In this document: one piece after another, positions 1 through 64,000 of the stretch
How the letters are laid out: each line of letters begins with the position of its first letter
Numbering within the stretch: position 1 is the first letter of the stretch
Source: Chrysochromulina tobinii
Lineage: Eukaryota
Length of the DNA stretch: 64,000 nt
Assembly: GCA_001275005.1 (NCBI GenBank)
Contig: JWZX01002881.1
Span: 1 to 64,000 of the forward strand
Reading direction: 5' to 3'
Notes under the pieces: model-generated
Told to the model about the DNA's origin: nothing
The model's input: only the letters and a program-made list of their open reading frames with translations
The model's database searches: none
Translations under genes and position numbers: made by a program

Positions 1-1397
1 ACGGTCAAGCCTCTTCCGTGAGCCGCGGCCGCGGCGGCGGCGGCCATCATGCCGGCGCCCATCCCGGCGCCCATCATCATGGCGGGCGTCATCATGCCTG
101 GAGCCATCATCATCTGCATGCCTGTCATAAGGGTAGGCACACGGGCGAGGTGAGAGAGGGGATGCATGCATGCTGGAGCATTCCTGTCAGGAATGCATGC
201 TGGGCGACGTGCGAGAATGTGCGGGAGTGGGCGCGCACCCGGGATGCGAATAGCAATCAGTATGCACTCAGCATTCACACAGGATGCTATCAGGATGCAC
301 CCGGGATGCGAATAGCAATCAGTATGCACTCAGCATTCACTCAGGATGCACCCGGGATGCGAATAGCCATCCGGCACAATCAGCGTGCACTCAGCGTGCA
401 CTCAGCATGCAATCAGCGTGCACTCAGCGTGCCCTCCGCGCGCACCCGGCATGCCCATCCCCATCATGCCCGCCATCGTCATGCCCATGCGCGCTCGCTC
501 CATGGCGGCCTGCACCGCCTGCTTGTCATAGGATGCCGGGGGGCCGGGGCGCCGTCGTGGGCTGCTCGAGCGCCGTCGTGGGCTGCCTGAGCGCCGTCGT
601 GGTGAGGGCGAGAGCGAGCGCGAGTGAGATCGGGAGTGACGCCGCTGCCCGCCGCCCCGCCAGGCGCGCTCGCGCTCGCGCTCGCTGTGGTCACGCTCGC
701 GGCGGTCGCGGCGGTCCCTGGTCGTCTCACGATGCCTCTCCCTATCTCTACCAAGGTCCCTCTCCCTTGCCCCCCTCTCCCTGTCCCCCCTGTCCCACGA
801 GCGATCACGGCGGTCCGGCGAGCGCCGCCCGTACCGCGAGGCCTCACGGTCGTCCCTCCGGTCCGACCGCCCAACACCGCCGCGCCGTTCACGCTCCCTG
901 TCGTGTTCACGCTCCCTGTCGTGTTCACGGTCCCTGTCGTGTTCACGGTCCCTGTCGTGTTCACGCTCCCTGTCGTGTTCACGGTCCCTGTCGAGGTTGC
1001 GCTCGTCGACGCTGGCACTCGGGCCGCGCTTGTCGCTGCGGTCGGGCTTGTCGTGCTCCGCGCCCTCCTTCTTGACGACGCCATCGGCGCTGGCAGAGCT
1101 GCGAGTCAGGGGCGCGTCGCGGTCCAATGTGTTCTTGGCAGCGGCGGCAGCGGCGCAAGAGGCGGGGCCGCTCGAGGCGACGGCAGCGCACCCCTGCGAC
1201 CGCTGCAGCAGCTTGTCGCGCAGCTCCTGCTCTCTCTGCTGGGCAGACACGCCCGCTAGCCCTTCCGGAGGAGCCTGTTGGTTATCTGTGGGCACCACGG
1301 GCGGCGCACCGGCGGAGGACACGGCGCTCGTGCACGGTGCGGGTCGCGCAAAACCGTCCAGGGGAAGGGAAGCGGGGTCGGGCTGGGCTGACGTCAT
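1..1397 (-). CDS. 5' part of an RS/RD-rich protein, probably a splicing factor (U2AF-large/RBM39-like); runs off the window
   Basis: ATG at 1397. Long RD/RE/RS dipeptide tract (RHSRSHSRSLSPSPRRRS), then a Met/Gly-rich linker. Repeat-filled intron at ~122-440, then exon GMQMMMAPGMMTPAMMMG. No RRM is visible in the window. Confidence 0.5.
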
Positions 1398-1654
1398 GTG
1401 GCTACGCTGCGCGCGCGCTTGCGCGTCGTTGAGGCTTGAGGGTGGCGGGCTTGTCGTCGTGTCTTTAGAGCCTCCAGACGTGGAGTGCTCAGGACAACGC
1501 CTCGAAAGTCTTCAGGGAGCCCGAGCGAGGTCCTTCAGTTCAAAAACAAAACGAAAACAAACCAATAGACGAGCGGTGTCGAGACGAGAAAGCCATGAGA
1601 TTGTGCCGATTTCGTCACGGTCTGGACACTTCCCAAACCCATCAATCCGTCCCA

Positions 1655-2571
1655 ATGCAGCCTGCCGCCCTCATCTTTGCGCTCGTATCTTCGGCGGCGG
1701 TCCAGTGCCCGAATCAGGACAACGTTCGCCTTCGCCTGAAGCTGGAGGGCGAGGAGTGCGGCGGGGCGTGCGGCTCGCTGGGCGTATGCGCCAGCGGCCT
1801 TCAGTGCATCGTGCCCAAGAGCTCCGGCATCAACTTTGCGATCCTCCTGGCGCCCGCACGCCCTGGCGTGTGCACCATGGTCGCGCCGATCGTCGAGGAG
1901 ACCAAGGGCCAGGAGGCCCGCCGCCTTGCGTCCCCCGGTGCTGGTTCCGCTGTCAACGTCACCGATGCCGAGGTGGTTGCGGCCGCGAGGGCGGGGATTG
2001 AGTTTGTCGTGCGCGAGAGGCAGAACAACGGCGAGAATGCCTTCCTCACGGTCCTCAGCGTCCGCCGGGGCACCCAGCAGATCGTGGTACGCTGAGCTTC
2101 CGCCGCCACCGGATTGGCCGCGCCCCCGCCCCTCGTGCGCCTCGGAACCCTCCCCCCCCTTTCTGCCCGCTCCCCCCCTCTCTTTCGCCCCTTTCGCCCC
2201 CTTTGCGCCTTGGCACCCCGCCCCCCCCTTTCGCCCCCTCGCGCCTTCGCACCCATCCTCCTCCCCACTCCTCGCATCTCTTCCCCTCGCGCTCATCGTC
2301 ACTCGCCCGTCTCCCGTGTCGGCCGCAGGCAGGGGTCAAGTACTCGCTCGTCGTCACGGTCACGGATGGGCAAGACCACTACATCGAGGTGCTGGACCAG
2401 CCGTGGCGCACGCCCCGCTACGCGCTCCTCGCGCACGAGGTGGGTGCAAAGGTCGTTCGCCGCCTGAAGCTCCTGGGCGAGGAGGGCCACGGCATCTGGC
2501 AGCAACGGCCCCAGGTCGAGGAGCCTGTCAAGGAGGCCAAGGAGACGGCGGCCAAGGAGATGGAGAAGTAA
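1655..2571 (+). CDS. Secreted IGFBP-like Cys-rich module plus cystatin domain; exons 1655-2086 and 2329-2571
   Basis: Signal peptide and EGEECGGACGSLGVCASGLQC module. Removing the GT-AG intron 2087-2328 rebuilds QQIV|AGVKY (cystatin QxVxG). Upstream PG and downstream DQPW motifs are present. Confidence 0.75.
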
Positions 2572-3039
2572 GCGAGATATGAAGCGAGATCGCGGATACG
2601 TCTCGTGTGCGGAGTTGCACGCGCCACGTTTGGCTCGTGTCCATTCCCTGGGCTCGTTGTGCTCACCATGAAACACGCACGTACCGTGCACCCTGCACCC
2701 AATCACGGTGCGCGTGTGTGTACTATGGCGAGAAGAGTTGTATATCATTCGGAGGTATATCCAGTGTATCATTGTATTTCGGTGTCTCAGTGAGTGACAT
2801 CTCTGACTCCGCCGTTGGAATATACCGAAGGCAATTCCGTGAGTGTGAGTCCCCCCGCGCTCTACGAACCCGCCATGGAACCCGGTACCCGCGCCGCCGC
2901 CGGGCGCGGGAGGGGACGAACCGAACGCCTACCGTGCCGGAACACGAACGCGCGTGAAACCGCAACCACAGGAGCCGGTAAAGTCGCAGTTCTCCAGGGA
3001 GGAGAGACTAGATTCTTCGGTATACGCTCCCTTGCAGCG

Positions 3040-4559
3040 CTACCGGCGACGGGCCTTCGGCATTGTAAAGTGGCGTAGGTCCGAACCGGCCTCAGAGCCG
3101 CGCTCCTTCTCCAGGAGCTTCACAGCACTGTTTGCGAGTTTGTGCGACCACAGCATCCGCCGACAACTCCAGCCGCATCTGCTGCGACGTGCACTTGCTA
3201 TTCCTTCCTCATTCTTGGTTTCGTTCAAGGGCGGTAGCCAGCGGTTGGCCGTCAGCCATTCATGGCGCGCAAGCGCGGCTGTTCCGCGCGTCGCGCCAAA
3301 GGCGACCACCTGGTTTGGCTGGTCACCCATCCCCAGGAACGCCGTCCACGACGATGCGTTCCGTGCGCCATGCCCATGAGCCGTCTCAGCACTCGGATCG
3401 CTCCGTCGGATCCAGGCCAAACTGTCGGGAGAGGCGCACCTGTGGGGAAGCGCGGGCGCCGTGGTGAGCACGTGCTTGCAGGGCGAGCACTCGGATCGCT
3501 CCGTCGGATCCAGGCCAAGCTGTCGGGAGAGGTGCACCCGTCATCGGGTCTCTGTATACGACACGATCGGGCCGCACATTCGTACTCCGAGTCATACTTG
3601 CACCAAATCGCTGGAACGCCGCTGCGAATGAGAAGAGGCACCACATTGAAGCCTCGGCTCCAACGTGTGCTCTCGTTGCGTCTCGCTACGGTGAAGCCAG
3701 TGGCGGAGTAGCGGCAGATGCGCAAGGCTGGTGCGAGGCTTTGATAATACGCGTACAGCGCGCTCTCGATCCCGAGGCACTCTCGGCAGTGCCCTTGGGC
3801 GAGCCACGGAAGAACACCTAGGGCAAGGCGCCGGGCAGCGAAGGCGAACACGGCATGCCGACCGTTCAGTCCGCGCAGATGGTTGCCGTTCACATGATCC
3901 TGACCCTCTGTCACGTGGATCTCGTCAACTCGAGCGTGTACAACCCCAGGAGGGCACGCATAGAAGAAGTCGGACCGCGTCAACACAACCTGCTCGTACG
4001 CATCGCCTGGCAACGCGTCGAGCCGCCGGAGCAACATCATCCGAAGAGCCAGCACAATGGCTCCAGAGCCACGAAGGATTCGGCCCTGAGCGTCCCGCGC
4101 CCCGCCCCAAAGGCCAGTTGGCGCCGCCCAATTGGTGGTGACGGGTAAGCTCACGTTGCCACGCCACCCCTTTCCCTCCAGAAGTTCATCGATCGTCTCG
4201 TCCCAATACGTGGACTCGTTGTGTATCCATATGTGACGAGCAGCGCGCACTAAGGGACTTGCAATCGATGCATGGTGTGCAACGTCGGCATCAGATGCAA
4301 GTAACGCCAGATCTGCATGCAGCGGTCGGACAAGCTGTTGAACTGTTGAGTCCCAGGCAGCATGTCCTCCTCGGAGGTTGCCTATCATACACACGATCGT
4401 CGAGAGCGCTTTCACGCCGGAATAGGGCTGGCTAGGAGTGGCAATACCTCGCGCATCAGCGCAGCTAAACCATGGAATGCCGCCCTTAGGCAGTGGAAGG
4501 TGGCAACGTGGTCTCACGGGAGACGCTAAAAACACGAGGAACGGAAGAAGAGAACGCAT
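3040..4559 (-). CDS. Secretory-pathway protein of unknown function, possibly glycosyltransferase-like; intron 3440-3537
   Basis: Signal peptide, IVCMIGNLRGG and VVLTRSDFFY motifs. Splicing 3537->3440 joins ORF 3252..4559 in frame to ORF 3040..3537. Confidence 0.6.
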
Positions 4560-4808
4560 CGGGGTGAAAGAAAGACGTTGGTGTCACCCGCATCGCGACT
4601 CGCTTGGGCGACGTGTCTGTCGGGGTCCTTCAGCCAGAGAGGGCAGCAGGGTCCATCCCATTCTCGAGTTCCTGTGAAGAAGTCTGTGCATGCAGTCTGA
4701 TCTCAACAAACACCGAGAGCGCGCGCGCGCAACTGCGGTAGTGTGTCATAGACCCGAGGGGATTCGCTTCGACTTTGCCTTTTTAGGAAATCGTGGATTT
4801 CTTGAGAG

Positions 4809-6241
4809 ATGTGTGCATGGCATTCACAAGTGAAGTGCCAGCCACACATGCGCTTCTCCGACAGCTCAAAATGGCTTGGGCCGCAACTTGTTGTTACCAA
4901 TTTGTCTGCTTGTGCACATGCATGCTTTGCTCACCCAAGGCGATGCTCGCACTTCCTACACAACGTGCAAAACGCCTGCTACTTTCTCGGAGCTCAGGTA
5001 GAAATCATGGAAGACGCGCCACAGCATCAGAGCGTCGCATGCCGTGTGCGCCCCAGTCACAAATCGTTCGTTTTTTGGATGCCAGCATACGTTTTTGACG
5101 ATCCAGACTGGGCAAATAAGCCGTATCCATACCTATACCGGAGAGGCGCAAAGGGCCTCACGGAACGCGATGCTGGAGGCTACGATAAGAGTCAGGGCAA
5201 TCTGTTCGCGCAAATGGAGCCACGCCTCTTTTTCAATGCGCCGCGTTTCGCTGGCGTGCCTCACCGCATTGAAGACCAAGAGTCGCATATGCCAGATGCG
5301 AAAGATAAGCCCTGCACAACTTACCAAGGTGCCTTGCAATGCTTCATTGAGCACGATGAGTGGATGATGGCGGATGCTTTCGTGAATCCGAGCCACACAA
5401 TCATCGAATTCGGCGCTCGCTATGGCACCACCTCCTGCCGTCTGGCTCGACTGACCAACAATTCGGGCAACGTCGTGAGCGTCGACCCAGATCGGCAGTC
5501 CACCATGTTTCTTCTCGCCAACCGTGAGACGCATCGCTGCAATTTTCATGCGATCAGTGGGACGGTCTCAGCTACTCCTCAACGCATCCGTGCCCGCCAA
5601 GGTTACGCTACGCGCACCGACCCCATCGAGCTCACCGGCGGCCGCGCTGGCCCGGAGGAGGGCGGCATTCGCAAACTTCCGAATTTGGGCATACTTCCAA
5701 ATTTTGGCTTCCGAGAGGTCGAGGAGCACATTGACTCCCTCATCATGATTGCCTCCCTCATCATGAGCGCCTCCCTCACCATGATTGCCTCCCTCATCAG
5801 GTCGAGGAGCACATTGGCTCCAAGATTAATGCGATCCTCATCGACTGCGAAGGGTGCATACGGTCCGTGCTCTCGATCCCAGGCCTTCTCGCGCAGCTGG
5901 AACTTGTCTTGATCGAGGAGGACATGTACATGCGTGACACAAATGGGACTTCTCCGTCCGAGGACCTGATCGACTATCGACTTTGGCACAGGCACCTCGA
6001 ACAGGCTGGCTTCCGTCAGGTGTGGCGTTCACATGACACCTTCGACCCCAAGAATAAGCCTTGGTCGCGCTTCCTCTATCACAGCGCGTGGGTGCGAACG
6101 ACCAACACAAGTTACAAGCAAGACGAGAACCAATGCCAACTCCACAAACGTGCGCAAGGGCTGTCCAACGAGCAACTGCACTGTTCGACTCTTCATGAGG
6201 GCCCCTGGGACCCTGGGAATGTGCTCGGAGGTGCGGTTTAA
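4809..6241 (+). CDS. FkbM-family SAM methyltransferase; intron 5718-5800
   Basis: IIEFGARYGTTS and VVSVDPD motifs. Splicing gives FRE|VEEHIGSKINAILIDCEGC...LVLIEED. Confidence 0.8.
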
Positions 6242-6581
6242 AGCGGTTATTCCCAGGTGACGTGTGTGACGCGACGCTTAAACGTGTGACATCGGCGCGC
6301 CACCGTCGCGTGCAGAAATACGCGTATGCCCGATGCGCGCGTGGCAAATAAATGCGCGCGCCGTCCATACTGTGTGGCCAATGCGCGCCCTCTTTGAGGG
6401 CGGCCGAGGGCGTCACATCAAAATATGTTCTCATCAGGGAACCCACGCCGCCATGCGATGCATCGTGCGCCCTTGAGGTTCATGAGCATTGCATGCTGAT
6501 GGCCTCTGATGACGTGTGATGGCACGCCTCATGCGCCCTTGAGGGTCATGAGGACCCCAGGTTACGCCCATGACGGCGCCC

Positions 6582-9197
6582 TCACGCGCCCTTGAGGGTC
6601 ATGAGCACGCCGAGCACGCCCACGACGGCGCCGATCGGCACGAGCGAGTACACCGCTGCACGCTCGAGGGCAGAGCCCGCCGGGCGCGCACGCACGTAGA
6701 TGAGGGCTGGGAAGATGTACACGATCAGCGCGCCCAACACCTGATGAAGGAGGCCATCGGAAGGCAACGCATCAGAGGTACGATCAGGGAGCGCACTCAG
6801 AGGTGCAATCAGAAGTGCAATCAGAGGTGCAATCAGAGGCAATCAGAGATGCCATCAGAGGCAATCAGAGGTGCCATCAGAGGCAATCAGAGGTGCCTCG
6901 ATCGTATCGCGATCCTCACGCACGGAGCCCGAGATGCCATCAGATGCCATCAGGTGCCATCAGTGGCAATCGTAGGCAATCAGGGGCAATCAGAGGGATT
7001 CGCACGGAGCCCGAGATGCCGACGACGAGGCCGATGTCGAGGACCGTGATGGCGATGGCGGTGATCGCGGCCAACAGGCCAATGGTCAGCACGTTCGCAT
7101 GCGTCGTCGTGAGCGCGAGCAGCGCGCGCGCGAGGAGCGTGCGCGGCGCCGTCGTGGGCGCGCCCTTGACGAGCGCCGTCGTGGGCGCGCCCTTGCCGAG
7201 CGCCGTCGTGGGCGCGCCCTTGGCGGCCGGTGCGCCGCCCTGCGTGGAGGAGGAGCGGAGAGCGGTCGAGATGAGCGACGCCGTCGACTCACGCAGCCCG
7301 AGCATCGCGAGAGGGAAGCCAAAGAGGATCGAGATGAAGGTGGCGACGCGTCCAAAGGTGGCCAGCATGTCGGCAGACGCGTAGTTGGAGAGCAAGTTGG
7401 ATTTCGTCACGTCGCCAAACGTCGCGTACCTGTGGGGAAGAGGGAGGGGGGCGCCGTGGTGAGCACTTGCATGCTGGGCGAGAGAGAGACGTCAAACGTC
7501 GCGTACCCGAGCCGCATCATCCCGAGGTAGAGGGCGGTGAGGATCCCAAAGGCATACCTGTGGGGAAGAGGGTGGGGGCGCGCCGTGGTGAGCACTTGCA
7601 TGCTGGGCGAGAGACGGAGCACTTGCATGCTGGGAAGTGAGAGGGCGGTGAGGACTCCAAATGAGGCGAGAGACGGAGCACTTGCATGCTGGGAAGTGAG
7701 AGGGCGGTGAGGACTCCAAAGGAGGCATGCGTACAAGCACGCTTTGCCCGAAGCGGGCCTCGGATCGGTGCTCGAGATGAGGGGGGCAATCAGCATGCAA
7801 TCAGCATGCGTACAAGCACGCTTGCCCAAAGCGGGCCTCGGAGCGGTGCTCGAGCGACTGATGAGGGGGGCAATCAGCATGCAATCAGCATGCGTACAAG
7901 CACGCTTGCCCAAAGCGGGCCTCGGAGCGGTGCTCGAGCGACCGGTAGAAGGCGGGCGCGTTGTAGTGGGCGATGTACGCGAGCCCCAGGTTCGATGTGA
8001 GCACGAGCGCCTGATGAGGGGGGCAATCAGGACGCAATCAGCATGCAATCAGCATGCAATCAGGTCGCGAGCCCCAGGTTCGATGTGAGCACGAGCGCCT
8101 GATGAGGGGGGCAATCAGGACGCAATCAGGACGCAATCAGCACGCAATCAGCATGCAATCAGCATGCAATCAGGTCGCGAGCCCCAGGTTCGATGTGAGC
8201 GCGAGCGCCTGAGCGTTGAGCTTCCACGTCGATGCGAGCTTGAAGGCGGGTGTGAGCGCCGCAGGCAGAGCCTTGAGCAGCTTGCCGGCCGGCAGGGCAT
8301 ACGAGCCATCGAGCGCTCGGATCGCCACAAAGAACGCAGTGTACACGACGGCGACGCACCTGTGGGGAAGCGCGAGCGCCGTGGTGAGCAAGTGCATGCT
8401 GGGCGAGCGCGCGCGGATCGCCTCCAAGAGCGAGCGCCGTATCGAGCGCCGTATTCACGACGGCGACGCACCCGAGCAGCGACGTGAACGCGAGCGCGGA
8501 CACGTCCTTCAGAAGGGAGAGAGGCGTCAGCGCTACCAGTGTGATGGCCGCGATGTTGGTCGCGCGCTCGTTGAGGCCTGCGAGCATGCGGGCACGAGGC
8601 ATTCGGTGGTCATCCGAGGCATTCGATGGTCATCAGTGGCAATCGGAGGCAATCGGCGGCGGCAATCACACCTTTGGCAATCCCCGTGAGAGAGAGAAGC
8701 TGTGTGGAAGTATCGCCCAGGATGCCTGCATAGATGATGGCCGCGCTGAAGCACATGAGCGCGATTGACGCGTCCACGATCCACGCGGTGCCTTCCCCCA
8801 GCGTGGCGGCCCACAGCGACTTGAATGACATTTGGCCGGTAAGCTCGCACGAGGCGCCGATCAGATGGAAGGTCCACCCGGAGATGATGCCGAGCGCCAC
8901 GCAGAGGAGCGTGGCGGGCACGCTGCCCACACCGCCTGCCATGCCAGCCGAGAGCGTCAGAATCCCCGCGCCCGCCACATTGTTCACGATTTGGATCACG
9001 GTGCCCATCAAGCTGACTGGCGCTGGCTCCTTCAGAGCCGGCACGGCACTCTTGCGTGCCGCAAGCAGCGACGGCGCTTGTGGCGCCCGCGGGCGCCGCT
9101 CGAGCGCTCTGGGGCGTGTGTCGAGCGTGTCGGCGCTCGTCGAGGCTAGGAACACCAGCGCTGCTGCGACCTTCAGCAGTCGCGCCATCGATCTCAT
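6582..9197 (-). CDS. Amino-acid transporter (Aa_trans/SLC38-like), multi-exon
   Basis: IVNNVAGAGILTLS, LTPLSLLKDVSALAFTSLLG, AHYNAPAFY, GYATFG, SNLLSNY and VYIFPALIY segments across exons. Introns include 8360-8471, 8011-8208 and 7430-7506. Confidence 0.85.
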
Positions 9198-9291
9198 CGC
9201 TTGCAAGTCTCGGTCGAATCTGCGTTGCGTCGTGTGGAGTGGAGATATTGACTAAACGGGAAACCCCCATTAGGAAACAGTCTGCGTAGCC

Positions 9292-11451
9292 TTATTTCCA
9301 CAGTTCTGGGACACATTGACGAGGCACGCCGAGCGACAATCGCCTAACCCACAGGCGACAGACGCATTCGACGAGAGGCACGATGCCGCCGGCCTGTGTG
9401 ATCGCGACCTTGTTCTCATCGTTGTGCGAGAGGTTCCAATAGCAGTTCCACAGCGCACCCGCCGCGTGCTCCTTTTGACCGTCTGTCCCGCTCTGCACCA
9501 GCGTCACAAGCGTCGCGATGCCGCCGGCCTGTGCGATCGCGATCTGGTTCTCGGCGTTGAACGAAAGGTTCCAAAGCGCACCCGCCCCTTGCTCCTTTTG
9601 TCCGTCCGTTCCGCTCTGCACCAGCGTCACAAGCGGCACGATGCCACCGGCCTGTGCGATCGCGACATGGCTCCCGGCGTCGGTCGCGAGGTTCTTCAGC
9701 GCACCCGCCGCTTGCTCTTTTTGGCCATCTGTGCCACGCTCCACCAGCGTCACGAGTAGCTCGATGCCACCAGCCTGTGCGATCGCGACCTTGTTCTCGG
9801 CGTTTTGGACGGCAAGGTTCCCCAGCGCACGCGCCGCTTGCTCCTTTTGGCCGTCCGTGCCGCGCTGCGCCAGCGAAACGAGCAACGTGATGCCACCCTC
9901 CTGAGCAATCGCGACCTCAAGGTCGCTGCGGACCCTTGCGATCAAGGTCGCGTTACCATCGTTAAACGAAAGATTCCGCAGCGCACGCGCCGCTTGCACC
10001 TTTTGGCCGTCCGTCCCGCGCTGCGCCAGCTCGACAAGGGGCGCGATACCGCCGGCCTGTGCGATCGCGACCTGGTTCTCGACATTGTTCGCAAGGAACG
10101 CCAGCGCAAGCGCCGCCTGGACCTTTTGGCCGTCCGTCCCGCTCCTCGCCAGCGTCACAAGCGGCGCGATGCCGCCGGCCTGTGCGATCGCGACCTGGTT
10201 CCCGGCGTCGAGCGCAAGGCTCGCCAGCTCACGCGCCGCTTGCTCCTTTTGAAAGTCCGCCCCACCCCGCGCCCGCGCCACGAGCGTCTCGATGAGGGAG
10301 GGTTCAAATTGAAACTGCACCTTGCTCACCTTACGGGTGTAGTTCTCGAGCTTCGATGGCGGCGGCGGCGACGCCGTCTGCTCCTGATTTGACGGCATCC
10401 GCGGCGGGGGCTGCGCAGGGACGGGCGGCGGTGCCATTGCCGAGACGGCAGGCAGCAGGGGTGGCGTGGGCGCTTCGTCAATCTGCACCAGACTGACGTT
10501 GTCCGGGAAGCCACTTCGCTCGAGGGAGCTCCTCTCGGCGGCGTCGATGATCATCTTGGTCGCGTGCACCACTCTGAACTGGCTCAACGGGCGGAAGAGC
10601 ACCTCGTACTCCTTTTCCATGCCCTGGAAGATGCTAAACTTTTCAATGGAGTAGGCACGGCACGCATCGATCGTGAAGATCGTGCGCGGGCCCGGACGCA
10701 TGCCGCAAAAGTGGTCGCGCGTCATCACCTCCATCGAGGTGCTCGTCGACTTGAACTCGTACCACATGACCATCTTGCCCGTGGCAAAATATCCCTCAGG
10801 GTCATGCCGCGCAGGTGATGGGTAGCACCACTGGACACCGCGGCATACCCGACCTTTGAAGACGTAGGCAGCCGGAAGCGCCTCAAGCGCCGCGTCGAGG
10901 AACTTGATGAACGGGAGGCACGCGGTGAGCTCGGCCGAGACGCGCCCAGCACCACCCACAGCCGCTGCCGCTGCCGCCGCCGCCGCGGCTCCTCGCCGCT
11001 GCGGGTTGAACATCGCCCTGTTGATCACCTTGTGCACTGCGGGGTCGGAGAGCGTGTAAAGGTGGATGGCGATCGCAAAGTCAAGCAGATAGGTGCGTGG
11101 AAGCTGATAGGAGCCACCGTCGCTGTAGAGTTCGTTGCGCCATTCGGCCCGCTTGTCCTCAATCACTGCCTCGAGGTCGGCCATGTCGATCCCCTCGAGC
11201 AGGCCGACGAGGGGCCTCAGAGCGTCGAGCAGCGATTGTTCGAGTGGTGTTTCGGAAATGGCGCATGTGAGCCGCCGCTTCCACACAGCGTCGATGCCGA
11301 CGAAGCCGTCCGACGAAGCCGCATCAGCAGAGACCGTAGGCTCTCTTCGGTCCATGAGCTCTCTTCGTGTCTTGCCCGTGAACTCGAGGACGAGTGCGGA
11401 GGACTGCTGGCTCGGGAAAGGTCCAAACCACACCAACTTTTGTCGTTTCAT
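9292..11451 (-). CDS. R-S-E class ADP-ribosyltransferase domain fused to C-terminal armadillo repeats; no intron evident
   Basis: AIHLYT, RVCRGV, FKSTS and EKEYEVLFRP motifs. Pro-rich linker, then about 7 ARM units (IAQAGGIAPLVTL..SGTDGQKEQAA.AL.NL). Confidence 0.85.
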   Translation of the reverse strand: MKRQKLVWFGPFPSQQSSALVLEFTGKTRRELMDRREPTVSADAASSDGFVGIDAVWKRRLTCAISETPLEQSLLDALRPLVGLLEGIDMADLEAVIEDKRAEWRNELYSDGGSYQLPRTYLLDFAIAIHLYTLSDPAVHKVINRAMFNPQRRGAAAAAAAAAAVGGAGRVSAELTACLPFIKFLDAALEALPAAYVFKGRVCRGVQWCYPSPARHDPEGYFATGKMVMWYEFKSTSTSMEVMTRDHFCGMRPGPRTIFTIDACRAYSIEKFSIFQGMEKEYEVLFRPLSQFRVVHATKMIIDAAERSSLERSGFPDNVSLVQIDEAPTPPLLPAVSAMAPPPVPAQPPPRMPSNQEQTASPPPPSKLENYTRKVSKVQFQFEPSLIETLVARARGGADFQKEQAARELASLALDAGNQVAIAQAGGIAPLVTLARSGTDGQKVQAALALAFLANNVENQVAIAQAGGIAPLVELAQRGTDGQKVQAARALRNLSFNDGNATLIARVRSDLEVAIAQEGGITLLVSLAQRGTDGQKEQAARALGNLAVQNAENKVAIAQAGGIELLVTLVERGTDGQKEQAAGALKNLATDAGSHVAIAQAGGIVPLVTLVQSGTDGQKEQGAGALWNLSFNAENQIAIAQAGGIATLVTLVQSGTDGQKEHAAGALWNCYWNLSHNDENKVAITQAGGIVPLVECVCRLWVRRLSLGVPRQCVPELWK

Positions 11452-11675
11452 CGGGGTAAGTTTCGCCTCACACGCGAATGCGGCTTAGGCCTTGACTAGA
11501 CCTTTCCGTTGAGGTCGGTCTGGAACTACCCAACGGTGAGCTGTAACATGTTGCATGAGTTTCCAGATTCATTGGTCTTTTTTGGATTGGGCGCTTCCAT
11601 ATTTGGATTTGGAATGCTCGAGCTGATCCAACCTTGCCTCCGCCAAAGGTGCCCTTCCCAGGGCTAAGGTGCTTT

Positions 11676-13315
11676 ATGGCGCCCGCTCCTGCGCCCGCCG
11701 CTGCCTTGGCAGTCTCCGAGCCGCCCTCCACCCGGCCATCGGGGAGCTCATGCGTCTGGGTCGCGAATCTGCACATCCGCAAGTGCGGTGGCACGACCGT
11801 GCGGTCCGTCTTCTCCAACATGTCCAACTGGACGCAGCTTGGGGGCTATTGCTCCGCGTCCAAGTTTGGCGACAGCAGCAAGAGCTGGAGCCAATTCGTG
11901 AATAGCTCCGAACGCGACGTGAATAGCTGGATGTATCAACACTACGTCACGTCCCACAACAACACGGGCAAGTTCTGGAGCGAGGTGCACTGCGACGAGG
12001 ACGTGAGCAACTTCAACGCGGGCGTGCGGCAGATGCGCGCCATGCTTGCACCCAAAGGGTGCCGCGTGATCACGACGCTGCTGCTGCGCGAGCCGGTCGA
12101 CCAACTGGTGAGTGACTGGACCTACTTCCGCCAAGACCCGGACAAGGTACGCACGAGCAGGCCGTCCGAGTGGGCGCCGAGGAAGCCCGAGAACCTGCTG
12201 CGATGGATGGCCGAGTCGCAGCGCGACTTTTGGACCGAGTCGGATCGCTCGCCCACGGCCCCGTGGCACGAGGCGAGATGGAATCCCATCAAGTTCCACG
12301 TCAACGGCACCACCGACACGTACCCGGTGCCACAGCTCCGCAAGTCATGCGCCGAGGCGCTCGCATTCTTCGAAGCCCAGATCGCCCAGATCGACCACGT
12401 GGGCGTGATCGACACCGCCGAGCAGTTTGCACAGTGGTGGCTTCTGCTCGCAGACGATGCGGGCTTCGATGCGGCAGTAGCGACGAGCGCGAGGCAGAAC
12501 ACGCGCATGCAAGTCTCGGTGCGCGACCGCCCGCGGCCCTCCCTTGTATGACGACTCAGCCGTTGGGGGTCTGCATGCAAGTGCTCACCACGGCGCGCCC
12601 GCACTCCCTACAGGTGCGCGACCGCTCGCGGCCCCTACCGCCGAAGGTCAGCGATGCAGAGCGGCAGGTGATGGCCGCTCTGAATGCATGCTCGACTCGT
12701 CTCCATCAATTCGCAAAGGATATCCTCGCCGCGCGCGTCGATGGCACGATCGCGGTCTTGAGCGCTGCCGTGAGCGCTGCCGCCGCCGACCGCCGCTTCC
12801 ACACGCGCCAGTCCGACATAGCCATCGCCCGGTCGCTCGGCGCAGCCGTGCATGCACCGGTACCGGTACCCGACATAGCCATCGCCCGGTCGCTCGGCGC
12901 AGCCGTGCATGCACTGGTACCGGTACCCGACATAGCCATCGCCCGGTCGCTCGGCGCAGCCGTGCGTGCACCGGTACCGGTACACAAAGCGAGCACCAGC
13001 CTCGCAGAGGACGACACAAGCGTGTACGCGCGCGCAAGGCGCTTGGTGCAGCTATGGGGCGGCGAGAACCTCGCGAGCCTAGAGGCGCTTCACGTGGATC
13101 TCGATGAGGAGGAGGAGGAGGAGGAGGAGGAGGAGGACGAGGAGGAGGCGGGGGAGGGCCTGGACTCTTCCGACTCGTACTTGTACACGCTCAAGCCCTC
13201 TCACGAGATCGACCCCAGCTTGAATCCACCGTACAGCTATCTCTCCTACGGGGGTGGGCCGGAGCGTCCCCCCGGACTCGACCCGAGCTACAACGGCGGG
13301 GAGCCGCACCAGTGA
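11676..13315 (+). CDS. Sulfotransferase-like protein (Sulfotransfer_2 type); intron 12519-12613
   Basis: LHIRKCGGTT (5'-PSB-like) and LLREPVDQLVS (3'-PB-like). The splice joins ORF 11634 to ORF 12170 in frame. Confidence 0.7.
12812..12985 (+). repeat. 57-bp coding tandem repeat x3 (DIAIARSLGAAVHAPVPVP)
   Basis: Three near-identical units seen directly. Confidence 0.9.
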
Positions 13316-13658
13316 GAGCTACGTCGATCGTCGAGCGCCTCCCGGCCACGGTGTAGTAAGGGTGTAGTTGAGTGTTTTAGCGTTACTAGGGATAGCAAGG
13401 GTCCATTCCCGTCCCTTTATGCTCTAAAAGTCAAGCTCTCATCCGATCCAGTATCCTGCAACTACACGTGTCCGACTTCCTTGAAACTCACCTAATGGCA
13501 TGCCTAATGGTTGCCCATGGCCATGCGAAACCGTGTCATAACCGTGGCGGGCGTTCCTGCCTAGTGTGGGGGTGTCGTTACAGAGTTCCTCGCCTAGTGG
13601 GGGTGCCTGCTAACACTTTGCGTGCCGTATCCACAATCTTCGTGCGCATATTAGGATT

Positions 13659-16600
13659 TTAGCTTTTGGCTGCCGGCATGCGACGACTTCTTTCGGGCCA
13701 GGGCAGCCGATGGCACGAGCAAGTGATCTTGTCCCCGCGGTTGGGCGCCTGGGTATTGGCGGTGCCCTGGGTATTGTCCCCTGGGTATTGTTCCCTAGGT
13801 ATTGTCCCCTGGGTATTGCCGGTGCCGTCGTCGCTGCCGCCGCGCTGCCGCGAGAAGCGCACGAGCTGAAGCTGGTGATCGAGCTGCTGCGGGAGCCGCT
13901 CGAAGGCAAGCTTGGCGAGCGGCAGGTGTGACGGGATCCAGTCGAAAACGAAGATTCCGCTCACGTCGCTCACGTCATACACGGAGGCAACTTGGCTGAT
14001 GGCCCCGGCGTACCTCGCAAACGGGCAGCGCTCGAGCAAGCCAGCGTCCTCGTGAAGTAGAGCACGAAAGCGCTCTTGCTGGCGGAGCATCGATGGCACC
14101 GTCTTGAAGCGGCAGTTGGCGGCGGATTTCGAGAGCACGAGGTGGAGCGCTATGTGTGGAGGCCATTTCTCGGCCTTTGAGTCGCCTCCAGGCCATCTTG
14201 TGGCCGAGGGCACTTCGAACGAGGCATTGTTGCAGAACTGCTGGACAGCTTGGAAACGCAGCGCCGCCTGCTGACTTTCGTCTTTGCACTTAGGCCGGGT
14301 CGACGTCGTCCACGCATCAAACGCATGAGCTCCGATCACGTGCGTCGATCCGCGCAGGACAAACCCGAAGCTGTTGGCGTACGTGGCGTACTCCACGTTG
14401 ATCGAGCCCGCGCGTAGCACCGAGGTGGGCCGCGGCCCTGCAGAGCCGACCCAAGGTCCATCCCGCAGGAGGGCCGGTGAAGTCTCAGCCCGTGCGCAGT
14501 TTCTGAATTGTTGGACCCGCGAGTCGCTCGCGTTGGCCGAAGCCATCGCGAGCAGCGGTGCACCATATGCCGGCGGGTAGAAGGAGCTCGCGTGACCGGG
14601 TCCGTAGCGCTCGATGGGGAGATGCAGTGTCGTGTCATCCTCCAGTACGGTGCTCGCGTTCGGAAGCGAGGACCAGTTGCCTTCACACTCGAATGCTCGC
14701 ACGAGCATGCCTTTCGAGCGAAATTGAAAGCAGGGCTCGCAGTCAGGCGTACCTGTGCTCGCATCATGCTGTGATCGCCGCATGGCACCTCGTGGACGGA
14801 GACTGCTAAGGTCCCTGGTCAACAAGGAGATGGGCATGGGCACGGCCAAGCACAGGGGCTCGACCGGCGACGTTGACGAAGACGATCGGGACGATCCGAG
14901 TTGTAGCACAAAGTCCTCCGACGGGCGTGACGCCGGCGAGGCACCAGCGAGACCGGATGCATGCGCCGGCGAGGCACCAGCGAGAGGGTCGAGCGAGACC
15001 GGATGCACGCGCCGGAACTGCTGGTTCTCGTACTGGTCGGAGCGACAGCGCGACCACACCAGCGGCGCACCCTCGTGGATCTCGCCCTTCCACACCGAGA
15101 GGCAAAGCGGGTAGCGGTAGGTCAGCGAGCCATTCGTGCACAACCCAAAGGGAGTGCACTGCGCCGTCTCATCCGTTTCCAAGGCCCAGTCGTCCGCAGA
15201 AAGATGGCAGTGCTTGCAGCCGCGGCACTTGCAGTAGCGGCACTGGCCGAGTTTGCTCTCATCACACCAGTCCTCGCAGTCCTCGGTCGCCTTGTCGCCT
15301 CGGTTCTGGTAGATGGAGCTGCATGCTTGCCCAATGAAGCTCGAGCGCCGCTCCTGCCTATGCAGCACTCGATTCCTCCTCAGCTCTCTCGCCGCCTCTG
15401 AGAGTGGCGCCCGATGGCGGCCCTTACCCTTCCCTCGTGTATGCTCTCCACTGAACTTGCCACGGCCCATGCCCATATTAGGCAACTGACGGCCCATGCC
15501 ACCACCCTTGCCGCCGCCGCCCTTGCCGCCGCCGCCCTTGCTCTTGCCTTGGCCCTTGCCATGACCGGCCTGTTCACTGTGATTGTGGCCGGTGGCGTTC
15601 AAGCGTCTCCTGACCGCCGCCTCTGCTAGCCATGAGGCACTTTTGGCCGGGCTCTCTCCCGTGCTGACTATGACGGAACTGACGGAGCTGACGGAGCTGA
15701 CGGAACTGACGGAGCTGCTCTCTCCCGTGCTGACAATGTGGGTCTGGGCCAATCGGCCAGTAGGGAATCCACGGCCGGCGCTCGCGATGGCGCTCAATCG
15801 GCCAGTAGGGAATCCATGGCCGGTAGGGAATCCATGGCCGGCGCTCGCGATGGCGCTCAATCGGCCAGTAGGGAATCCACGGCCGGCGCTCGCGATGGCG
15901 CTCAATCGGCCAGTAGGGAATCCATGGCCGGTAGGGAATCCATGGCCGGTGCTCGCGATGGCGCTCGCGGGGATGCTGCCCGAAGGACCGTCCTCGTGAT
16001 GTTGGAAGGTAATCAGTGACTCGTCCAACAACCCAGGCCGTGCGTGGGGGTCGCCGAGGGCTGCGGCGTCTGAAGTGGGGCATGGCCAGAGCTGCGCGAG
16101 CGCCTGATCGGGCAGCCGCGGCGCACGCGAGGGGCCGACGCGTAGGCAGTAGTGCGCGCTAGCCTCTGTCGCCACGCTCGCGCCCACAACTTTTGGCACT
16201 GTGATCCTCAACTGCCCACCCAGGCCGCTCGGGAAGCTTTCATTCCGCCATACCATCCACCAATGGGCGCCCTCCGCCGGTCGATGCGTCACGGAGCACT
16301 TGACTAGCTGCACCGGCATGCCCCACAGAGCCTCCCGCAGCGCCTGCGCCCGCGCAGCACGCGACACAGCTGTTGTTGCGGCGGCGGCCGATGGGATTGC
16401 CGCGCTGACGGAACTGACGGGACTGACGGAACTGACGGAACCGGCGGCGGCAGATGGGATTGCCGTGCTGACGGTGCTGACGGTGCTGACGGAACTGACG
16501 GAGCCGGCGGCGGCCGATGGGATTGCCGTGCTGACGATGCGTGCCCACTTAGCCGCGTCCTGGTGCATGAGCTCTGCGGCCCGACGCGTAGGATGGAAGT

Positions 16601-17594
16601 CTTCGACGACGATGCGCGAGCGCGAGCACTCGGTGGAGGCGCCAAGGGCCGCATGCTGCATCGCGTAGGCTGCCTTGCGGATCAACCACTGGCGCAGCTT
16701 TGCGGTCTGATAGCGATCGACGACGCGCGAGCCACCACTTGATTCACCTGCCCCAAAGACGTCGCGCGAGCTGCTCGTCGGCTTGCGCGGTCGGCTGAGG
16801 CCCACATCGGGAACCTTGGGCGGCTGGCCTAGGGCGCCCAGCAGCGCAATCGACGTAAGCAGCGGTCGGAAAAAGTTGCGCTCGTGCTCGATGTGCACGA
16901 TCGGGTGCTCGTAGAGCGGCCAGCCGCGCACGTCGAGTCGCAAGCTCCTGACCTGCAGCCCGAGCGTGGCAATGCGCGGACCCCACGCGTGGCTGTGGAC
17001 GAGCAGCCACTGCAGCACGTGCTGCTCGTAGTCGTGCTCCGTATGGAAGCGGCCGCCGGGTAAGTGCCACCACAGGCGCAACAGACGCTGGGTCGCCGGC
17101 GTGTTGCGCCAAAAGTGCACGCCGCCATTGGGTCCAAAGCTATTGGGACGGTCGGATGCAAAGGCAGCATCCCACGTCGCACTCGCGTTGCCTGCAAATG
17201 CTCTGAGGACGCGTGGCAGAGACACTGATGCGTTTTGAAAGAAAGCATCACTGTCAAAGAATGCAACGAGCTCATAGCCGCGCGCCAGCGCCTCTGCAAC
17301 CGCAATCAACTTGCAATAGCTTGGATGTCGCTCGCCGAGCAGCAGATGATGGCACACAGTACCGCGCATGCGCAAGTACAGCAAGTCCAGTCCATGCCTG
17401 CACGCGTACCGTCGATTGATCTCGAAGGCAAATTGCGCGTACGATGGCCATGCTGTGGTAGCCGGGCGAGTGTCCATCATGACGATCGCAATCGTGGATG
17501 CCATCTTCTCGGCCGCCTGGGTGCACAGCCGCAGTGAAGAAATAACGGTTAAAAAACTACCTAGAAAGCATGCAAGCAGCAGCTCTCCGGCCAC
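13659..17594 (-). CDS. Large protein with an N-terminal GT34-like (GMA12/MNN10) glycosyltransferase, ricin-B-like and Cys-rich segments; start uncertain (first ATG at 17504)
   Basis: 1311-codon ORF. FFDSDAFF (DxD), NGGVHFWRNT and DYEQHVL motifs. CLSVWKGEIHEGAPLVWSRC..NQQF resembles a ricin repeat. Confidence 0.65.
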   Translation of the reverse strand: MAGELLLACFLGSFLTVISSLRLCTQAAEKMASTIAIVMMDTRPATTAWPSYAQFAFEINRRYACRHGLDLLYLRMRGTVCHHLLLGERHPSYCKLIAVAEALARGYELVAFFDSDAFFQNASVSLPRVLRAFAGNASATWDAAFASDRPNSFGPNGGVHFWRNTPATQRLLRLWWHLPGGRFHTEHDYEQHVLQWLLVHSHAWGPRIATLGLQVRSLRLDVRGWPLYEHPIVHIEHERNFFRPLLTSIALLGALGQPPKVPDVGLSRPRKPTSSSRDVFGAGESSGGSRVVDRYQTAKLRQWLIRKAAYAMQHAALGASTECSRSRIVVEDFHPTRRAAELMHQDAAKWARIVSTAIPSAAAGSVSSVSTVSTVSTAIPSAAAGSVSSVSPVSSVSAAIPSAAAATTAVSRAARAQALREALWGMPVQLVKCSVTHRPAEGAHWWMVWRNESFPSGLGGQLRITVPKVVGASVATEASAHYCLRVGPSRAPRLPDQALAQLWPCPTSDAAALGDPHARPGLLDESLITFQHHEDGPSGSIPASAIASTGHGFPTGHGFPTGRLSAIASAGRGFPTGRLSAIASAGHGFPTGHGFPTGRLSAIASAGRGFPTGRLAQTHIVSTGESSSVSSVSSVSSVSSVIVSTGESPAKSASWLAEAAVRRRLNATGHNHSEQAGHGKGQGKSKGGGGKGGGGKGGGMGRQLPNMGMGRGKFSGEHTRGKGKGRHRAPLSEAARELRRNRVLHRQERRSSFIGQACSSIYQNRGDKATEDCEDWCDESKLGQCRYCKCRGCKHCHLSADDWALETDETAQCTPFGLCTNGSLTYRYPLCLSVWKGEIHEGAPLVWSRCRSDQYENQQFRRVHPVSLDPLAGASPAHASGLAGASPASRPSEDFVLQLGSSRSSSSTSPVEPLCLAVPMPISLLTRDLSSLRPRGAMRRSQHDASTGTPDCEPCFQFRSKGMLVRAFECEGNWSSLPNASTVLEDDTTLHLPIERYGPGHASSFYPPAYGAPLLAMASANASDSRVQQFRNCARAETSPALLRDGPWVGSAGPRPTSVLRAGSINVEYATYANSFGFVLRGSTHVIGAHAFDAWTTSTRPKCKDESQQAALRFQAVQQFCNNASFEVPSATRWPGGDSKAEKWPPHIALHLVLSKSAANCRFKTVPSMLRQQERFRALLHEDAGLLERCPFARYAGAISQVASVYDVSDVSGIFVFDWIPSHLPLAKLAFERLPQQLDHQLQLVRFSRQRGGSDDGTGNTQGTIPREQYPGDNTQGTANTQAPNRGDKITCSCHRLPWPERSRRMPAAKS
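15660..15965 (-). repeat. Coding tandem repeats (TGRLSAIASAGHGFP units; SSV 9-bp units)
   Basis: Seen directly in DNA and protein. Confidence 0.85.
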
Positions 17595-18361
17595 TCTATC
17601 CTACCCTGCAGGCTACCGGGGTACTCGGTTGCGCTTGTGTTTGTTTCGACGAATTACAGTACCAGGATCGGGTATCCCGGGGGGAGCCAGACACTTTCGA
17701 TGGGCCGAGGCACGGCTCCCACTCAGCGCAGCAGGCGCGTCCTCGCGGGCTTTCGTGCCAGCTTATGTTGTATGATAATTCAGGTCAGTCGTTGTCTTGG
17801 AGCATGGAGGTCGTGTGGTCGTCCTCTCGTCGCGGTGTGGGCTGTGGCGAGATATGCCTGGCGCAAGTTCTGAGGAAGAGCGCGCGGTGGGTGACGGAGT
17901 TTTTTAGAGTTTTTGCGGCGCCCTGCGAGTCATTCTGATTCCGGTTGTGCCTCTCGATCTCGCCCGCCTGCGCCTCTCGCCGGGGCCCGGCGCGGGGCGG
18001 GGCCACACGCGCACGTCAACACCGCGTGTGAGCACTGTCATGCCGCACACCAGTGCCGGGTCCAATGCAGACGCCCCGGTGCAACTCCTGGATCCCGGGG
18101 GCGTGCCCCCAAATCGAAAAACATAAACAGCCCGCTTAGGCGTGGCACTCGGCTTTGGGGTAATGGTATGGGGAGGCGCCCTTCATTCTGCTGAGCGATC
18201 CGCATGCTATCCAGAATCCACATCCCCCGGGCCCCCAGCATGTCCCCCCATCCCTTCGGCTTCGCATGGGCCGTCATTCTCCCAGCTGCTGGGGGCTCTT
18301 CATCAGGTCTTCATGCACCCTGGCCTCGTACTTCATACTTCTTCGGGATGTGTTCATGGTA

Positions 18362-19315
18362 TCAGTCGAGGTCGAGGACGACATGATTGTGAAACACGGG
18401 TTTGCCATCGGCCCCGAACACGGGAGTCGTCGTGGGGATTGTGTTGATGATGATGGGTTTGCCATCGACCCCGAACACGGGACTCGTCGTGGGGATTGTG
18501 TTGATGATGGGGGCCTGTGATGGAGCTGCGGGAGTCGTCGCGGGCATATTGACTGCGACGACGGGGGACTGTGATGATGGCTGCGCCGCGGAAATGAAGG
18601 CTTCGTTCATCCCCAAGTCGTAAGTCGGCGCAGAAATCAGTTGGCCCCCACGCTCGGTCATCCGGGTGCGCTTGCGGCGCCAGCACACAAATCCAAGGAT
18701 GGCGACGCCGAGGACGCCGAGGACGCTGACGAGGACGCTGACGTCGATGGTAATGCCGGCGCCGACGGAGAGAGGCGGCGGCGGTCGCGGCGGCGGTCGC
18801 GGCGGCGGTCGCGGCGGCGGTCGCGGCGGCGGTGGCGGTGGCATGCATGCATCAGGAAAGAGGCGGTTTGTAGCTTGCGTTGTTCTCGACTTCATGGACA
18901 CCACTCCATTCTTCTCGACGGTGTAGTCGAATGTAACTTCCGATGCAGGAATAGCATAGCAGGAGCTGTCCCCCGAGACCGTGGGCGTTCCGATGGGGAT
19001 CTGTGTCACTTGGCTCCCCGAGTAGGAGTAACGACCGCTGCCGCAGGCGTCACAGTATTTGCGCGAGCCGTCAAAGGTTAAGTGCAAATTGGACGTCCAC
19101 GATGAACCTCCCTTAGCGACGGTAAGGCCGCAGGTAACCGAAGAGCAGGTGATCATGCCTTTCAAGATGTAGGGAGTGCACGAGCAGGGAGTGATGTTAT
19201 AGCAATTATCCGGGATGGCGCCCGTGGCGACAGAGACGCGTGTCAATAGGGCAACGAAGGGCAGCATCGCCGTCGTAAAAAAGACGCGAATCCCTAGGTC
19301 GTAACTCACGGCCAT
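18362..19315 (-). CDS. Single-pass membrane protein with a Cys-rich ectodomain, poly-Pro stalk, TM helix and duplicated tail motif
   Basis: Signal-like N-terminus, about 9 Cys, PPPR repeats, VLVSVLGVLGVAILGFVCW-RRKR, and IINTIPTT.PVFG.DGKP twice. Confidence 0.7.
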   Translation of the reverse strand: MAVSYDLGIRVFFTTAMLPFVALLTRVSVATGAIPDNCYNITPCSCTPYILKGMITCSSVTCGLTVAKGGSSWTSNLHLTFDGSRKYCDACGSGRYSYSGSQVTQIPIGTPTVSGDSSCYAIPASEVTFDYTVEKNGVVSMKSRTTQATNRLFPDACMPPPPPPRPPPRPPPRPPPRPPPPLSVGAGITIDVSVLVSVLGVLGVAILGFVCWRRKRTRMTERGGQLISAPTYDLGMNEAFISAAQPSSQSPVVAVNMPATTPAAPSQAPIINTIPTTSPVFGVDGKPIIINTIPTTTPVFGADGKPVFHNHVVLDLD

Positions 19316-19546
19316 GGTGTGAATGTGTGTGCGTGAATGTGAATGTGTGTCTGTGTGAAATAAAACAGGACCCACAGTACAGCGGCGCTCATGCAGGCGC
19401 GTCCCCGGGGGCGCGCTTACATGACTACTGGCAATAGGCCAGCAAGCGGGGGCCGGGGCGCCGACAACGGACAACGGAAAAACTCACAGACACATGAGAA
19501 GCGCGACCACGGCGTCTCTCATCCCCTTGCTGACTGGGGGGGCTCG

Positions 19547-20874
19547 TCACGCGAAGTCTGACATGTCGCCCGTGATCGCCCTCACGAGCTTGGCAGTGTC
19601 CGCAGCAATCGACGGGTCCTCGAGCTCAAAGGCCTTGATCTGGTACATGGCCTCCATCAGGCCTTCCGGCTTGAAGCCATACTCTCTGAGCGGCACTGCC
19701 ATCATCTCCTGCACCGCCGGATAGATCTTGAACATGCGCATCATCATCCTCGACTCGGGCGGCGCGGACTCGCACTCGGCGACCAGCGCCGTGAGCTTCG
19801 CCTTGTTGTCGGGCTGCGTGCAGGTCGCGAGCACCTACCCGGGCAGCGTGCACCATGGCAATGAGATGTCATCAAAGGCAATCAGATGTCATTAAGAGCC
19901 TCACAGCCCCCACTTCAACCGGCAGCGCGCGTGACACCGATGCATCAGATGCACTCAATGGCGCTCCATAGCAATCAGATGCACTCAATGGCGCTCCATA
20001 GCAATCAGATGCACTCAATGGCGCTCCATAGCAATCAGATGCACTCAATGGCGCTCCATAGCAATCAGATGCACTCAATGGCGCTCCATCGCAATCGACC
20101 GCACTCCATCGGAATCGAACCATCGATCACAATCAGAGGTCATCAAAGGCAATCAGTAGTCATCAAAGGCACCTTGTCGAGCAGCGTGCGTCCCGTCCTC
20201 ACTGTGAGCGCGGGCGGCCCCGGAGCTGATGACGTGTCCCATCCGGTGGGGGACGTGAAGCTGTACGCGGTGCCCGCGTGCGTGTGGTTCGCGATCTGTA
20301 TGCTCGTGCAGCAGCTGCACCAGAAGCCGCAGCAGCAGTCTTCGCATGCGTTGGTGCCCGGGAGTGGATGCCCGTCAACGCCCCGGGCGTTGGTGCAGCA
20401 CCCCATCGGGTCGGTGACGCAACATTCGGCGGGGATTCCGTCAACTTCGCGCACCTTGGATCGCGTGGTGCACACGAGGTACGTGATGAGGCTCAGGTTG
20501 GCAATCCCGACAAGTTCCACGAGCGTCAGGTGGATGATCCCTACCTCGAAGATCTCCAAGTTGAAGATCGAAATGTGAAAGATATCGCAGATCGGTCCGA
20601 GGATGTTGAATACGACATGAGCAGACCACAAGCTCCACAAGATGATGGACCATTTCAGGCAAGAGCCTGCCTCGCCAAAGACGCGTTGCCACATCTGCGG
20701 GATGAAGATGCAATAGCAGCACCAGCCCGCGACGCAAGTGCAGCACGACCGGCAGCAATCGCACAGGCCTGCTCGCCATCTCTTGTGAGGCACGCCATCG
20801 ACGGCATAGTAGGCGGGCGAGCCCGGTGCAGCCGGTGTCGCGGCCACTGGAATGAGTGGTGTATTCTCCTTCAT
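19547..20874 (-). CDS. PLAC8-family protein with a C-terminal protein-C10-like domain; intron 19835-20172
   Basis: WRAGLCDCC...GWCCYC and EDCCCGFWCSCCTSIQ (PLAC8). Splicing gives LTVRTGRTLLDK|VLATCTQPDN...YGFKPEGL...EDPSIA (C10-like). Confidence 0.7.
19942..20095. repeat. 30-bp intronic tandem repeat x5 (atcagatgcactcaatggcgctccatagca)
   Basis: Seen directly. Confidence 0.9.
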
Positions 20875-21181
20875 GGCGCGCCTATGCGCAGCGCATGGGC
20901 AGGGGTTTGGCCTCTCATGGAGCCTATTTAGGTGCCTAGAAACATGTCAATAGATTGCCTTTTTTGGAGTAAGGTTCTGTTGTGGGTTATTGCTCAGAAG
21001 CTGCGCCCCCCTTGTCGTCTGCCTTGTGCCCGCACTTGTACAGAGACTTTTCGACTGTTTCAGACGTTCCGATTCAGGCAATTTCGTCAAAAACGAAACG
21101 AAATTAAAGGTGTCGTTGATGAAGAATCCTTCTTTGTGCTTCGGAAAACAGTGTCGGCTTCATCATTCATCGCCCGGGTGG

Positions 21182-22081
21182 ATGCAGTCGCCCCGCAGCG
21201 TGATCATGACCCCCGAAAGCACGCGGGAGAGTCCGCCAGTGAAGCGACAGCTCTTCCTTCTCACTGCCGCGCTGAACAGCTCGTGGGACTTGACCCCCTC
21301 TCAAACCGAGGCGATGTGGGTTCACGCTGAAGCCCTGCAGAAGCAGAGTGAAGATGCTGTAGACGGCAAGCGGGTGACCAGGCGAAGATTCGCGGGCGTG
21401 CTCGCGCTCCTTGCCTGCATCACGATCGTGGCGCTTGTCGGCAGACCTCGCGATTCACTCTTGCCCATCGATTCGTCTCCAGTGGCACACCAAACGTCGG
21501 CTGCGCGGATTGATTCCAACAAGAAGCGCGACGAGGCCAGCGACGCTACAATGCAGCTGCGGCGCAAGATGGCCAGGATGGATCAGAAGATTCGCGAGGA
21601 GAAGGCGAGGTTGAAGGCGGAGAGCGAGCCAGCGGAAGAGGCCCAACCTCAGCTGCCGTCTGGATCCATCACGCGGCGCTCGAAGCCCATGGCGGCGGTG
21701 GCAAAGGCTACGCGCGTGGCCGTTCCGCTCATGGCGTCAGTGACAGTCCTTTGCCAAGCGCTCCTCCCCACCCTCATCCTGGTGCCTTCTTCGCAGTCCG
21801 TACTCGTACCGCTCGTGGCAGCGGCGCTCACGCGGGCGGCGACGGTCGGTCTGGGCGTGCGCGTGATCACTCACGGAAAGCTCGGCACCGTCTGGCACAC
21901 CCTCGCCTCCACGCCACTCCTCACGCCACAGCTCTTCATCGCCAACGTCGTCGCCACGTGGAGCCGTCAACGGTTCAAGTCGACGACGAGATGGATCGAG
22001 CAGCGGCCGCACGCGCTGAGGCGGTGGATCGACCGTCAAGCTTCGAGGCTTGTGCCGGTCGTCGTTCGGCACCACGTGTGA
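21182..22081 (+). CDS. Hypothetical membrane protein with a coiled coil
   Basis: Long ORF with hydrophobic segments and coding-like GC3. No family recognised. Confidence 0.5.
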   Translation: MQSPRSVIMTPESTRESPPVKRQLFLLTAALNSSWDLTPSQTEAMWVHAEALQKQSEDAVDGKRVTRRRFAGVLALLACITIVALVGRPRDSLLPIDSSPVAHQTSAARIDSNKKRDEASDATMQLRRKMARMDQKIREEKARLKAESEPAEEAQPQLPSGSITRRSKPMAAVAKATRVAVPLMASVTVLCQALLPTLILVPSSQSVLVPLVAAALTRAATVGLGVRVITHGKLGTVWHTLASTPLLTPQLFIANVVATWSRQRFKSTTRWIEQRPHALRRWIDRQASRLVPVVVRHHV

Positions 22082-22698
22082 GCAGCGCTTGCATGCTTGA
22101 GCTATGGCACGCGGGCGCATACAGGGGAACGGCTGAGCTTGACGACGAAAAGCACATCTCGCGTCGCGTGCGTGGTAGATTCTGATAGCCAGATTCACCG
22201 AACTTGAGTGGACGCTTGAGTGGAACACATTTAGAACATAGAATTCGTGTGCGGGCCGCGCCGGCCGCGCATACGAAAAAAGTTCTCGAAGATACGAAAC
22301 ATCGTCGGATGAATGTGATTGCGGCGATCCGGCGGATCATAATCATGATCATAATATTGCGTACGTACGGGTACGCTCCGTTCTTCTCGGTTCAGCGATC
22401 TTCTGAGCGCGTGGTGATACGCGACGTGGTAAGGGGCTACCCCCTTCCCCCTTCGGCCGGCTTGCGGCTAGCGGCTTCAAACCGGCTAGCGCGTTCCTGG
22501 CCGCTGGCGGCCAAATAGAATCCCACCTACTAAACTTGGTTGCATTCAACTTCACACGCCACGGGGGCGGGGGCTGAACCTGGGGGGGGGGGGGCATTAT
22601 GAGGAGGAGTCCCTTCAACTGGTGGGCTGCGGGTAGGTCTGACCTACCCCCTTACTGGCGGGCCGGGGCGGAGCTCTACGCCCCGCCGCACGGCCCTC

Positions 22699-22842
22699 GG
22701 TCAGCTTGTAACGGCCACCGGTCAGCTTATAACGGCCACCGGTCAGCTTGTAACGGCCACCGGTCAGCTTATAACGGCCCTCGGTCAGCTTATAACGGCC
22801 ACCGGTCAGCTTGTAACGGCCCTCGGTCAGCTTATAACGGCC
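22699..22842. repeat. 21-bp tandem repeat, about 7 copies (ggtcagctt[a/g]taacggcc[a/c][c/t]c)
   Basis: Seen directly. Confidence 0.9.
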
Positions 22843-22849
22843 ATCGGGG

Positions 22850-22886
<37 letters not shown>

Positions 22887-25110
22887 CTCGACCTCTGCCG
22901 CCCTCTCCGCGGCCTTGGTGAGCTTGTACCTTTCGTACTCTGCCTCGAGGGCCGCCACTTGCTCCTGGGGTACGCCCTGCGCGGCGGTGAGGGGGCCTAC
23001 ATCCTGCGCTCGATCAGCTTCCATAGTAGGATCCGCTTCCAAATTAGGGAGCCGCTCGACCACGCTCCGGAAGGGGCGCGCGCCGCCGTCGACGCCCGCC
23101 ACGACGCCCGTGCGCGGCGGCAGCAGCTGCTGCCACCTCTGCTGCCATTCGTGCGGCACCATGCCGCTCGCATTGCCTAGATGGCCCAAGGAGAGAAGGA
23201 GCGCGCCCAAGGCACAGAGCTTGGCCGTTGCGGCGATGCGAGATCGCGATCTGGAGGCGCTCGGGGAGCACAGCCCACCGCCTCCGATGGAATGGCCGAC
23301 CGCCTGCGCCACGGCCGCCTTGGCTGCATCGGCCACGAGCTTGCCCGCGATCATAGAAGACGCTCGATGCAGCACGTCGGCTGGCGCGACCTCCGGAATC
23401 TCGCCCGATCTCCGGCGCTTCGGCTCACCACGGCGCTTCGGTTCCGGTCGTTTATTCATCGGGTTGGGGGTCGGGGGGGGGCTCTCTCGTGCACCACACG
23501 ACAAGGGGCTGCGCCCATGCAGCGCCAAGTCGCCGTAGCCCGAAACGTGCTGCAGATGGGAGTACGACCCGCCGCCGGCGCGCCCGTTGACGCAAGGGCT
23601 CCCGCCATCGCATGAGCACGTGCAAGGCGCGTCGTAGTGGGCGCCGAGCGCCTGGAAGGAGCGGCGCGCCGCGGTGGCGGAGAGGCGTTCGCTCGAGGCG
23701 CCGCGCCGTAGCGAGCACGAGGAGCATGAGGGCGACGCGTACGACGACGCGCCGTACTGGGCGCCGCACGGCGAGGCGGCGTACGAGGAGGGCGACGGGT
23801 TCAAAGGCGAGCACTTGGGCGGCGCGCCGAACGACGGTTGTAATGGGGACGGATGTGCAGTGGAGCCCGCGAAGCCGGCGACGCCGCCGTACGCGGTGGT
23901 TGAGGGCGAGGCGGTGGTGGTCGGAGAGGTGGGCACCATCACGGAAGCGGGCACCTGATGAGGGAGGCAATCAAGAGGTCCTCAGATCGATTCAGATCGA
24001 CTCAGATCGACTCAGAGCGACTCAGAGCCACTCAGAGGAGGCCATCACGGAGGCCATCACGGAGGCCATCACGGAGGTCATCACGGAGGCCGGTACCGCG
24101 ATGGGTGAGCACCAAGACGAGCAGCCCGGCGAGTCCCTAATTTGGCAAGAGTCCCTCCGTTGGCAGCCCGGCTTCTGGTCCATGAAGAGCGCGCCCGATT
24201 TCTTCGTCGCGGCGGAGTACGCGGCGGCCGCGGCGGCCGCGGCGGCCTCGGCCATGGCACGTGCCTCTTCGGCTTCAATGGCAGCCAGCCTCGCCTCCTC
24301 CGCCGCAATCGCAGCCTCCTCCGCCTGCACCCAGGCCTCAAACGTCTTCTCCTCCTCCTCCAGCGCCGCGAGCTCCTCGGCCAACGCCGCCGCCTCGTCC
24401 CTCGCCGCCGCCGCCGATGACGTGGCCGCTGACGTGGCCGATGACGTGGGCGTTGACGTGGCCGTTGACGTGGCCTGGGCTGTGGCGGCGGTGGCGGCGG
24501 CTGGTGACAAACTCCCTGGCCGCCGTCCCACATTCGGGCTATTAAAGAACGCTCGCGCTGCGGCAGGTGCGGGAGCTGCGGCCGCCAGCGCATCCTCATG
24601 TTCTGGCGTCTCCGCCGATGTGCCACAGCTCGTCTGGACGAGGCCCGTTGACGAATTTGACGAATCGGCCGCCTGCTGCCGTGAGAGCAGCGTCGGCGTC
24701 GCGAGGATGGGACTCGGTGGCCCCTCTGGCTCGGCACTAAATTGGACGATGCCGTCTAAGCTGCCGCGCCCTTCCTGCTGCTGGCCCGCTGCTGCGCCCT
24801 CGTCGTCGCCCAAGGATGTGAGCTGCTCGATCTCAAGGTTGCCCGTCGTCGACTGTCGTGAGAGCGCGGCTCGCGACAGCACGGCGGCATACTGGTCGAG
24901 ATCCAAGCTCGGCTGCCGGTGCAGCGGCCGAGAGGATGCGGCCGGCGCTGCGGCGTGCGACGGCGACCCGAGCTGCTCAACGTCTCTGGCGGGCGACGGT
25001 GAGCTGCTCGTGAAAGAGTCGTCAGAGGCCGAGCCCGAGGATCGTCGCAGCCGCAACTGTGCGCCGAGGCGCGGAGTCTTTGGCGAATCCAGCGCCTCCA
25101 GCCCGAGCAT
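22827..25110 (-). CDS. Low-complexity hypothetical protein with a coiled coil and late hydrophobic segment; intron 23955-24096
   Basis: ORFs 24022..25170 and 22827..23954 join in frame via GT...CCTCATCAG. The 3' end is uncertain. Confidence 0.55.
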
Positions 25111-25543
25111 CGTCTCCGCGAGGTTCCACGGCCTGCACTGCAGGCCCAGCACTGACTGCAGGCCCAGCACGGCCCTGCAGCGCTTCGAAACTTCGGAAAA
25201 GGGATCTCGCGAATCACAAACTTATTTTTTTTAGATGCACAAACAAAGTCCTTTTCGAGCTCGCGCATGCTACGTGTCTCGTATGGGGTCAAGTAAGGTG
25301 TGTGCATTCTGAGAGGGCAGTAACAGTGCCGTTGCACCGGTTGTCGCGCCGTGTGTATGTATGGACACACGACACAGCTTCGTGTTTCTAACTGTTACCG
25401 TACGACCCAAGTCCCAACGACCGTAACGATCACGAAAAATTGCAATTAATTTTCTCTTTTTCCATTCACTCTATTTCCATTCACAAAAGCCACTCCATTC
25501 CACACTCTCCATGGGGCCGCCTAGAGCCCTCACATCTCCGCCC

Positions 25544-26147
25544 TCAAGCCCAGCCTCGAGGGGGGGATACCCTAGGATACCCTATCGAGGGGGGGGATGC
25601 CCTAGAAGCACCTTTGAGGAGCTTTGCCTTCGCCCTTGCCTCCTTGGCACGGATCGCCGCTGCAATGGCCGGGTCCATCGATTTTGCCTTCGCCTCCAAC
25701 TTTGCCTCCGCATTCGCCCCCACCCTCGCCTCCACCCTCGCCTCCTCCCTCGCCTCCGCCGAACCCGCTGCCCCCGCCGCCGTTGTTGCTTGTGCCATGA
25801 ACTGTGGAAGCATCCGACTCCAGATCCCTGCGTCTGACTTGCCACTGCTCGTGCTCGTCGGTGGCGCGGCATGTATCGCTGCATGCATCGCTGCATGCAT
25901 CCCCGCGCTGCCACTGCTCGTCGGGGGCGCCCTCGACAGCGCCTTCGCCCTCGCCCTCGCCTCCTTCTCACTGATCGCCCTCGCCTCCTTCTCACTGATC
26001 GCGGCTCCACCAAACGCGGCTCCACTCGTAGACGCATCCCTAGCCGCCTCCACCTTCGCCATCACCTTCACCTTCTTGGCAAGGCTCGCTGCCGCAAAGT
26101 CTGTCGCCCGTGCTGCGGGTGACCTTGCGTTCGCTCCCTTCGGCGGC

Positions 26148-26203
<56 letters not shown>

Positions 26204-27118
26204 ATTGGCCTTCGCCGAGCAATCCGCGGGCGGCACGACCTTTGTTGACTGGTTTCGCCCGATGATGTAATAGACAGGGTTGTAGGCAAACGCGGAGTCC
26301 GGGCCTGCATTCGCCTCCGGTGCGAAGGCGCGCACCTCGGCCAACGGTATGCCATACCGGTACGCGGATGGCCGAGCTGTCGAGCGCAGCGGCATCGTTG
26401 CCAAATTAGGAGGCTTCATGCCGGGGTGAAGGTCCAGCCACTGACGTAAGGTGGACGCGGGGGCGCCGCCCTTGATGTCGGCAACGATCGTGTGCATGTT
26501 CTCGCCTTGCCGGCTCGCAATATTTCGGACGATGTCCACGAAGTCGATTTCGAGCCGCCTCGGCACATAGATGATCAGATCAGACCACATGTGCGTGCAG
26601 CGCGTCGTGTTCGTCTTTCGGTGGACCGAGCGGAACGGCAGCATGAGCTTGCCGTCCTCGTCGGGCGGCGGTGGAAGCGGCAGCGGCTTACGAAACACAA
26701 GGTCCGCGCGAGTGATGAACAACGCGGAGCGCGATCTCCACTCCGCCGGCCCAGTCTGATTCGCCCAAACGAGGGTGGCTACCAGGGTCTCAGTCTGAGT
26801 ACGATGGCGATACGTCTCCCTGATGCGCTCCTCAATAATTGCAGCGCGGAGCCCGCTTGCGCTCTTCGCTCGCTGCCAAGCGCTGTGCAGGTGAGAGGGC
26901 ATCACCACGTCGATGGCGAGGCCAACTCGCCATCCGAGGGTGCGTGCGGGCGCGATGACATTTTGCTGGAGAGACCGCAGTGCCTGGATCTGCTCATCGG
27001 GCGACGAGCTGACTCGTAGGGGCGCGCTCGGGTCTTGCGAGGCTCGTCCGCCACCGCGGAAGGCCAACCCGCGGATCACGATCAAGAGGATGTTCTGCAT
27101 GAGTACCCCTTGTTGCAT
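25544..27118 (-). CDS. Hypothetical protein with motifs similar to the 3040-4559 gene and an Ala-rich tail
   Basis: LLIVIRGLAFRGG ... LFITRADLVF, in an uninterrupted ORF. Confidence 0.55.
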
Positions 27119-27286
27119 TCGACGGATCGCCTCCGTCGCGTGAACGTAAAAAGGTCGTTTCACACCCCAAACACGTTCCGTTCACACCATCGAGGGTCCT
27201 AAAAAAAGGGACCCTGCTCACCCGCGCCATGTAAACCCTACACACCCCACACGCCCCCCACACTGTCACCAGGGCGGGCGTGGCCA

Positions 27287-30200
27287 TCACTTCTTGCCCT
27301 TCCCCTTGTTCCGTACCTTGATGGTGATGGGCGCAAAGTCGCAGTCGGGACGCCCACAAGCCGTGCAGTACTTGACGAGCGACGTCGACTCGGTCGCAGG
27401 GATTGCGTCCGAACGCTCCTTGGCACGCCGCGCACGCTCCTTCGCCTCGCGCAGCTTCGTCAACTGCTGCACGTTCGAGCCCTGCTTCTTGAGCATCTCG
27501 CCCACGCCGGCGTCGTCGACCCCGTACTTCTGCTTGAGGAAGTCTTTCGTTCCCTGCGGCCAGTCGCGCTTCCCGGTCATCATCTGCTCAATGTCGTCGA
27601 GCTCGCCATGCCAGCCTGAGCCCATCATCGCGTCGCTCACCCACAGGTCCTCGCCGTCGCCCTTCGCCTCCTCGTCCCCATCGCCCGCCTCCTCGCCGCC
27701 GCCCTTTTTCTCGCGCACGGTGCGTGTGAGGACGTTCGTGGTGGTGCGCACCACGGGCGCTCTCTCGTACATCTGATCCATCGGGGTCGGCTCATGCAAC
27801 GGACGCTCCTCCTCGTCGACCTCGTTGCATAAGTCACCCGACGACAGCCCGTCGTCGCCGCCGCCGCCGCTGCGACCGCCGCCGCTGCGACCGCCGCCGC
27901 TGCCGCTGCCGCTCGTCGAAGGTTCGTCAATCTCTTCAATCATCGAAGGTCCGTCAATCTCTTCAATGATCGCGCCGCCACCAGTCGAGCCAGCGGCCGG
28001 CGCGAGGTTCAACCACCCACCGCTGCTGCCGTTACCGCCAGTCGTGCGGCCGTAAGACGGTGGGTGCGAGCCACCGCCTCTGCCGCCGCCGCCACCATCG
28101 GCCGGTGGCCAGACGGGCGGCGGCTGACTGGCCGCGCCCACACCCTTGCTCCCGGCGTGCTTCTTGACCATCGCCCGCAGGCCTTCTTCATCAGCGCCTA
28201 TCAGCTCGTCCACCTTGACCTTCTTGACGAACGCCTGGAAGGTGGGCATGGCCCGCACGCCGCACGCGCGCGCCGTCTCCTGGTTCTCGTCCACGTCGAC
28301 CTTGATGAAGCACGCGTGCGGGAACTCGAGGGCGAGGGCTTCAAAAGTGGGGACGATTCTCTGGGACGGTTCGCACCACGTCGCTGTGAAGTCGACAAAG
28401 GTGGTGGTCGACGAGGCGGCGCTCTGTGCGAGGACGGCGTCGTATTCCGCCTTGGTGGCGGGCTGGCGTATGGGTGGCGAGCGCTGGCTCAGCGTCGGCT
28501 TCTGTGAAGCTGATCTCTCCTCCGCCGCCGCCCACTCGTCCGCAGTTTCGTCAAAGGGCGCGAGATCACGCACGGCGGCGTACAGATCGGCCACCTCGTA
28601 CACGCCGAGCAGCTTGGACGTCGGTTTGGCGGCGGCGCCGCCGCCCGCCGCCGCTGCCGCCGCCTTCACCTCCTTCATGCGCCGCGTCGCGCGCTTCTTG
28701 TACATGGTCGCGACGAGCGTGCCGACCGTGCGGCCGCACGCCCAAGCTGGCCCGAGGCCGCGCATTAGCTGTCGCATGCAAGGCTCGAGGGCGGCCGCCG
28801 CGTCGGGCGAGAGGCTGAGCTTCTCCTTGGCGACCATCGAGCTCGTCACCTGGGTGAGGGAGAGGGGGAGAGGGGGAGGGGGGATGGGGAGGGGGTTAGG
28901 CATGGGGTCAGGTTCGTCAGCCGTGGGTTAGGCATGGGGTCAGGTTCGGGTTCGGGCTTGCCCGTCACCTTGGCCGCAAGGCTCGCTGACCACACGGGGA
29001 AGTGGAGTGTCTTCGAGAAGCACGAGGCGAGCGTCGCGCTCGCGCCAAAGAGTTTGCCTGATGAGGGGGGCAATCGGCATGCACTTTTTCAGCGATGCAC
29101 ACTCAGCGATGCACTCAGCATGCAATCAGGTTGTCGCGTTCGCGCCAAAAAGGCTTGCCGATCTCGTCCTTGGTGCCAGCGACGATGACGACAAGCTTGC
29201 CTCGGTACTCTTCAGATAAGACGAGCTGCGACAGCGTGTCGCATACCTCCTTGTTGTACGATGCGCCGGCGCCGGCCCCCGATTCGGGCGCCATCCCGCC
29301 CGCATCGTCAATGAAGAGCACGCCCCCCAGCGCACTCTTGACGATCTCGGTCACCTGATGAGGGAGGCAATCAGCATGCACTCGGAGGCCATCAGCAATG
29401 CACTCAGAGATGCACTCAGCGAGGCAGTCAGAGGCCGAGCACTCTGAGGACGCTCGTTCACCTTGGCCTGCGTGCCGCCCAAGTACCGATCCTGCATCGT
29501 GCGCCCGCTCATCTTGACCACATTGTCGCTCGGGAGCAGCCCCACGTTCTTGAGGATGGACCCGAATCGGCAGGCGAGCGTCGCCTTACCCACGCCGGGC
29601 GCGCCGCAGAAGGCGAGGTGGCCGAGCATGCCGCGAGCGTCGCGCTCCTCCTGATGAGGGAGGCAATCAGATGCCATCAGAGGCCATCAGAGGCCATTCG
29701 AGGCCATCATAGAAGCCATTAGAGGCCACTAGAGGCAAATTAGACACAAGCAGACGCAGCAATCGCACGCAGACGCAAGCGGACGTACCTCCTTGGCAAG
29801 GCTGAGGCTCGCCTCGAGCTCATCAAAGTACTCGTGGATGAAATCGACGTCGACCAGGTCGTCGAGCGCCACGCGCACCTGTGGGGAAGGGGTGGAGGCG
29901 CCGCGGTGAGCACTTGCATGCCGATCCGAGTCGGTCGAGCCGCCACGTGGCGCACCTTGGAAAAGTCGGCCGGGTTCTTGTCAAAGTCCTCAGGCAGCAG
30001 CAGCGACTGGTTGACGCGCGTGCCGCCAGGGGGGGCTTCGCCGAGGTCCGCGGCGGCGCGCTCGGCGGCGAGGGTCTTCGTGAGGCGCGATTGCATCCGT
30101 TCTTTGGCGCGGGTGAGGGCGTTGTCGACCGAGCCCGCGTTGCCAAAGTTGGGCTTCATGCGCTCGCGAGCGATGATGGCGACGGCGTCCTCGGCGGTGG

Positions 30201-33200
30201 GCAGCGTGATCGAGAGACCGGCCGAACGAACCTGTGGGGAAGGGGTAGGCGCGCCGTGGTAAGCACTTCGCCCTTGATGTGTACGAGCGCGCCATGGTGA
30301 GCACTTGCATGCGCACCTTCTCCCTCAGGATGTGAACGAGCTGCGGGTCAGTGTAGTCGGCGAAGAGGAAGGCGTCCTCGGGCCGAAAGCGCCTCGCGAG
30401 CCCCGGGTTGGCATCGCGCAGCAGCGCGTTCACGTCGTCCTCGTAGCCGCACATGATGATCGCGATGTCCTCCCCGGGGGTACCTTGCACCTGATGAGGG
30501 GCGTCATCGGATGGCAATCAGAGGCGATCAGATGGCAATCCGTTCGTCATCAGATGGTCCTCAGATGGCAATCAGGGTACCTTTTGCACAATGGTATCGA
30601 CGACATTCGCGCAAAAGGAGTTGGACGAGCGCTTCGGGTTGAGGCCGTAGCACTCGTCGATCAGCAGTACCTGGTGAGCATCGTGGTGAGAGGGCGTCGT
30701 GGTGAGCATTTGCATGCGCTCGGCCTGTTCGCGCCGTGATGAGCATTTGCATGCGCTCGGCCTGTTCGCGCCGTGGTGAGCATTTGCATGCGCTCGGTCT
30801 GTTCGAGTCGTCGATGAGCCGCACCTTGCCTCGGCAAGCTTCGAGAAGCTCGACCGTCTTGCGCTCGCTCTCACCGACCGCAGAGCCCAAAAAGTCCGAG
30901 GGTCCCTTGACGACCACCTGATGAGGGAAGCCATCAAGGGAGGTCATCAGGGAGGTCATCAGGGAGGTCATCAGGGAGGTCATCAGGGAGGTCATCAGGG
31001 AGGTCATCAGGGAGGTCATCAAGGAGATCGCACCTCGCCGTTCGAGAGGAAGCCGAAACGCTTGAGGAGTCGCCCAAAGAGCTGTGGAAGGAGGGCCAAG
31101 CGCCGCGGTGAGCACTTGCATGCACGGTAGGGGTCCTGGGTTGAGCGCTCCGCGTACCTTGGCGACGGTCGTCTTGCCAGTGCCGGGCTTGCCGTAGAAG
31201 ATCCGATGGAGAGGGACATAGAGAGGCTTCTCGCCTCGAGCCTCGCGCTCCCAGTTGCCCAGCTGGAGGTGCATCAGCTCGCGCACCTGATGAGGGATGC
31301 AATCATATGCAATCAGATGCAATCAAGGGGTGCAATCAAGCTGGAGGTGCATGAGCTCGCGCACCTTGGCCTTCACCTCGTCGAGGCCGGTGAGTGTCTC
31401 TAGCTCCTTGAGCTCAGGCGAGTTGTCGAGCACCGGCTTGGCACCCTGATGAGGGGCGCAATCAAGAGGCGTCCTCAGAGTTCATCAGAGTGCTCATCAG
31501 TGGGATCATCAGCGCTCATCAGCAGGATCATTAGTGCTCATCAGTGGTATCATCAGTGCTCATCAGTGGCCTCCGTACCAGCGCATCCTCCCGCGAGATG
31601 GTCGTCGCCATCTCAGCGCTCGGCGTCTCGCCTCCGTCGATGAGCATCGAGAGGCGCTCCTCTTGTCGCTTGATAGCTTGCTCGATCTGATTGCGCACCT
31701 GATGAGGCAGCCAATCAGCATGCACTCAGCCACGCAGCATTACGAGGTTGAGAATCTGGCGGCAATCAAGGGTTGCAATCAAGGGGTGCAATCAAGAGGC
31801 GTCATCAGAGGTCATCAGAGGTTGAGGATCTGGCGGCGGCGCACCGCGCGCGCGTTGCCAAAGCCGCGCTGCCCCGCGCCGTAGGCGAGGCGCGAGGCGA
31901 CGATCGACGCGACCGACGGGCTTGCCTGATGAGGGGAGCAATCAGCATGCACTTTTTCAGCGATGCACACTCAGCGATGCACGCAGCATGCAATCAGGTT
32001 GTCGCGTTCGCGCCAAAAGAGCTTGCCGACTCGACGACCATCTTGCGGTCGCTCATCATCTTGTGATAGATGGCGCGCAGCTCGGGCTCGAGATAGTCCT
32101 CGAAGACCCACCTGATGAGGGGCGTAATCGGAGGTCATCAGTGGCAATCAGCTGGCAGGTAGCATGCACTCAGAGGCGCACTCACGTGTTTGGGAAGCGC
32201 GACGCGAGCCCCGGGTTGAACGAGAGTAACGTCTCGACTTCATCACGGTAGCCCGCAAGCACAACCGAGCACTCGCCACGCTTATCCTCCGCAAAGGTGA
32301 GCAGCAGGTTCATGATGTCGGCGCCGTCCTTGTTGTTCTTCGGGTCGAGCTGGTACACCTCGTCAATGAAGAGCACGCCGCCGTCGACCTGCTCGAGCAT
32401 CTTCTTGAACTCGTCCGCGCCGTCCCGGAGCAGATTACCGCCGGTGGTGCTCCGTATTTCGGAGCTCGAGCGCAGCTTGAAGTCGTGCAGGATCTTGGCC
32501 ATCAGACGCGACACCTCCGTCTTGCCCGTACCTGATGATAGAGGCCGTCAGGCGTCATTAGAGGCGTCATTAGAGGCAATCAGAGAGGCCACCAGGGGCC
32601 ATCATTAGAGGCCATCAAGGGCAATCAGAGGCCATCAGACGTGCCCGGGTTGCCGATGAAGACAAAGTGGCGGTTCACGTCGGCGGTAGCGTCCGCCGGC
32701 TTCAGGCTTGCAAGCTCGACGGAGTACGCGACGTTGAGCGCGTCGCGCTTGATGCGCTCGAGGCCGACCATCGCCATCAACTTGTCCATCGCGCTCGACT
32801 TAATCTCGGGGTGCTTGAGCTTGTACCTGATGAGGGAGGCCATCAGCCATCCTCAGAGGCCATCAGAGGCCATCAGAGGCCATCAGAGGCCATCAGAGGC
32901 CATCAGAGGCCATCAGTGGTCATCAGAGGCCATCAGAGGCCATCAGAGGTCATCAGAGGTCATCAGAGGCCATCAGAGGCCATCAGAGGCCATCAGAGGC
33001 CATCAGAGATCATCAGACGTACCGCTCCCACTGCGCCTTCGCCAGCGACGCGGATGCCGATTCGAGCGGATCGTCGTCGTCGTTCTCCATCAGCTTCTCG
33101 ACCGTATCCTTATTTGGGTCGAGCCAGAGCGCCGCCTCTGCCTCGAAGAGGGCGAACGTGCGCAGGTACAGCGATGCACGCAGTCGGTGCTCCTTGGCGG

Positions 33201-36200
33201 GCTTGAGCAGCTTGTGCGCGAGATAGCACCCGTAGAGTACGACGGGGTCGAAGGCGGCCTGCGGCATCGGCGTCTCGAAGGTGCGCAGGTACACCTCGAT
33301 GCGTCGACGCGGCTCGACTGGGTCCCAGCCCTGAGGAAGGAGGCCATCAGGCGTCATCAGGCGTCATGACAGCTCATCGATCGACATCAGAGCTCATCAG
33401 AGCTCATCCGGCTCATCAGTGGCAATCAAGGTACCTCCTTGAGCTGCGAGAGTGCGGAGTAGATTTGGCAATCAGTGGCAATCAGTGGCCATCAGTGGCA
33501 ATCAAGGTACCTCCTTGAGCTGCGAGAGTGCGGAGTAGATCTGGCCGCGCGGATCCGCCGTCTGGTCGCAGAGCTCGTACCTGATGAGGGAGGCAATCAG
33601 AAGGGTCATGGCATGGTACACGGCGGCAATCAGAGGATCCTCCGCGGCAATCAGAGGCAATCAGAGGCAATCAGACGTACGCCTTCTGGTACTCCTTGCG
33701 CAGTAGATGGCACACGCCCTGGCGCAGCTGCGCGTCGGCGCTCTTGAACTTGTCGTCGATCCGAGACGTCGCGTCCGCACCAAACGAGGCCTCGAGGGCG
33801 GTGTACATGGCGCGCAACGCGATGGGCGGCAGCAGTCGCGCCGCCTCGAGCGTTGGGCGCATGGCGCGCGCGCGGGCTGCTCGCGGCAACGGCTGTGCCT
33901 CGCCCTCGGACGACGGCGTAACCACCAAGGGCGGCCGGAGGTCAGAGGTCGAGGCGGGAGGGGCGGTGGCCTCCGCCCCCGCCCCCGCCGATGCCGCCGC
34001 CGCCGCCGCCGACCCCGCCGCCGCCAATGACGACGACGACGCGGACGATGGCATCGGTGCAGACGCATTCTTAGCGGCTGCGGGCGTGCGCTCCATGAGG
34101 AGAGAATCGAGCTCATCGACGGCCGCACGGCGCTCGGCAGAGGCGGCTGCCTCGGCCGCCCGCTCAGCCGCCTGCTGCTCCTTTTGCAGCCGTGCGGCGG
34201 CTAGGCGCGCATTGACGACGTCGAGTGCCTCGACGAGCACCTGATGAGGGGTGCCATCACGAGGTGTCATCAGAGGTCATCAGAGGTCATCAGAGGTCAT
34301 CAGGGGTCATCAGAGGGCCGTGTAGATCGGTCCGAGCGCCGTAACGAGCACCATGTCACCGCTGACCGGTGTGAAGTGCTTCACGTGGAGCTCCGTCGCC
34401 AAATGATACACCTTCTCACCGACGCCATCGGCCACATGCCCGCCGGAGCGCCCGGCAAGATCGATAGCCTTCAGAATGCGCGTGGGCAGCCCTGATGAGG
34501 AAGGTCATTAGAGGTCATAGAAGCCAAATGAGAGGCAAGTAGAGGTCATGAGAGGCGAACAGCTTGCGTACCGCACCCCTCCGCCTCGGCTTGGAATCAG
34601 AGGTCATCAGAGGCACTCATATGTCATCGGAGGCAATCAGCGTACCGCACCCCTCCGCCTCGGCTTGGAATCAGAGGTCATCAGTGGCACTCATATGTCA
34701 TCGGAGGCAATCAGCGTACCGCACTCCTCCGCCTCGGCTTGGAATCGCTGCCCTCGCTCACCACTGGCCGAGAGGAGTTTGAGGAGGCCTTTGAGTGCGA
34801 TGAGCAGCGTAGGCATCACGTACGCCATGTCGGAGCTCGAGCCTTCGCCCTCGCCGCTCACCCCGCCGCTCACCTGAGGAGGGAGGCCATCAAGGCAGCT
34901 GATGAGGGCGGCCATCAAGGCAGCTGAGGAGGGAGACCATCAAGGCAGCTGATGAGGGAGGCCATCAAGGCAGCTGAGGAGGGAGGCCATCAAGGCAGCT
35001 CACTGAGATCATCCTTGCAAAGAGTTCGACCGGCTTGATCTTATTGATTGCCGAGAGCATGAGCAGGCCCATCGGCAGCAACCCCTGCTTGCCCTTCACC
35101 TCGACCTGCACCTGCGTCTTGTCATCGCTCAATTTCGTCACCTTCCCAATGTCGGAGGCAGACTCAAACGGCGCGAGCACCGTTGGGGCCTTCTCGCCCT
35201 GAGGCTTGTCCGAGAGCATGACCTTGTCGCCGACCTTGGTCGACTTGACCTTATGCGCCTCCTCCCACTTGGTAAGAGACAGGCACAGGCTCTCGACCTC
35301 ACCATCTCCCGCGCAATTCTCGAGCGCGACCGCGAGAACACCGCCCGCCGCGGCGCGCACCGTCGTCGGACGCGTCTCGTCGATCGAGATCGCGTAGATC
35401 GGTCCTGATGAAGGAGATTATCAGGATATTATGATACTACGTACTATGTCATCAGAGGTCATCAATAGGCCATCAATAGGCCATCAGAGCACCGTACACC
35501 TCCGGGTCGAAGGCGAGCTCCGCCCGTAATCAGAGGTCATCAGAGGTCATCAGAGGTCATCAGCGCACCGTACACCTCCGGGTCGAAGGCGAGCTCCGCC
35601 CGATGCTTCTCAAAATGGCAGAGCGTCCTCGCGAGCAGTACGAGCGCCAGCTTGCACACGGGCTCATCGTCGAGCGCCGCCGCGTCGCAAAAGTGCTTCA
35701 CGATGCTCCCGTTCTCCTTCATCCGGTTGAGGACCACCGCGCCGGCCGTCTCGCCGCTCGCCGTCGCTGCTGCCGCGGCGGCGGTGTCGCCCGTCGACTC
35801 CGGTTCGTCATCCGTATTAGGCAAACCCATGCCTGTGCCTTCGGCCTCGGTGACCGTGTTGAGCACGTCGAGCGGCCGCAGCAGATGGGCATGTCGCGCC
35901 GGCGGCGTCGCCGGATCACCCTGTTTGGCTTTGAGGTACTCGGCAATGCGCTTGGTCGCCTGCTCCACCTGATGAGGGAGGCAATCAGTCGCGCTCAGCT
36001 CGCAATCAGGAGACCATCAAGAGGCGACGGCGCTCGATCGCCTGCTCCACCTGATGAGCTAGGCAATCATCGTCATCAGAGGCAATCATCGTCATCAGAG
36101 GCAATGCACCTCGCTTGGCAGCCACTTGGCCACGTTGTCGCACAGAGCTTGCACCGGCGCCATGCCACCCAGCGTCATCGCCTTGATCAGGTCGAGCACC

Positions 36201-37640
36201 ACATCGCGTAGCGCCGCCTCGAGCGCCTCCATCCCCTTAGCTTCCTTCTCCTTGTCGCGTAGGGGCTCGTCCGTCACCGCGAGGAGGAGCATCACGATGT
36301 CCTAGACGACTTCTCGCTCGAGAAAGGCGCCGAGGGCGGTCGCCTGCTCGGCCGTGGCGGCGGCGCCGAGTTGGGCGGCCTGTTTCTTGTCGATGCGTGC
36401 GGCGAGCGCATGCAAGAGAGTACCGGCCTCGACGAGGTACCTGAATGAGGGAGACTATCCGAGGTCATCAGAGACCATCCGAGGCAATTAGAGGTCATCC
36501 GAGGCCATCGAGGCCATCCGAGGTCATCCGAGGCAATGGAGGCCATCAGAGGCCACATCGGAGGCCATTACTAGGGGATTGGAGGCCATCAGAGGTCATT
36601 AAGAGGCCATTAAGAGGCCATTAAGAGGCCATCAGAGGCCATTAAGAGGGTATTAAGAGGGGATCGGAGGTGATTGGAGGCCAGCCGACGTACTGGAGGG
36701 TGGCTGGCGAGAGCTTCTTCGTGCCCAGCATCGCCTTCGACTGCAGCGAGCTCGAGAGCGAGAAGGTGCACTGTGGATCGATCTGCAGGGGCGGCCGCAG
36801 CGAGGGCGATGCGCGCAGCATCTTCGCAAGCGTTCCGAAGAGGCCAGTGAGGTTCCACTTGGGGAGGAGCTCGCAGAGAGGGTTCTTCTTCTCTGGATCG
36901 AGCGCTTGGCTCATATTGGCCCGTGAGCGTTGCACGCTGCTCTCGCCCCACGTGATGGCGAGCGACAGCACTGGCCCCATCGATTCGGCAGCTCGAAAAT
37001 CGATGCTCGTCGAGATCATCGAGATCGTCGCGTCGGCTGTGTCGCCGCCGCCGTCGGTGCCGCTCTCGGCGAGGGCACGGCAGATGCGCTCGCACGCGCT
37101 GAAAACCTGCAGCACGCTCATGCCGCGCATGAAGATGTCGGTGAGCGTCTCGGCACGCGCCTTTTCGACGCCCTCAAACGGCGGCTCCGCAAGCAACGAG
37201 CGATCCGAGCTCTTCTTCTTCTGCTCATTCTCCATCTTGCGAGCACGTATCGTGCTGAGCAGCGCCGCGCACTCGTCAAAGAGGACCTCGAAGCTCTGGC
37301 GCGCGCCCTCCATGGCCTCCATCAGCGTCGCTCCCTCCGCCGAGCGCAAGAAGCGTCCCCACAGCTCGCACACCTGATGAGGGACGCCATCAGCATGCAC
37401 TCAGAGAGGCAATCAACGGCAATCGAAGAGGCCATCCAGAAGCGTCCCCACAGCTCGCACACCGAATCCAGCGTGCTCACGTAGCTCGCAAGCGTCGCGA
37501 GCGCCGTGACTGCATGCAGCTGCACCCGCTCCGTGCGCATCGGATGGGAGAGCACCCACGAGATGACGCGCAGCGACGGCACGAGGATTTCGTCATTGGG
37601 CGAGTCATCGGCGTGGAACACGGACTCCATAAGAGTCCTC
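27287..37640 (-). CDS. Intron-rich gene: helical N-terminal region, three CbbX/SpoVK-type AAA+ modules and a thioredoxin domain; an in-frame TAG at 36302-36304 may mean it is partly pseudogenised
   Basis: AAA1: GNPG|TGKT, GGVLFIDEVY, NPGLASRFP. AAA2: GKPGTGKT, LLIDECY, NPGLARRF. AAA3: GAPGVGKA, GGVLFIDDAG. Trx: VDFTATWCEPS...MPTF. Roughly 20 or more introns inferred. Confidence 0.8.
29058..29158 (-). mobile_element. 101-nt GC-AG intron, putative source copy
   Basis: About 5 differences from 31926-32026. Its 5' ~26 nt duplicate its own downstream exon. Confidence 0.65.
31926..32026 (-). mobile_element. 101-nt GC-AG intron, putative transposed copy
   Basis: Near-identical to 29058-29158. It carries the exon tag of the 29057 site rather than its own. 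Confidence 0.65.
32835..33017 (-). repeat. Intronic 9-10-bp microsatellite (ctctgatggc)n, representative of many similar tracts
   Basis: Related tracts at 6790-6995, 29660-29735, 30930-31022, 34260-34315 and 36460-36660. Confidence 0.9.
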
Positions 37641-40106
37641 CAAGAGTGCTCGTACTTCGAGAGCAGCTCACCCTGCTTGATGCCGATGTGGTCAATCTTG
37701 GAGCTCTCGAGTTCCTGAACGGCGTCCATGCCGTCCTCACCGTAGAGGAACTCGAGCACCTTGCCGGCGTTACGCACGGTGTCGTCGTATTTGACGATGA
37801 TGTCCTCCATCGCCTTCACGAGACGGCGCTGGATGTAGCCCGTCTCCGCCGTCTTGACCTTGTTGAGCACTTGGTTGACCGAATGCTCGAACGACTCCAT
37901 CATCGTCTTGCCGGGCTGGCACTCGAGCTCGGCCGACTGGGCGCGCTCGACGAGCGCCTTCACCTCGCGCTTGGACGCCTCGATGGTGGCGACGATGTCG
38001 TCCAACGTCTTCGCATCAGCGATCGTGTCACCGATCCCGATCGAGTACGAGCGCTGCAAAATCCTGTGGTTCACGACGCGCTGATGGCAGCCCAAAAAAA
38101 CGCGGGCTGCCCTGCGGCCCGTGCTCGAGCCAGATCGTGTGCACGATCGCACCGCCGCTCGTGCCAAGCATCTTCTTGTCGAGCATGCCTGCGAGCAGTT
38201 CGCCGCCGTCGGGTGAGAAGACAATCAGAGGCCATCATCGGTCGGATGCAATCAGAAGCCACCAGAGGCCATCAGAAGCGAGCATGCCTGCCAGCAACTC
38301 GCCGCCGTTGATGATGACCTTCGTGTCGGTGGGCGACATATCGTCTTTCTCGTCGTCGGGGCGACCGTTGGATGTGCCTGAGAGGTAGATGTTCGGCAAA
38401 AAGAGACCCATGATCTGCTTGCCCGTCCAGAGCGGCTTGGGCTTGAGGATGGCGGGCGCGGGCAGCTTACCCGAGAACGAGTCGAGGTGCAGGATCAGAT
38501 TCATCACGAGGTCCTTCTCGAGAAGCAGTCGGGTCGCGTGAAGGCACGCAAGCCGAGGAGGGTATCCTGCACGATGCCCATGACGAGCTTGTTCGACTGT
38601 GGCGACACGATGCAGCGCGGCGTGAGCATGATCTCGGAGCACTCGGCGCGCGTCTCGTGCGTCTGCAGCACGTGCGTGTTCATCTTGTCGCGTCAAAGTC
38701 GACATTGTACAGCGAGGTACAGCTGAGATTCATCCGGAAGGTGGAGTAGGGCATGATCTTGATGCGGTGGCCCATGATCGACATTTTGTGCAGCGACGGC
38801 TGCCGGTTGAACATGAAGATGTCGCCGTCTTGCACATGCCGCTCCACCTTGTACCCGGGCTGCAGCGCCTTTTGGACGTTTGGCTTCGACAAGCCGAGAC
38901 GCAGACCGTCGTTGCGGATGATGTAGCGTGCGCCGGGCAGCGTCGACGGCCCATTTTCAAAGAGCTCCTGCAGCTTGGCGATGTTGAAGGGCGTGACCAC
39001 CTCCGGGTACGTGAGCGTGCGTGCGACCGTGCGCGGAACGCCCACCTCATCGATGGCGAGATTCGGGTCGGGCGTGATGACCGAGCGAGCGCAGTAGTCA
39101 ACTCGCTTGCCCATGAGGTTGCCGCGGATGCGGCCCGCTTTCCCTTTGAGGCGCTGCGAGATGGACTTGAGCGGCCGACCCGAGCGTGTGGTCGCGGGCA
39201 TCATGCTCACGGAATCTGATTCTCCACCATCATCGCGATGCGGTACTGGAGCAGCCGCGTCGTCTGCAGCTGGATGTGGTTGGGCGCTCCATTCTTCTCG
39301 AGCTCTCGCAACGACTTATTGACGCGCACGATGTCCTGGAGCATGAGAGTGATGTCATCCTCGGCGCGCCCGCCCGTCGAGTCCATCTAGACCGACGGGC
39401 GCACGTGCGGCGGCGGGATCGGCAGCACGGTGAGCACCATCCAGTCGGGCCGCGCGTAAATTGGATTGAAGCCGAGCCGCAACGCATCCGAGTCGGTGAT
39501 GCCCTTGAGAATGCTATGCGCGCGCTCGGGCTGCACTTCCATCTTGCGCTCGTGGTCGTCCGTAGACTCCTTAAACTCGGCCGCGATCGTCAGCCCGTCG
39601 CGCTTGAAGTTCGGTTGCGGCGCCGAGCACGACCAGCACGTCTTCTTCGTCTTCGCAAAGTCCATCACGGCGCGCAGCCGCTGCGCCGGGTTCTTCTTGC
39701 GCGTGGCAGCGGCGAGGCGTACCCCGTCGGGGTTTGCCTTGCCGTCTTCGGCTGGCTGGTCGCCAAGGATGGCCGAGCACGAGAAGCAAACGCAGCGCAG
39801 CACCTTGAGCGTCGTGTTGAGGAAGGAGACGTGGTACATGGGCTTCGTGAGCTCCAAGTGCCCGAAGTGACCCGGGCACTCAGAGGAGTCCATGCCGCAG
39901 CTCGCGCAGTTCAGGAGGCGGTCGATGGCGCCGAGCGCCGGGTCCATGAGCCCGCCAGGGATGGGCTTGCCATTCTCAAAGGTGCGGTCAGTGACGATAT
40001 TGCACACCGACGACGCCTTCAGCTCCTCGGGACCGAGGATGCCAAACTGGACGCGGCGCACCTTGCGCACGCCCGCCTCCGAGTAGCGGAAGCTCACGCC
40101 GCTCAT
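37640..40106 (-). pseudogene. RPB1: Disrupted N-terminal half of the RNA polymerase II largest subunit
   Basis: [66 protein letters not shown] and YGEDG motifs. TAG at 39387-39389, frameshifts near 39205, 38692, 38517 and 38105, internal deletion at 37858/37859. No C-terminal half or CTD. Confidence 0.9.
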
Positions 40107-40336
40107 GGTGGCGGCCGACTCCGACGCTGCCGGCGGCGCGGCGCCTTGCACAGGCAGGCAGGCAGTGGCAGGGCGCCAGCGCGCACCAGCGCAGAGTGGC
40201 TCATAGGGAGACTCGCAAAGACGTGTCGAGGCCCACGACGGCGTCTTCGCGCGAACCCCGGTTCGACTGGCCAAGTGTGGAGGATGTGTGAACAAGTAAG
40301 GACGAACTGTTATTCACGACGGGCATCGGCTCGGAG

Positions 40337-41947
40337 ATGCCGCTATCCCTCCTCGTGCTCGCGAGCCACGCGCTGTACGAGCGCGACCCGCACATCGTCC
40401 AGCTGACCACCTCCAACTTCCAATCCGTGACCGAGCGCGGCACCATTGCGGTCGAATTTTTCGCGCCGTGGTGCGGCCACTGCCAGCACTTTGCTCCGAT
40501 CTGGAGCGCAACGGCAGCCAGCGCGTGCGCAGCGGCGCCGGCGCTGCTGCTCGCCGGGCTCGACTGCGTCGCCAACGACGCGACCTGCAGGAAGATGCAG
40601 ATCACATCTTTTCCGACGATCCGCCTCTTTGTGCCGGGCCGAACGCCAGCACTCGGCCAGAATCTCAACAAGTGCAAAAATGGCTGCAGCTCGCCACGAG
40701 AAATGATCCAGGCCATTTTGGGCGCGCTGCCGCCGCAGCCGACGCCCGACCTGCAGGAGCTCATCGATCAAGGGGCGGAGCGGGTCCTGAACCGCTCGCG
40801 GGCGTGCGCTACGCAGTGTCGCACGTCGCAGTGCCGCACGAGCTTCGCGTCCGCCCAGCAGCAGCAGCAGCAGCAGCAGCTCGGGTATACGAGGGTGCTC
40901 CGACGCGGCGAGGCACCGAGTGAGCTCGCGCTCCGCCCATTGCCCATCGACGATGCCGCCGGCGCGGCCCTCTACTCGTTCCGACATGAGCTCTACACCG
41001 TTGCTGCCCCGCTCGGCTCGGAACGCCATGAGGTAATAGAGAGTTGGCTGACGCTGCTCGCCAAAGCGCTGCCAGGCGCCTCGCGCCGCGCCGCCCTGGC
41101 GCGCCTCGCGCACGACGCGCGCACCGTCACGACGCCTGGGGCGTGGCAGGCGCTCCAGCAGCCTCCGCTCGCGATGGCGCTGCTTCCACAGCCTGCATGG
41201 ACGCCGTGGCTGAGCGGCCACACGCCCCGTTGGCTCGCCTGCCGTGGCTGGTCGACCGAGAGCCGCGGCTACCCATGCGGGCTCTGGACCCTCTTCCACA
41301 CGCTGCTCGCCCACAGCGACGACCCGACCGCAGCGCTCCACGCCATTGTGGGATACGTGCATCACTTTTTCGGGTGCCAGGCGTGCCGCGAGCACTTTGG
41401 TCAACTCGTTGCATCCACCAACGACCCGCCCCCCGATGGCGTTCATGCGCCGGACGCGGGGCCGGGGGGCGCACAGCTCTGGCTTTGGCGCGCCCACAAT
41501 GCTGTCAACCGCCGGCTCAACCAGAGCAGCGCGTCCGACGTACTCTCGTTGGGACTCCTCAAAGTGGATTGGCCCGATCAGGGGGCATGTCCGGGCTGCC
41601 GTGACGTGGCTGGCCGTTGGCGCAAGAATGCGGTGCTGCGCTATCTGCGCGCCACGTATTGCCGAGACAGCCTCTCGCCGTGCGCACCCTTACCTGCGGG
41701 CAAGGGGGCAGACCGCGGGAGCGGCATGGGCGGCGGCCGTGCTGGAGGGCGCGGCATGGCAACGAACGTCGAGACCTCGGAGACGTTACGGGAGACCTGG
41801 ATGCTCAACACGGTAGGCTATGCCCTCGTGCTCGCAGCCGTCCTCTTCCTCGTCGTGTCCCGTGCACGTTACCAGCGCCGCCGCATCCCGGAGCCCGTCA
41901 ACGTAGTATGCACGTACTCTCAACTGCGCCCGGCGAGAGAGGACTAA
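40337..41947 (+). CDS. QSOX: Quiescin sulfhydryl oxidase (Trx plus Erv/ALR) with a C-terminal TM helix
   Basis: Signal peptide, FFAPWCGHC, RGYPCGLWTLFH, FFGCQACREHF, LWLWRAHNAVNRRL and WP..CPGC. Confidence 0.92.
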   Translation: MPLSLLVLASHALYERDPHIVQLTTSNFQSVTERGTIAVEFFAPWCGHCQHFAPIWSATAASACAAAPALLLAGLDCVANDATCRKMQITSFPTIRLFVPGRTPALGQNLNKCKNGCSSPREMIQAILGALPPQPTPDLQELIDQGAERVLNRSRACATQCRTSQCRTSFASAQQQQQQQQLGYTRVLRRGEAPSELALRPLPIDDAAGAALYSFRHELYTVAAPLGSERHEVIESWLTLLAKALPGASRRAALARLAHDARTVTTPGAWQALQQPPLAMALLPQPAWTPWLSGHTPRWLACRGWSTESRGYPCGLWTLFHTLLAHSDDPTAALHAIVGYVHHFFGCQACREHFGQLVASTNDPPPDGVHAPDAGPGGAQLWLWRAHNAVNRRLNQSSASDVLSLGLLKVDWPDQGACPGCRDVAGRWRKNAVLRYLRATYCRDSLSPCAPLPAGKGADRGSGMGGGRAGGRGMATNVETSETLRETWMLNTVGYALVLAAVLFLVVSRARYQRRRIPEPVNVVCTYSQLRPARED

Positions 41948-42738
41948 CTTGTCGTCCAGTGCGCTCGTGTGCGGGTTTGACAGGTGACAGGACGTCGTGT
42001 CGGCCGATCGAACACGCGGCGCGGACGTGAGAGGCGCTTCAGAGAGATTTTGCCAACCTCTGAGAACCATACACGGCGTGATACGGAAGCAGCGTAATCA
42101 CAACGATCAGTAACGTTTCATTACCGGGTTTTCGCAACGTGCGGTACCGCGTACCGCCACAGGACCAAACCGAAACGCCCTACGCCGGGGGCGGGCCCGC
42201 CCCGGCTCCGCCTTGGCGTGGCCCTGGCCGCCTCCGCCGCCGCTGCGCGCTGCCGCTGGCTACAGAGACCCTCGCGTCACTAGGGTCTCTAGGCGCTCGC
42301 GTCCTCTTGTGAGTTGGCGTGACGACGATATGCCCGTGTTTTTCACGCTGACTGGCGGTTGAAATATGTAGAAAAATCACATTAGGCGTATCGTGGCTCT
42401 CGAACTAGGGATACAGTATACGGGTGTGCTACACACGCACTCGAGAAACTGCGGTTCTTGGGTTTCGGCACCTAGAGCGAACAACCGTCCCTCGCTCACA
42501 TCTCATCGCAGCCACAGTTGACGCTCGCGCAAGGCCGCCCACGTACCCGCCACACATGACATGCACGGCGGGCCCAGGTTCACCCCTCTGCCGCTCTGGG
42601 GCGGCGACACGTACGAGGAGGGGTGAAAGCCGGGAGAGTGTGCTGTCCCCGTGCACGCGTGCAGCGACGCGTGCGCGGCGAGGGCATGCGATGGCGGAAG
42701 GGCACGCGCCGCAGCTGGCGCCGCTTGCCACGAGCTGA

Positions 42739-43143
42739 TCACCCAAGTCTGGAGTCGTAGCCGCCGCCGCCCGCGTGCCATGGCCTTCTGGGCTGGAAGG
42801 GCGCCTTGTTGCACGGATTGTCCACATCATTCTTGATCACTTCCTTGACTGACACCTGTTGGCTCTCCGCCGTGGGCCGCCAATGCAAGCCCTCCCCCCT
42901 GAAATGGCTCTCCACCTGCCGCGTCTGCTCGGGCGTCGCGTCGTAGTACTCCGTCTGGATCTTTTTGGGCGCGGGGAAGAGGATTTCTGAGCGCTCCTCC
43001 TCAGACAGCTGGTACCACTTTGAGCGCTCCTGGGAGCGCTGCAGCCGCTGCTCGGAGATCTTCTGCGCGTACGACATATTGGCGAGGCGCGCGTCCGCCG
43101 CGGAGACCGTCGTGTTGAAGCGCACCGCCATGGCGAACGACAT
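42739..43143 (-). CDS. Small hypothetical protein (134 aa), inverted paralog A
   Basis: MSFAMAVRFNTTVSAADAR..., near-identical to 43401..43808. Confidence 0.8.
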   Translation of the reverse strand: MSFAMAVRFNTTVSAADARLANMSYAQKISEQRLQRSQERSKWYQLSEEERSEILFPAPKKIQTEYYDATPEQTRQVESHFRGEGLHWRPTAESQQVSVKEVIKNDVDNPCNKAPFQPRRPWHAGGGGYDSRLG

Positions 43144-43400
43144 GTGGCCCGACGCCACAGGGACCAGCGCTCTAAAATGCGTGTCGTTTTCCAAAAGTGT
43201 CGAAACTTGGAGCGAAAAGAAATTCCGAAACGCGCCTTTTGCCGCAGTTCCTCGCTTTGGTCGAACCGGGTGTGGACAGATCCACAAAGCTGTTTTCTGG
43301 TGCCGCTCCAAATCTCATAAAACTTTGTCGGCTTTTGAAGCCCCGGAACACACGCGCTCGTATCGCACGGTAACGCGAGAGGAGACGCACGGGCACCGCC

Positions 43401-43808
43401 ATGTCGTTCGCCATGGCGGTGCGCTTCAACACGACGGTCTCCGCGGCGGACGCGCGCATGGCTAGTATGGCATACGCGCAGAGAATCGCTGAAGAGCGGC
43501 TGAAGCGCTCCCAGGAGCGCTCAAAGTGGTACCAGCTGTCTGAGGAGGAGCGCTCAGAAATCCTCTTCCCCGCGCCCAAAAAAATCCAGACGGAGTACAA
43601 CGACGCGACGCCCGAGCAACAGCGACAGGTGGAGAGCCATTTCAGAGGGGAGGGTATGCACTGGCGCCCCCCGGCGCAGAGCCAAAAGGTGACGATCAAT
43701 GACCTCGTCAAACTCGATCCAGTCAATCCAATCAACAGGGCACCCTATCAGCCCAGAAAGCCGTGGCATGCGGGAGGCGGCGGCTATGACACCGCCATGG
43801 CGTGTTGA
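43401..43808 (+). CDS. Small hypothetical protein (135 aa), inverted paralog B
   Basis: Collinear with paralog A. Differences look mostly synonymous or conservative. Confidence 0.8.
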   Translation: MSFAMAVRFNTTVSAADARMASMAYAQRIAEERLKRSQERSKWYQLSEEERSEILFPAPKKIQTEYNDATPEQQRQVESHFRGEGMHWRPPAQSQKVTINDLVKLDPVNPINRAPYQPRKPWHAGGGGYDTAMAC

Positions 43809-44380
43809 CGCGCGTGGCGCACAACTTCGCGCTGCAGTAGTCTTGGCCACAAGCAGCATTCGTTTGAGGATGCAGCCCTGCTCTGGGAAGTGGGAACAGA
43901 TGGAAGATGCCGAGATGATCTTCCTTTAGAGATTTCACGTGGACCGTCACCTGGGGGGGCTTCTTCGTCCGGGGACTCACCCAATAGTAGCCCAGTCCTT
44001 TCATGCATGCACCGAGCGCCGTACATGCACATGTTCGTGTAGTCTGTAGATCGGCTGCGGTCTGAGTCGTCAGGACCGGGACCGACGGACCGCACACCCG
44101 CGCGATTCGGTTCCGGATGTTATTTTATTCAATAAACGTATTCATACGATATATTTGTTCATCCCCCGACCGCGCGCGGCGACGACACGCGGCGACTAAA
44201 GACGTGACTGTGGGCCGCGCCGACGGGCGAGCACACTTGAGCACACGGACCGGTCCGCCATCAAAAGACCTGACGTCACCCCGCAGTATCTACATCAGCG
44301 GTTCGCCGGGTCCAGAGTGACTCAGATGTGAGATGAGATTTCCCCCGCCGATCACCACGACTCCGATGTCTAGAGCACTC

Positions 44381-45424
44381 TCACTTTGGCGGGAACAGCC
44401 CATCCAAATATTTTGCCACGCTCTCGTCCACCTGATCCACCTTGGTTTCGGCGGCTAAGGGGTCGGCCTCGACGGCCGTCTCCGGCTTGTAGAACCAGTG
44501 CATGAACCCGGGCAAGTTGTCCCCGGGCAGGAAGTAGGGCAAGAATGTCAGGGCAAAGAAGGCGCGCGTAATCGAGCGACGCCCACCGAGCTTTGCAATG
44601 ATCTCCTCCTTCTTTGCTTCCGAAGCACTCTCCAGAGCGACGATCTCGAGGTCGAAGCGCAGGTTGGGCTCCTCGCTCTCCTTGTCCTTGTAGGACGCCA
44701 CGTACACGCGCCTTCGCCCTCCGATCCGCATGCCAGCTACTGAGTCCTCCCAGCTAGTGCGCTTCCCATCCGGTGCGCCCACCAAATAGCCCAGAGGGCG
44801 CCCGATGCCTCCGGAGCGCGTCGTCTCTAGGACTTGGCCTGTGCTGAGCGCCGTGATCGAGTAGTGCATCTGCACAAAGTCGCCCGGCACGACCAGCTTA
44901 CCGTCGCCAACGACATCGTCGAGATACTTCGCGCCCGCCTCCGTCCTGCGCCACTGGCCGCCGACGCCGAGATCGCTGATGAGCCCCTGTATGCTGAAGA
45001 GGTCGAAGAAGCTCTTGAGAACGTCGGGCACGCTGCCAGGCGACATCTTGAACACCGCCTTGAACTCTTCAAGCGAGATCTTCCCATCGCCTTTCGTGTC
45101 AACTTGGTCAAGGATCGTTTTCGCCTCTTGCATGGAGACGGGTTTGCCAGCTTTGGCGAGTGCCGCTCGCAGCTCTTCGACATCAATGAAGCCGTCACCC
45201 GACGTATCGAACTCGTAAAAGATCGCGGATAGTTCCTTGTCCGAGCGTGGCCTGCCACTGCCCTCCTCAAAGGCCACAATGCCACCTGCACGCAGCCGGG
45301 TTGCCACCGCGCGCGGCTGCAAGATGTTGACTGCCTGCGAGTTTGACCATATCCCTCGTGTATATTGTGCAAGCCTCGCGCCCGGCGTGAACGTCAGCAA
45401 GACGCAGCAGAACAGCCCGAGCAT
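44381..45424 (-). CDS. EF-hand pair plus FKBP-type PPIase-like domain, probably plastid-targeted
   Basis: Signal and transit-like leader. FDTSGDGFIDVEEL and VDTKGDGKISLEEF. DDVVGDG..PGDFVQMHY..GMRIGGRRRV..FDLEIV. Confidence 0.82.
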   Translation of the reverse strand: MLGLFCCVLLTFTPGARLAQYTRGIWSNSQAVNILQPRAVATRLRAGGIVAFEEGSGRPRSDKELSAIFYEFDTSGDGFIDVEELRAALAKAGKPVSMQEAKTILDQVDTKGDGKISLEEFKAVFKMSPGSVPDVLKSFFDLFSIQGLISDLGVGGQWRRTEAGAKYLDDVVGDGKLVVPGDFVQMHYSITALSTGQVLETTRSGGIGRPLGYLVGAPDGKRTSWEDSVAGMRIGGRRRVYVASYKDKESEEPNLRFDLEIVALESASEAKKEEIIAKLGGRRSITRAFFALTFLPYFLPGDNLPGFMHWFYKPETAVEADPLAAETKVDQVDESVAKYLDGLFPPK

Positions 45425-45688
45425 TCGCAATCAATCTTTGTGGCGAGGGACGAATCCCGCCCCACCCACTCATTGAGTGTCAATGACGAGATTTCCATGA
45501 AACTTCCTTTGGCCACACATTCATTTTCAGCAAGCTAACAACAACCAAGCAAACAATAGTACATGTATCGGTTGCGCTTGTTTAGGTACATGTGTTGTGT
45601 CGACTAATTACATAGCTTGCTTGCCTCCTTGCTGATTCGCAAGTCAAGTCAAGTTACAAGTAAGACTCAGCCCCCTCTAGCCTCTTCA

Positions 45689-46492
45689 CTACCTCAAATT
45701 GAGACCTGCCCACTGGATGGCCACCGTTTCCAACTCCTCGGCCGCCGCCCCCATTCTTCCGAGCCAGTAGGGAGGCCCGTAAGACATGTAAATCTCTTCG
45801 CCTTTCTCAACACGCCTCGCAGCCACGGCTGCTAGATGACACCCTTCGATTGAGATCGTGTGTGCATTCGCCTGTGTGATCGCAGCGGCTGCGTATTCTG
45901 CGATGTCATCTAACGTCGAGCACGTGGCGCAGTCGTTGATCACATGCGCCACGTATGCCGGATCGTTGATCAAAATCGGATCTCCTGCCACGCTGATCCC
46001 AGAGTCACCGCCAATCACAGGAATCACGTCCAGCTCCTCCGGACCCGCCTCGAGAAGTGCGTGGCGTAAAAAGTCTCGACGAGCCGTCGCGACGTGGGCG
46101 CCAAAGGCGAATCCCACGCCCTCGACCAGCGAAAGATCTGAGCGTTGCCATCGTACACGAAGATCACCAGGGTAGAAGGTAATCAGCTCGCCTCGCTCCA
46201 ACTGCCGCGCGGCAAAAAGCCCGTTGCCAGCTCCGTTGATGAGCGAAGCGCGCACGCTCACACGATTCAAATTCCAGTCCAGCCGCGTGCCAATCAACTG
46301 GTCGCGCATCGCACACGCATCCTTGGAACTGTCTATCAGTTCTTTCAATCGCTGCGCAGCCCCGTCCAGGGTGCTGCCATCCTCAATACGATGCTCTGTC
46401 ATGCACGCAATCAGCATGCGGCCATTGCTGCGGTGTGCAAATGCGTCGTGGGCGGCGCAGAGACGCACCGGACCTGAACATGTGCCGAACAT
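45689..46492 (-). CDS. SET-domain protein
   Basis: SLINGAGNGLFAARQLERGELITFYPG, AHVINDC and AARRVEKGEEIYMSYG..YW. Confidence 0.85.
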   Translation of the reverse strand: MFGTCSGPVRLCAAHDAFAHRSNGRMLIACMTEHRIEDGSTLDGAAQRLKELIDSSKDACAMRDQLIGTRLDWNLNRVSVRASLINGAGNGLFAARQLERGELITFYPGDLRVRWQRSDLSLVEGVGFAFGAHVATARRDFLRHALLEAGPEELDVIPVIGGDSGISVAGDPILINDPAYVAHVINDCATCSTLDDIAEYAAAAITQANAHTISIEGCHLAAVAARRVEKGEEIYMSYGPPYWLGRMGAAAEELETVAIQWAGLNLR

Positions 46493-46985
46493 GCGCCGGG
46501 GAGGCGAAGGCGTCTGTTGTGAACACTGGCTGTGAAGAGGAAAAACGTGTCACCTCATTATGGACCCCCCACCGCGATCTCCATCGACGCCCGTCCTCCC
46601 CTGCTGGCTTCCGGAGCACATTCGATAGGCTTCCTTAAGACTTGACTTGCGAAAAAAGCGCCACCAAAGACGCCGAAATTGTATATCGTCATACTGTAAT
46701 GTATAGTGGTGTGCCGTCATAGAACACCAAAATAGACGCCTGCCATTGAAGAATGTCCCCGAGTGGCACGTGACATCAAGAGGCATTTCACGCTTTCGGT
46801 GCCCACCCCACTCAGTTTGTAATCAGGGTATGAGGAAGGGGTGCAAATCCAGATATTAATCCCTCCCCTACCCCCTTGGGTAAAACTCACCCGCCGTAAC
46901 AGACTTAGTAGCCGTGAGCGTGCGCCAGATGAGAATCTGCTCCAAAATGCGCGCCCGCGAGTGCGCTGCTCGCACTAAACATGAC

Positions 46986-47065
46986 GCTGCTTCTGCGTTT
47001 CAACATAACGCGCACGACCTCCGGACAACCAAGCACGAGGGCCTCTATGGACGGAGGTGTGGCCG
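46986..47065 (+). repeat. Dispersed ~85-bp repeat, also present in tandem at 60938-61115
   Basis: The sequence cgcgcac.acctccggac..ccaagcacgagggcctctat...ggacggaggtgtggccg is shared. Confidence 0.85.
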
Positions 47066-47204
47066 TGCCGCCTGCAGTGTTTCTTACCCCCTGACAGTGA
47101 CTCGCTCCCCGGCTGTGCGTCGCACCGCGCGCACTCAAACGATGATTCTGAGGCGCATGCCGTTCAGTCTCATAGGCTTGGCATCTTTTCCAAGGCTGAG
47201 CGTC

Positions 47205-48571
47205 TTACTTCTTAGGCTCGAAGAGGCTGCGCGCCTGCTCGATCAGCGGCTTGACGACGCGTGGCGCCGCAAATGGAGGCGATTTTGAGGGCTCCGCTGC
47301 GGGCGTGCTCGGCGGGAAAGGGCGGGAAACGCCGATAGGCGTGGCTCCGCCTCGCGCCGCCGCGTCGGCGTCGTGGTGGAGCGTCGGCGCCGCAGCCCCC
47401 TCACGCGCCGCCTCGGGCGCTGCCTCGGGCGTTGTCTCGGGCGCTCCCTCGCGCGCTGCCTCGGGCGCCCCCTCGGGCGTTGTCTCGGGCTCCTCGTCGG
47501 AGTCGCCCCATTTGGATCGTGCGCGGCTTTGGATGGGCGGCATAGCCGGAGCGGCAGCGCGCTCGGGCGGCTCGAACGGCGGCGGCGGCGGCGGGGGCGG
47601 GGGCGGCTGCGGCGGCGGCGGCGTAGCCAGGGCAGCTTGGCTGGTGAACTTCTTGCCGGTCGTCGAGCCCGCCTTCTCGACCTCCAGAGCGGCCGCGGCG
47701 GTGCCTTCGCTCATCACGGCGCTCGGCGGCGGCTCGACACCGTCGATCGGGCCGGGCATCGGCGACTCGGGCCGTTCGCTCAAGTAGCGCATGCAGGCCG
47801 GCCAGAGCGCAGGCGGCACACGCGCCGCCAGCCCATACTCGAGGGAGACCATCGGCAGCTCCGATGGGTCATCGGCGAGCACTGCGGGCGCGAGCGGCGG
47901 CGGCGTGCCGACGGCGGCCTGGGTGGTTCCAGCGGCCTGGGTGGTTCCAGCGGCCTGGGTGGTTCCAGCGGCCTGGGAGGCTCCAGCGGCCTGGGTGGCT
48001 CCAGCGGCCTGGGAGGCTCCAGCCTGGTTCGTCGTCCCGACGGCGAGCGACTGCGTCTTGAGGAAGGTGACCAGGTGCTCAGGCGAGAGGCTCGACGAGA
48101 GGATGCGTAGATTCACAGGCTCGTGCAGCACCGCACAGAGCAGGGTGGGCAACAGGACTTGGCGGCAGCGCGGCTCGCAAAAGTAACGGAAGGGCAGCTC
48201 GACCAGCCGGTGGAGCATCGTGGGGTGGGCACCCCAACGCCAGCGCAGAGCCTCCGCATTCCGCGGAGAGTGCAGGCAGAAGAGGCCAAGGAGCAGCAGG
48301 ACCTCATGCAGCAGCAGCCGCAGCTCAGCGGTCACGGCGGCGTCGTCGGCCGCAGGCGAGCTGGACGGCCGCGCGGCGAGCGGCGAGGCGCGTCCGCTCG
48401 CGGGACTCGCGAGGCCCACGCCGGTGCCCGCGCCGCCCGGCTCCGTGCGCACTTGAGCCTTCTCGACGGCCCCGAAAAGGGAGAGGGTGAGGTGCGCCAG
48501 CTGGAACGTGTGCAGTCGCAACTCTTCGGCGCCCAGTGCGCGCCGCAGGAAGCAGTCGTCGCCGCCCCCGC

Positions 48572-48610
<39 letters not shown>

Positions 48611-51600
48611 CAACAGCCCAGCGAGCCCACGTGCACGAGAAGCTGGATGGCGGTGCGACACACCTTGAGGACCGCCGGGGTGAGGCCCGAGGCGATGCCC
48701 GAGGCCGAAAGCTCTGCGGTTGGCTGCGGCTGCGAGCCGGCGGGCTGCGTCGACTCGAAGAGAATGTTCTTGACCATCTCCGGCACGCCGCTCAGCCCAG
48801 ACTCTTCGAGGTACTCACGGAGCGGTGTGGCGCACGCCGCGCTGCCATCGGCATGGAGCGGCAGCAGCAGCGCGTGCAGCAGCGCAAAGTACTGGATGAG
48901 CAGCGGCTGGTGGCGCGCGGCGCCCGAGAGGGTCATCGCACACGCACCGCAGTAGTCGCGCAGCATGTGCAGCCCGCCCGAGAACAGCACCACCACGACG
49001 AGGTCCGCGCGCAGCTTGCGGTGCGCCTCGGCCACGGGCGGCGTCGCGATGACGAGGCGCAGCACCTTGAGCAGCGGCAGCAGCAGCGCATCGGGCGGCG
49101 CGGAGACCGCGATGGGTGACGACAGACGCCCATCGAGCGCCTCTTGTCGGGAGTCCAAGTCGACCGCCGCCGGCAGCAGCCCAAAAGCGAGCTTCTCAAC
49201 CGTGGCCGTTAAGAGCAGGTACGCGCGGTTCTGCGGCAGGGCGCACGCCGCGAGCAGCGCACGCGTGGCCGCCGTCTTGGTCGAGGCGCGCACCGCCGGC
49301 GGCGTCGTCGAGGCGGTTGAGAATGGTGCGGCCGTGCCTGCCGCGTCGGCGACACCGGCCATCGCGAGAGTGACAAGAGATTCGAGTCCGCCCTGCGTGC
49401 GCACGGTGTGAAGGTCTCGTTCACGCCCTGTCTCGAGGAGCCTGCACAGCTCCCACGCGCACGTCTCCGCGCCGTCGCAGTTGGGCTGCGAGGCGAGCGT
49501 GGCGAGCTCGCCGAGCAGCTTGAGCGTTCGCTTGGAGCCTTGCGCCGAGCCGGGGCCGCCCCAGAGCTGCTCCAGCTGCTCGATGTGAAGGCTGCTGGCT
49601 GTGGCCGCCATGCGCTGGCGCACCTTTTTGGCGCGGGCGCGCAGCTTGCGCAGCCTCACGCGCTCCGCCTCGCGCACCTCGGCCTGCGCCGCCTCCACCT
49701 GCGCGCGCAGCGGGGAGCGGAGCAGGTCGTGGACGCGGGAGCTGATCTCGAGCTGATCTCGAGGTGTGGTCGTCGAGAGGGCCGCGAGGTGGCTGGCCCA
49801 GGTGGAACCGCCGCCCGACGTGGCCAAGTTCGACGCCTCGTCGCCTTCATCCTTGGCGGCGAGCGCGGCGAGCGTGGGGGGCACGGCGACCACTGCCCCG
49901 TCCGTCGCGGCAAACTCGTCGACCTCTTCACAATCGGCCTCGGCGCCTTCGTCGCCTTCGTCATCCGTCGTCCTTGACGTCCTTGACCTTCGCGCCACCG
50001 CCGAGGCTGAGGACGGCGTTGGCTCCGCCGCCTCAGCCTCGGCCTCGGCCTCCTCGTCCTCGAGAAGCTCTCCGCCGCCGCCGCCCGTGCCTCCACCGCC
50101 ACCGCCGCCGCCGCCGCCACCGCCGCCGCCACCGCCGCCGCCGCCGCCGCCCTCGTCGCCCGAGACGGAGTAGTAGCCCGACTCCGAGGCGCCGCCTATC
50201 GAACCGCCCGTCGAGTCTGCCCTCGAGTGACCGCCGCGCTTCCGCCCATTGCGCTTGCCGCCGCCGCCCTTGTTGCGCCTGCCGCCGCCGCCCACCCAGC
50301 CGCCGCCGCCGCCGCCGCCGCCCACGACGGCGCCCTCGAGGGCGGCGAGGATGGACGGGTCGATCAGCTCCGACTCCGACTTGGACGAGCGCCTCTCCGC
50401 CGTCGAGACGCCATCCGTCGTTGAGTTGGCCTCCTCGGCCAGCGTGGCGCGCCGCGCCTCGCGAGTCTGCTGCGCCTGCACCGTGCGCTCAGAAGCCACG
50501 TGAGCTTGCGACATGAGCATCCGAATGTGCAGCAGACGGCGCTCGTTGGCCTCGGTAATCTTGCGCTCGAGCGCGCGACGCTTCTCCGCCTGCTCCGCGA
50601 GAGCCGAACGCGCTGTGGTGAGCACTCGCATGCAGGGCGAATTCTCAGTGGCAATCAACGCGACTGCTCCTCGAGCTCAAGCCTGCTCGTGCGCGCTGTG
50701 GTGAGCACTTGCATGCAAGGCGGGGCATCAGTGGCAATCAACGCGCCTGCTCCTCGAGCTCAGCCTGCTCGCGCCGCGAGATGACGTCGAGCCGCTTCTG
50801 GCTCTTCTGCGCGGCACGGTCGGCGACCGACTGCGTGAACTCCGTCCAGCGATGGTAGGCCTCGTCCACCTTGGAAGTGTGCACCTCGGTGCGCGCGTCA
50901 TCCATGCGCTTGCGCTCGAGCAGCCGCTCATTGGCGGCCTTCTCGCGCTCCGCGTTGGCCGCGGCCTGCTTGCCCAGATGCAGCTTGCGCCGCTCCTCCG
51001 CCTCGTTCATCTTCAGGGCGAGCTGCGCCTTTCGCTCCTCAGCCTCCTCCACCGCTGGGTCAGTGCTGTGGGACTTGATGAACGCCACCTCGTCCACCTT
51101 GCGTGACTCGAGACGCGCCTTGGAGGCCACCTTGCCGATGTGTGCCTCCCGGTTCGCCTCAGCCTTCTTATTGCGCTCCTCGATGGTGGCAGCCTTTGCG
51201 GACTTCATCTCCTCCTGCCGCTTGCGCACCTGCGGAGCGGGCGCCGTGTTGAGCACTTGCATGCGAGGCAGGGTTGGGGCTCGCGGACTTCCTCCTCAAC
51301 ATGCTTCATCAGAGGTCATCAGAGGTCATCAGAGGTCATCAGCGGACTCCCTCCTCAATACGCTTGCGCACCTGCGCCTCGTGCTCCCGACGCTGCTGCA
51401 GCCGCTGCGCCTCCTCGGCAGCCTTGCTCGCGCGCAACGCCTCGGCGTTCTTCTCGCGCTGCAGCTGGAGCTCATGCAGCTCCTCCGCCGTGCGTCGGTC
51501 GGGCGAGAGCAGCTTCTCTCGCTTCTCCTGCCGGCCAGTCGAGTCGGCAGACGAGCCCAGCGTCCCCACGCTGCTCCGGCGACGGCTCGGCGACGGCACG

Positions 51601-53472
51601 TCGTCAGAGGCGTGGAGCTGCGGGTCAAAACTCGACGCGGCCACGGCGCCACCGGCGCCACCGGCGCCACCGGCGCCGCCGGCGCCGCCGGCGCCGCCGG
51701 CACCCTCGGCCTCCTTGCCTCGCACGACGGCAGCAAAGGATCGTCGCGTCGACCATGCGGTCGCGGGCACGTCGAGCACGCACGAACCACCCGACTTTTC
51801 GATCGCCGAGCCTGCGGACGAAGAGGCAAGCTCGGCGGTGGCGGACGCAATCTCCTCAGCAGAGATCGCAATCTCCTCAGCCGAGGCCTCCTGCACGCAC
51901 GCCGCAGGCGCAGCCGAGGCCGCTGCCTCCGCCACCGTGCCCGCCTGCGCCTCACTCTTCTCCTTGGGCGGCGACACGGACAGGAAAGAGGGGGGCGGCG
52001 GGCGCTTCTTCTTCTTCTTGAGGAGACGCTCATCAGAGCCGACGCCCTCGTCGACGATCGTGACGCTCAGCCCTGGCTTGCGCACGCTGACGCCGGCGTT
52101 GCTCTCCTCCACGCAGTCCGCCCACGAAGTCCACGCAGGCAACGGCGCGTCGGAGTCGCATGCAAGTGCTCGTGTTGTGACGTCGGAGTCGCATGCAAGT
52201 GCTCGTGTTGTGACGTCGGAGTCGCTTGCAAGTGCTCGTGTTGTGACGTCGGAGTCGCGTGCCATCGGCGGCGGCGGCGAGACGCCCAGCTCGGCGCCCA
52301 CGCCGCCACTTTCTTCGGCCGTCTCCACCGCCAAGGACGGCGAAGAGGCCGCGGCTGCGGCTGCGGCTGCGGCTGCGGCTGCGGCTGCGGCTGCGGCTGC
52401 GGCGGCGGCGGCGGCGGCGGCGGGCGGCGGGCAGGTCCCGTCTGGCGACCCTTGGGCTGCCGTCAGGTGGGGGCTGCTCGTCGCCATCGTCCCACAGACG
52501 GCGACGGCGCGAGCGGCGATTCTTCTGCCTCGGCTGCTCCCATCCATCCTCGCCATCCTCCTCCCCTGCCTCCTCGTCGCGTTCGCCAGCGCCAGCAGAG
52601 GCGCCGGCGGGCATGATGCCCTTTCGCACCGCCGCGTCGGCACCCGCGCCGACCGATGGTGGCAACGCAAAGGGCACGGCGAACCGGCGTGCGGCGGCCG
52701 TTGCGTCCGCCGCGCTCGCCGCGCCGTCGACCGTGCCCGGCGCAGCGCTCTCCTTGGCGCGCCGAGCCTCTGCCGCCTTCATCACGCCCGCCATGGCGGC
52801 CGTTGGTGCGCTCGCCGCGCCGCCCTCGCCGTGCGCTCCGCCCTGGCGACGCTGCGCGTTGGCAGCGGAGGCCATGCGCCCGAGTGTGACCAGGAAGCGG
52901 CGTGCGGCCGGCTCGCGCCCCTCCGCCTCCGCACGCTCCAGGTAGAGCGCCTCGTGGGCCTTGCGCGGAAGCATCGGCGGCCCCGCGACCTCAAAGTAGC
53001 GCGATGCCTCCTGCAGCTCCTCGAGCTCGAGCGCCTCTAGCGCCGCGAGCATGCGCGAGTTCGATTCGGGCGAGTTGAGCTGTGTGAGTGGCGACGCGCT
53101 CGGCGACACGCTCGACGACGTGTTCGGCGCACCGAGCGAGACGGAGAGCGGCGTGCCGTCGCCGGAGCGTCGCCCGCCGATGTTCGTCGCCGCGGAGGAC
53201 TGCGCGCGCAGCCGATCGGTGAGCACTGAAAAGTCCTCCTGACACATGGAGAGTGCGTCCACCACTTCGCCGCCAATGTCGGCGCGCTCGTGCTTCTCGC
53301 AGAAGACGTAGAGCTCGCGCAGCGAGGAGAACATGGTGGAGAGGAGGTCCTTGCAGCGCTCGGGGATGTTCTCGTCGTCGGGGATTCCCGCCCGCAGGCT
53401 CGCTATAGTCGATTCTGAGGTGGGCGCCACCTGAGCGGGGGCGCTGCTGGGCACTGGTGTCGTGGTCGCCAT
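47205..53472 (-). CDS. SCAPER: SCAPER-like protein; introns 51230-51371 and ~50592-50746; two apparent +1 indels in GCC/GGC tracts
   Basis: N-terminal SLRELYVFCE...EVVDAL, REKLLSPDRR, a coiled coil, and C-terminal LLHEVLLLLGLF...HPTMLHRLVELPFRYFCEP...LLPTL. Confidence 0.8.
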
Positions 53473-54150
53473 TCGTTGGATAGTCCGACTGAGCCAGGCG
53501 GAACTGTGCGCTGGATACGGTTGTGTCGGCGGCGGCAAGGATGGAGCGCGCGATGTTTGCGGGCGGTGATGAGAGTCGCAATCAAACGGAGCAAGGAAGA
53601 GTGGAAAACAAGCACGCGTGGAAAACAATGGGGAGGACAGCCATGTAGTACATGTATTCGAGAACTGAGCGACTGAGGACAAAACCTTAAATCTTGGTGC
53701 ATACCACACTTTACTATGTAGTATGAACCAAGCGATTCATATTTGGCAAGCACCATCCATAGACGAGCTTCACGGCGAGAGAGAGGACTGAGAATAGCCC
53801 AGGCGTCAGGGTCAGCGCCCCACCCCCCACGGCGCCTTAACCCGCGCCCCCGCCGCGCGCGTGCCGCTATATAGCCTATAGCACAGTTTTCACACAGCCC
53901 GGTAGCGCGTGCTGCGCGTGTGCGAACTGCGATCGGCGGCCACGCACGCTCGACCCCCTGGGGCCCCGTGTCCGGTGGGCCCCGTATCAAACCTTTGCGA
54001 GCGCCGACGGCGCTGTCAGTTCGTTCTCATTAAAATGACACATGAGCGTCATGAGGGCGGGAGGCGCCACTTAGGCGCCACAGGGCGACAGGGCATCGGC
54101 CGCCCCTATCCCATAAGTCTACGACATGATTCACCCTTCGCATCCCGCCC

Positions 54151-55485
54151 TCAGGAGTCGGCGTTCTCAAACGCGACGAAAGCGAGCCGTTCGCACGCAG
54201 CATCCAGCTTGGGCAGGATGGTGCCATCGAGGGCCGCCGCCCACGACTCTTCCCGCACTGGCCCGTGCAGCTTGATGTGAAAGCCCTGCAGCGCGTTCAC
54301 GCGCCCAGTGCGCGTCAAGCCGAGAGAGAGGTCGTGACGGTAGACGTAGCAGCCGCGTGGCGTGTAGAGTGCCAGTAGCAGTTCGTCGAGGCTGGCGTGA
54401 GCGCGCTGATCAGCCGTGTCGCCCGGAGCGTCGCCCTCGCCGTCGACGCTACCGCCATCGCCGACGCCACCGCCTTTGGCGCGCGGTGCGGCCGCGGGCA
54501 GGCGGATGCCCGAGAAGAGGAAGCGCCAGCGGCAGTGGCTCGCCTCCCAATTCATTTGGGCACTGCGGACCGTCACCCGTTGGCCGTCTCGCCGCCACGA
54601 GCACTCCTTCTCCCAATGCCGCCCCAGGAACTGCCCCTGGTTCGAGTCTTCGTCCTCCAGCTCGATGCTCGCGTGAGCGCGGCGCACGCGCGGCGACTCG
54701 AGCCGCCTCCTCGCGCCCTCGGCAAACGTCGCCTTGGGGTGAAGCTGACGATCGACCGTCTTGACGAGCTTGGCAAGGGCTGCGCGCCGTGGTCCTGGTC
54801 CCAACTCCGCCATCGGCGCTCGAGCGAAGGCGGCGAGCACGGGACTCTCGATGCCGCGATTGAGCGCAAAAGCGGCACTCATCCGCCCGTCCACATACGG
54901 AACGCTCTCGAGCAGCATGCACCCGCCCTGCTGCAGCTTCGGCCGGATCCACAGCTCATGAGCCGCACGCCAGCCACGCACGCCGACCTTGCCGTACATC
55001 ATGATGCGCTTGCCCTGGACGCGCTCGAGGCGGCCGGCATGGCCCACACCCGTCCGTCGATCGTGGCGCCATATCTCGATGCCGTCGGGCGTCACGACCG
55101 CTAGCTGCAGCTCATGGTGCGGCGAGTCCTCCACCTCCGAGGCCAGCCGCACGTTGCTAAAGCTCAAAACCCAGCGCCCGGTGTAGTTGCCCTGCATTTG
55201 CCAAGCAAGCTGGGAGGAGCGAACGGCGACCTTCACATCGTCTCGTTGCCAATCATAGCCTTCGCGCGCCTCGTCGTCGAACCTTGCGCCCGGGTGCGCG
55301 AGGCCATCCGCCTCGCGCAGAAGCGAGCAGCACAGTGCGTGCTTGGCTGGCCCCGACAGCGCGGCAATGCGCCGGCCGAGCAATTCGACCGACTCAGGGT
55401 CGGTGTAGACGCGGCTGGTGATTGAATGTGACGGAGATTGCCAAAGGTGCGCAAAGGCGGAGCCGGTGAGAGAGAGTGGCCGCAT
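54151..55485 (-). CDS. Protein with two internal copies of an uncharacterised ~110-aa domain
   Basis: W.RD..V.VRS.Q..W....RW...FS.[VI]RL ... EL.LA..TP.G....RHD...G....GR....QG..I...G occurs twice. Confidence 0.7.
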   Translation of the reverse strand: MRPLSLTGSAFAHLWQSPSHSITSRVYTDPESVELLGRRIAALSGPAKHALCCSLLREADGLAHPGARFDDEAREGYDWQRDDVKVAVRSSQLAWQMQGNYTGRWVLSFSNVRLASEVEDSPHHELQLAVVTPDGIEIWRHDRRTGVGHAGRLERVQGKRIMMYGKVGVRGWRAAHELWIRPKLQQGGCMLLESVPYVDGRMSAAFALNRGIESPVLAAFARAPMAELGPGPRRAALAKLVKTVDRQLHPKATFAEGARRRLESPRVRRAHASIELEDEDSNQGQFLGRHWEKECSWRRDGQRVTVRSAQMNWEASHCRWRFLFSGIRLPAAAPRAKGGGVGDGGSVDGEGDAPGDTADQRAHASLDELLLALYTPRGCYVYRHDLSLGLTRTGRVNALQGFHIKLHGPVREESWAAALDGTILPKLDAACERLAFVAFENADS

Positions 55486-56023
55486 TGATCGTGGAGTACC
55501 GGTATAGGAGTAAAGTGCGGCAAAACGTGTGAAGACATGAGATGCTGTGAATATACATCCTTTGGGTCCTCGTGCTAAAGTGCCGTGCGTAATATGACAG
55601 TTCAGACTACGCCGTACTCGCTACGCCAACAGTTTAAGGGGTTTAGGGCGTGCGCAGCAGCCTCATTTTGACAGCGCGGCAGACAGAGACACTTTACAGA
55701 TTGTATCACAAGTCACTAAGGACGACGCGAACCAAACGCGAACCATACCCAACAGAATAGACGGGTACCACGGCATTCACAAGTCATTGCCCGACCATTA
55801 TGCATAACGTATAAACAAGACTGTCAGAGTTCTGAGACAGGAGCCTGCACTCATCGCGCCGAAGTGCGAAGACCCCATGCCACCGGCAAGGTTCGAGTCG
55901 CTTGAGTAGACGGTTGTAAACCGTACCGTAGTTAAAATCGGTCGAGTTGACCCTGGGCGGGTTGAGAAGCGTGCTCGGTATAGCAATACTGCTTCGCCTT
56001 CGGTTTGATCAGGTGCAATACCG

Positions 56024-57592
56024 CTACGGCTTGATCAGGAAAGAGTGCTGCTCCGGCACAAACAGATTGTGCAGGCCCGTATTCACCTCAATCGGTGCGG
56101 GCAGGCGCGCCAGCTCCCTCAGGTTCCTCGCGTCGAGGACGAGCAGCCAGCTCCGCTCCTGCGCGATCTCATTCGCAGGTATGAGCAGAACGCCTTCGTC
56201 CTCGGCGGCGCGATCGCCCGGGTGAGGCACCATCTGCGGCTCGCTCGCGCTGTAGCCATGGAGTGCCCACGTCACGACCTCACCGCTCGCCGTGTCCACC
56301 TTGACGACATCATTCGGCGTGAGGGCGTCGTCGCTCTCCGCATTCAACTCCCTCTGCGGGAATCGCAGCCCCCACACGTAGCGGTGCGGCCGCTGCAAGA
56401 CCTTTGGGCTACAGTGTGCGAACTCATGCACCTCGGAGCTCAGCATCATCCGCGTCGCTCGCTGTGCATGCGGCGAGATGACGAAGCGGCACAAGCCCCG
56501 TGAGGTCACAGACGCGCCCCCGTCAAAGTCGTCGCCGTTGGCCCAAGTCACATCAGCGACGATCGTCCCATCTTCGGCGTCGTACACGTTGATCGAATGG
56601 AAGATGTGCGCCGCTTCGCGAGCGCCCTCCACCATGCACGTTGCGGCGTGCGTGAGGTGGCCATCCAAATGCTTCTGGAGCACCTCGAAGCTGAGCGGCG
56701 CGTCGCGCTCGAATGGAAAGCCCGCGAAGAACCCGTGTGGGAAGACGTTCAGAGATTGGTCGTATGCCATGCGCTTGGACGAAACAATCAGGACGACGTA
56801 CGACTTCGTTTCGAGCATCGAGTGCATATACGGCACACGTTGGAGTAGCGGCACACTCGCCCGCTGCAAATAGCCAAAGGCGGCGAGTGGCTGCTCGTAG
56901 ATCTTATCTAGCGGCAGCGCGTGGCGCTCCTTGGCCCTGTAGACGACGTAGCCACTCTCGAAGCTTGGGATACAGCCATATCTTGTTTGGCTAGCCATGC
57001 GCAGATAGACGCCGGCATGGAGGTCGCTTCGGGTCGTTGGCTCCTCGAAATTGTGCGAGGCGAGGAAGACGAGGCCGGAATCTGACCGGATATTTTCAGA
57101 GCCCGGCACCATCTGTCGCAACGGTGGCATCGTCTCCAGCTGGTCGCCGAGCACAACAAGCTGAGACGTAGGGTTCTCGGGGCTCGCGGACGCGAGGCCG
57201 TCACTCATGCGCAGAAAGTTGACGTTGTGGTTCTCATACGCGCCCACATCTGACTGGCTGTTGCTCTTGCCTACAAAGACCCAGTTGCGCACGGAGCCCT
57301 CCGAGTCGACGTAGGCTTGGTGGTGCCGTGTCTCAAGGAAGCGATTGGAGAAGCTGAACTCTGAGCTCGGGGAGTTGAGGTGCCAGGCAGCGACGTGTGC
57401 CAGCCCATCAAGAAGGTTTGTGCCTTTCACAAAAGCACCACCGCACTGCCGAAAGAGAGTGCCAACCACATATTCCGGCACAGCACCCTGTGGGATGATG
57501 GGCTCCCGAGCGTGCTCCTTTCGCACGTCGCGGTAGCCAAAGGCTGTCGCGGCTTGCGCGGGCTTGACGGCTCGGCTTGCGCTGTTGCCCAT
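56024..57592 (-). CDS. Carotenoid cleavage oxygenase (RPE65/CCD family)
   Basis: GAVPEYVVGTLFR, DGLAHV and NRFLET. Four candidate Fe-ligand His (ASH, YMH, IFH, GLH). SEPQMVP and EDEGVLL. Confidence 0.88.
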   Translation of the reverse strand: MGNSASRAVKPAQAATAFGYRDVRKEHAREPIIPQGAVPEYVVGTLFRQCGGAFVKGTNLLDGLAHVAAWHLNSPSSEFSFSNRFLETRHHQAYVDSEGSVRNWVFVGKSNSQSDVGAYENHNVNFLRMSDGLASASPENPTSQLVVLGDQLETMPPLRQMVPGSENIRSDSGLVFLASHNFEEPTTRSDLHAGVYLRMASQTRYGCIPSFESGYVVYRAKERHALPLDKIYEQPLAAFGYLQRASVPLLQRVPYMHSMLETKSYVVLIVSSKRMAYDQSLNVFPHGFFAGFPFERDAPLSFEVLQKHLDGHLTHAATCMVEGAREAAHIFHSINVYDAEDGTIVADVTWANGDDFDGGASVTSRGLCRFVISPHAQRATRMMLSSEVHEFAHCSPKVLQRPHRYVWGLRFPQRELNAESDDALTPNDVVKVDTASGEVVTWALHGYSASEPQMVPHPGDRAAEDEGVLLIPANEIAQERSWLLVLDARNLRELARLPAPIEVNTGLHNLFVPEQHSFLIKP

Positions 57593-58637
57593 GGGAGAAG
57601 TTATGTGGGGAGCTCTCGCTCGAGCACGTCCTGGTCGCGGTGGACGGTTTGGTCGTGATCTGCAACAGTCTGCTCAAAGGCTGCAACTCGCGGCACACCA
57701 GATGAAAAAGGAAATCTCGAATTTTCTCTAATTTGGAAACGGAAAATTAATGCCGGAAACTTGGGAGTAGATTCCCATGCGGGCTCGGCTTCCGACGCAA
57801 GGCGGGCTCGAGCACGCCTGACTGACATGCTCAATTCAATCCAACGAGCGAGAGCAATTGCGGGGTTTTGCACACGAGTAATTGGCCCGGCGTTACTGGC
57901 GGGGCTGGGGGGCTCCATTTGGTTTACCATTTGGTGTCGGGGGGGGGGAATCGGTTGGGGCTGGTCAAGCCTGGTCCAAGTGTCGAACAGCGAACAGGCG
58001 ATCAGTTGCGGAGCACGCGCAGCACAAGGCCGACCGGGACTTGAATCCGGAGTTAAATCCGGAGCCCTCGGCGAACCCAGCTTGCATGCCGTGTAGAGGG
58101 CCCAGCGTGTTGACATGGTTCCTCATCTCGGACGGGGCGAAGGATGAAAGAGGTTCTAAGTCGTCATACACTGGACACACACTCTTCGCTCCGCGGCGGA
58201 AACTCCGCGGCGCGGACTTACCGGGACGGCGCTTGGCGTAACCTAACGCGCACAATGCGACCGGGACCGGTTTACCGACTCGCAGGGACCTCTGCATGGA
58301 CCTCTGCTCGGACATCGTGTAGGCCGGGGAGATCGGTGGTCCCGCACACGAACCCCACACACCCCCGTATCTGAGGTTCGTACACTGGCATGTATCGCTT
58401 ATGAGTTATGAGTTCAGAGTTGTGTGCGCCGCTCAAGCGGAAGCGGACTGTCAACCGAACTTGTATGAGATGTGTACCGAACGGCGAACATGACGGCGAA
58501 CGCCAGCCCGGAGTTCCCGATGCTGTGAATAATACCTCCCGCGAATGGCGAATCCAAATGGTCGTCCACAAATACGTTCAGTTACGCGGCCGTGATTAAA
58601 TAACGCGTGAAAGACTTTAAGTGATGTGTTATAATAA

Positions 58638-60845
58638 TCAGTTCAGATGCGTCCCACCGCCAAGGCTTCGGTCGGGCCAGACGAGCCAGCGATTGGGGCC
58701 AAACTGAGGGTTGGGTGAGCCCATCTTGAAGGTCTTCGAGTGACCGCTTCCATCCCGCACTGTGCAGCGATTTGAACACTCTCGAAAACCCGGCGTCCCG
58801 GGCAGGCTGAATTTGGGCCTGCCTTTTTCGTCAAAGGTGCAGTCGATCCTATATGTATCGGGTTCGATCGAGAGCTCTATGTCAGCCGCGGCGATGATGG
58901 GTCGCTCACCGAGTACAAGTGCTCCCGGAGGATAGATGACGTAGCCCACGCCGCCCAGGATGGCGGGCCACAGCGAATTGTTGCGCTCATGCACACTCAA
59001 TCCTGTGGGACGTTGTCCTGGGAGCATTGCATGCCTGCTATGAGGTGGGCCCGCGCCAAAGGAGTTGTCATTCTGAGTGTACGATCCGACATAATAGATG
59101 GTCGCATTCGCTGGCAGACGCACGCTGTTCAGATGGCCCCAAAGGTCGGGATGCAGACGCGCGTCGTCCTCGAGGACGAGGGCCGAGGGCAACTTCCGAT
59201 CCATCATGTCGATGTAGGCTGCCTTATGCTTCATCGCGAGCGAGATGGTCCCGTTTGCGATGGGCTTGCGTGTGGGATTCCAAAAGTTATCGGCGACGCA
59301 AGGATGTATGCACAGCCGCTGCTGATCCGTCAACACGGCCTCGTACTGCTCCTTCGTGCAGCAGAGCACCCACGTGACGTCGGCTGCACACATACGTTTC
59401 AATTGGGCCTCGAGAGAGACTCGACGTCTCGTCAGGTGCGCCGCGTGCAGGACGTACACAGCGGGCTGCGGCGGCACGGGCCCCGAGCAACTCGGCCCCT
59501 GTGCGTAGTTGTGGCGCTCCATGCACTCGGGCTTGAGGACGTGTGCGCGCATCACCCTCCCAAAGCAATTGTTGAGCCCACGAGTACTCAACTTTGAGTG
59601 CGCCTCCTCTTCGGCCGCAGAAGCTTCGCGCGCAGACCTGCCATGCGCCGAACCTTCCCGCGCAGGGAGGTGCTCGGGAGTGCTCTCATTGAACGCCCGT
59701 TCCTGCTCCGCAAGGTACTTCGCCTTGTGCTTGTAGCACGGAAAGTGGCCTCGATACTGCCATGGCATCACCTTTTGGGGGAACTTGAGACCCATGAAGG
59801 AGACAGCCTCGCCGTGGTTGAGCGTGCCTGCCCAAGGCGATCCCCATAATTGGTAGACTGGATCGCGCTCGACCGTGGGCTCTTTCCAGTGCGGCCACGA
59901 AGCGAACGGGTTCATCAGCGGGATGGCGAGGGCGCGCTCGCCGCATCGCTTCTGAGAGACACGAACCTGAGTGCCGTTGACGTCGACGACCACGTCGTAG
60001 AAATTCGTATTCAGTGCCGCTATCACGCCGTCGCAGCCCAGCACACCGCCTAACTTCCACCCGTACGGGTCTGGATGCTGCAGGCAAATAGCTCGCCACA
60101 CACCCGTGGAGAAGGTCTCATAGAGTTTTAAAACTCGCTGGCGCTGTGGGTTTGGCTCACCATTGGGCAAAAACATTCTGACGTGATTGTCATGCGGTGC
60201 AACGAAAGCGGCCTTAACGCGCTCCTCCATGATGCGCAGCGCTTCCGGGGTGAACGCATCGCCTTCGTATCCCTGGATATCGACGTCCATGACATCCACG
60301 TCGCCCGAAATGGATGAGAGCACGTCCGCCATGTTTCCTGAGCATGCATTCGTCGTCTTGTTGGCTGTTGCTCCACCGCCGTGGAATGAACAGGCACCCG
60401 GCGGAGAGCGCGCCTGCTTGCGCTGGCATTCGCCGTATTCGGGCCCGCTCCTCACTGCACCAAGGAACGCTCGCTGAGCTGAGAGACGCTCGGTGGGGAT
60501 GTCGAAACCGTTCATGCCTACAATCATCTGCAAGCAGTCATCAACCGTGCTGGTCCCATCGACCACGTGGACTTGCACCCGATCGAGCAGGGGCCTGTTG
60601 AAACGCCTGAGGGCCATGAGGTGCGTGCCTGTCCAATAGCCAAAACCTGCTCCCACTTCGAGCTGGTTGTACGTTGTGGCGGATTCGCATGCAAGGAAAG
60701 CGGTCAGAATGTGGAACCTGTACTCACAGGTCTCCTCGTCCTGCTCTGGCCATGATGTTTGCCACCGAATGCTCCTTTGGTCGCCAACCGTCAGGGCATC
60801 GGCATTAGCGGCCGTGCTCGTGGTGAGCATCGCAAGCGGCAGCAT
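58638..60845 (-). CDS. FkbM-like methyltransferase fused to a GT25-like glycosyltransferase
   Basis: EVGAGFGYW and DVMDVDIQGYE, then VYVLHAAHLTRRR, ISLAMKHKAAY and ALVLEDDA. Confidence 0.75.
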   Translation of the reverse strand: MLPLAMLTTSTAANADALTVGDQRSIRWQTSWPEQDEETCEYRFHILTAFLACESATTYNQLEVGAGFGYWTGTHLMALRRFNRPLLDRVQVHVVDGTSTVDDCLQMIVGMNGFDIPTERLSAQRAFLGAVRSGPEYGECQRKQARSPPGACSFHGGGATANKTTNACSGNMADVLSSISGDVDVMDVDIQGYEGDAFTPEALRIMEERVKAAFVAPHDNHVRMFLPNGEPNPQRQRVLKLYETFSTGVWRAICLQHPDPYGWKLGGVLGCDGVIAALNTNFYDVVVDVNGTQVRVSQKRCGERALAIPLMNPFASWPHWKEPTVERDPVYQLWGSPWAGTLNHGEAVSFMGLKFPQKVMPWQYRGHFPCYKHKAKYLAEQERAFNESTPEHLPAREGSAHGRSAREASAAEEEAHSKLSTRGLNNCFGRVMRAHVLKPECMERHNYAQGPSCSGPVPPQPAVYVLHAAHLTRRRVSLEAQLKRMCAADVTWVLCCTKEQYEAVLTDQQRLCIHPCVADNFWNPTRKPIANGTISLAMKHKAAYIDMMDRKLPSALVLEDDARLHPDLWGHLNSVRLPANATIYYVGSYTQNDNSFGAGPPHSRHAMLPGQRPTGLSVHERNNSLWPAILGGVGYVIYPPGALVLGERPIIAAADIELSIEPDTYRIDCTFDEKGRPKFSLPGTPGFRECSNRCTVRDGSGHSKTFKMGSPNPQFGPNRWLVWPDRSLGGGTHLN

Positions 60846-60937
60846 GATGAGATGGCAAGCACGCCTGTTGCGCGAATCATGCGCGGTGCGTGCGCGCGAG
60901 GCGTGCCGATTCTTGGAAGGTCGAAGATGTGGGAAGT

Positions 60938-61115
60938 CTGCTGCTGCTGTGAAACACACACGCGCACAACCTCCGGACCCCCAAGCACGAGGGCCTCTAT
61001 CGCTATGGACGGAGGTGTGGCCGACTGCTGCTGCTGTTCAACACAACGCGTGCACACTGTCACCGGACCCCCAAGCACAGGAGCCGCGATCACTATGGAC
61101 GGAGGTGTGGCCGAC
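60938..61115 (+). repeat. Two tandem ~88-bp units of the dispersed repeat
   Basis: ctgctgctgctgt...ccggacccccaagcac...ctatggacggaggtgtggccga occurs twice. Confidence 0.85.
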
Positions 61116-61565
61116 ACAACCCGTGGTAACATAGTGGTAACACACCAGGCCGTTCCTCGGCAAAGCGTGGGGGAAGAGAAGGCGCGGTACTAGGTCCGGG
61201 TCCACATGCGCTCAACGCGGCAAGCGGCAAGCGCGATGTTACGCCCCAGAAACGCATGATAGCGTGTGGTGAGACGAGATGATGTTACATTCTTGGAGGC
61301 ATGTCATTGGAGGTGACGTTAGGTGCTTAAGGCGCTGCTCCGTGCTGGTTAACGCTCTGTGGTGGTGCAACCGTCGGTCGGATCAGTCGCGGAAACGAAC
61401 AAGGAACATGGAACGGGAACGCTCAACGCCCAGAGGTTCTATGTTCGGTTCGGGTCACGGGATCTCCGGTCCCGTCCAAGCACTACGTACTATTCCCTAT
61501 CACATCTATACGTGTATAGTAAGACATTGCCCGATGTGAAAGAAGAAATCATGGTGAAGACGGCA

Positions 61566-63995
61566 TCATGGTGACGGCATCGCGATCCTTCCGGACGAGG
61601 CGGCCACCGAGCGTCGCCGCATGGTGTTGAGCCTGGGCAGCGAGGCAGAGGTGCTCAGCTGGCTCACCTCGTGCAGCCAGCTCAGAGACGTGCCGCGTGC
61701 GTTCAACGCATCGGCCGCAGCTGCCTCGTCAACGTCCTGCAGCGGAGCTCCCTCCACTCGACTTTCCACTCGACTTTCCGATCGCCCCGAGGACGACGAG
61801 AAGGACACCCGTGAAGCGGACGCGCGCAAGGGTTGCTGCTGTTGCTGTGCAGGCCCGGAGGAGCTGGATGGCGCTGGCGGCAGCGGCGCTGGCGTTAGCG
61901 CAGAGCCCGGCCTGTGGTCGCGGCCGCCCGGGCGAGGCAGCAGCGGAGCCGGCGGCGGCGAGGCGAGCGAGGCCTGTTGGAAGAAGATCTCGTTCATCTG
62001 GCGCAGGCTCGCAAGCGTAGATCGTTGCACGTGCGAGTGCTGACGCTGATGCGACGCCTCTGACGAGGACTGATGACTGATGAGGACTGATGACGCCGCT
62101 GATGAGGACTGATGCGACAACGCCGATGAGGGCGTGGTGGAGAGTAAGTTGGAGAGGGGGCTGCTGGGGGACGTGAATGGGGGGTCGCTGGAGGTGGAGG
62201 CGAATGGGCCCCTCGCTGAATCGCGCAGCCCTCCCTCGCCCCGCCCCTCGCCCTGGGCCTCGCCCCGCGCCTCGCTCCGGGCCTCGCCCCGGGCCTCGCT
62301 TCGCACCTCGCTTCGCATCTCGCCAGCTGATGCGAAGAGTACGCGACGCGGTGAGGTGAGCGTTGAGGTGGGCGGTTGTGTATCGAGAGCCGTTGGCCCC
62401 TGCACCATTTGGGTCGAGAGTGCGGCGACCTCGGCGGACCTTGGGCGGACCCTTCCCACACGTGTTGAGCCCGCCGTATGTCTCGCGCCTTCGGCCGTTG
62501 ACGAACCCGACGCAGTGGTGAGCGTCGGCGTGAGCGCCGTGCTCAGCGCTTCCCCAGAAGGCGGACGGGCTGCCTGGGTGGTGAGCGCGAGCTTGCTCAG
62601 CTGCGCCTCGAGGGTGCTGTTGGCGGCGAGGAGCGAAGCCTTTTCATCTGCCCAATTCGCTTTTTCTTGCGCCCACGCAGCCTTTTCATGCGCCCAGGAA
62701 GCCTTTTCATCTGCCCAAGTGGAGGCAGCGGCCGCGAGCGAGGCGGCGTGGTCCGCCTTGAGCGACTGAATGTGTGACTGGAGGCGCTCCTGTTCGCGCG
62801 CAGTCGCTGCCTCGCTTGCAGCCGACGCGGCCGCCGCACGCTCTGCGACCGCTGCGACCGCCGCTGCCGCCGCAGCGGCCACGGCTTCGGCCAGCTCCGC
62901 CTTTGCAGCCACGGCGGCCGCTTCAGCTGCGTCCGCCTTCGCCCTCACCGCCGTCAGTGTAACCTCGGCCATCTCTGTGCCTGCCGCCATTGCAGCCTCT
63001 GCCCTCGCTGTCGCTCCCGTCAGCGCCGCCTCCGCCTTCGCCGCCCTTGCATGCGCTTCTTCGGCTCGTAACGCCTCCTGAGCCGCATGTTGCCGGGCCT
63101 GAAGCACCTCCTGCCTGGCCGCCTCCCGGGTCGCCTCCACGACAGACTCCGTGGCCGCCTCTGCAGCAGCCGTTTGCGCTGCGAGCGCAGCATTGAGCTC
63201 CTGAGAAGCCGACGCCGCAGCGGACGCGACCGCCGCCGCCACAGCCGCCTCCGTGCGAGCCGCTGCGGCACCCATCGCATCGGCCATCGCCGCCTCTACC
63301 GCTGCCGCCTGTGCCGCCGCCGCATCCGTCCCCGCCGCAGTCATCGCCGCCTCGATGGCCGCCGCACGCTCCTCGTCGGCCTCGGCGCGAGTACGCGCCA
63401 CCGCCGCGTGGACCGCCACAAATCGCGCCGCTTCGGCCTCGGCGTTTGCTTCCTCGAGGGCTTTGGCGATCGCGCTCGCGGCCTCTCTCTTGGCCACTTC
63501 GAGGGCCCTCGCCATCGCCGCATCGGCCTCGGCCTTGGCCCGCTTCATGTCTTCCTCGGCGCTCGCCTGCAGGCAGATCGCCGCCTCGCACCGAAATGAG
63601 CGGCACGCCTCCCGTGCGGCCGCCTCCGCCCTCTGGAGCTCTTGCGTCAGCTCCCAAGCTGCCTCAGCCTCCTGCTTGGCCTGCTGGAGGATCTGGCGCT
63701 GCGCCACGGAAGCCTCGGCGCGTGCCACCTCGAGCAGCGCCGCCTTATCTGCCTCGGCTGATGCCTTGGCGAGCGCCGACATGACGGCGAGGCCCTCAAG
63801 CCGTCGCTTCATCTCGTCGGTCTTGGAGAGAGCGGCATCGCGTTGCTTGGCGGCTTCGTCGACGGCGACCTTGGCCTGCGTTGAGGTGAGGTTTGCCAAG
63901 CAGCCGGAGGCAGCGCTCATGACCGTGGGCACATCGCACCTGGCAAGCTGCCGCAGCCGCTCGACCGCGCCGCCCTGCTGGAGTAGACAGGTCAC
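61566..63995 (-). CDS. Last exon of an ARM/Ala-rich coiled-coil protein; 5' part outside the window
   Basis: CACAG acceptor at 63996-64000. ARM-like GGAVERLRQL..AASGCLANL, long Ala/Glu coiled coil and Ser/Pro tail. Confidence 0.7.
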   Translation of the reverse strand: MTCLLQQGGAVERLRQLARCDVPTVMSAASGCLANLTSTQAKVAVDEAAKQRDAALSKTDEMKRRLEGLAVMSALAKASAEADKAALLEVARAEASVAQRQILQQAKQEAEAAWELTQELQRAEAAAREACRSFRCEAAICLQASAEEDMKRAKAEADAAMARALEVAKREAASAIAKALEEANAEAEAARFVAVHAAVARTRAEADEERAAAIEAAMTAAGTDAAAAQAAAVEAAMADAMGAAAARTEAAVAAAVASAAASASQELNAALAAQTAAAEAATESVVEATREAARQEVLQARQHAAQEALRAEEAHARAAKAEAALTGATARAEAAMAAGTEMAEVTLTAVRAKADAAEAAAVAAKAELAEAVAAAAAAAVAAVAERAAAASAASEAATAREQERLQSHIQSLKADHAASLAAAASTWADEKASWAHEKAAWAQEKANWADEKASLLAANSTLEAQLSKLALTTQAARPPSGEALSTALTPTLTTASGSSTAEGARHTAGSTRVGRVRPRSAEVAALSTQMVQGPTALDTQPPTSTLTSPRRVLFASAGEMRSEVRSEARGEARSEARGEAQGEGRGEGGLRDSARGPFASTSSDPPFTSPSSPLSNLLSTTPSSALSHQSSSAASSVLISHQSSSEASHQRQHSHVQRSTLASLRQMNEIFFQQASLASPPPAPLLPRPGGRDHRPGSALTPAPLPPAPSSSSGPAQQQQQPLRASASRVSFSSSSGRSESRVESRVEGAPLQDVDEAAAADALNARGTSLSWLHEVSQLSTSASLPRLNTMRRRSVAASSGRIAMPSP

Positions 63996-64000
63996 CTGTG

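What the first reader, a model, noticed from the sequence alone, without database searches (positions are those of the whole stretch)
3440..51371. Intron-building system: duplicated exon supplies the donor and a shared cassette supplies branch point and acceptor
Seen: in unrelated genes on both strands, introns begin with a copy of the start of the NEXT exon (starting GT or GC) and end in one of two recurrent cassettes. Type I is TGCATGCAAGTGCTCACCACGGCGC...TTCCCCACAG; type II is CTGATTGCCTCCCTCATCAG. Examples with approximate duplication length: 3440-3537 (52 nt), 5718-5800 (16), 7430-7506 (14), 8360-8471 (16), 8011-8208 (33), 12519-12613 (22), 23955-24096 (18, diverged), 29879-29955, 31287-31364 (26), 37374-37462 (25) and 51230-51371 (11). 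In the cases I translated, splicing restores the frame and conserved motifs (e.g. IDCEG). Established: introner elements in algae such as Micromonas and Aureococcus are DNA transposons with short target-site duplications. Inference: variable long duplications and no terminal inverted repeats point to a different route, such as staggered-break repair or template switching with capture of a 3'-splice cassette. Varying divergence between copies suggests ongoing gain.
Basis: partly seen in the sequence, partly recalled or inferred. Interest (0 to 1): 0.92.

Follow-up and report, generated by a model that had tools for sequence, protein, structure and literature searches.

The report
Old introns copied into new introns
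In this unnamed freshwater eukaryote many introns begin with a copy of the exon that follows them and end like older, often nearby introns; one of them is spliced out of RNA yet missing from other alleles, so an error-prone DNA-copying step likely keeps building new introns from old ones, with no recognisable transposon.

Summary
Confirmed. All 11 named introns exist and copy the next exon's start: score ≥10 in 9 of 34 introns, 0 of 1,122 cross pairs. Intron 37374-37462 is spliced exactly in 3 of 3 RNA runs and absent, leaving one exon copy, in 3 of 4 DNA contigs. A 67%-identical homolog lacks 8 of 8 positions. The 'cassettes' are not fixed elements: they are 3' ends of older introns, without a fixed 5' edge or terminal inverted repeats. 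In four parent-daughter pairs the partner lies 0.05-5 kb away. Two daughters carry the parent's own exon-derived bases, and exon starts match at the return junction (p≈0.0015). The same duplication-plus-filler process also makes non-intron and antisense inserts. Best model: two-jump, microhomology-guided template switching during repair; because templates read AG|GT, the product is a ready intron. Enzyme, DNA versus RNA template, and gain versus loss at the polymorphic site are unresolved. The scan noted a similar footprint before on another piece of this genome (e1-2577349), read there as a mobile element.

The parts
3440..3537 (-). Type I intron, 52-nt copy of next exon plus 46-nt tail; likely daughter of 8360-8471
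   Evidence: dup 50/52; last 49 nt 45/49 identical to 8360; the 14-mer at the dup end has its only other <=1-mismatch hit in the window in 8360's next exon (8325)
5718..5800 (+). Type II intron, 21-nt duplication, in a methyltransferase-like gene (family name recalled, no Pfam hit)
   Evidence: present in 15 of 15 listed close cluster members; 5 of 5 more distant homologs read through the site; splicing gives a frame aligning to them (E 8e-78)
6741..7005 (-). Type II intron with an internal 20-nt copy spanning its donor
7430..7506 (-). Type I intron, 14-nt exact (21 with one gap) duplication; tail shared with adjacent intron 7558
   Evidence: 55/59
7558..7897 (-). Type I intron with a diverged ~29-nt next-exon copy and repeated upstream-exon copies whose type II filler matches neighbour 8011
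8011..8208 (-). Type II intron, GC donor, 33-nt duplication, two tandem units
8360..8471 (-). Type I intron, 16-nt exact duplication, probably ~50 nt and decayed; likely parent of 3440
12519..12613 (+). Type I intron, 21-nt duplication
   Evidence: crude ORF test not discriminating
23955..24096 (-). Type II intron, diverged 18-nt duplication
   Evidence: same 142-nt length in L002-L004
29058..29158 (-). Intron y: GC donor, diverged ~26-nt copy of its own next exon; parent of m
29879..29955 (-). Type I intron v, short gapped duplication
   Evidence: RNA contig pieces start at 29950 in X13 and X14
31287..31364 (-). Type II intron p, 26-nt duplication (26/26 in allele L006)
   Evidence: absent at exact boundaries in transcript-like contigs L005, L007; position absent in homolog P0106
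31926..32026 (-). Intron m: whole copy of y, including y's exon-derived 5' part, at a non-homologous site 2.9 kb away
   Evidence: 96/101; 9-nt match across the entry junction, 4-nt exon-start match at the exit
37374..37462 (-). Type II intron a, perfect 25-nt duplication; spliced and presence/absence polymorphic
   Evidence: 89-nt skip in X13, X14, X15; intron present in DNA run X1; absent in L002-L004, present in L008
28850..37462 (-). AAA+ ATPase gene region with 26 introns: 21 type II, 4 type I, 1 other
38180..38308 (-). 30-nt duplication spanning AG|GC with type II filler, in an Rpb1 fragment; both splice sites would come from the duplication
   Evidence: splicing not tested
51230..51371 (-). 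Type I intron, 11-nt exact, longer decayed duplication
52148..52240 (+). Non-intron product: ~12-nt duplication plus a type I fragment antisense to the host gene, 33-nt unit, in frame
6466..6552 (+). Non-intron product: duplication over the transporter gene's stop region with type II filler antisense to that gene

Best explanation
These are real spliceosomal introns that carry a copy of the next exon's start and the 3' end of an older intron, and they likely arise by a two-jump, microhomology-guided template switch during repair of a staggered break or stalled fork. Inferred steps: (1) synthesis runs 5-50 nt past the future insertion point; (2) the 3' end jumps by a few matching bases into an existing intron, often a neighbour, and copies its branch-point words, pyrimidine tract and AG, slipping on 10-12-nt words to give the tandem fillers; (3) it reads a few bases into that intron's next exon (mostly GT.../GC...) and returns to the target where the target has the same bases. 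The duplicated stretch therefore tends to begin with GT/GC and acts as donor, the copied AG abuts the second copy, and splicing restores the coding sequence exactly. Products that do not splice survive only inside introns, in frame, or in dead gene copies. Each new intron again reads AG|GT and can serve as a template, so the process would feed itself and would explain why nearly all introns share two tail types. A polymerase-theta-like enzyme is the likeliest agent (established signature of templated insertions; not tested here).
For: Shown: duplications beyond chance; exact 89-nt splicing of a polymorphic intron in 3 of 3 RNA runs, on contigs with 0-4 differences from the window allele; empty site with a linked SNP in 3 of 4 long DNA contigs that keep the other 25 introns of the gene; homolog P0106 reads through 8 of 8 window positions and breaks at a site of its own; 5 of 5 homologs read through site 5718. 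Parent-daughter pairs: m/y 96/101; 3440/8360 45/49 with a 13/14 match at the entry; 7430/7558 55/59; and, in a locus seen only after the model was noted, L009 787-871 from L009 107-186, 50/54, local score 40 against at most 17 for 37 window introns, carrying 5 exon-derived bases of the parent. Exon-start matches of these 4 pairs are 4, 5, 3 and 7 nt; 293 of 200,000 random draws reach the sum. Similarity falls with distance among the 26 introns (rho -0.19, 39 of 5,000 permutations). Failed product in L007/L009-L011: 24-nt exon duplication around words of the adjacent intron, no splice sites, 9-nt match at the exit. Antisense type I fragment in an exon argues against a strictly cis RNA template. 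No terminal inverted repeats or common 5' edge in 18 introns examined; fold z below -2 in 3 of 37.
Against: Only 4 pairs, picked by me from tail similarity; direction is clear for 2 (m from y, L009 pair), inferred for 3440 and open for 7430/7558. Adjacent introns are not significantly more alike than random pairs (664 of 5,000). No full-length parent was seen for intron a: other loci match only its last ~30-40 nt. No inverted short-range copy was found within 700 nt of any intron, although polymerase-theta products include inverted ones (PMC7407515). Intron words are 111 sense to 3 antisense in the AAA gene, which an RNA template would also give. About half of the 26 AAA-gene introns show only 0-4 matching bases, so their origin by this route is assumed. 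Later gene conversion could add to local similarity. Gain versus loss at intron a is not polarised: haplotypes are mosaics and flanking repeats also allow precise deletion. No genome was held, so no repair genes were checked.
Confidence: 0.6

Rival explanations
1. RNA-templated version: a reverse transcriptase (non-LTR element or repair polymerase) primes at a nick on an unspliced pre-mRNA at an AG|GT junction, copies the intron's 3' end backwards, truncates at variable points and leaves a variable target duplication, as in target-primed reverse transcription.
For: Same geometry: constant 3' end, variable 5' end, variable duplication. Three of 4 pairs lie within one gene. Strong sense bias and no local inverted copies. 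'Reverse transcription template switching' is a proposed route (passage in PMC3443670).
Against: 3440/8360 are in different genes with an opposite-strand gene between them; antisense fragments at 52148-52240 and 6466-6552; no poly(A); the one match of an insert to a spliced junction is 12 nt, chance level. An excised lariat cannot be the template for m, whose entry match runs into y's upstream exon.
Confidence: 0.22
3. Turnover of old introns in place: duplications across an existing acceptor are followed by loss of the upstream part, so sequences are new but positions old; empty alleles are losses by deletion between the repeats.
For: Such double-acceptor forms exist (intron c, 8011-8208, L009, L012), as do donor-spanning duplications (d, f, i, l). 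Polarity at intron a is open.
Against: Homologs with introns elsewhere lack 8 of 8 and 5 of 5 tested positions; m sits at a site non-homologous to its parent.
Confidence: 0.07
4. Assembly artefact.
For: The window is a mosaic of two haplotypes or paralogs (0 mismatches to L008 in five upstream exons, 0 to L002 in the five downstream exons compared). No long reads were seen.
Against: The introns recur in separately assembled contigs with allele-specific changes, in unitigs of DNA run X1, and are spliced in RNA.
Confidence: 0.01

Closest known systems
Intron gain by repair of staggered double-strand breaks, Daphnia pulex (PMC4202315, passages read)
   Same: New, polymorphic introns with a direct repeat of the adjacent exon at the far end, and internal repeats.
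   Different: There the repeats are 4-12 bp (33 cases), inserts AT-rich and mostly of unknown source. Here repeats reach 52 nt, and the source is an older intron's 3' end that brings branch point and acceptor.
Introner-like elements of Symbiodinium and Polarella classes 4/5 and 6/8/10 (10.1101/2020.10.14.339549, parts 1-2 of 4 read); introners generally (10.1101/2022.06.06.494994 and PMC12130899, passages read)
   Same: Donor recruited from the duplication, acceptor carried in, mRNA unchanged, massive lineage-specific gain.
   Different: Those have fixed 3-8-nt duplications, and inverted repeats in Symbiodinium. The Chrysochromulina example in the 2022 paper has a 4-bp duplication and carries the 5' site, the opposite arrangement.
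Intron transposition, reverse splicing, RT template switching (Mycosphaerella, Oikopleura; review PMC3443670, passages read)
   Same: A new intron homologous to another intron, here m from y in the same gene.
   Different: Reverse splicing predicts whole introns without duplication or flanking homology. Here mostly 3' fragments, with duplication and junction matches.
Tandem genomic duplication across AGGT (PMC3443670)
   Same: Duplicated exon supplies a splice site; the 38180-38308 case would take both sites from the duplication.
   Different: Usually only the donor is duplicated, and a foreign filler supplies branch point and acceptor.
Templated insertions of alternative end joining (SD-MMEJ, polymerase theta) and rice duplication-plus-insertion events (PMC7407515, passages read)
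   Same: Partial tandem duplications with fillers copied from nearby DNA through microhomology, iterated synthesis.
   Different: Not reported, in the passages seen, as a self-feeding source of introns; inverted local copies are expected there and were not seen here.

Membership tests
Spliceosomal (U2-type) intron | GT/GC...AG ends removed exactly in RNA | tested here: met
   for 37374-37462; for c, d and loose ends at b, i, s; for transcript-like contigs; 8 of 11 named introns not tested in RNA
Spliceosomal (U2-type) intron | Branch point used in lariat formation | not testable with these tools
   Branch-like word at -17 in most type II and -26 to -33 in most type I tails; the consensus it is compared with is recalled
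DNA-transposon introner (MITE type) | Fixed short target-site duplication | tested here: not met
   5-52 nt
DNA-transposon introner (MITE type) | Terminal inverted repeats | tested here: not met
   longest exact inverted match between ends 2-6 nt in 18 introns; at most 6 of 10 terminal positions
Introner (broad sense) | Many copies alike end to end with fixed boundaries | tested here: not met
   only tails shared; one whole-length pair among 37 window introns
Introner (broad sense) | High copy number of related intron sequence | tested here: met
   depth 66,994 against about 110 over intron a's tail; 25 of 26 introns of one gene
Fungal introner-like elements | Stable RNA structure, no duplication | tested here: not met
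   mean fold z -0.49, 3 of 37 below -2; duplications present
Non-LTR retroposition (TPRT) | Variable duplication, constant 3' end, truncated 5' end | tested here: met
Non-LTR retroposition (TPRT) | Defined element RNA and partner reverse transcriptase | not testable with these tools
   no genome held; no Rfam match in the window
Break-repair intron gain (Daphnia type) | Exon-derived direct repeat at a polymorphic intron | tested here: met
Polymerase-theta templated insertion | Local template with junction microhomology | tested here: met
   4 pairs and one failed product
Polymerase-theta templated insertion | Both direct and inverted local templates | tested here: inconclusive
   no inverted match within 700 nt; one antisense type I fragment about 790 nt from intron 51230
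Polymerase-theta templated insertion | Dependence on POLQ | not testable with these tools
   needs genome and genetics
Reverse-splicing transposition | Whole intron inserted with no duplication and no flanking homology | tested here: not met

The most novel reading that the evidence does not exclude
A transposon-free, self-feeding intron factory: introns beget introns because repair synthesis copies an old intron's 3' end and re-anneals through its AG|GT junction, so the product is spliceable by construction. It has built most of this genome's introns and its two stereotyped 3' splice signals, and is still active.
Probability: 0.5. Interest if true: 0.92.

Novelty: new variant of a known kind. 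Interest (0 to 1): 0.82.

Why it matters
Where new introns get their sequence and splice signals is a long-standing question; outside transposon-derived introners most gains have no known source (PMC4202315, PMC3443670). Here parent, daughter, junction homology, failed products and an empty allele are all visible in one genome. That makes a repair-based route directly testable. It also offers a mechanical reason for the AG|GT proto-splice-site bias and shows how a genome's splice signals can be homogenised by copying.

Tried and rejected
No genome was held, so there is no genome-wide catalogue. The joints table was swamped by repeats; only its pieces and loose ends were used. X1 showed no DNA joint for the empty allele, which is no evidence either way. 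Tail patterns gave 1, 0 and 1 hits in viral contigs (both hits look like chimeric contigs) and 0 in prokaryote genomes. Rfam: 0 matches. The type II tail can form a 5-7-bp hairpin, but it is weak and inconstant in 5 tails folded: rejected as an element end. An mRNA-junction template for intron g (12 nt): chance level. Another locus sharing about 11 exon-start bases and a similar tail with intron a is a lead only, since about 600 candidates make chance plausible. Polarising intron a by haplotype failed (mosaic alleles); weak hint: both empty haplotypes share one residue with the most diverged cluster member, and all filled ones differ. The crude ORF test favoured splicing for 8 of 11 introns; 8360 and 29879 are limited by the next intron, 12519 is uninformative. 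Naming the organism failed: no NCBI names among listed cluster members, and the protein atlas gave no answer.
Full report
Setting. The window is eukaryotic, 56-71% G+C per 2 kb. It occurs in mixed-culture and lake metagenome runs. No genome is held and no call names the organism.

Observation. A scan found 40 type I/II acceptor-like ends. All 11 named introns have the stated ends and a 5' copy of the next exon. Own-exon scores reach 10 in 9 of 34 introns and in 0 of 1,122 cross pairs. For the 26 introns of the AAA+ gene, not selected for duplication, 0 of 20,000 permutations reach the observed sum, although about half of them show 0-4 matching bases. In that gene 21 introns end in type II, 4 in type I and 1 in neither. 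The tails are therefore the normal 3' signal of this genome, with branch-like words at -17 or -26 to -33.

They are spliced. RNA contigs of X13, X14 and X15 skip exactly 37374-37462. The X14 contig has no mismatch to the window allele, and DNA run X1 holds the intron. X18 and X14 contigs bridge intron d, X18 bridges c, and loose ends fit b, i and s. Contig L005 lacks 11 of 14 introns it spans at the predicted bases. L007 lacks 5 of 6 and keeps the one whose acceptor is mutated; that these two are transcripts is inferred. Removing six introns gives an uninterrupted amino-acid-transporter frame, and removing 5718-5800 gives a frame that aligns with five homologs. The AAA model is open apart from one in-frame stop near 36303, which transcript-like proteins also show. 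Eight of the 11 named introns were not tested in RNA.

They are young. Of 10 loci fetched, four cover intron a. L002-L004 have a single exon copy and a linked SNP while keeping the other 25 introns; L008 has the intron. The three empty contigs are near-identical and may be one haplotype. Direction is not polarised, because alleles are mosaics. Homolog P0106 (67% identity) reads through positions l to s, 8 of 8, then runs into non-homologous low-complexity sequence at a site where the window gene has no intron, which suggests a DNA contig with its own intron. Site 5718 is filled in 15 of 15 listed close members and read through in 5 of 5 distant homologs, three of which break elsewhere.

Where the insert comes from. 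Intron m is 96/101 identical to intron y, 2.9 kb away in the same gene. It includes the part of y that copies y's next exon, so y is the parent; 9 bases match across the entry and 4 at the exit. Intron 3440 shares 45 of its last 49 bases with 8360, and the 14-mer ending its duplication has its only other near match in the window in 8360's next exon. Introns 7430 and 7558 are adjacent and 55/59 alike. After I had noted the model, locus L009 gave an independent pair in another gene: the daughter's insert is 50/54 identical to the parent's, begins with five bases of the parent's exon-derived duplication, and the two next exons share 7 starting bases. Exon-start matches for the four pairs exceed random pairs (293 of 200,000). 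I could only see local parents. But if the genome is near 59 Mb, as in C. tobin (assumption; PMC4580454), about 0.04 of 37 introns would have a parent in the window by chance, against three pairs seen. Against: adjacent introns are not significantly more alike overall (664 of 5,000), the distance trend is weak (rho -0.19, 39 of 5,000), and no full parent was seen for intron a.

The process is blind to splicing. Duplications with fillers also span donors of existing introns (d, f, i, l; several differ between alleles) and sit right after existing acceptors (c, 8011, L009, L012). One makes a non-spliceable insert in a fused gene fragment: a 24-nt duplication around words of the intron just upstream, with a 9-nt exit match. 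Another places a type I fragment antisense and in frame in an exon at 52148-52240. There are no terminal inverted repeats, common 5' edges or stable folds and no Rfam match.

Mechanism. Shown: anatomy, splicing, polymorphism, local parents, junction matches, failed products. Inferred: one synthesis event with two jumps, probably at a staggered break or stalled fork, by a polymerase-theta-like enzyme (0.6). Since 20 of 26 next exons in the AAA gene start GT or GC, re-annealing through the template's exon start would put the duplication's start on a donor. Selection would then keep the exact products, and each is a new template. An RNA template gives the same geometry (0.22) and fits the sense bias and the lack of local inverted copies. 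It fits less well with the cross-gene pair and the antisense inserts.

Comparison and novelty. Closest are Daphnia break-repair introns (4-12-bp repeats, sources mostly unknown; PMC4202315, passages), dinoflagellate introner-like elements with donors from fixed short duplications (10.1101/2020.10.14.339549, parts 1-2 of 4), proposed intron transposition and RT template switching (PMC3443670, passages), and templated insertions of alternative end joining (PMC7407515, passages). Hypoxylaceae sister introns have long inverted repeats and no duplicated splice sites (PMC8469720, passages). The 2022 introner survey shows a Chrysochromulina family of opposite arrangement (passages); the 2025 survey's main text does not name the genus; the C. 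tobin genome paper mentions introns once. Eight completed searches (listings and abstract starts, with only the papers named here opened) showed no report of this combination. The library lacks most subscription papers and I did not open supplements, whose family tables may list these tails. Within this scan, e1-2577349 saw the same footprint elsewhere in this genome and read it as a mobile family; my pairs argue against a fixed element. Verdict: real, a new variant of break-repair or intron-copy gain, interest 0.82.

Noticed in passing
window 37634-40313 (-): RNA polymerase II Rpb1 fragments are fused to a 5'-truncated copy of the AAA+ gene. RNA contigs bridge the junction, and the frame has an early stop near 36303. 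L002-L004 carry a different upstream sequence.
   Followed up: partly
window 34600-37630: The window switches from L008-type to L002-type sequence near 35000: a recombinant or a join of two paralogs.
   Followed up: partly
window 9292-11484 (-): ORF with an ADP-ribosyltransferase domain (PF01129, E 5e-10) followed by Armadillo repeats.
   Followed up: no
window 15651-15734 and 16379-16540: Duplications with a different 9-nt filler word, lengths multiples of three, inside a 1,313-codon ORF.
   Followed up: no
window 28850-28968 (-): The one AAA-gene intron with neither tail type; C-rich, with a 6-nt duplication.
   Followed up: no
L007/L009-L011: A transcribed-looking fusion of another gene to an internal piece of the AAA gene: gene fragments appear to be shuffled often in this genome.
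   Followed up: partly
L001 2950-3060; L012 190-520: Two 'viral' contigs contain type I/II intron ends and look like chimeras with this kind of eukaryote DNA; L012 shows a 14-nt duplication with a second acceptor.
   Followed up: partly
type II tails: The branch-like word is the reverse complement of the acceptor's last 5-6 bases, giving a weak hairpin; intron j folds strongly (z -7) through its 10-nt repeats.
   Followed up: partly
window 56024-57592 (-): Single-exon carotenoid-cleavage-dioxygenase-like (RPE65) gene.
   Followed up: no

What the first reader, a model, noticed from the sequence alone, without database searches (positions are those of the whole stretch)
29058..32026. Apparent intron transposition with direction: a 101-nt copy carries the exon tag of its birthplace
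Seen: introns 29058-29158 and 31926-32026 have the same length and differ at about 5 positions. Both start GCAAGC..TTTTGGCGCGAACGCGAC. This matches the exon after the first intron (GCAAACTCTTTGGCGCGAGCGCGAC) but not the exon after the second (GCAAGCCCGTCGGTCG). The sites are non-homologous (AAA3 core, phase 1, versus AAA1 lid, phase 0) and share only TCG|GCAA. Removing either restores the frame (EIG|KLFGAS; VVES|ASPSVA..GFGNARA). Inference: the intron arose at 29058 and was copied precisely to 31926 within the same gene. That fits reverse splicing or microhomology-guided copying. Directional cases of spliceosomal intron transposition are rarely demonstrable.
Basis: partly seen in the sequence, partly recalled or inferred. 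Interest (0 to 1): 0.9.

Follow-up and report, generated by a model that had tools for sequence, protein, structure and literature searches.

The report
Intron copied with its birthplace tag
Two nearly identical 101-base introns sit at unrelated positions of one gene in a freshwater alga, and both begin with a copy of the exon that follows only one of them, so that one is likely the original and the other likely a precise copy steered by a short sequence match at the landing site, a rare case where the source of an intron can be read from the DNA.

Summary
Confirmed. Introns A (29058-29158) and B (31926-32026) are 96/101 identical GC-AG introns at non-homologous sites of a Chrysochromulina tandem-AAA gene. 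RNA contigs splice A exactly; a transcript-like contig lacks B exactly; other assemblies and populations hold both, so mis-assembly is rejected. The 26-nt start of both copies the exon after A and keeps the Asn codon found in 59 of 60 other AAA modules, where that exon now has Ser. Such tags are a local birthmark: 12 of 57 candidate acceptors have one; B is the only foreign tag. Direction A to B is therefore well supported (about 0.88). B's site is the best match to A's junction among 339 other splice-compatible sites, which favours homology-guided copying (repair or reverse-transcriptase template switch) over reverse splicing. Not shown: that B's site was empty before; every DNA allele found carries B and no outgroup DNA was reachable, so overwriting of an older intron stays open. 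Same-gene twin introns are known; a readable donor is the new part. The scan noted repeat-flanked introns before on other DNA of this genome (e1-2577349).

The parts
29058..29158 (-). Intron A, 101 nt, GC-AG, phase 1, in the third AAA module; inferred donor
   Evidence: Joint 29053-29155, skip 101, in RNA runs X13 and X14; identical in L001-L003
29133..29158 (-). Exon tag in A: 26-nt copy of the exon start that follows A
   Evidence: Score 14.5 against own exon; reads Asn where the exon reads Ser
29033..29057 (-). Source of the tag: first 25 nt of the exon after A
29058..29132 (-). Body of A: 10-11-nt repeats and the acceptor motif shared by many introns of this genome
   Evidence: the acceptor bins collect many contigs in run X1
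31926..32026 (-). Intron B, 101 nt, GC-AG, phase 0, in the lid of the first AAA module; inferred copy
   Evidence: Absent exactly from transcript-like L006; present in L001-L005, L007 and run X1; read-through in KOO35114.1
32001..32026 (-). Foreign tag in B, matching the exon after A
   Evidence: Score 17.0, the only foreign tag in 75 kb
32027..32033 (-). Upstream exon end at B, resembling the exon end before A (3 exact bases, about 7 with one gap)
31919..31925 (-). Downstream exon start at B, identical to the first 7 bases of intron A (6 of intron B in the window)
   Evidence: native to the site, since ortholog P0128 has the same length here
27287..36301 (-). Host gene, 3' part: three SpoVK/CbbX-like AAA modules and a thioredoxin domain; 2018-aa open frame after removing the modelled introns
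   Evidence: L004 aligns to the spliced model without gaps
37374..37462 (-). 89-nt intron with a perfect 25-nt own-exon tag; shows that tagged introns come and go as a unit
   Evidence: Present in window and L007, absent with one repeat copy in L001-L003

Best explanation
Intron A was likely born at 29058 together with a duplicate of the next 25 exon bases, and the whole intron was later likely copied, by template switching guided by a roughly 10-base match at the junction, into a site 2.9 kb upstream in the same gene that probably had no intron. Because A begins with a copy of its own downstream exon, the same six or seven bases at the target match both ends of the donor: a broken DNA end (or a reverse transcriptase) could enter at A's left junction, copy 101 bases and return at the repeat, leaving the reading frame untouched. 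Shown: the sequences, splicing of A, exact absence of B from a transcript-like contig, the tag's origin in exon A, the junction match. Inferred: direction, the empty target, the repair or template-switch chemistry. DNA versus RNA template is not resolved; DNA is slightly preferred because the introns 85 and 81 bases on either side of B are still there.
For: Tags are local birthmarks: 7 of 26 introns of this gene score 8 or more against their own exon versus 8 of 650 foreign pairs; 12 of 57 candidate acceptors in 75 kb have a local tag of score 11 or more, and B is the only foreign one. One tagged intron is a presence/absence difference with a single repeat in the empty form. The tag has the Asn codon present in 59 of 60 other AAA modules, while exon A has Ser, so it is old coding sequence of site A. 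B's site has the longest contiguous junction match (10 nt) of all other positions of the 6057-nt CDS, 339 of them splice-compatible. Ortholog P0128 (63%) has no indel at B, so nothing but the intron was added. Apart from B, only 1 of 237 G|GC sites in the CDS holds an intron, so a prior intron at B is unlikely a priori.
Against: No DNA allele or relative without B was found; P0128 runs through the site but its contig may be RNA. A 10-nt match is short, and such a site is not rare in itself (0.07 expected for the 10-mer, 0.28 for the 9-mer); among the 17 sites that match at -3 to +2 the rank chance is only 1 in 17. B alleles are a patchwork of A-like and non-A-like states (X14 and X15), which suggests later exchange between the copies and blurs the original event. 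At positions 7-8 the usual B allele is closer to exon A than A itself is (17.0 versus 14.5).
Confidence: 0.55

Rival explanations
1. Overwrite: B's site already held an intron of the same family, and ectopic gene conversion from A replaced its sequence, using the junction match on the left and the shared acceptor motif on the right. Direction A to B holds, but no intron was gained.
For: The gene is intron-dense (26 modelled); family introns share 20-28 nt at the acceptor, giving more homology than an empty site; the L004 and X14 allele of B carries A's states at positions 7, 8 and 44, as later conversion would give.
Against: Only 1 of the other 237 G|GC sites carries an intron; no remnant of an own tag beyond the 6-7 shared bases; the allele pattern also fits mutation from an A-like ancestor plus recombination.
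Confidence: 0.2
2. Reverse splicing: the excised A lariat was spliced back into the same transcript (or displaced DNA strand) at B and fixed by reverse transcription and recombination.
For: End-to-end, same strand, same gene, no exon change; both spliced and retained forms of A and B occur in RNA contigs; the model is the one usually proposed for twin introns (PMC3443670, PMC3609843, passages).
Against: It does not need a match of 6-7 bases in the downstream exon, yet B is the best-matching site; neighbouring introns 85 and 81 nt away are kept; no special fold of the intron (z -0.94 and +1.19).
Confidence: 0.12
3. Other source or reverse order: the tagged intron came from an unseen paralog with an intron at the A-equivalent site, or exon A sequence first invaded an intron at B and that intron was then copied to A through the long tag homology.
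For: The common B allele is one step from exon A at positions 7-8 whereas A is two or three; partial duplicates of the gene exist (L006-L010).
Against: Needs two ectopic events where local tagging is common; the duplicates seen cover the first AAA module with B, and none covering site A was seen.
Confidence: 0.1
4. Assembly artefact or chance match.
For: The window appears to join two paralogous copies near 35 kb.
Against: B with its tag is joined to exon B in L001-L005, L007, in contigs of X1, X13, X14, X15 and in the C. tobinii protein KOO35114.1; A and B differ at fixed positions.
Confidence: 0.02

Closest known systems
Same-gene duplicated introns (SGD) of fungi and C. elegans (Collemare et al. 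2013, PMC3609843, passages)
   Same: Near-identical introns at two places of one gene; 82 members reported in fungi, half without duplicated flanking exons and possibly transposed within a transcript.
   Different: Here the flanks are non-homologous and an exon tag names the donor; the passages read give no direction for the fungal cases.
Intron transposition by reverse splicing, and the template-switching variant of Roy and Irimia (PMC3443670 and PMC3609843, passages; PMC10996645, passages)
   Same: Whole intron, precise, same strand; 14 cases counted in the 2012 review, two laboratory events in yeast cited in the 2024 preprint.
   Different: The target matches the donor junction on both sides, which the canonical model does not require; no RNA step is shown here.
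Intron gain with direct repeats by staggered-break repair (Daphnia, PMC4202315, passages) and tandem genomic duplication (PMC3443670)
   Same: Describes the birth of A and of the other own-tagged introns: insertion with a direct repeat that supplies the donor site.
   Different: Repeats here are about 15-35 nt and come with a family-type acceptor body; in Daphnia the source of most new introns is unknown.
Introners (PMC9860276, passages; bioRxiv 10.1101/2020.10.14.339549, part 1 of 4; PMC12130899, passages)
   Same: One splice site carried, the other taken from the duplicated target; introners with 4-bp duplications are reported from a marine Chrysochromulina MAG.
   Different: This 101-mer occurs at two sites only; duplications are long and variable, not 4 or 8 nt; the second copy carries the first site's duplication with it, which a transposon would not.
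Intron transfer between paralogs (PMC3443670, passages)
   Same: Recombination moves an existing intron into an intron-free position.
   Different: Transfer uses homologous positions; A and B are 48 alignment columns apart and share about 10 bases.

Membership tests
Same-gene duplicated introns | Near-identical introns within one gene | tested here: met
   96/101; next pair 72%
Same-gene duplicated introns (non-segmental half) | Flanking exons not duplicated with the intron | tested here: met
   Similarity ends 4 nt downstream and about 7 nt upstream; sites 48 columns apart
Intron transposition (reverse splicing) | Both copies are spliced introns | tested here: met
   A: joint in X13, X14. B: exact absence in L006; X13 contig 8 and depth arithmetic agree
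Intron transposition (reverse splicing) | Precise insertion, coding sequence unchanged | tested here: met
   Open frame; no indel against P0128
Intron transposition (reverse splicing) | Recipient position had no intron before | tested here: inconclusive
   All DNA alleles carry B; no outgroup DNA
Intron transposition (reverse splicing) | RNA intermediate and reverse splicing | not testable with these tools
   Junction match argues mildly against
Introner / introner-like element | Many near-identical copies in unrelated genes | tested here: not met
   Two sites in the window; tag bin in run X1 explained by the B contig alone, 170.6 = 348.9 x 22/45; contigs cannot prove absence
Introner / introner-like element | Stable secondary structure (fungal ILEs) | tested here: not met
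   z -0.94 and +1.19
Introner / introner-like element | Fixed-length target duplication and terminal inverted repeats | tested here: inconclusive
   Own-exon repeats vary in length; inverted ends not searched for specifically
Intron transfer between paralogs | Donor and recipient at homologous positions | tested here: not met
Repeat-flanked intron gain (for intron A) | Direct repeat at the intron start and the next exon start | tested here: met
   empty form seen for the sister case at 37374, not for A

The most novel reading that the evidence does not exclude
In this alga, introns born with a copy of their downstream exon become self-targeting donors: ordinary repair can paste a whole intron precisely into any site that resembles its junction, without a transposase and without reverse splicing, and every copy keeps the address of its birthplace. 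A genome-wide search for foreign tags would then give a directed genealogy of intron gains.
Probability: 0.3. Interest if true: 0.82.

Novelty: new variant of a known kind. Interest (0 to 1): 0.64.

Why it matters
Sources of new spliceosomal introns are rarely found and the direction of copying between twin introns is usually unreadable (PMC3443670, PMC4683709, PMC4202315, passages). Here a built-in tag names the donor, and the target shows a junction match. Because tags are common in this genome, the old question of whether twin introns arise by reverse splicing or by homology-guided repair becomes testable by counting junction matches at foreign-tagged introns.

Tried and rejected
No whole genome is held for the window, so the genome-wide BLASTN could not be run; DNA-run contigs were used instead. 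The tag pattern found 0 matches in viral contigs; protein scans of viral contigs and genome contigs gave no haptophyte DNA (one viral and six bacterial AAA loci at 29-36%). The search of protein representatives gave no close relative beyond P0127 and P0128 among the 150 listed. L006 lacks B but also lacks four other introns exactly and shares variants with DNA locus L007, which has B, so it was read as a transcript, not as an empty allele. The idea that the copy carried six exon bases (Ala-Ser) from A was rejected because P0128 has the same length there. The hole in run X1 over 29185-29319 and the missing unspliced 5' junction of A in X14 were not used (filtered contigs prove nothing). Run X21 held only family motifs. 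Contig depth (about 300 at B, about 100 at A in X1) was not used as a copy number; paralogs are shown by L006-L010 and P0127. The first tag scan mixed in intron-internal repeats and was replaced. In one search, five 'foreign' rows were dropped before counting: four were an exon matched to itself shifted by 2-4 bases, one a tandem neighbour; low-complexity exon starts were skipped by the script, and acceptors were found by motif, so 57 is not the true intron number. PMC2784329 (passages) held nothing on these introns. Ten paper searches listed no report of exon-tagged or directionally copied introns in haptophytes; the library lacks most subscription papers and no supplements were read, so introner tables in supplements of PMC9860276 and PMC12130899 may bear on this.
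Full report
Observation. On the minus strand, 29058-29158 (A) and 31926-32026 (B) are 101 nt long, start GC, end AG and differ at positions 7, 8, 44, 83 and 90. They interrupt a large gene with three SpoVK/CbbX-like AAA modules and a thioredoxin domain. A model with 26 introns leaves an open frame of 2018 aa back from the stop, and the partly spliced contig L004 aligns to the modelled CDS in four gap-free pieces. The organism is Chrysochromulina tobinii or very close to it: protein KOO35114.1 is 100% identical over 64% of a query from this region. A and B are the only close pair among 325 intron pairs (95%, next 72%), and the two sites lie 48 columns apart in an alignment of 61 AAA modules, so this is not a by-product of the module repeat.

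Are they real and spliced? RNA contigs of runs X13 and X14 join 29053 to 29155, skipping 101 nt with 5 ambiguous bases, which is intron A. For B the joint was not among the rows shown, but contig 8 of X13 has 30 unlisted letters whose depth fits the bin at 32022-32054 (48.0 computed, 48.5 seen), and contig L006 lacks B exactly together with four other introns while DNA locus L007, with the same variants, has it. Unspliced forms of both also occur in RNA contigs. B with its tag is joined to its own exons in L001-L005 and L007, in contigs of X1, X13, X14 and X15, and the C. tobinii protein ends by reading into the tag. X1 and L001-L003 look like the window's own strain, so they test the assembly only; L005, X14/L004 (possibly one sample), X15 and KOO35114.1 carry other alleles.

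The tag. The first 26 nt of both introns match the exon after A. B scores 17.0 against that exon and 6.0 against its own; the next of 650 foreign pairs scores 9.5. Read in the exon's frame the tag has Asn where exon A has Ser, and 59 of the 60 other modules have Asn in that column: the tag is an older copy of site A's coding sequence. Tags are a general birthmark here: 7 of 26 introns of the gene score 8 or more against their own exon, against 8 of 650 foreign pairs, and in 75 kb 12 of 57 motif-found acceptors have a local tag of score 11 or more while B is the only foreign one after five self-matches were dropped. The 89-nt intron at 37374-37462 has a perfect 25-nt tag and is absent, with one repeat left, from L001-L003; gain or loss through the repeat cannot be told apart there (microhomology-mediated loss is known: PMC3698931, abstract). 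No other tag-bearing locus showed in run X1: the tag bin is explained by the B contig alone, while acceptor bins collect many contigs. B does recur inside broken segmental duplicates of the first AAA module (L006, L007, P0127), so it is older than those.

Direction. Since tags are made locally and this one belongs to A, the simplest history is birth at A and copying to B (about 0.88). The reverse needs two ectopic steps. One wrinkle: at positions 7-8 the common B allele is closer to exon A than A is, so A probably changed after the copy; the L004/X14 allele of B has A's states at 7, 8 and 44, and the X15 allele has A's states at 83 and 90. This patchwork fits later conversion between the copies, or mutation from an A-like ancestor with recombination.

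Mechanism. B's site matches A's left junction over 10 contiguous bases, the longest match at any other position in the 6057-nt CDS and 1 of 339 other splice-compatible sites. Such a site is not improbable in itself (0.07-0.28 expected), and against the 17 sites matching at -3 to +2 the chance is 1 in 17, so the argument is moderate. The six or seven downstream bases are native to site B, since the 63% ortholog P0128 has the same length there. Because intron A starts with its own exon start, those bases match both ends of the donor, which is what a template switch needs for a precise insert (inference). Reverse splicing needs no such match (established knowledge; PMC3443670 and PMC10996645, passages). 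The introns fold no better than shuffles. Neighbouring introns 85 and 81 nt from B are kept, slightly favouring a DNA template.

What is open. Gain at an empty site is not shown. All five DNA-type loci reaching the site carry B, and scans for outgroup DNA failed. Only 1 of the other 237 G|GC sites has an intron, against 13 of 102 G|GT sites, so an earlier intron at B is unlikely, but conversion between two existing family introns would be easier than insertion; I give overwrite 0.2.

Comparison and novelty. Twin introns in one gene are known (82 fungal members, half without duplicated flanks; PMC3609843, passages), intron transposition had 14 indirect cases in 2012, repeat-flanked gains are known from Daphnia and introners from a marine Chrysochromulina. 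This case fails the introner test (two sites) and the paralog-transfer test (non-homologous sites), and meets the same-gene-duplicate definition. Ten searches listed no paper on an exon tag giving the direction of an intron copy; supplements were not read. Verdict: real, a new variant of a known kind, interest 0.64, mainly because the tags make the mechanism testable genome-wide.

Noticed in passing
window 35000-37633: The window matches pseudogene-type locus L007 without substitutions over 35-39 kb and the intact locus L001 below 35 kb (6 differences near 31-32 kb), so it joins two paralogous copies near 35 kb: an assembly chimera or a recombinant.
   Followed up: partly
window 37634-38729: Pieces of the RNA polymerase II largest subunit (Pfam Rpb1 domains 3 and 5), apparently with internal parts missing, are fused in frame to the AAA gene copy; L001-L003 have the true upstream part instead.
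   Followed up: partly
L006, L008-L010: Another broken duplicate fuses an unrelated gene to the AAA gene at window 32731 and appears to be transcribed and spliced.
   Followed up: partly
window 7858-8208, 33331-33510, 34492-34719, 34874-35003, 35405-35568, 35969-36109: Tandem duplications spanning an exon-intron junction (acceptor plus exon start, or exon end plus donor) inside introns; some differ between copies of the gene. They may be a route to own-exon tags.
   Followed up: partly
window 29879-29955, 30232-30316, 30671-30824, 31082-31157: A second intron family with a different repeated motif also shows own-exon tags in two of four members.
   Followed up: partly
window 3439-3537, 5718-5801, 7429-7506, 7557-7730, 8359-8471, 12519-12614: Own-exon tags in introns of other genes, on both strands.
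   Followed up: partly
window 42751-43793: Inverted repeat with 394-nt arms, 86% complementary, 255 nt apart.
   Followed up: no
window 9446-10396: Repeat with a 123-nt period.
   Followed up: no
window 29132: In run X15 intron A has a variant at position 27 that lengthens the match to the exon by one base.
   Followed up: no

Follow-up and report, generated by a model that had tools for sequence, protein, structure and literature searches.

An in-frame fusion of a broken RPB1 5′-half duplicate to a triple-AAA+ ATPase gene in Chrysochromulina tobinii

Partial gene duplication can generate chimeric transcribed pseudogenes, in which the 5′ duplicate of one gene is joined to another gene, transcribed, and left to decay neutrally. 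The locus described here, in a 64,000-nucleotide stretch of the C. tobinii genome (contig JWZX01002881.1; hereafter the window), is unlike typical cases in that the duplicated gene encodes a polymerase subunit that is essential and single-copy, and in that the acceptor also contains an older capture that has been retained. The acceptor is an ATPase that resembles the SpoVK/CbbX/EccA clade, in which, according to the available text of PMC11513918 (our source for the clade signatures), variable N-terminal domains likely recruit substrates and eukaryotic members carry an SF1 RNA helicase. As in the clade described there, the GY signature and an Asn before the arginine finger are found in modules 1 and 2; unlike it, the ATPase has three modules per chain, the third degenerate, a head that belongs to no known family and is not a helicase, and an integrated thioredoxin. 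In plant NLRs, the available text of PMC4759884 places thioredoxin among the listed integrated domains and lost catalytic activity within the decoy model. The ATPase is like those NLRs in having a host domain fused into a P-loop protein, but it is built on a classical AAA+ scaffold with no NB-ARC/STAND and no LRRs, and effector recognition or an immune function would follow only by analogy. A host-derived integrated domain kept in frame is found in the thioredoxin, not in RPB1. A literature search, mostly of titles and abstract starts, returned nothing on an RPB1-ATPase fusion or on such haptophyte ATPases, and no paper in it held the identifiers of the gene model KOO26202.1.

A DNA duplicate of the RPB1 5′ half lies fused before a triple-AAA+ gene and is now broken; we think it probable that the fused locus exists as two copies (A and B) and that the window was stitched from three loci. 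The features of the RPB1 part and its flank are as follows.

40337..41947, plus strand: intact QSOX-type sulfhydryl oxidase, thioredoxin plus Erv1/Alr (Pfam), 536 aa
40107..40242, minus strand: 5′ leader, part of the same duplication as RPB1; beyond 40242 the fusion copy (L001, L002) diverges into unrelated sequence
37646..40106, minus strand: remnant of RPB1 that corresponds to residues 1-891 of P0145 (C. parva RPB1) and lacks 717-820
39387..39389, minus strand: nonsense TAG at RPB1 codon 240 (CAG in the intact gene)
38108..39210, minus strand: four frameshifts (+2 at 39209-39210, -1 at 38691, -1 at 38522, +1 at 38108)
38189..38287, minus strand: RPB1 intron, GC-AG, 99 nt; RNA joints skip these 99 nt, and the intron is also in intact-type RPB1 genes
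37858..37859, minus strand: in-frame 104-codon deletion joining NQVLNK to VKTAETG

On the minus strand, RPB1 residues 1-891 are joined in frame to the ATPase gene at 37646/37645 (KYEH/SWRTL), with no repeat at the joint. The initial annotation had noticed RPB1 similarity running without a stop into unrelated sequence near 37640, and this is confirmed: the frame is open from 38089 through YGEDGMDAV...LSKYEH/SWRTLMESVF with zero stops, and the similarity stops exactly at 37646, where in both RNA runs examined a loose contig end goes on as intact RPB1 (NINSPHYGRE). The annotation had also asked whether any reads cross the junction. Contigs span it in four of the four runs examined, two of DNA (X1 and X2, crossing 37467-37700 with zero mismatch) and two of spliced RNA (X3 and X5), as do L001 and L002, and the chimera therefore stands. 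The splicing at 37374-37462 towards the AAA exons that had been proposed is visible in the RNA contigs of X3 and X5, from which that intron is removed; L001, a spliced contig of 5080 nt, lacks the RPB1 intron and the first seven ATPase introns, matching our model. Ten database proteins, of two sequence types, contain the junction. The 18 runs with the fusion are all labelled mixed culture, date from 2018-2019, and may be one campaign; the window itself may derive from one of them. Three freshwater runs from 2024 contained almost none of the sequence words, which speaks in neither direction. KOO26202.1 (C. tobinii; Ctob_000166, hypothetical protein, partial, 1484 aa) is an automatic gene model of the fusion of RPB1 with the ATPase head; it differs from the window in that the stop and frameshifts are skipped as short gaps and in that it breaks off ahead of the AAA modules, and no interpretation accompanies it.

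The ATPase model has 26 introns (23 with GT and three with GC donors) and counts 2352 codons between the junction and its stop at 27287-27289.

36302..36304, minus strand: internal stop TAG, the only one in the window's ATPase frame; open (Ser) in the second copy
33046..37630, minus strand: lineage-specific, largely helical head, about 1060 aa from the candidate start ATG at 37630 (MESVF)
35067..35249, minus strand: SH3-like beta insert, weak candidate; absent from relative P0158
31693..32826, minus strand: AAA module 1, motifs intact (GNPGTGKT, LFIDE, AGY, NPGLASRF, GNARAVR)
30100..31445, minus strand: AAA module 2, motifs intact except the sensor-2 Arg (GNAGSV)
28724..29878, minus strand: AAA module 3, degenerate (GKAT, LFIDD, no GY, no arginine finger)
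28133..28471, minus strand: integrated thioredoxin, 113 aa, likely copied from the 5′ part of the Trx-UBA gene of the alga
27287..28132, minus strand: low-complexity linker, helical segment, and C-terminal Cys motif (YCTACGRPDC) to the stop

The initial annotation had described three CbbX-type AAA+ modules. There are three, and they score best against SpoVK, CbbX, and EccA; however, scored as single exons they fall far under the cut-offs (for CbbX proper, TIGR02880, the best is 69.7 bits against 459, in a chain of three modules), and by NCBIfam cut-offs the ATPase is neither CbbX nor SpoVK. The GY signature in sensor 1 (AGY, CGY) and the Asn before the arginine finger (NPGLASRF, NPGLARRF) occur in modules 1 and 2 and not in module 3, which is predicted to be inactive; the sensor-2 arginine is present in modules 1 and 3 and is Gly in module 2. 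The ESM Atlas returned generic AAA clusters for P0221. The head has 13 relatives among 1.84 billion representatives and no family, and no relatives were found in prokaryotic and viral collections. HEAT/ARM-like clusters in the ESM Atlas, with scores under 0.9, offer a lead that it is possibly HEAT/ARM-like; its AlphaFold model (pLDDT 44) is too weak for use. No Pfam helicase match, as the SF1 helicase of a ZNFX1-type helicase-triple AAA+ protein would give, was found in the head exons scanned or in P0186. The beta insert has a match at E=0.4 and none at E<=0.001, with SH3 in most rows, and an AlphaFold model (pLDDT 60) that is too weak. Among stored matches, the best to the full triplet are P0249 and P0303 (Logan), at 35-36% over about 700 aa and in register. 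Both share a Cys-containing tail with the window ATPase but differ from it in having another head, made of ankyrin repeats, no thioredoxin, and canonical Walker A in all three modules.

We observed two versions of the ATPase sequence. Over 8 exons, 17 synonymous and 28 nonsynonymous changes separate the version in L002 from that in the window, and the L002 version also has a stop and frameshifts; at 10 sites compared with the two closest outgroups, five are window-like, one is L002-like, and four are uninformative. C. tobin is described as haploid in the available text of PMC4580454. At the window's TAG, P0152 and P0186 read EQEVVSDIV. All 12 of the full-length last-exon proteins aligned reach the same stop with in-frame indels only; these alleles come from 15 of 39 listed cluster members and are called proteins, which favours open frames. 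The open frame of copy B was pieced together from the window's 3′ part, P0152, and P0326, and was never seen whole. Met 37630, encoded by an in-frame ATG 15 nt past the junction, is a candidate start; its context is weak, 42 upstream ATGs precede it in L001, and the unfused gene was not found. P0168, whose exon 2 is 88% identical and which starts at MESVF, might be an unfused relative; near-identical fused-type alleles are also called from MESVF. P0143 terminates four residues short of the junction, and thus one allele closes the RPB1 frame there.

These observations bear on whether the ATPase is still a gene. The RPB1 duplicate may have replaced its promoter and first exon and so killed it, which would make both copies pseudogenes, with B not yet broken. 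The four runs contain no other 5′ end for 37505-37625, truncated or rearranged gene pieces are common (P0122, P0153, P0156, P0157, P0161), and module 3 and the thioredoxin motif are degenerate, all as this reading would have it. However, about 1.8 kb of exons in copy A contain a stop and no fewer than three frame breaks, whereas about 6 kb of the window version are free of them; splicing of the window-type 3′ part is seen in the RNA-derived P0319 (99% identical to residues 1495-1806, at module 2); and the last-exon alleles remain open. We therefore consider the loss of both copies unlikely.

The thioredoxin (Pfam PF00085, E=2.6e-18) is 77-79% identical to the alga's Trx-UBA with no indel in 113 aa, and it groups with Chrysochromulina-type Trx-UBA at 100/100 in an 8-row tree. 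The donor start codon is now ATA. In place of the catalytic dithiol WCGPC, the window and all 12 full-length last-exon proteins aligned have WCEPS, so that the resolving Cys is lost and the nucleophilic Cys kept. A test of whether the domain is under constraint gave changes at 7 of 56 invariant and 14 of 57 variable columns (p=0.15, not significant). Judged from its sequence, the domain is likely an older capture of the alga's own Trx-UBA gene whose reading frame was kept. What is new is that an ATPase related to the SpoVK/CbbX clade has likely captured a host gene's 5′ part on two occasions. A broader proposal is that haptophyte triple-AAA+ ATPases form an integrated-domain system outside the NLRs and that the present gene repeatedly picks up 5′ parts of its host's housekeeping genes to serve as baits or substrate traps, with the thioredoxin a fixed integration, the SH3-like insert perhaps another, and RPB1 a recent lost trial. 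We regard this as unlikely; the thioredoxin may have an integrated-domain role.

The RPB1 part begins at an ATG at 40106 and has Pfam matches to Rpb1_1, _2, _3, and _5. A functional RPB1 has an open frame through domains 1-7 and the CTD and an intact NADFDGD motif; in the remnant the frame meets the stop at codon 240 and the frameshifts and ends at 891, and the catalytic motif region is damaged: the motif itself contains A468V and a frameshift, and P465L and E474K lie next to it. P0139 and P0147 terminate at residue 239. The possibility that the frameshifts are sequencing errors was rejected: the last three occur independently in L002 and the first in L001. A full-length fusion protein cannot be produced, and the RPB1 part is likely non-coding debris. 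Against intact-type RPB1, 578 codons contain 22 synonymous and 25 nonsynonymous changes. The resulting pN/pS of 0.35 is compatible (p=0.23) with the 0.5 expected for one neutral and one constrained lineage; taken pairwise it rejects omega=1 (p=0.0004), leaving room for some early constraint. Changed columns include 15 of 369 conserved and 14 of 418 others (p=0.71). The remnant thus appears to decay as if unconstrained, with substitutions that ignore conservation, and the codon-240 stop, which seems common to diverged alleles, suggests that the RPB1 frame died early.

The initial annotation had correctly seen a decaying chimera formed with an RPB1 duplicate (the stop, frameshifts, and deletion all attest to it), but its suggestion of a once-functional polymerase decoy finds no support, although a decoy function during a short early period is conceivable. 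In its fullest form, that idea holds that the fusion was once selected, with RPB1 an integrated bait, since lost, on an ATPase guarding host proteins, and that the thioredoxin may still be a bait. The joint and three adjoining indels are in frame, with all four frameshifts lying from 38108 upstream, and the junction occurs in two sequence types; the ATPase gene has retained an older domain of host origin whose active site is altered, relatives carry other heads or inserts (for instance ankyrin repeats; in P0249, module 1 encloses a weak Tudor-like match), and giant viruses are reported to infect Chrysochromulina. Yet two of those indels are 3-nt events near the junction, and because the GGC loss among them is a repeat slip, the independent frame events reduce to the junction and the long deletion, a coincidence that we estimate at about 1 in 9. 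Given also the lack of constraint, the codon-240 stop in diverged alleles, the absence of an open full-fusion allele among the database proteins examined, and the fact that defence evidence for this ATPase is nil, past selection of the fusion is distinctly unlikely.

The donor gene is matched by the C. parva RNA polymerase II largest subunit (EP00900 P000749, P0145, 1725 aa), which includes the CTD and to which the remnant is 94-99% identical per aligned block; compared with it, the remnant is missing residues 717-820 and the whole part beyond 891 with the CTD, and its active site is changed. By these alignments, the RPB1 part derives from the Pol II gene of the alga itself, with about 5% divergence at silent sites. 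It arose by duplication at the DNA level and is not the retrocopy that had been suspected, because intact-type genes carry the same intron: P0138 reads into it and P0144 begins just behind it (both intact-type genomic RPB1, not same-strain DNA). The initial annotation was right that the RPB1 part has a single visible intron, and such a low number (one in 2.4 kb, where the ATPase part has 26), together with a duplicated block that begins only about 136 nt upstream of the ATG, could point to a retrocopy or a giant-virus source. However, native RPB1 is intron-poor here (P0135 has no introns), the 5′ half was retained while the 3′ half is gone, and the junction has no A-tract. A viral origin is excluded by the per-block identity to the host subunit, and a 35-nt RPB1 probe had zero exact matches in viral contigs. 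Either source is thus very improbable.

Although the surrounding assembly is probably a mosaic of paralogs, the repeat-free junction, bridged by DNA and RNA contigs and present in JGI, ENA, Logan, and NCBI records in two sequence types, makes an assembly artefact barely credible. The chimera of about 12.8 kb that had been proposed is real, but as written the sequence over this span probably combines three loci in a mosaic: the intact RPB1 locus, the decayed fusion copy, and an open-frame ATPase copy. The QSOX gene lies head to head with RPB1 and is probably the flank of the intact locus, not of the fusion copy; the stretch from about 39500 to 40106 plus the flank likewise matches the intact locus and not the fusion copy. 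At 61 of 63 positions the upstream frame agrees with intact P0135, whereas the flank of L002 is different. About 37 nt of the leader (40162-40199) are missing from the fusion copy in L001 and L002, and the joint 40161-40200 is seen in DNA runs X1 and X2. The window, L001, and L002 each alternate intact-type and decayed-type RPB1 in differing blocks. In X1, the QSOX flank (depth 75) and the intact-type letter at 39883 (73) stand at single-unit depth, compared with 144 for the decayed type, contig depth being a poor measure of copy number. KOO26202.1 has the same 5′ and 3′ types as the window, and so the window could be a true haplotype.

Our preferred reading, a fused and then duplicated locus, would run as follows. 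A duplicate of the alga's RPB1 5′ half was joined in frame, likely by chance, 15 nt before the likely start codon of the triple-AAA+ gene, and the joined unit came to be spliced as a single RNA whose RPB1 part is likely debris. The RPB1 frame would have died at codon 240 before the fused locus duplicated into copies A and B. Copy A, broken throughout, would be the source of the long spliced RNA; in copy B, an ATPase frame of about 2350 aa from Met 37630 is likely still open; and the window would stitch both to the intact RPB1 locus. By analogy with the clade, the ATPase may be a substrate-remodelling motor with two live modules and one dead, the head and captured thioredoxin being putative substrate-recruiting parts.

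The locus clearly shows, and allows one to date, the rise and death of a chimeric gene. It also has practical implications, as in the public C. tobinii model KOO26202.1 a broken paralog appears as a protein containing RPB1, and assemblies from short reads blend this paralog with the real RPB1 and can mislead RPB1 phylogenies. The lasting interest is the ATPase, a member of an unstudied eukaryotic triple-AAA+ family, whose gene holds one old retained and one young failed host capture, both from the donor's 5′ end. Should the retained thioredoxin turn out to be a bait, sensing by integrated domains would also occur in algae, on a classical AAA+ scaffold.

The region forms a single long minus-strand unit in which a partial RPB1 gene reads into an ATPase gene:

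40106, minus strand: RPB1 start (Pfam Rpb1 domains 1, 2, 3 and 5 matched)
36302-36304, minus strand: sole internal stop of the 26-intron model, counted from the junction

As the initial annotation described, the frame holds no stop from 38089 as RPB1 gives way to unrelated sequence; the model extends to a stop at 27287-27289, 2352 codons from the junction. A 33-nt junction probe retrieved two metagenome contigs, one spliced (L001) and one genomic (L002). L001 starts upstream of the RPB1 ATG, is spliced at the RPB1 intron and at ATPase introns 1 to 7, and retains both stops and the first frameshift. The stretch is present in 18 of the 21 runs listed (12 RNA), all 18 labelled mixed culture and perhaps from one campaign. 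In an alignment of contigs from four runs over 36900-40500, DNA contigs cover 37467-37700 with zero differences, and RNA contigs of 2467 nt and 2633 nt cross the junction with intron 37374-37462 spliced out. Both RNA runs contain a loose end at 37646 that leads into intact RPB1, which fixes the breakpoint there. Ten of the proteins retrieved also cross the junction; eight have the window's sequence type, the other two (ENA, Logan) a second one, and the C. tobinii record KOO26202.1 is an automatic gene model of the fusion. The junction is real, and the chimera first proposed, with spliced RNA over its join, is bridged by all of these sources. The in-frame join had a one-in-three chance, and selection is not needed to explain it. 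Literature searches listed no account of the locus.

The RPB1 part is a DNA-level duplicate of the host gene. Its protein cluster includes C. parva RPB1 with CTD. One protein (P0138) is 99.5% identical to C. parva RPB1 for 609 residues before it runs into the intron that the remnant also has, and another (P0144) begins directly behind that intron and equals residues 613-1725 exactly; therefore, intact-type RPB1 genes carry the intron. Because they share it and P0135 is an RPB1 without any intron, scarce introns are native to RPB1 here and are no sign of retroposition, which removes the basis for calling this part a retrocopy. About 100 nt of leader are common to the fusion copy and the intact locus; beyond this the flanks differ. 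The Chrysochromulina RPB1 alleles P0135, P0138, P0124 and P0002 show an apparent intron presence/absence polymorphism (no intron, an intron at ELLAG or an intron near HGPQ, as read from gene-call breaks). Head to head with RPB1, 230 bp away, lies an intact, single-exon sulfhydryl oxidase gene (QSOX, 40337-41947, plus strand); the intergenic stretch probably serves the native locus as a bidirectional promoter.

The remnant carries the following changes:

Lesions: codon 240 is a stop; there are four frameshifts; residues 717-820 are missing
Active-site changes: P465L, A468V, E474K

Intact-type sequence sits in different blocks of the window, L001 and L002, making block-wise comparison possible. 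Over 578 codons, remnant and intact-type RPB1 differ by 22 synonymous and 25 nonsynonymous changes (pN/pS 0.35), compatible (p=0.23) with the 0.5 expected for one neutral and one constrained lineage; neutrality of both lineages was rejected (p=0.0004). The remnant's 29 substitutions are indifferent to conservation: 15 hit the 369 conserved columns and 14 the remaining 418 (p=0.71). The RPB1 part is decaying, as had been suspected, and does so without constraint; the idea of a polymerase decoy mounted on the ATPase fails for this part. The codon-240 stop seems old because P0139 and P0147 likewise stop after residue 239, and one of the two has three private differences. A full fusion protein is impossible from any version seen, and we infer that the RPB1 frame died early. 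ATPase translation would start at Met 37630, upstream of which L001 has 42 ATGs.

The window itself is a probable mosaic. Over the first 239 RPB1 codons it encodes the intact protein, and the frame upstream agrees with that of intact P0135 in 61 of 63 positions; L001 and L002, by contrast, have eight substitutions and another flank. Rough depths in DNA run X1 are 75 for the QSOX flank, 73 for the intact-type letter at 39883 and 144 for the decayed type. Downstream, window and L002 are the same between about 39070 and 34950 and diverge after that, with 17 synonymous and 28 nonsynonymous changes over eight exons, where a stop and frameshifts lie on the L002 side. Of 10 sites compared, two outgroups (P0215, P0221) support the window's version at 5 and that of L002 at 1; P0152 is open where the window has its internal stop, and the longest contig behind it has the same length as that behind P0326, a match to the window's last exon. 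C. tobin is described as haploid (PMC4580454). That the window is a true haplotype is rather unlikely, even with KOO26202.1 showing the same end types. The mosaic would comprise three components: an intact RPB1 locus together with two further copies, A (the fusion, broken) and B (open). The flank that really lies upstream of the fusion copy, L002 8000-15495, contains tandem repeats of the GTATGAGA type, a small gene with introns that ends ~700 nt upstream, and an 809-aa open frame with a weak p25-alpha match. Further truncated or rearranged ATPase-head pieces are joined to unrelated sequence (P0122, P0153, P0156, P0157, P0161). The ATPase locus seems prone to partial duplication.

Just downstream of the ATPase gene lies a single-exon 518-aa ORF with an Ala-rich tail and no family assigned (25544-27100, minus strand), a second, diverged version of which occurs at 26713-27059 in DNA runs. 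A 549-codon open frame (56027-57673, minus strand) presumably resembles a carotenoid oxygenase family protein. Many introns in 28850-38287 are made of short GATGGCCTCT-like repeats, CATCAG ends 18 of 26 ATPase introns, and 9 of 27 introns contain a 10-34 nt copy of flanking exon that often supplies the donor site; these features suggest intron birth by local duplication. They differ from the introners of a marine Chrysochromulina sp., for which bioRxiv 10.1101/2022.06.06.494994 reports 4-bp duplications.

Each AAA module scores highest with SpoVK, CbbX and EccA models, far under cut-off. Modules 1 and 2 have the GY and Asn signatures that characterize this clade (PMC11513918); module 3 has GKAT and DD, without GY or an arginine finger. 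The same paper describes variable, likely substrate-recruiting heads. The head here has 13 relatives in 1.84 billion representatives, 11 of them at least 85% identical, and the best full-triplet relatives among the matches retrieved carry an ankyrin head. These are two 1790-aa Logan proteins (P0249, P0303) with a Cys/His-rich start, ankyrin repeats and three AAA modules, the first of which holds an insert weakly resembling Tudor. The ATPase may act as a motor.

When the last exon was used as a query, free Trx-UBA (thioredoxin-UBA) proteins came up. The exon's 113-residue thioredoxin shares 77-79% identity with five Trx-UBA proteins of Chrysochromulina type (assigned by closeness) and 51-56% with two more distant ones; it groups with the former at 100/100, on a branch of 0.26 versus about 0.04. 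It begins at the donor's start codon, now ATA, and has zero indels, and each of the 12 full-length alleles in the alignment (from a 39-member cluster, 15 listed) has WCEPS in place of WCGPC. The thioredoxin thus appears to be a second, older host-gene capture by the ATPase gene. The RPB1 remnant shows five frame-breaking events per ~30 missense changes; at this rate 21 thioredoxin changes predict three or four, so zero is unlikely (about 3%, an estimate). The frame was probably kept by selection, though perhaps just for the sake of the tail; a test for constraint on the 113-residue fold gave no significant signal (p=0.15, substitutions by column conservation). A decoy of this kind would resemble the integrated domains of NLRs, among which thioredoxin occurs (PMC4759884), and the captured thioredoxin might be such a decoy.
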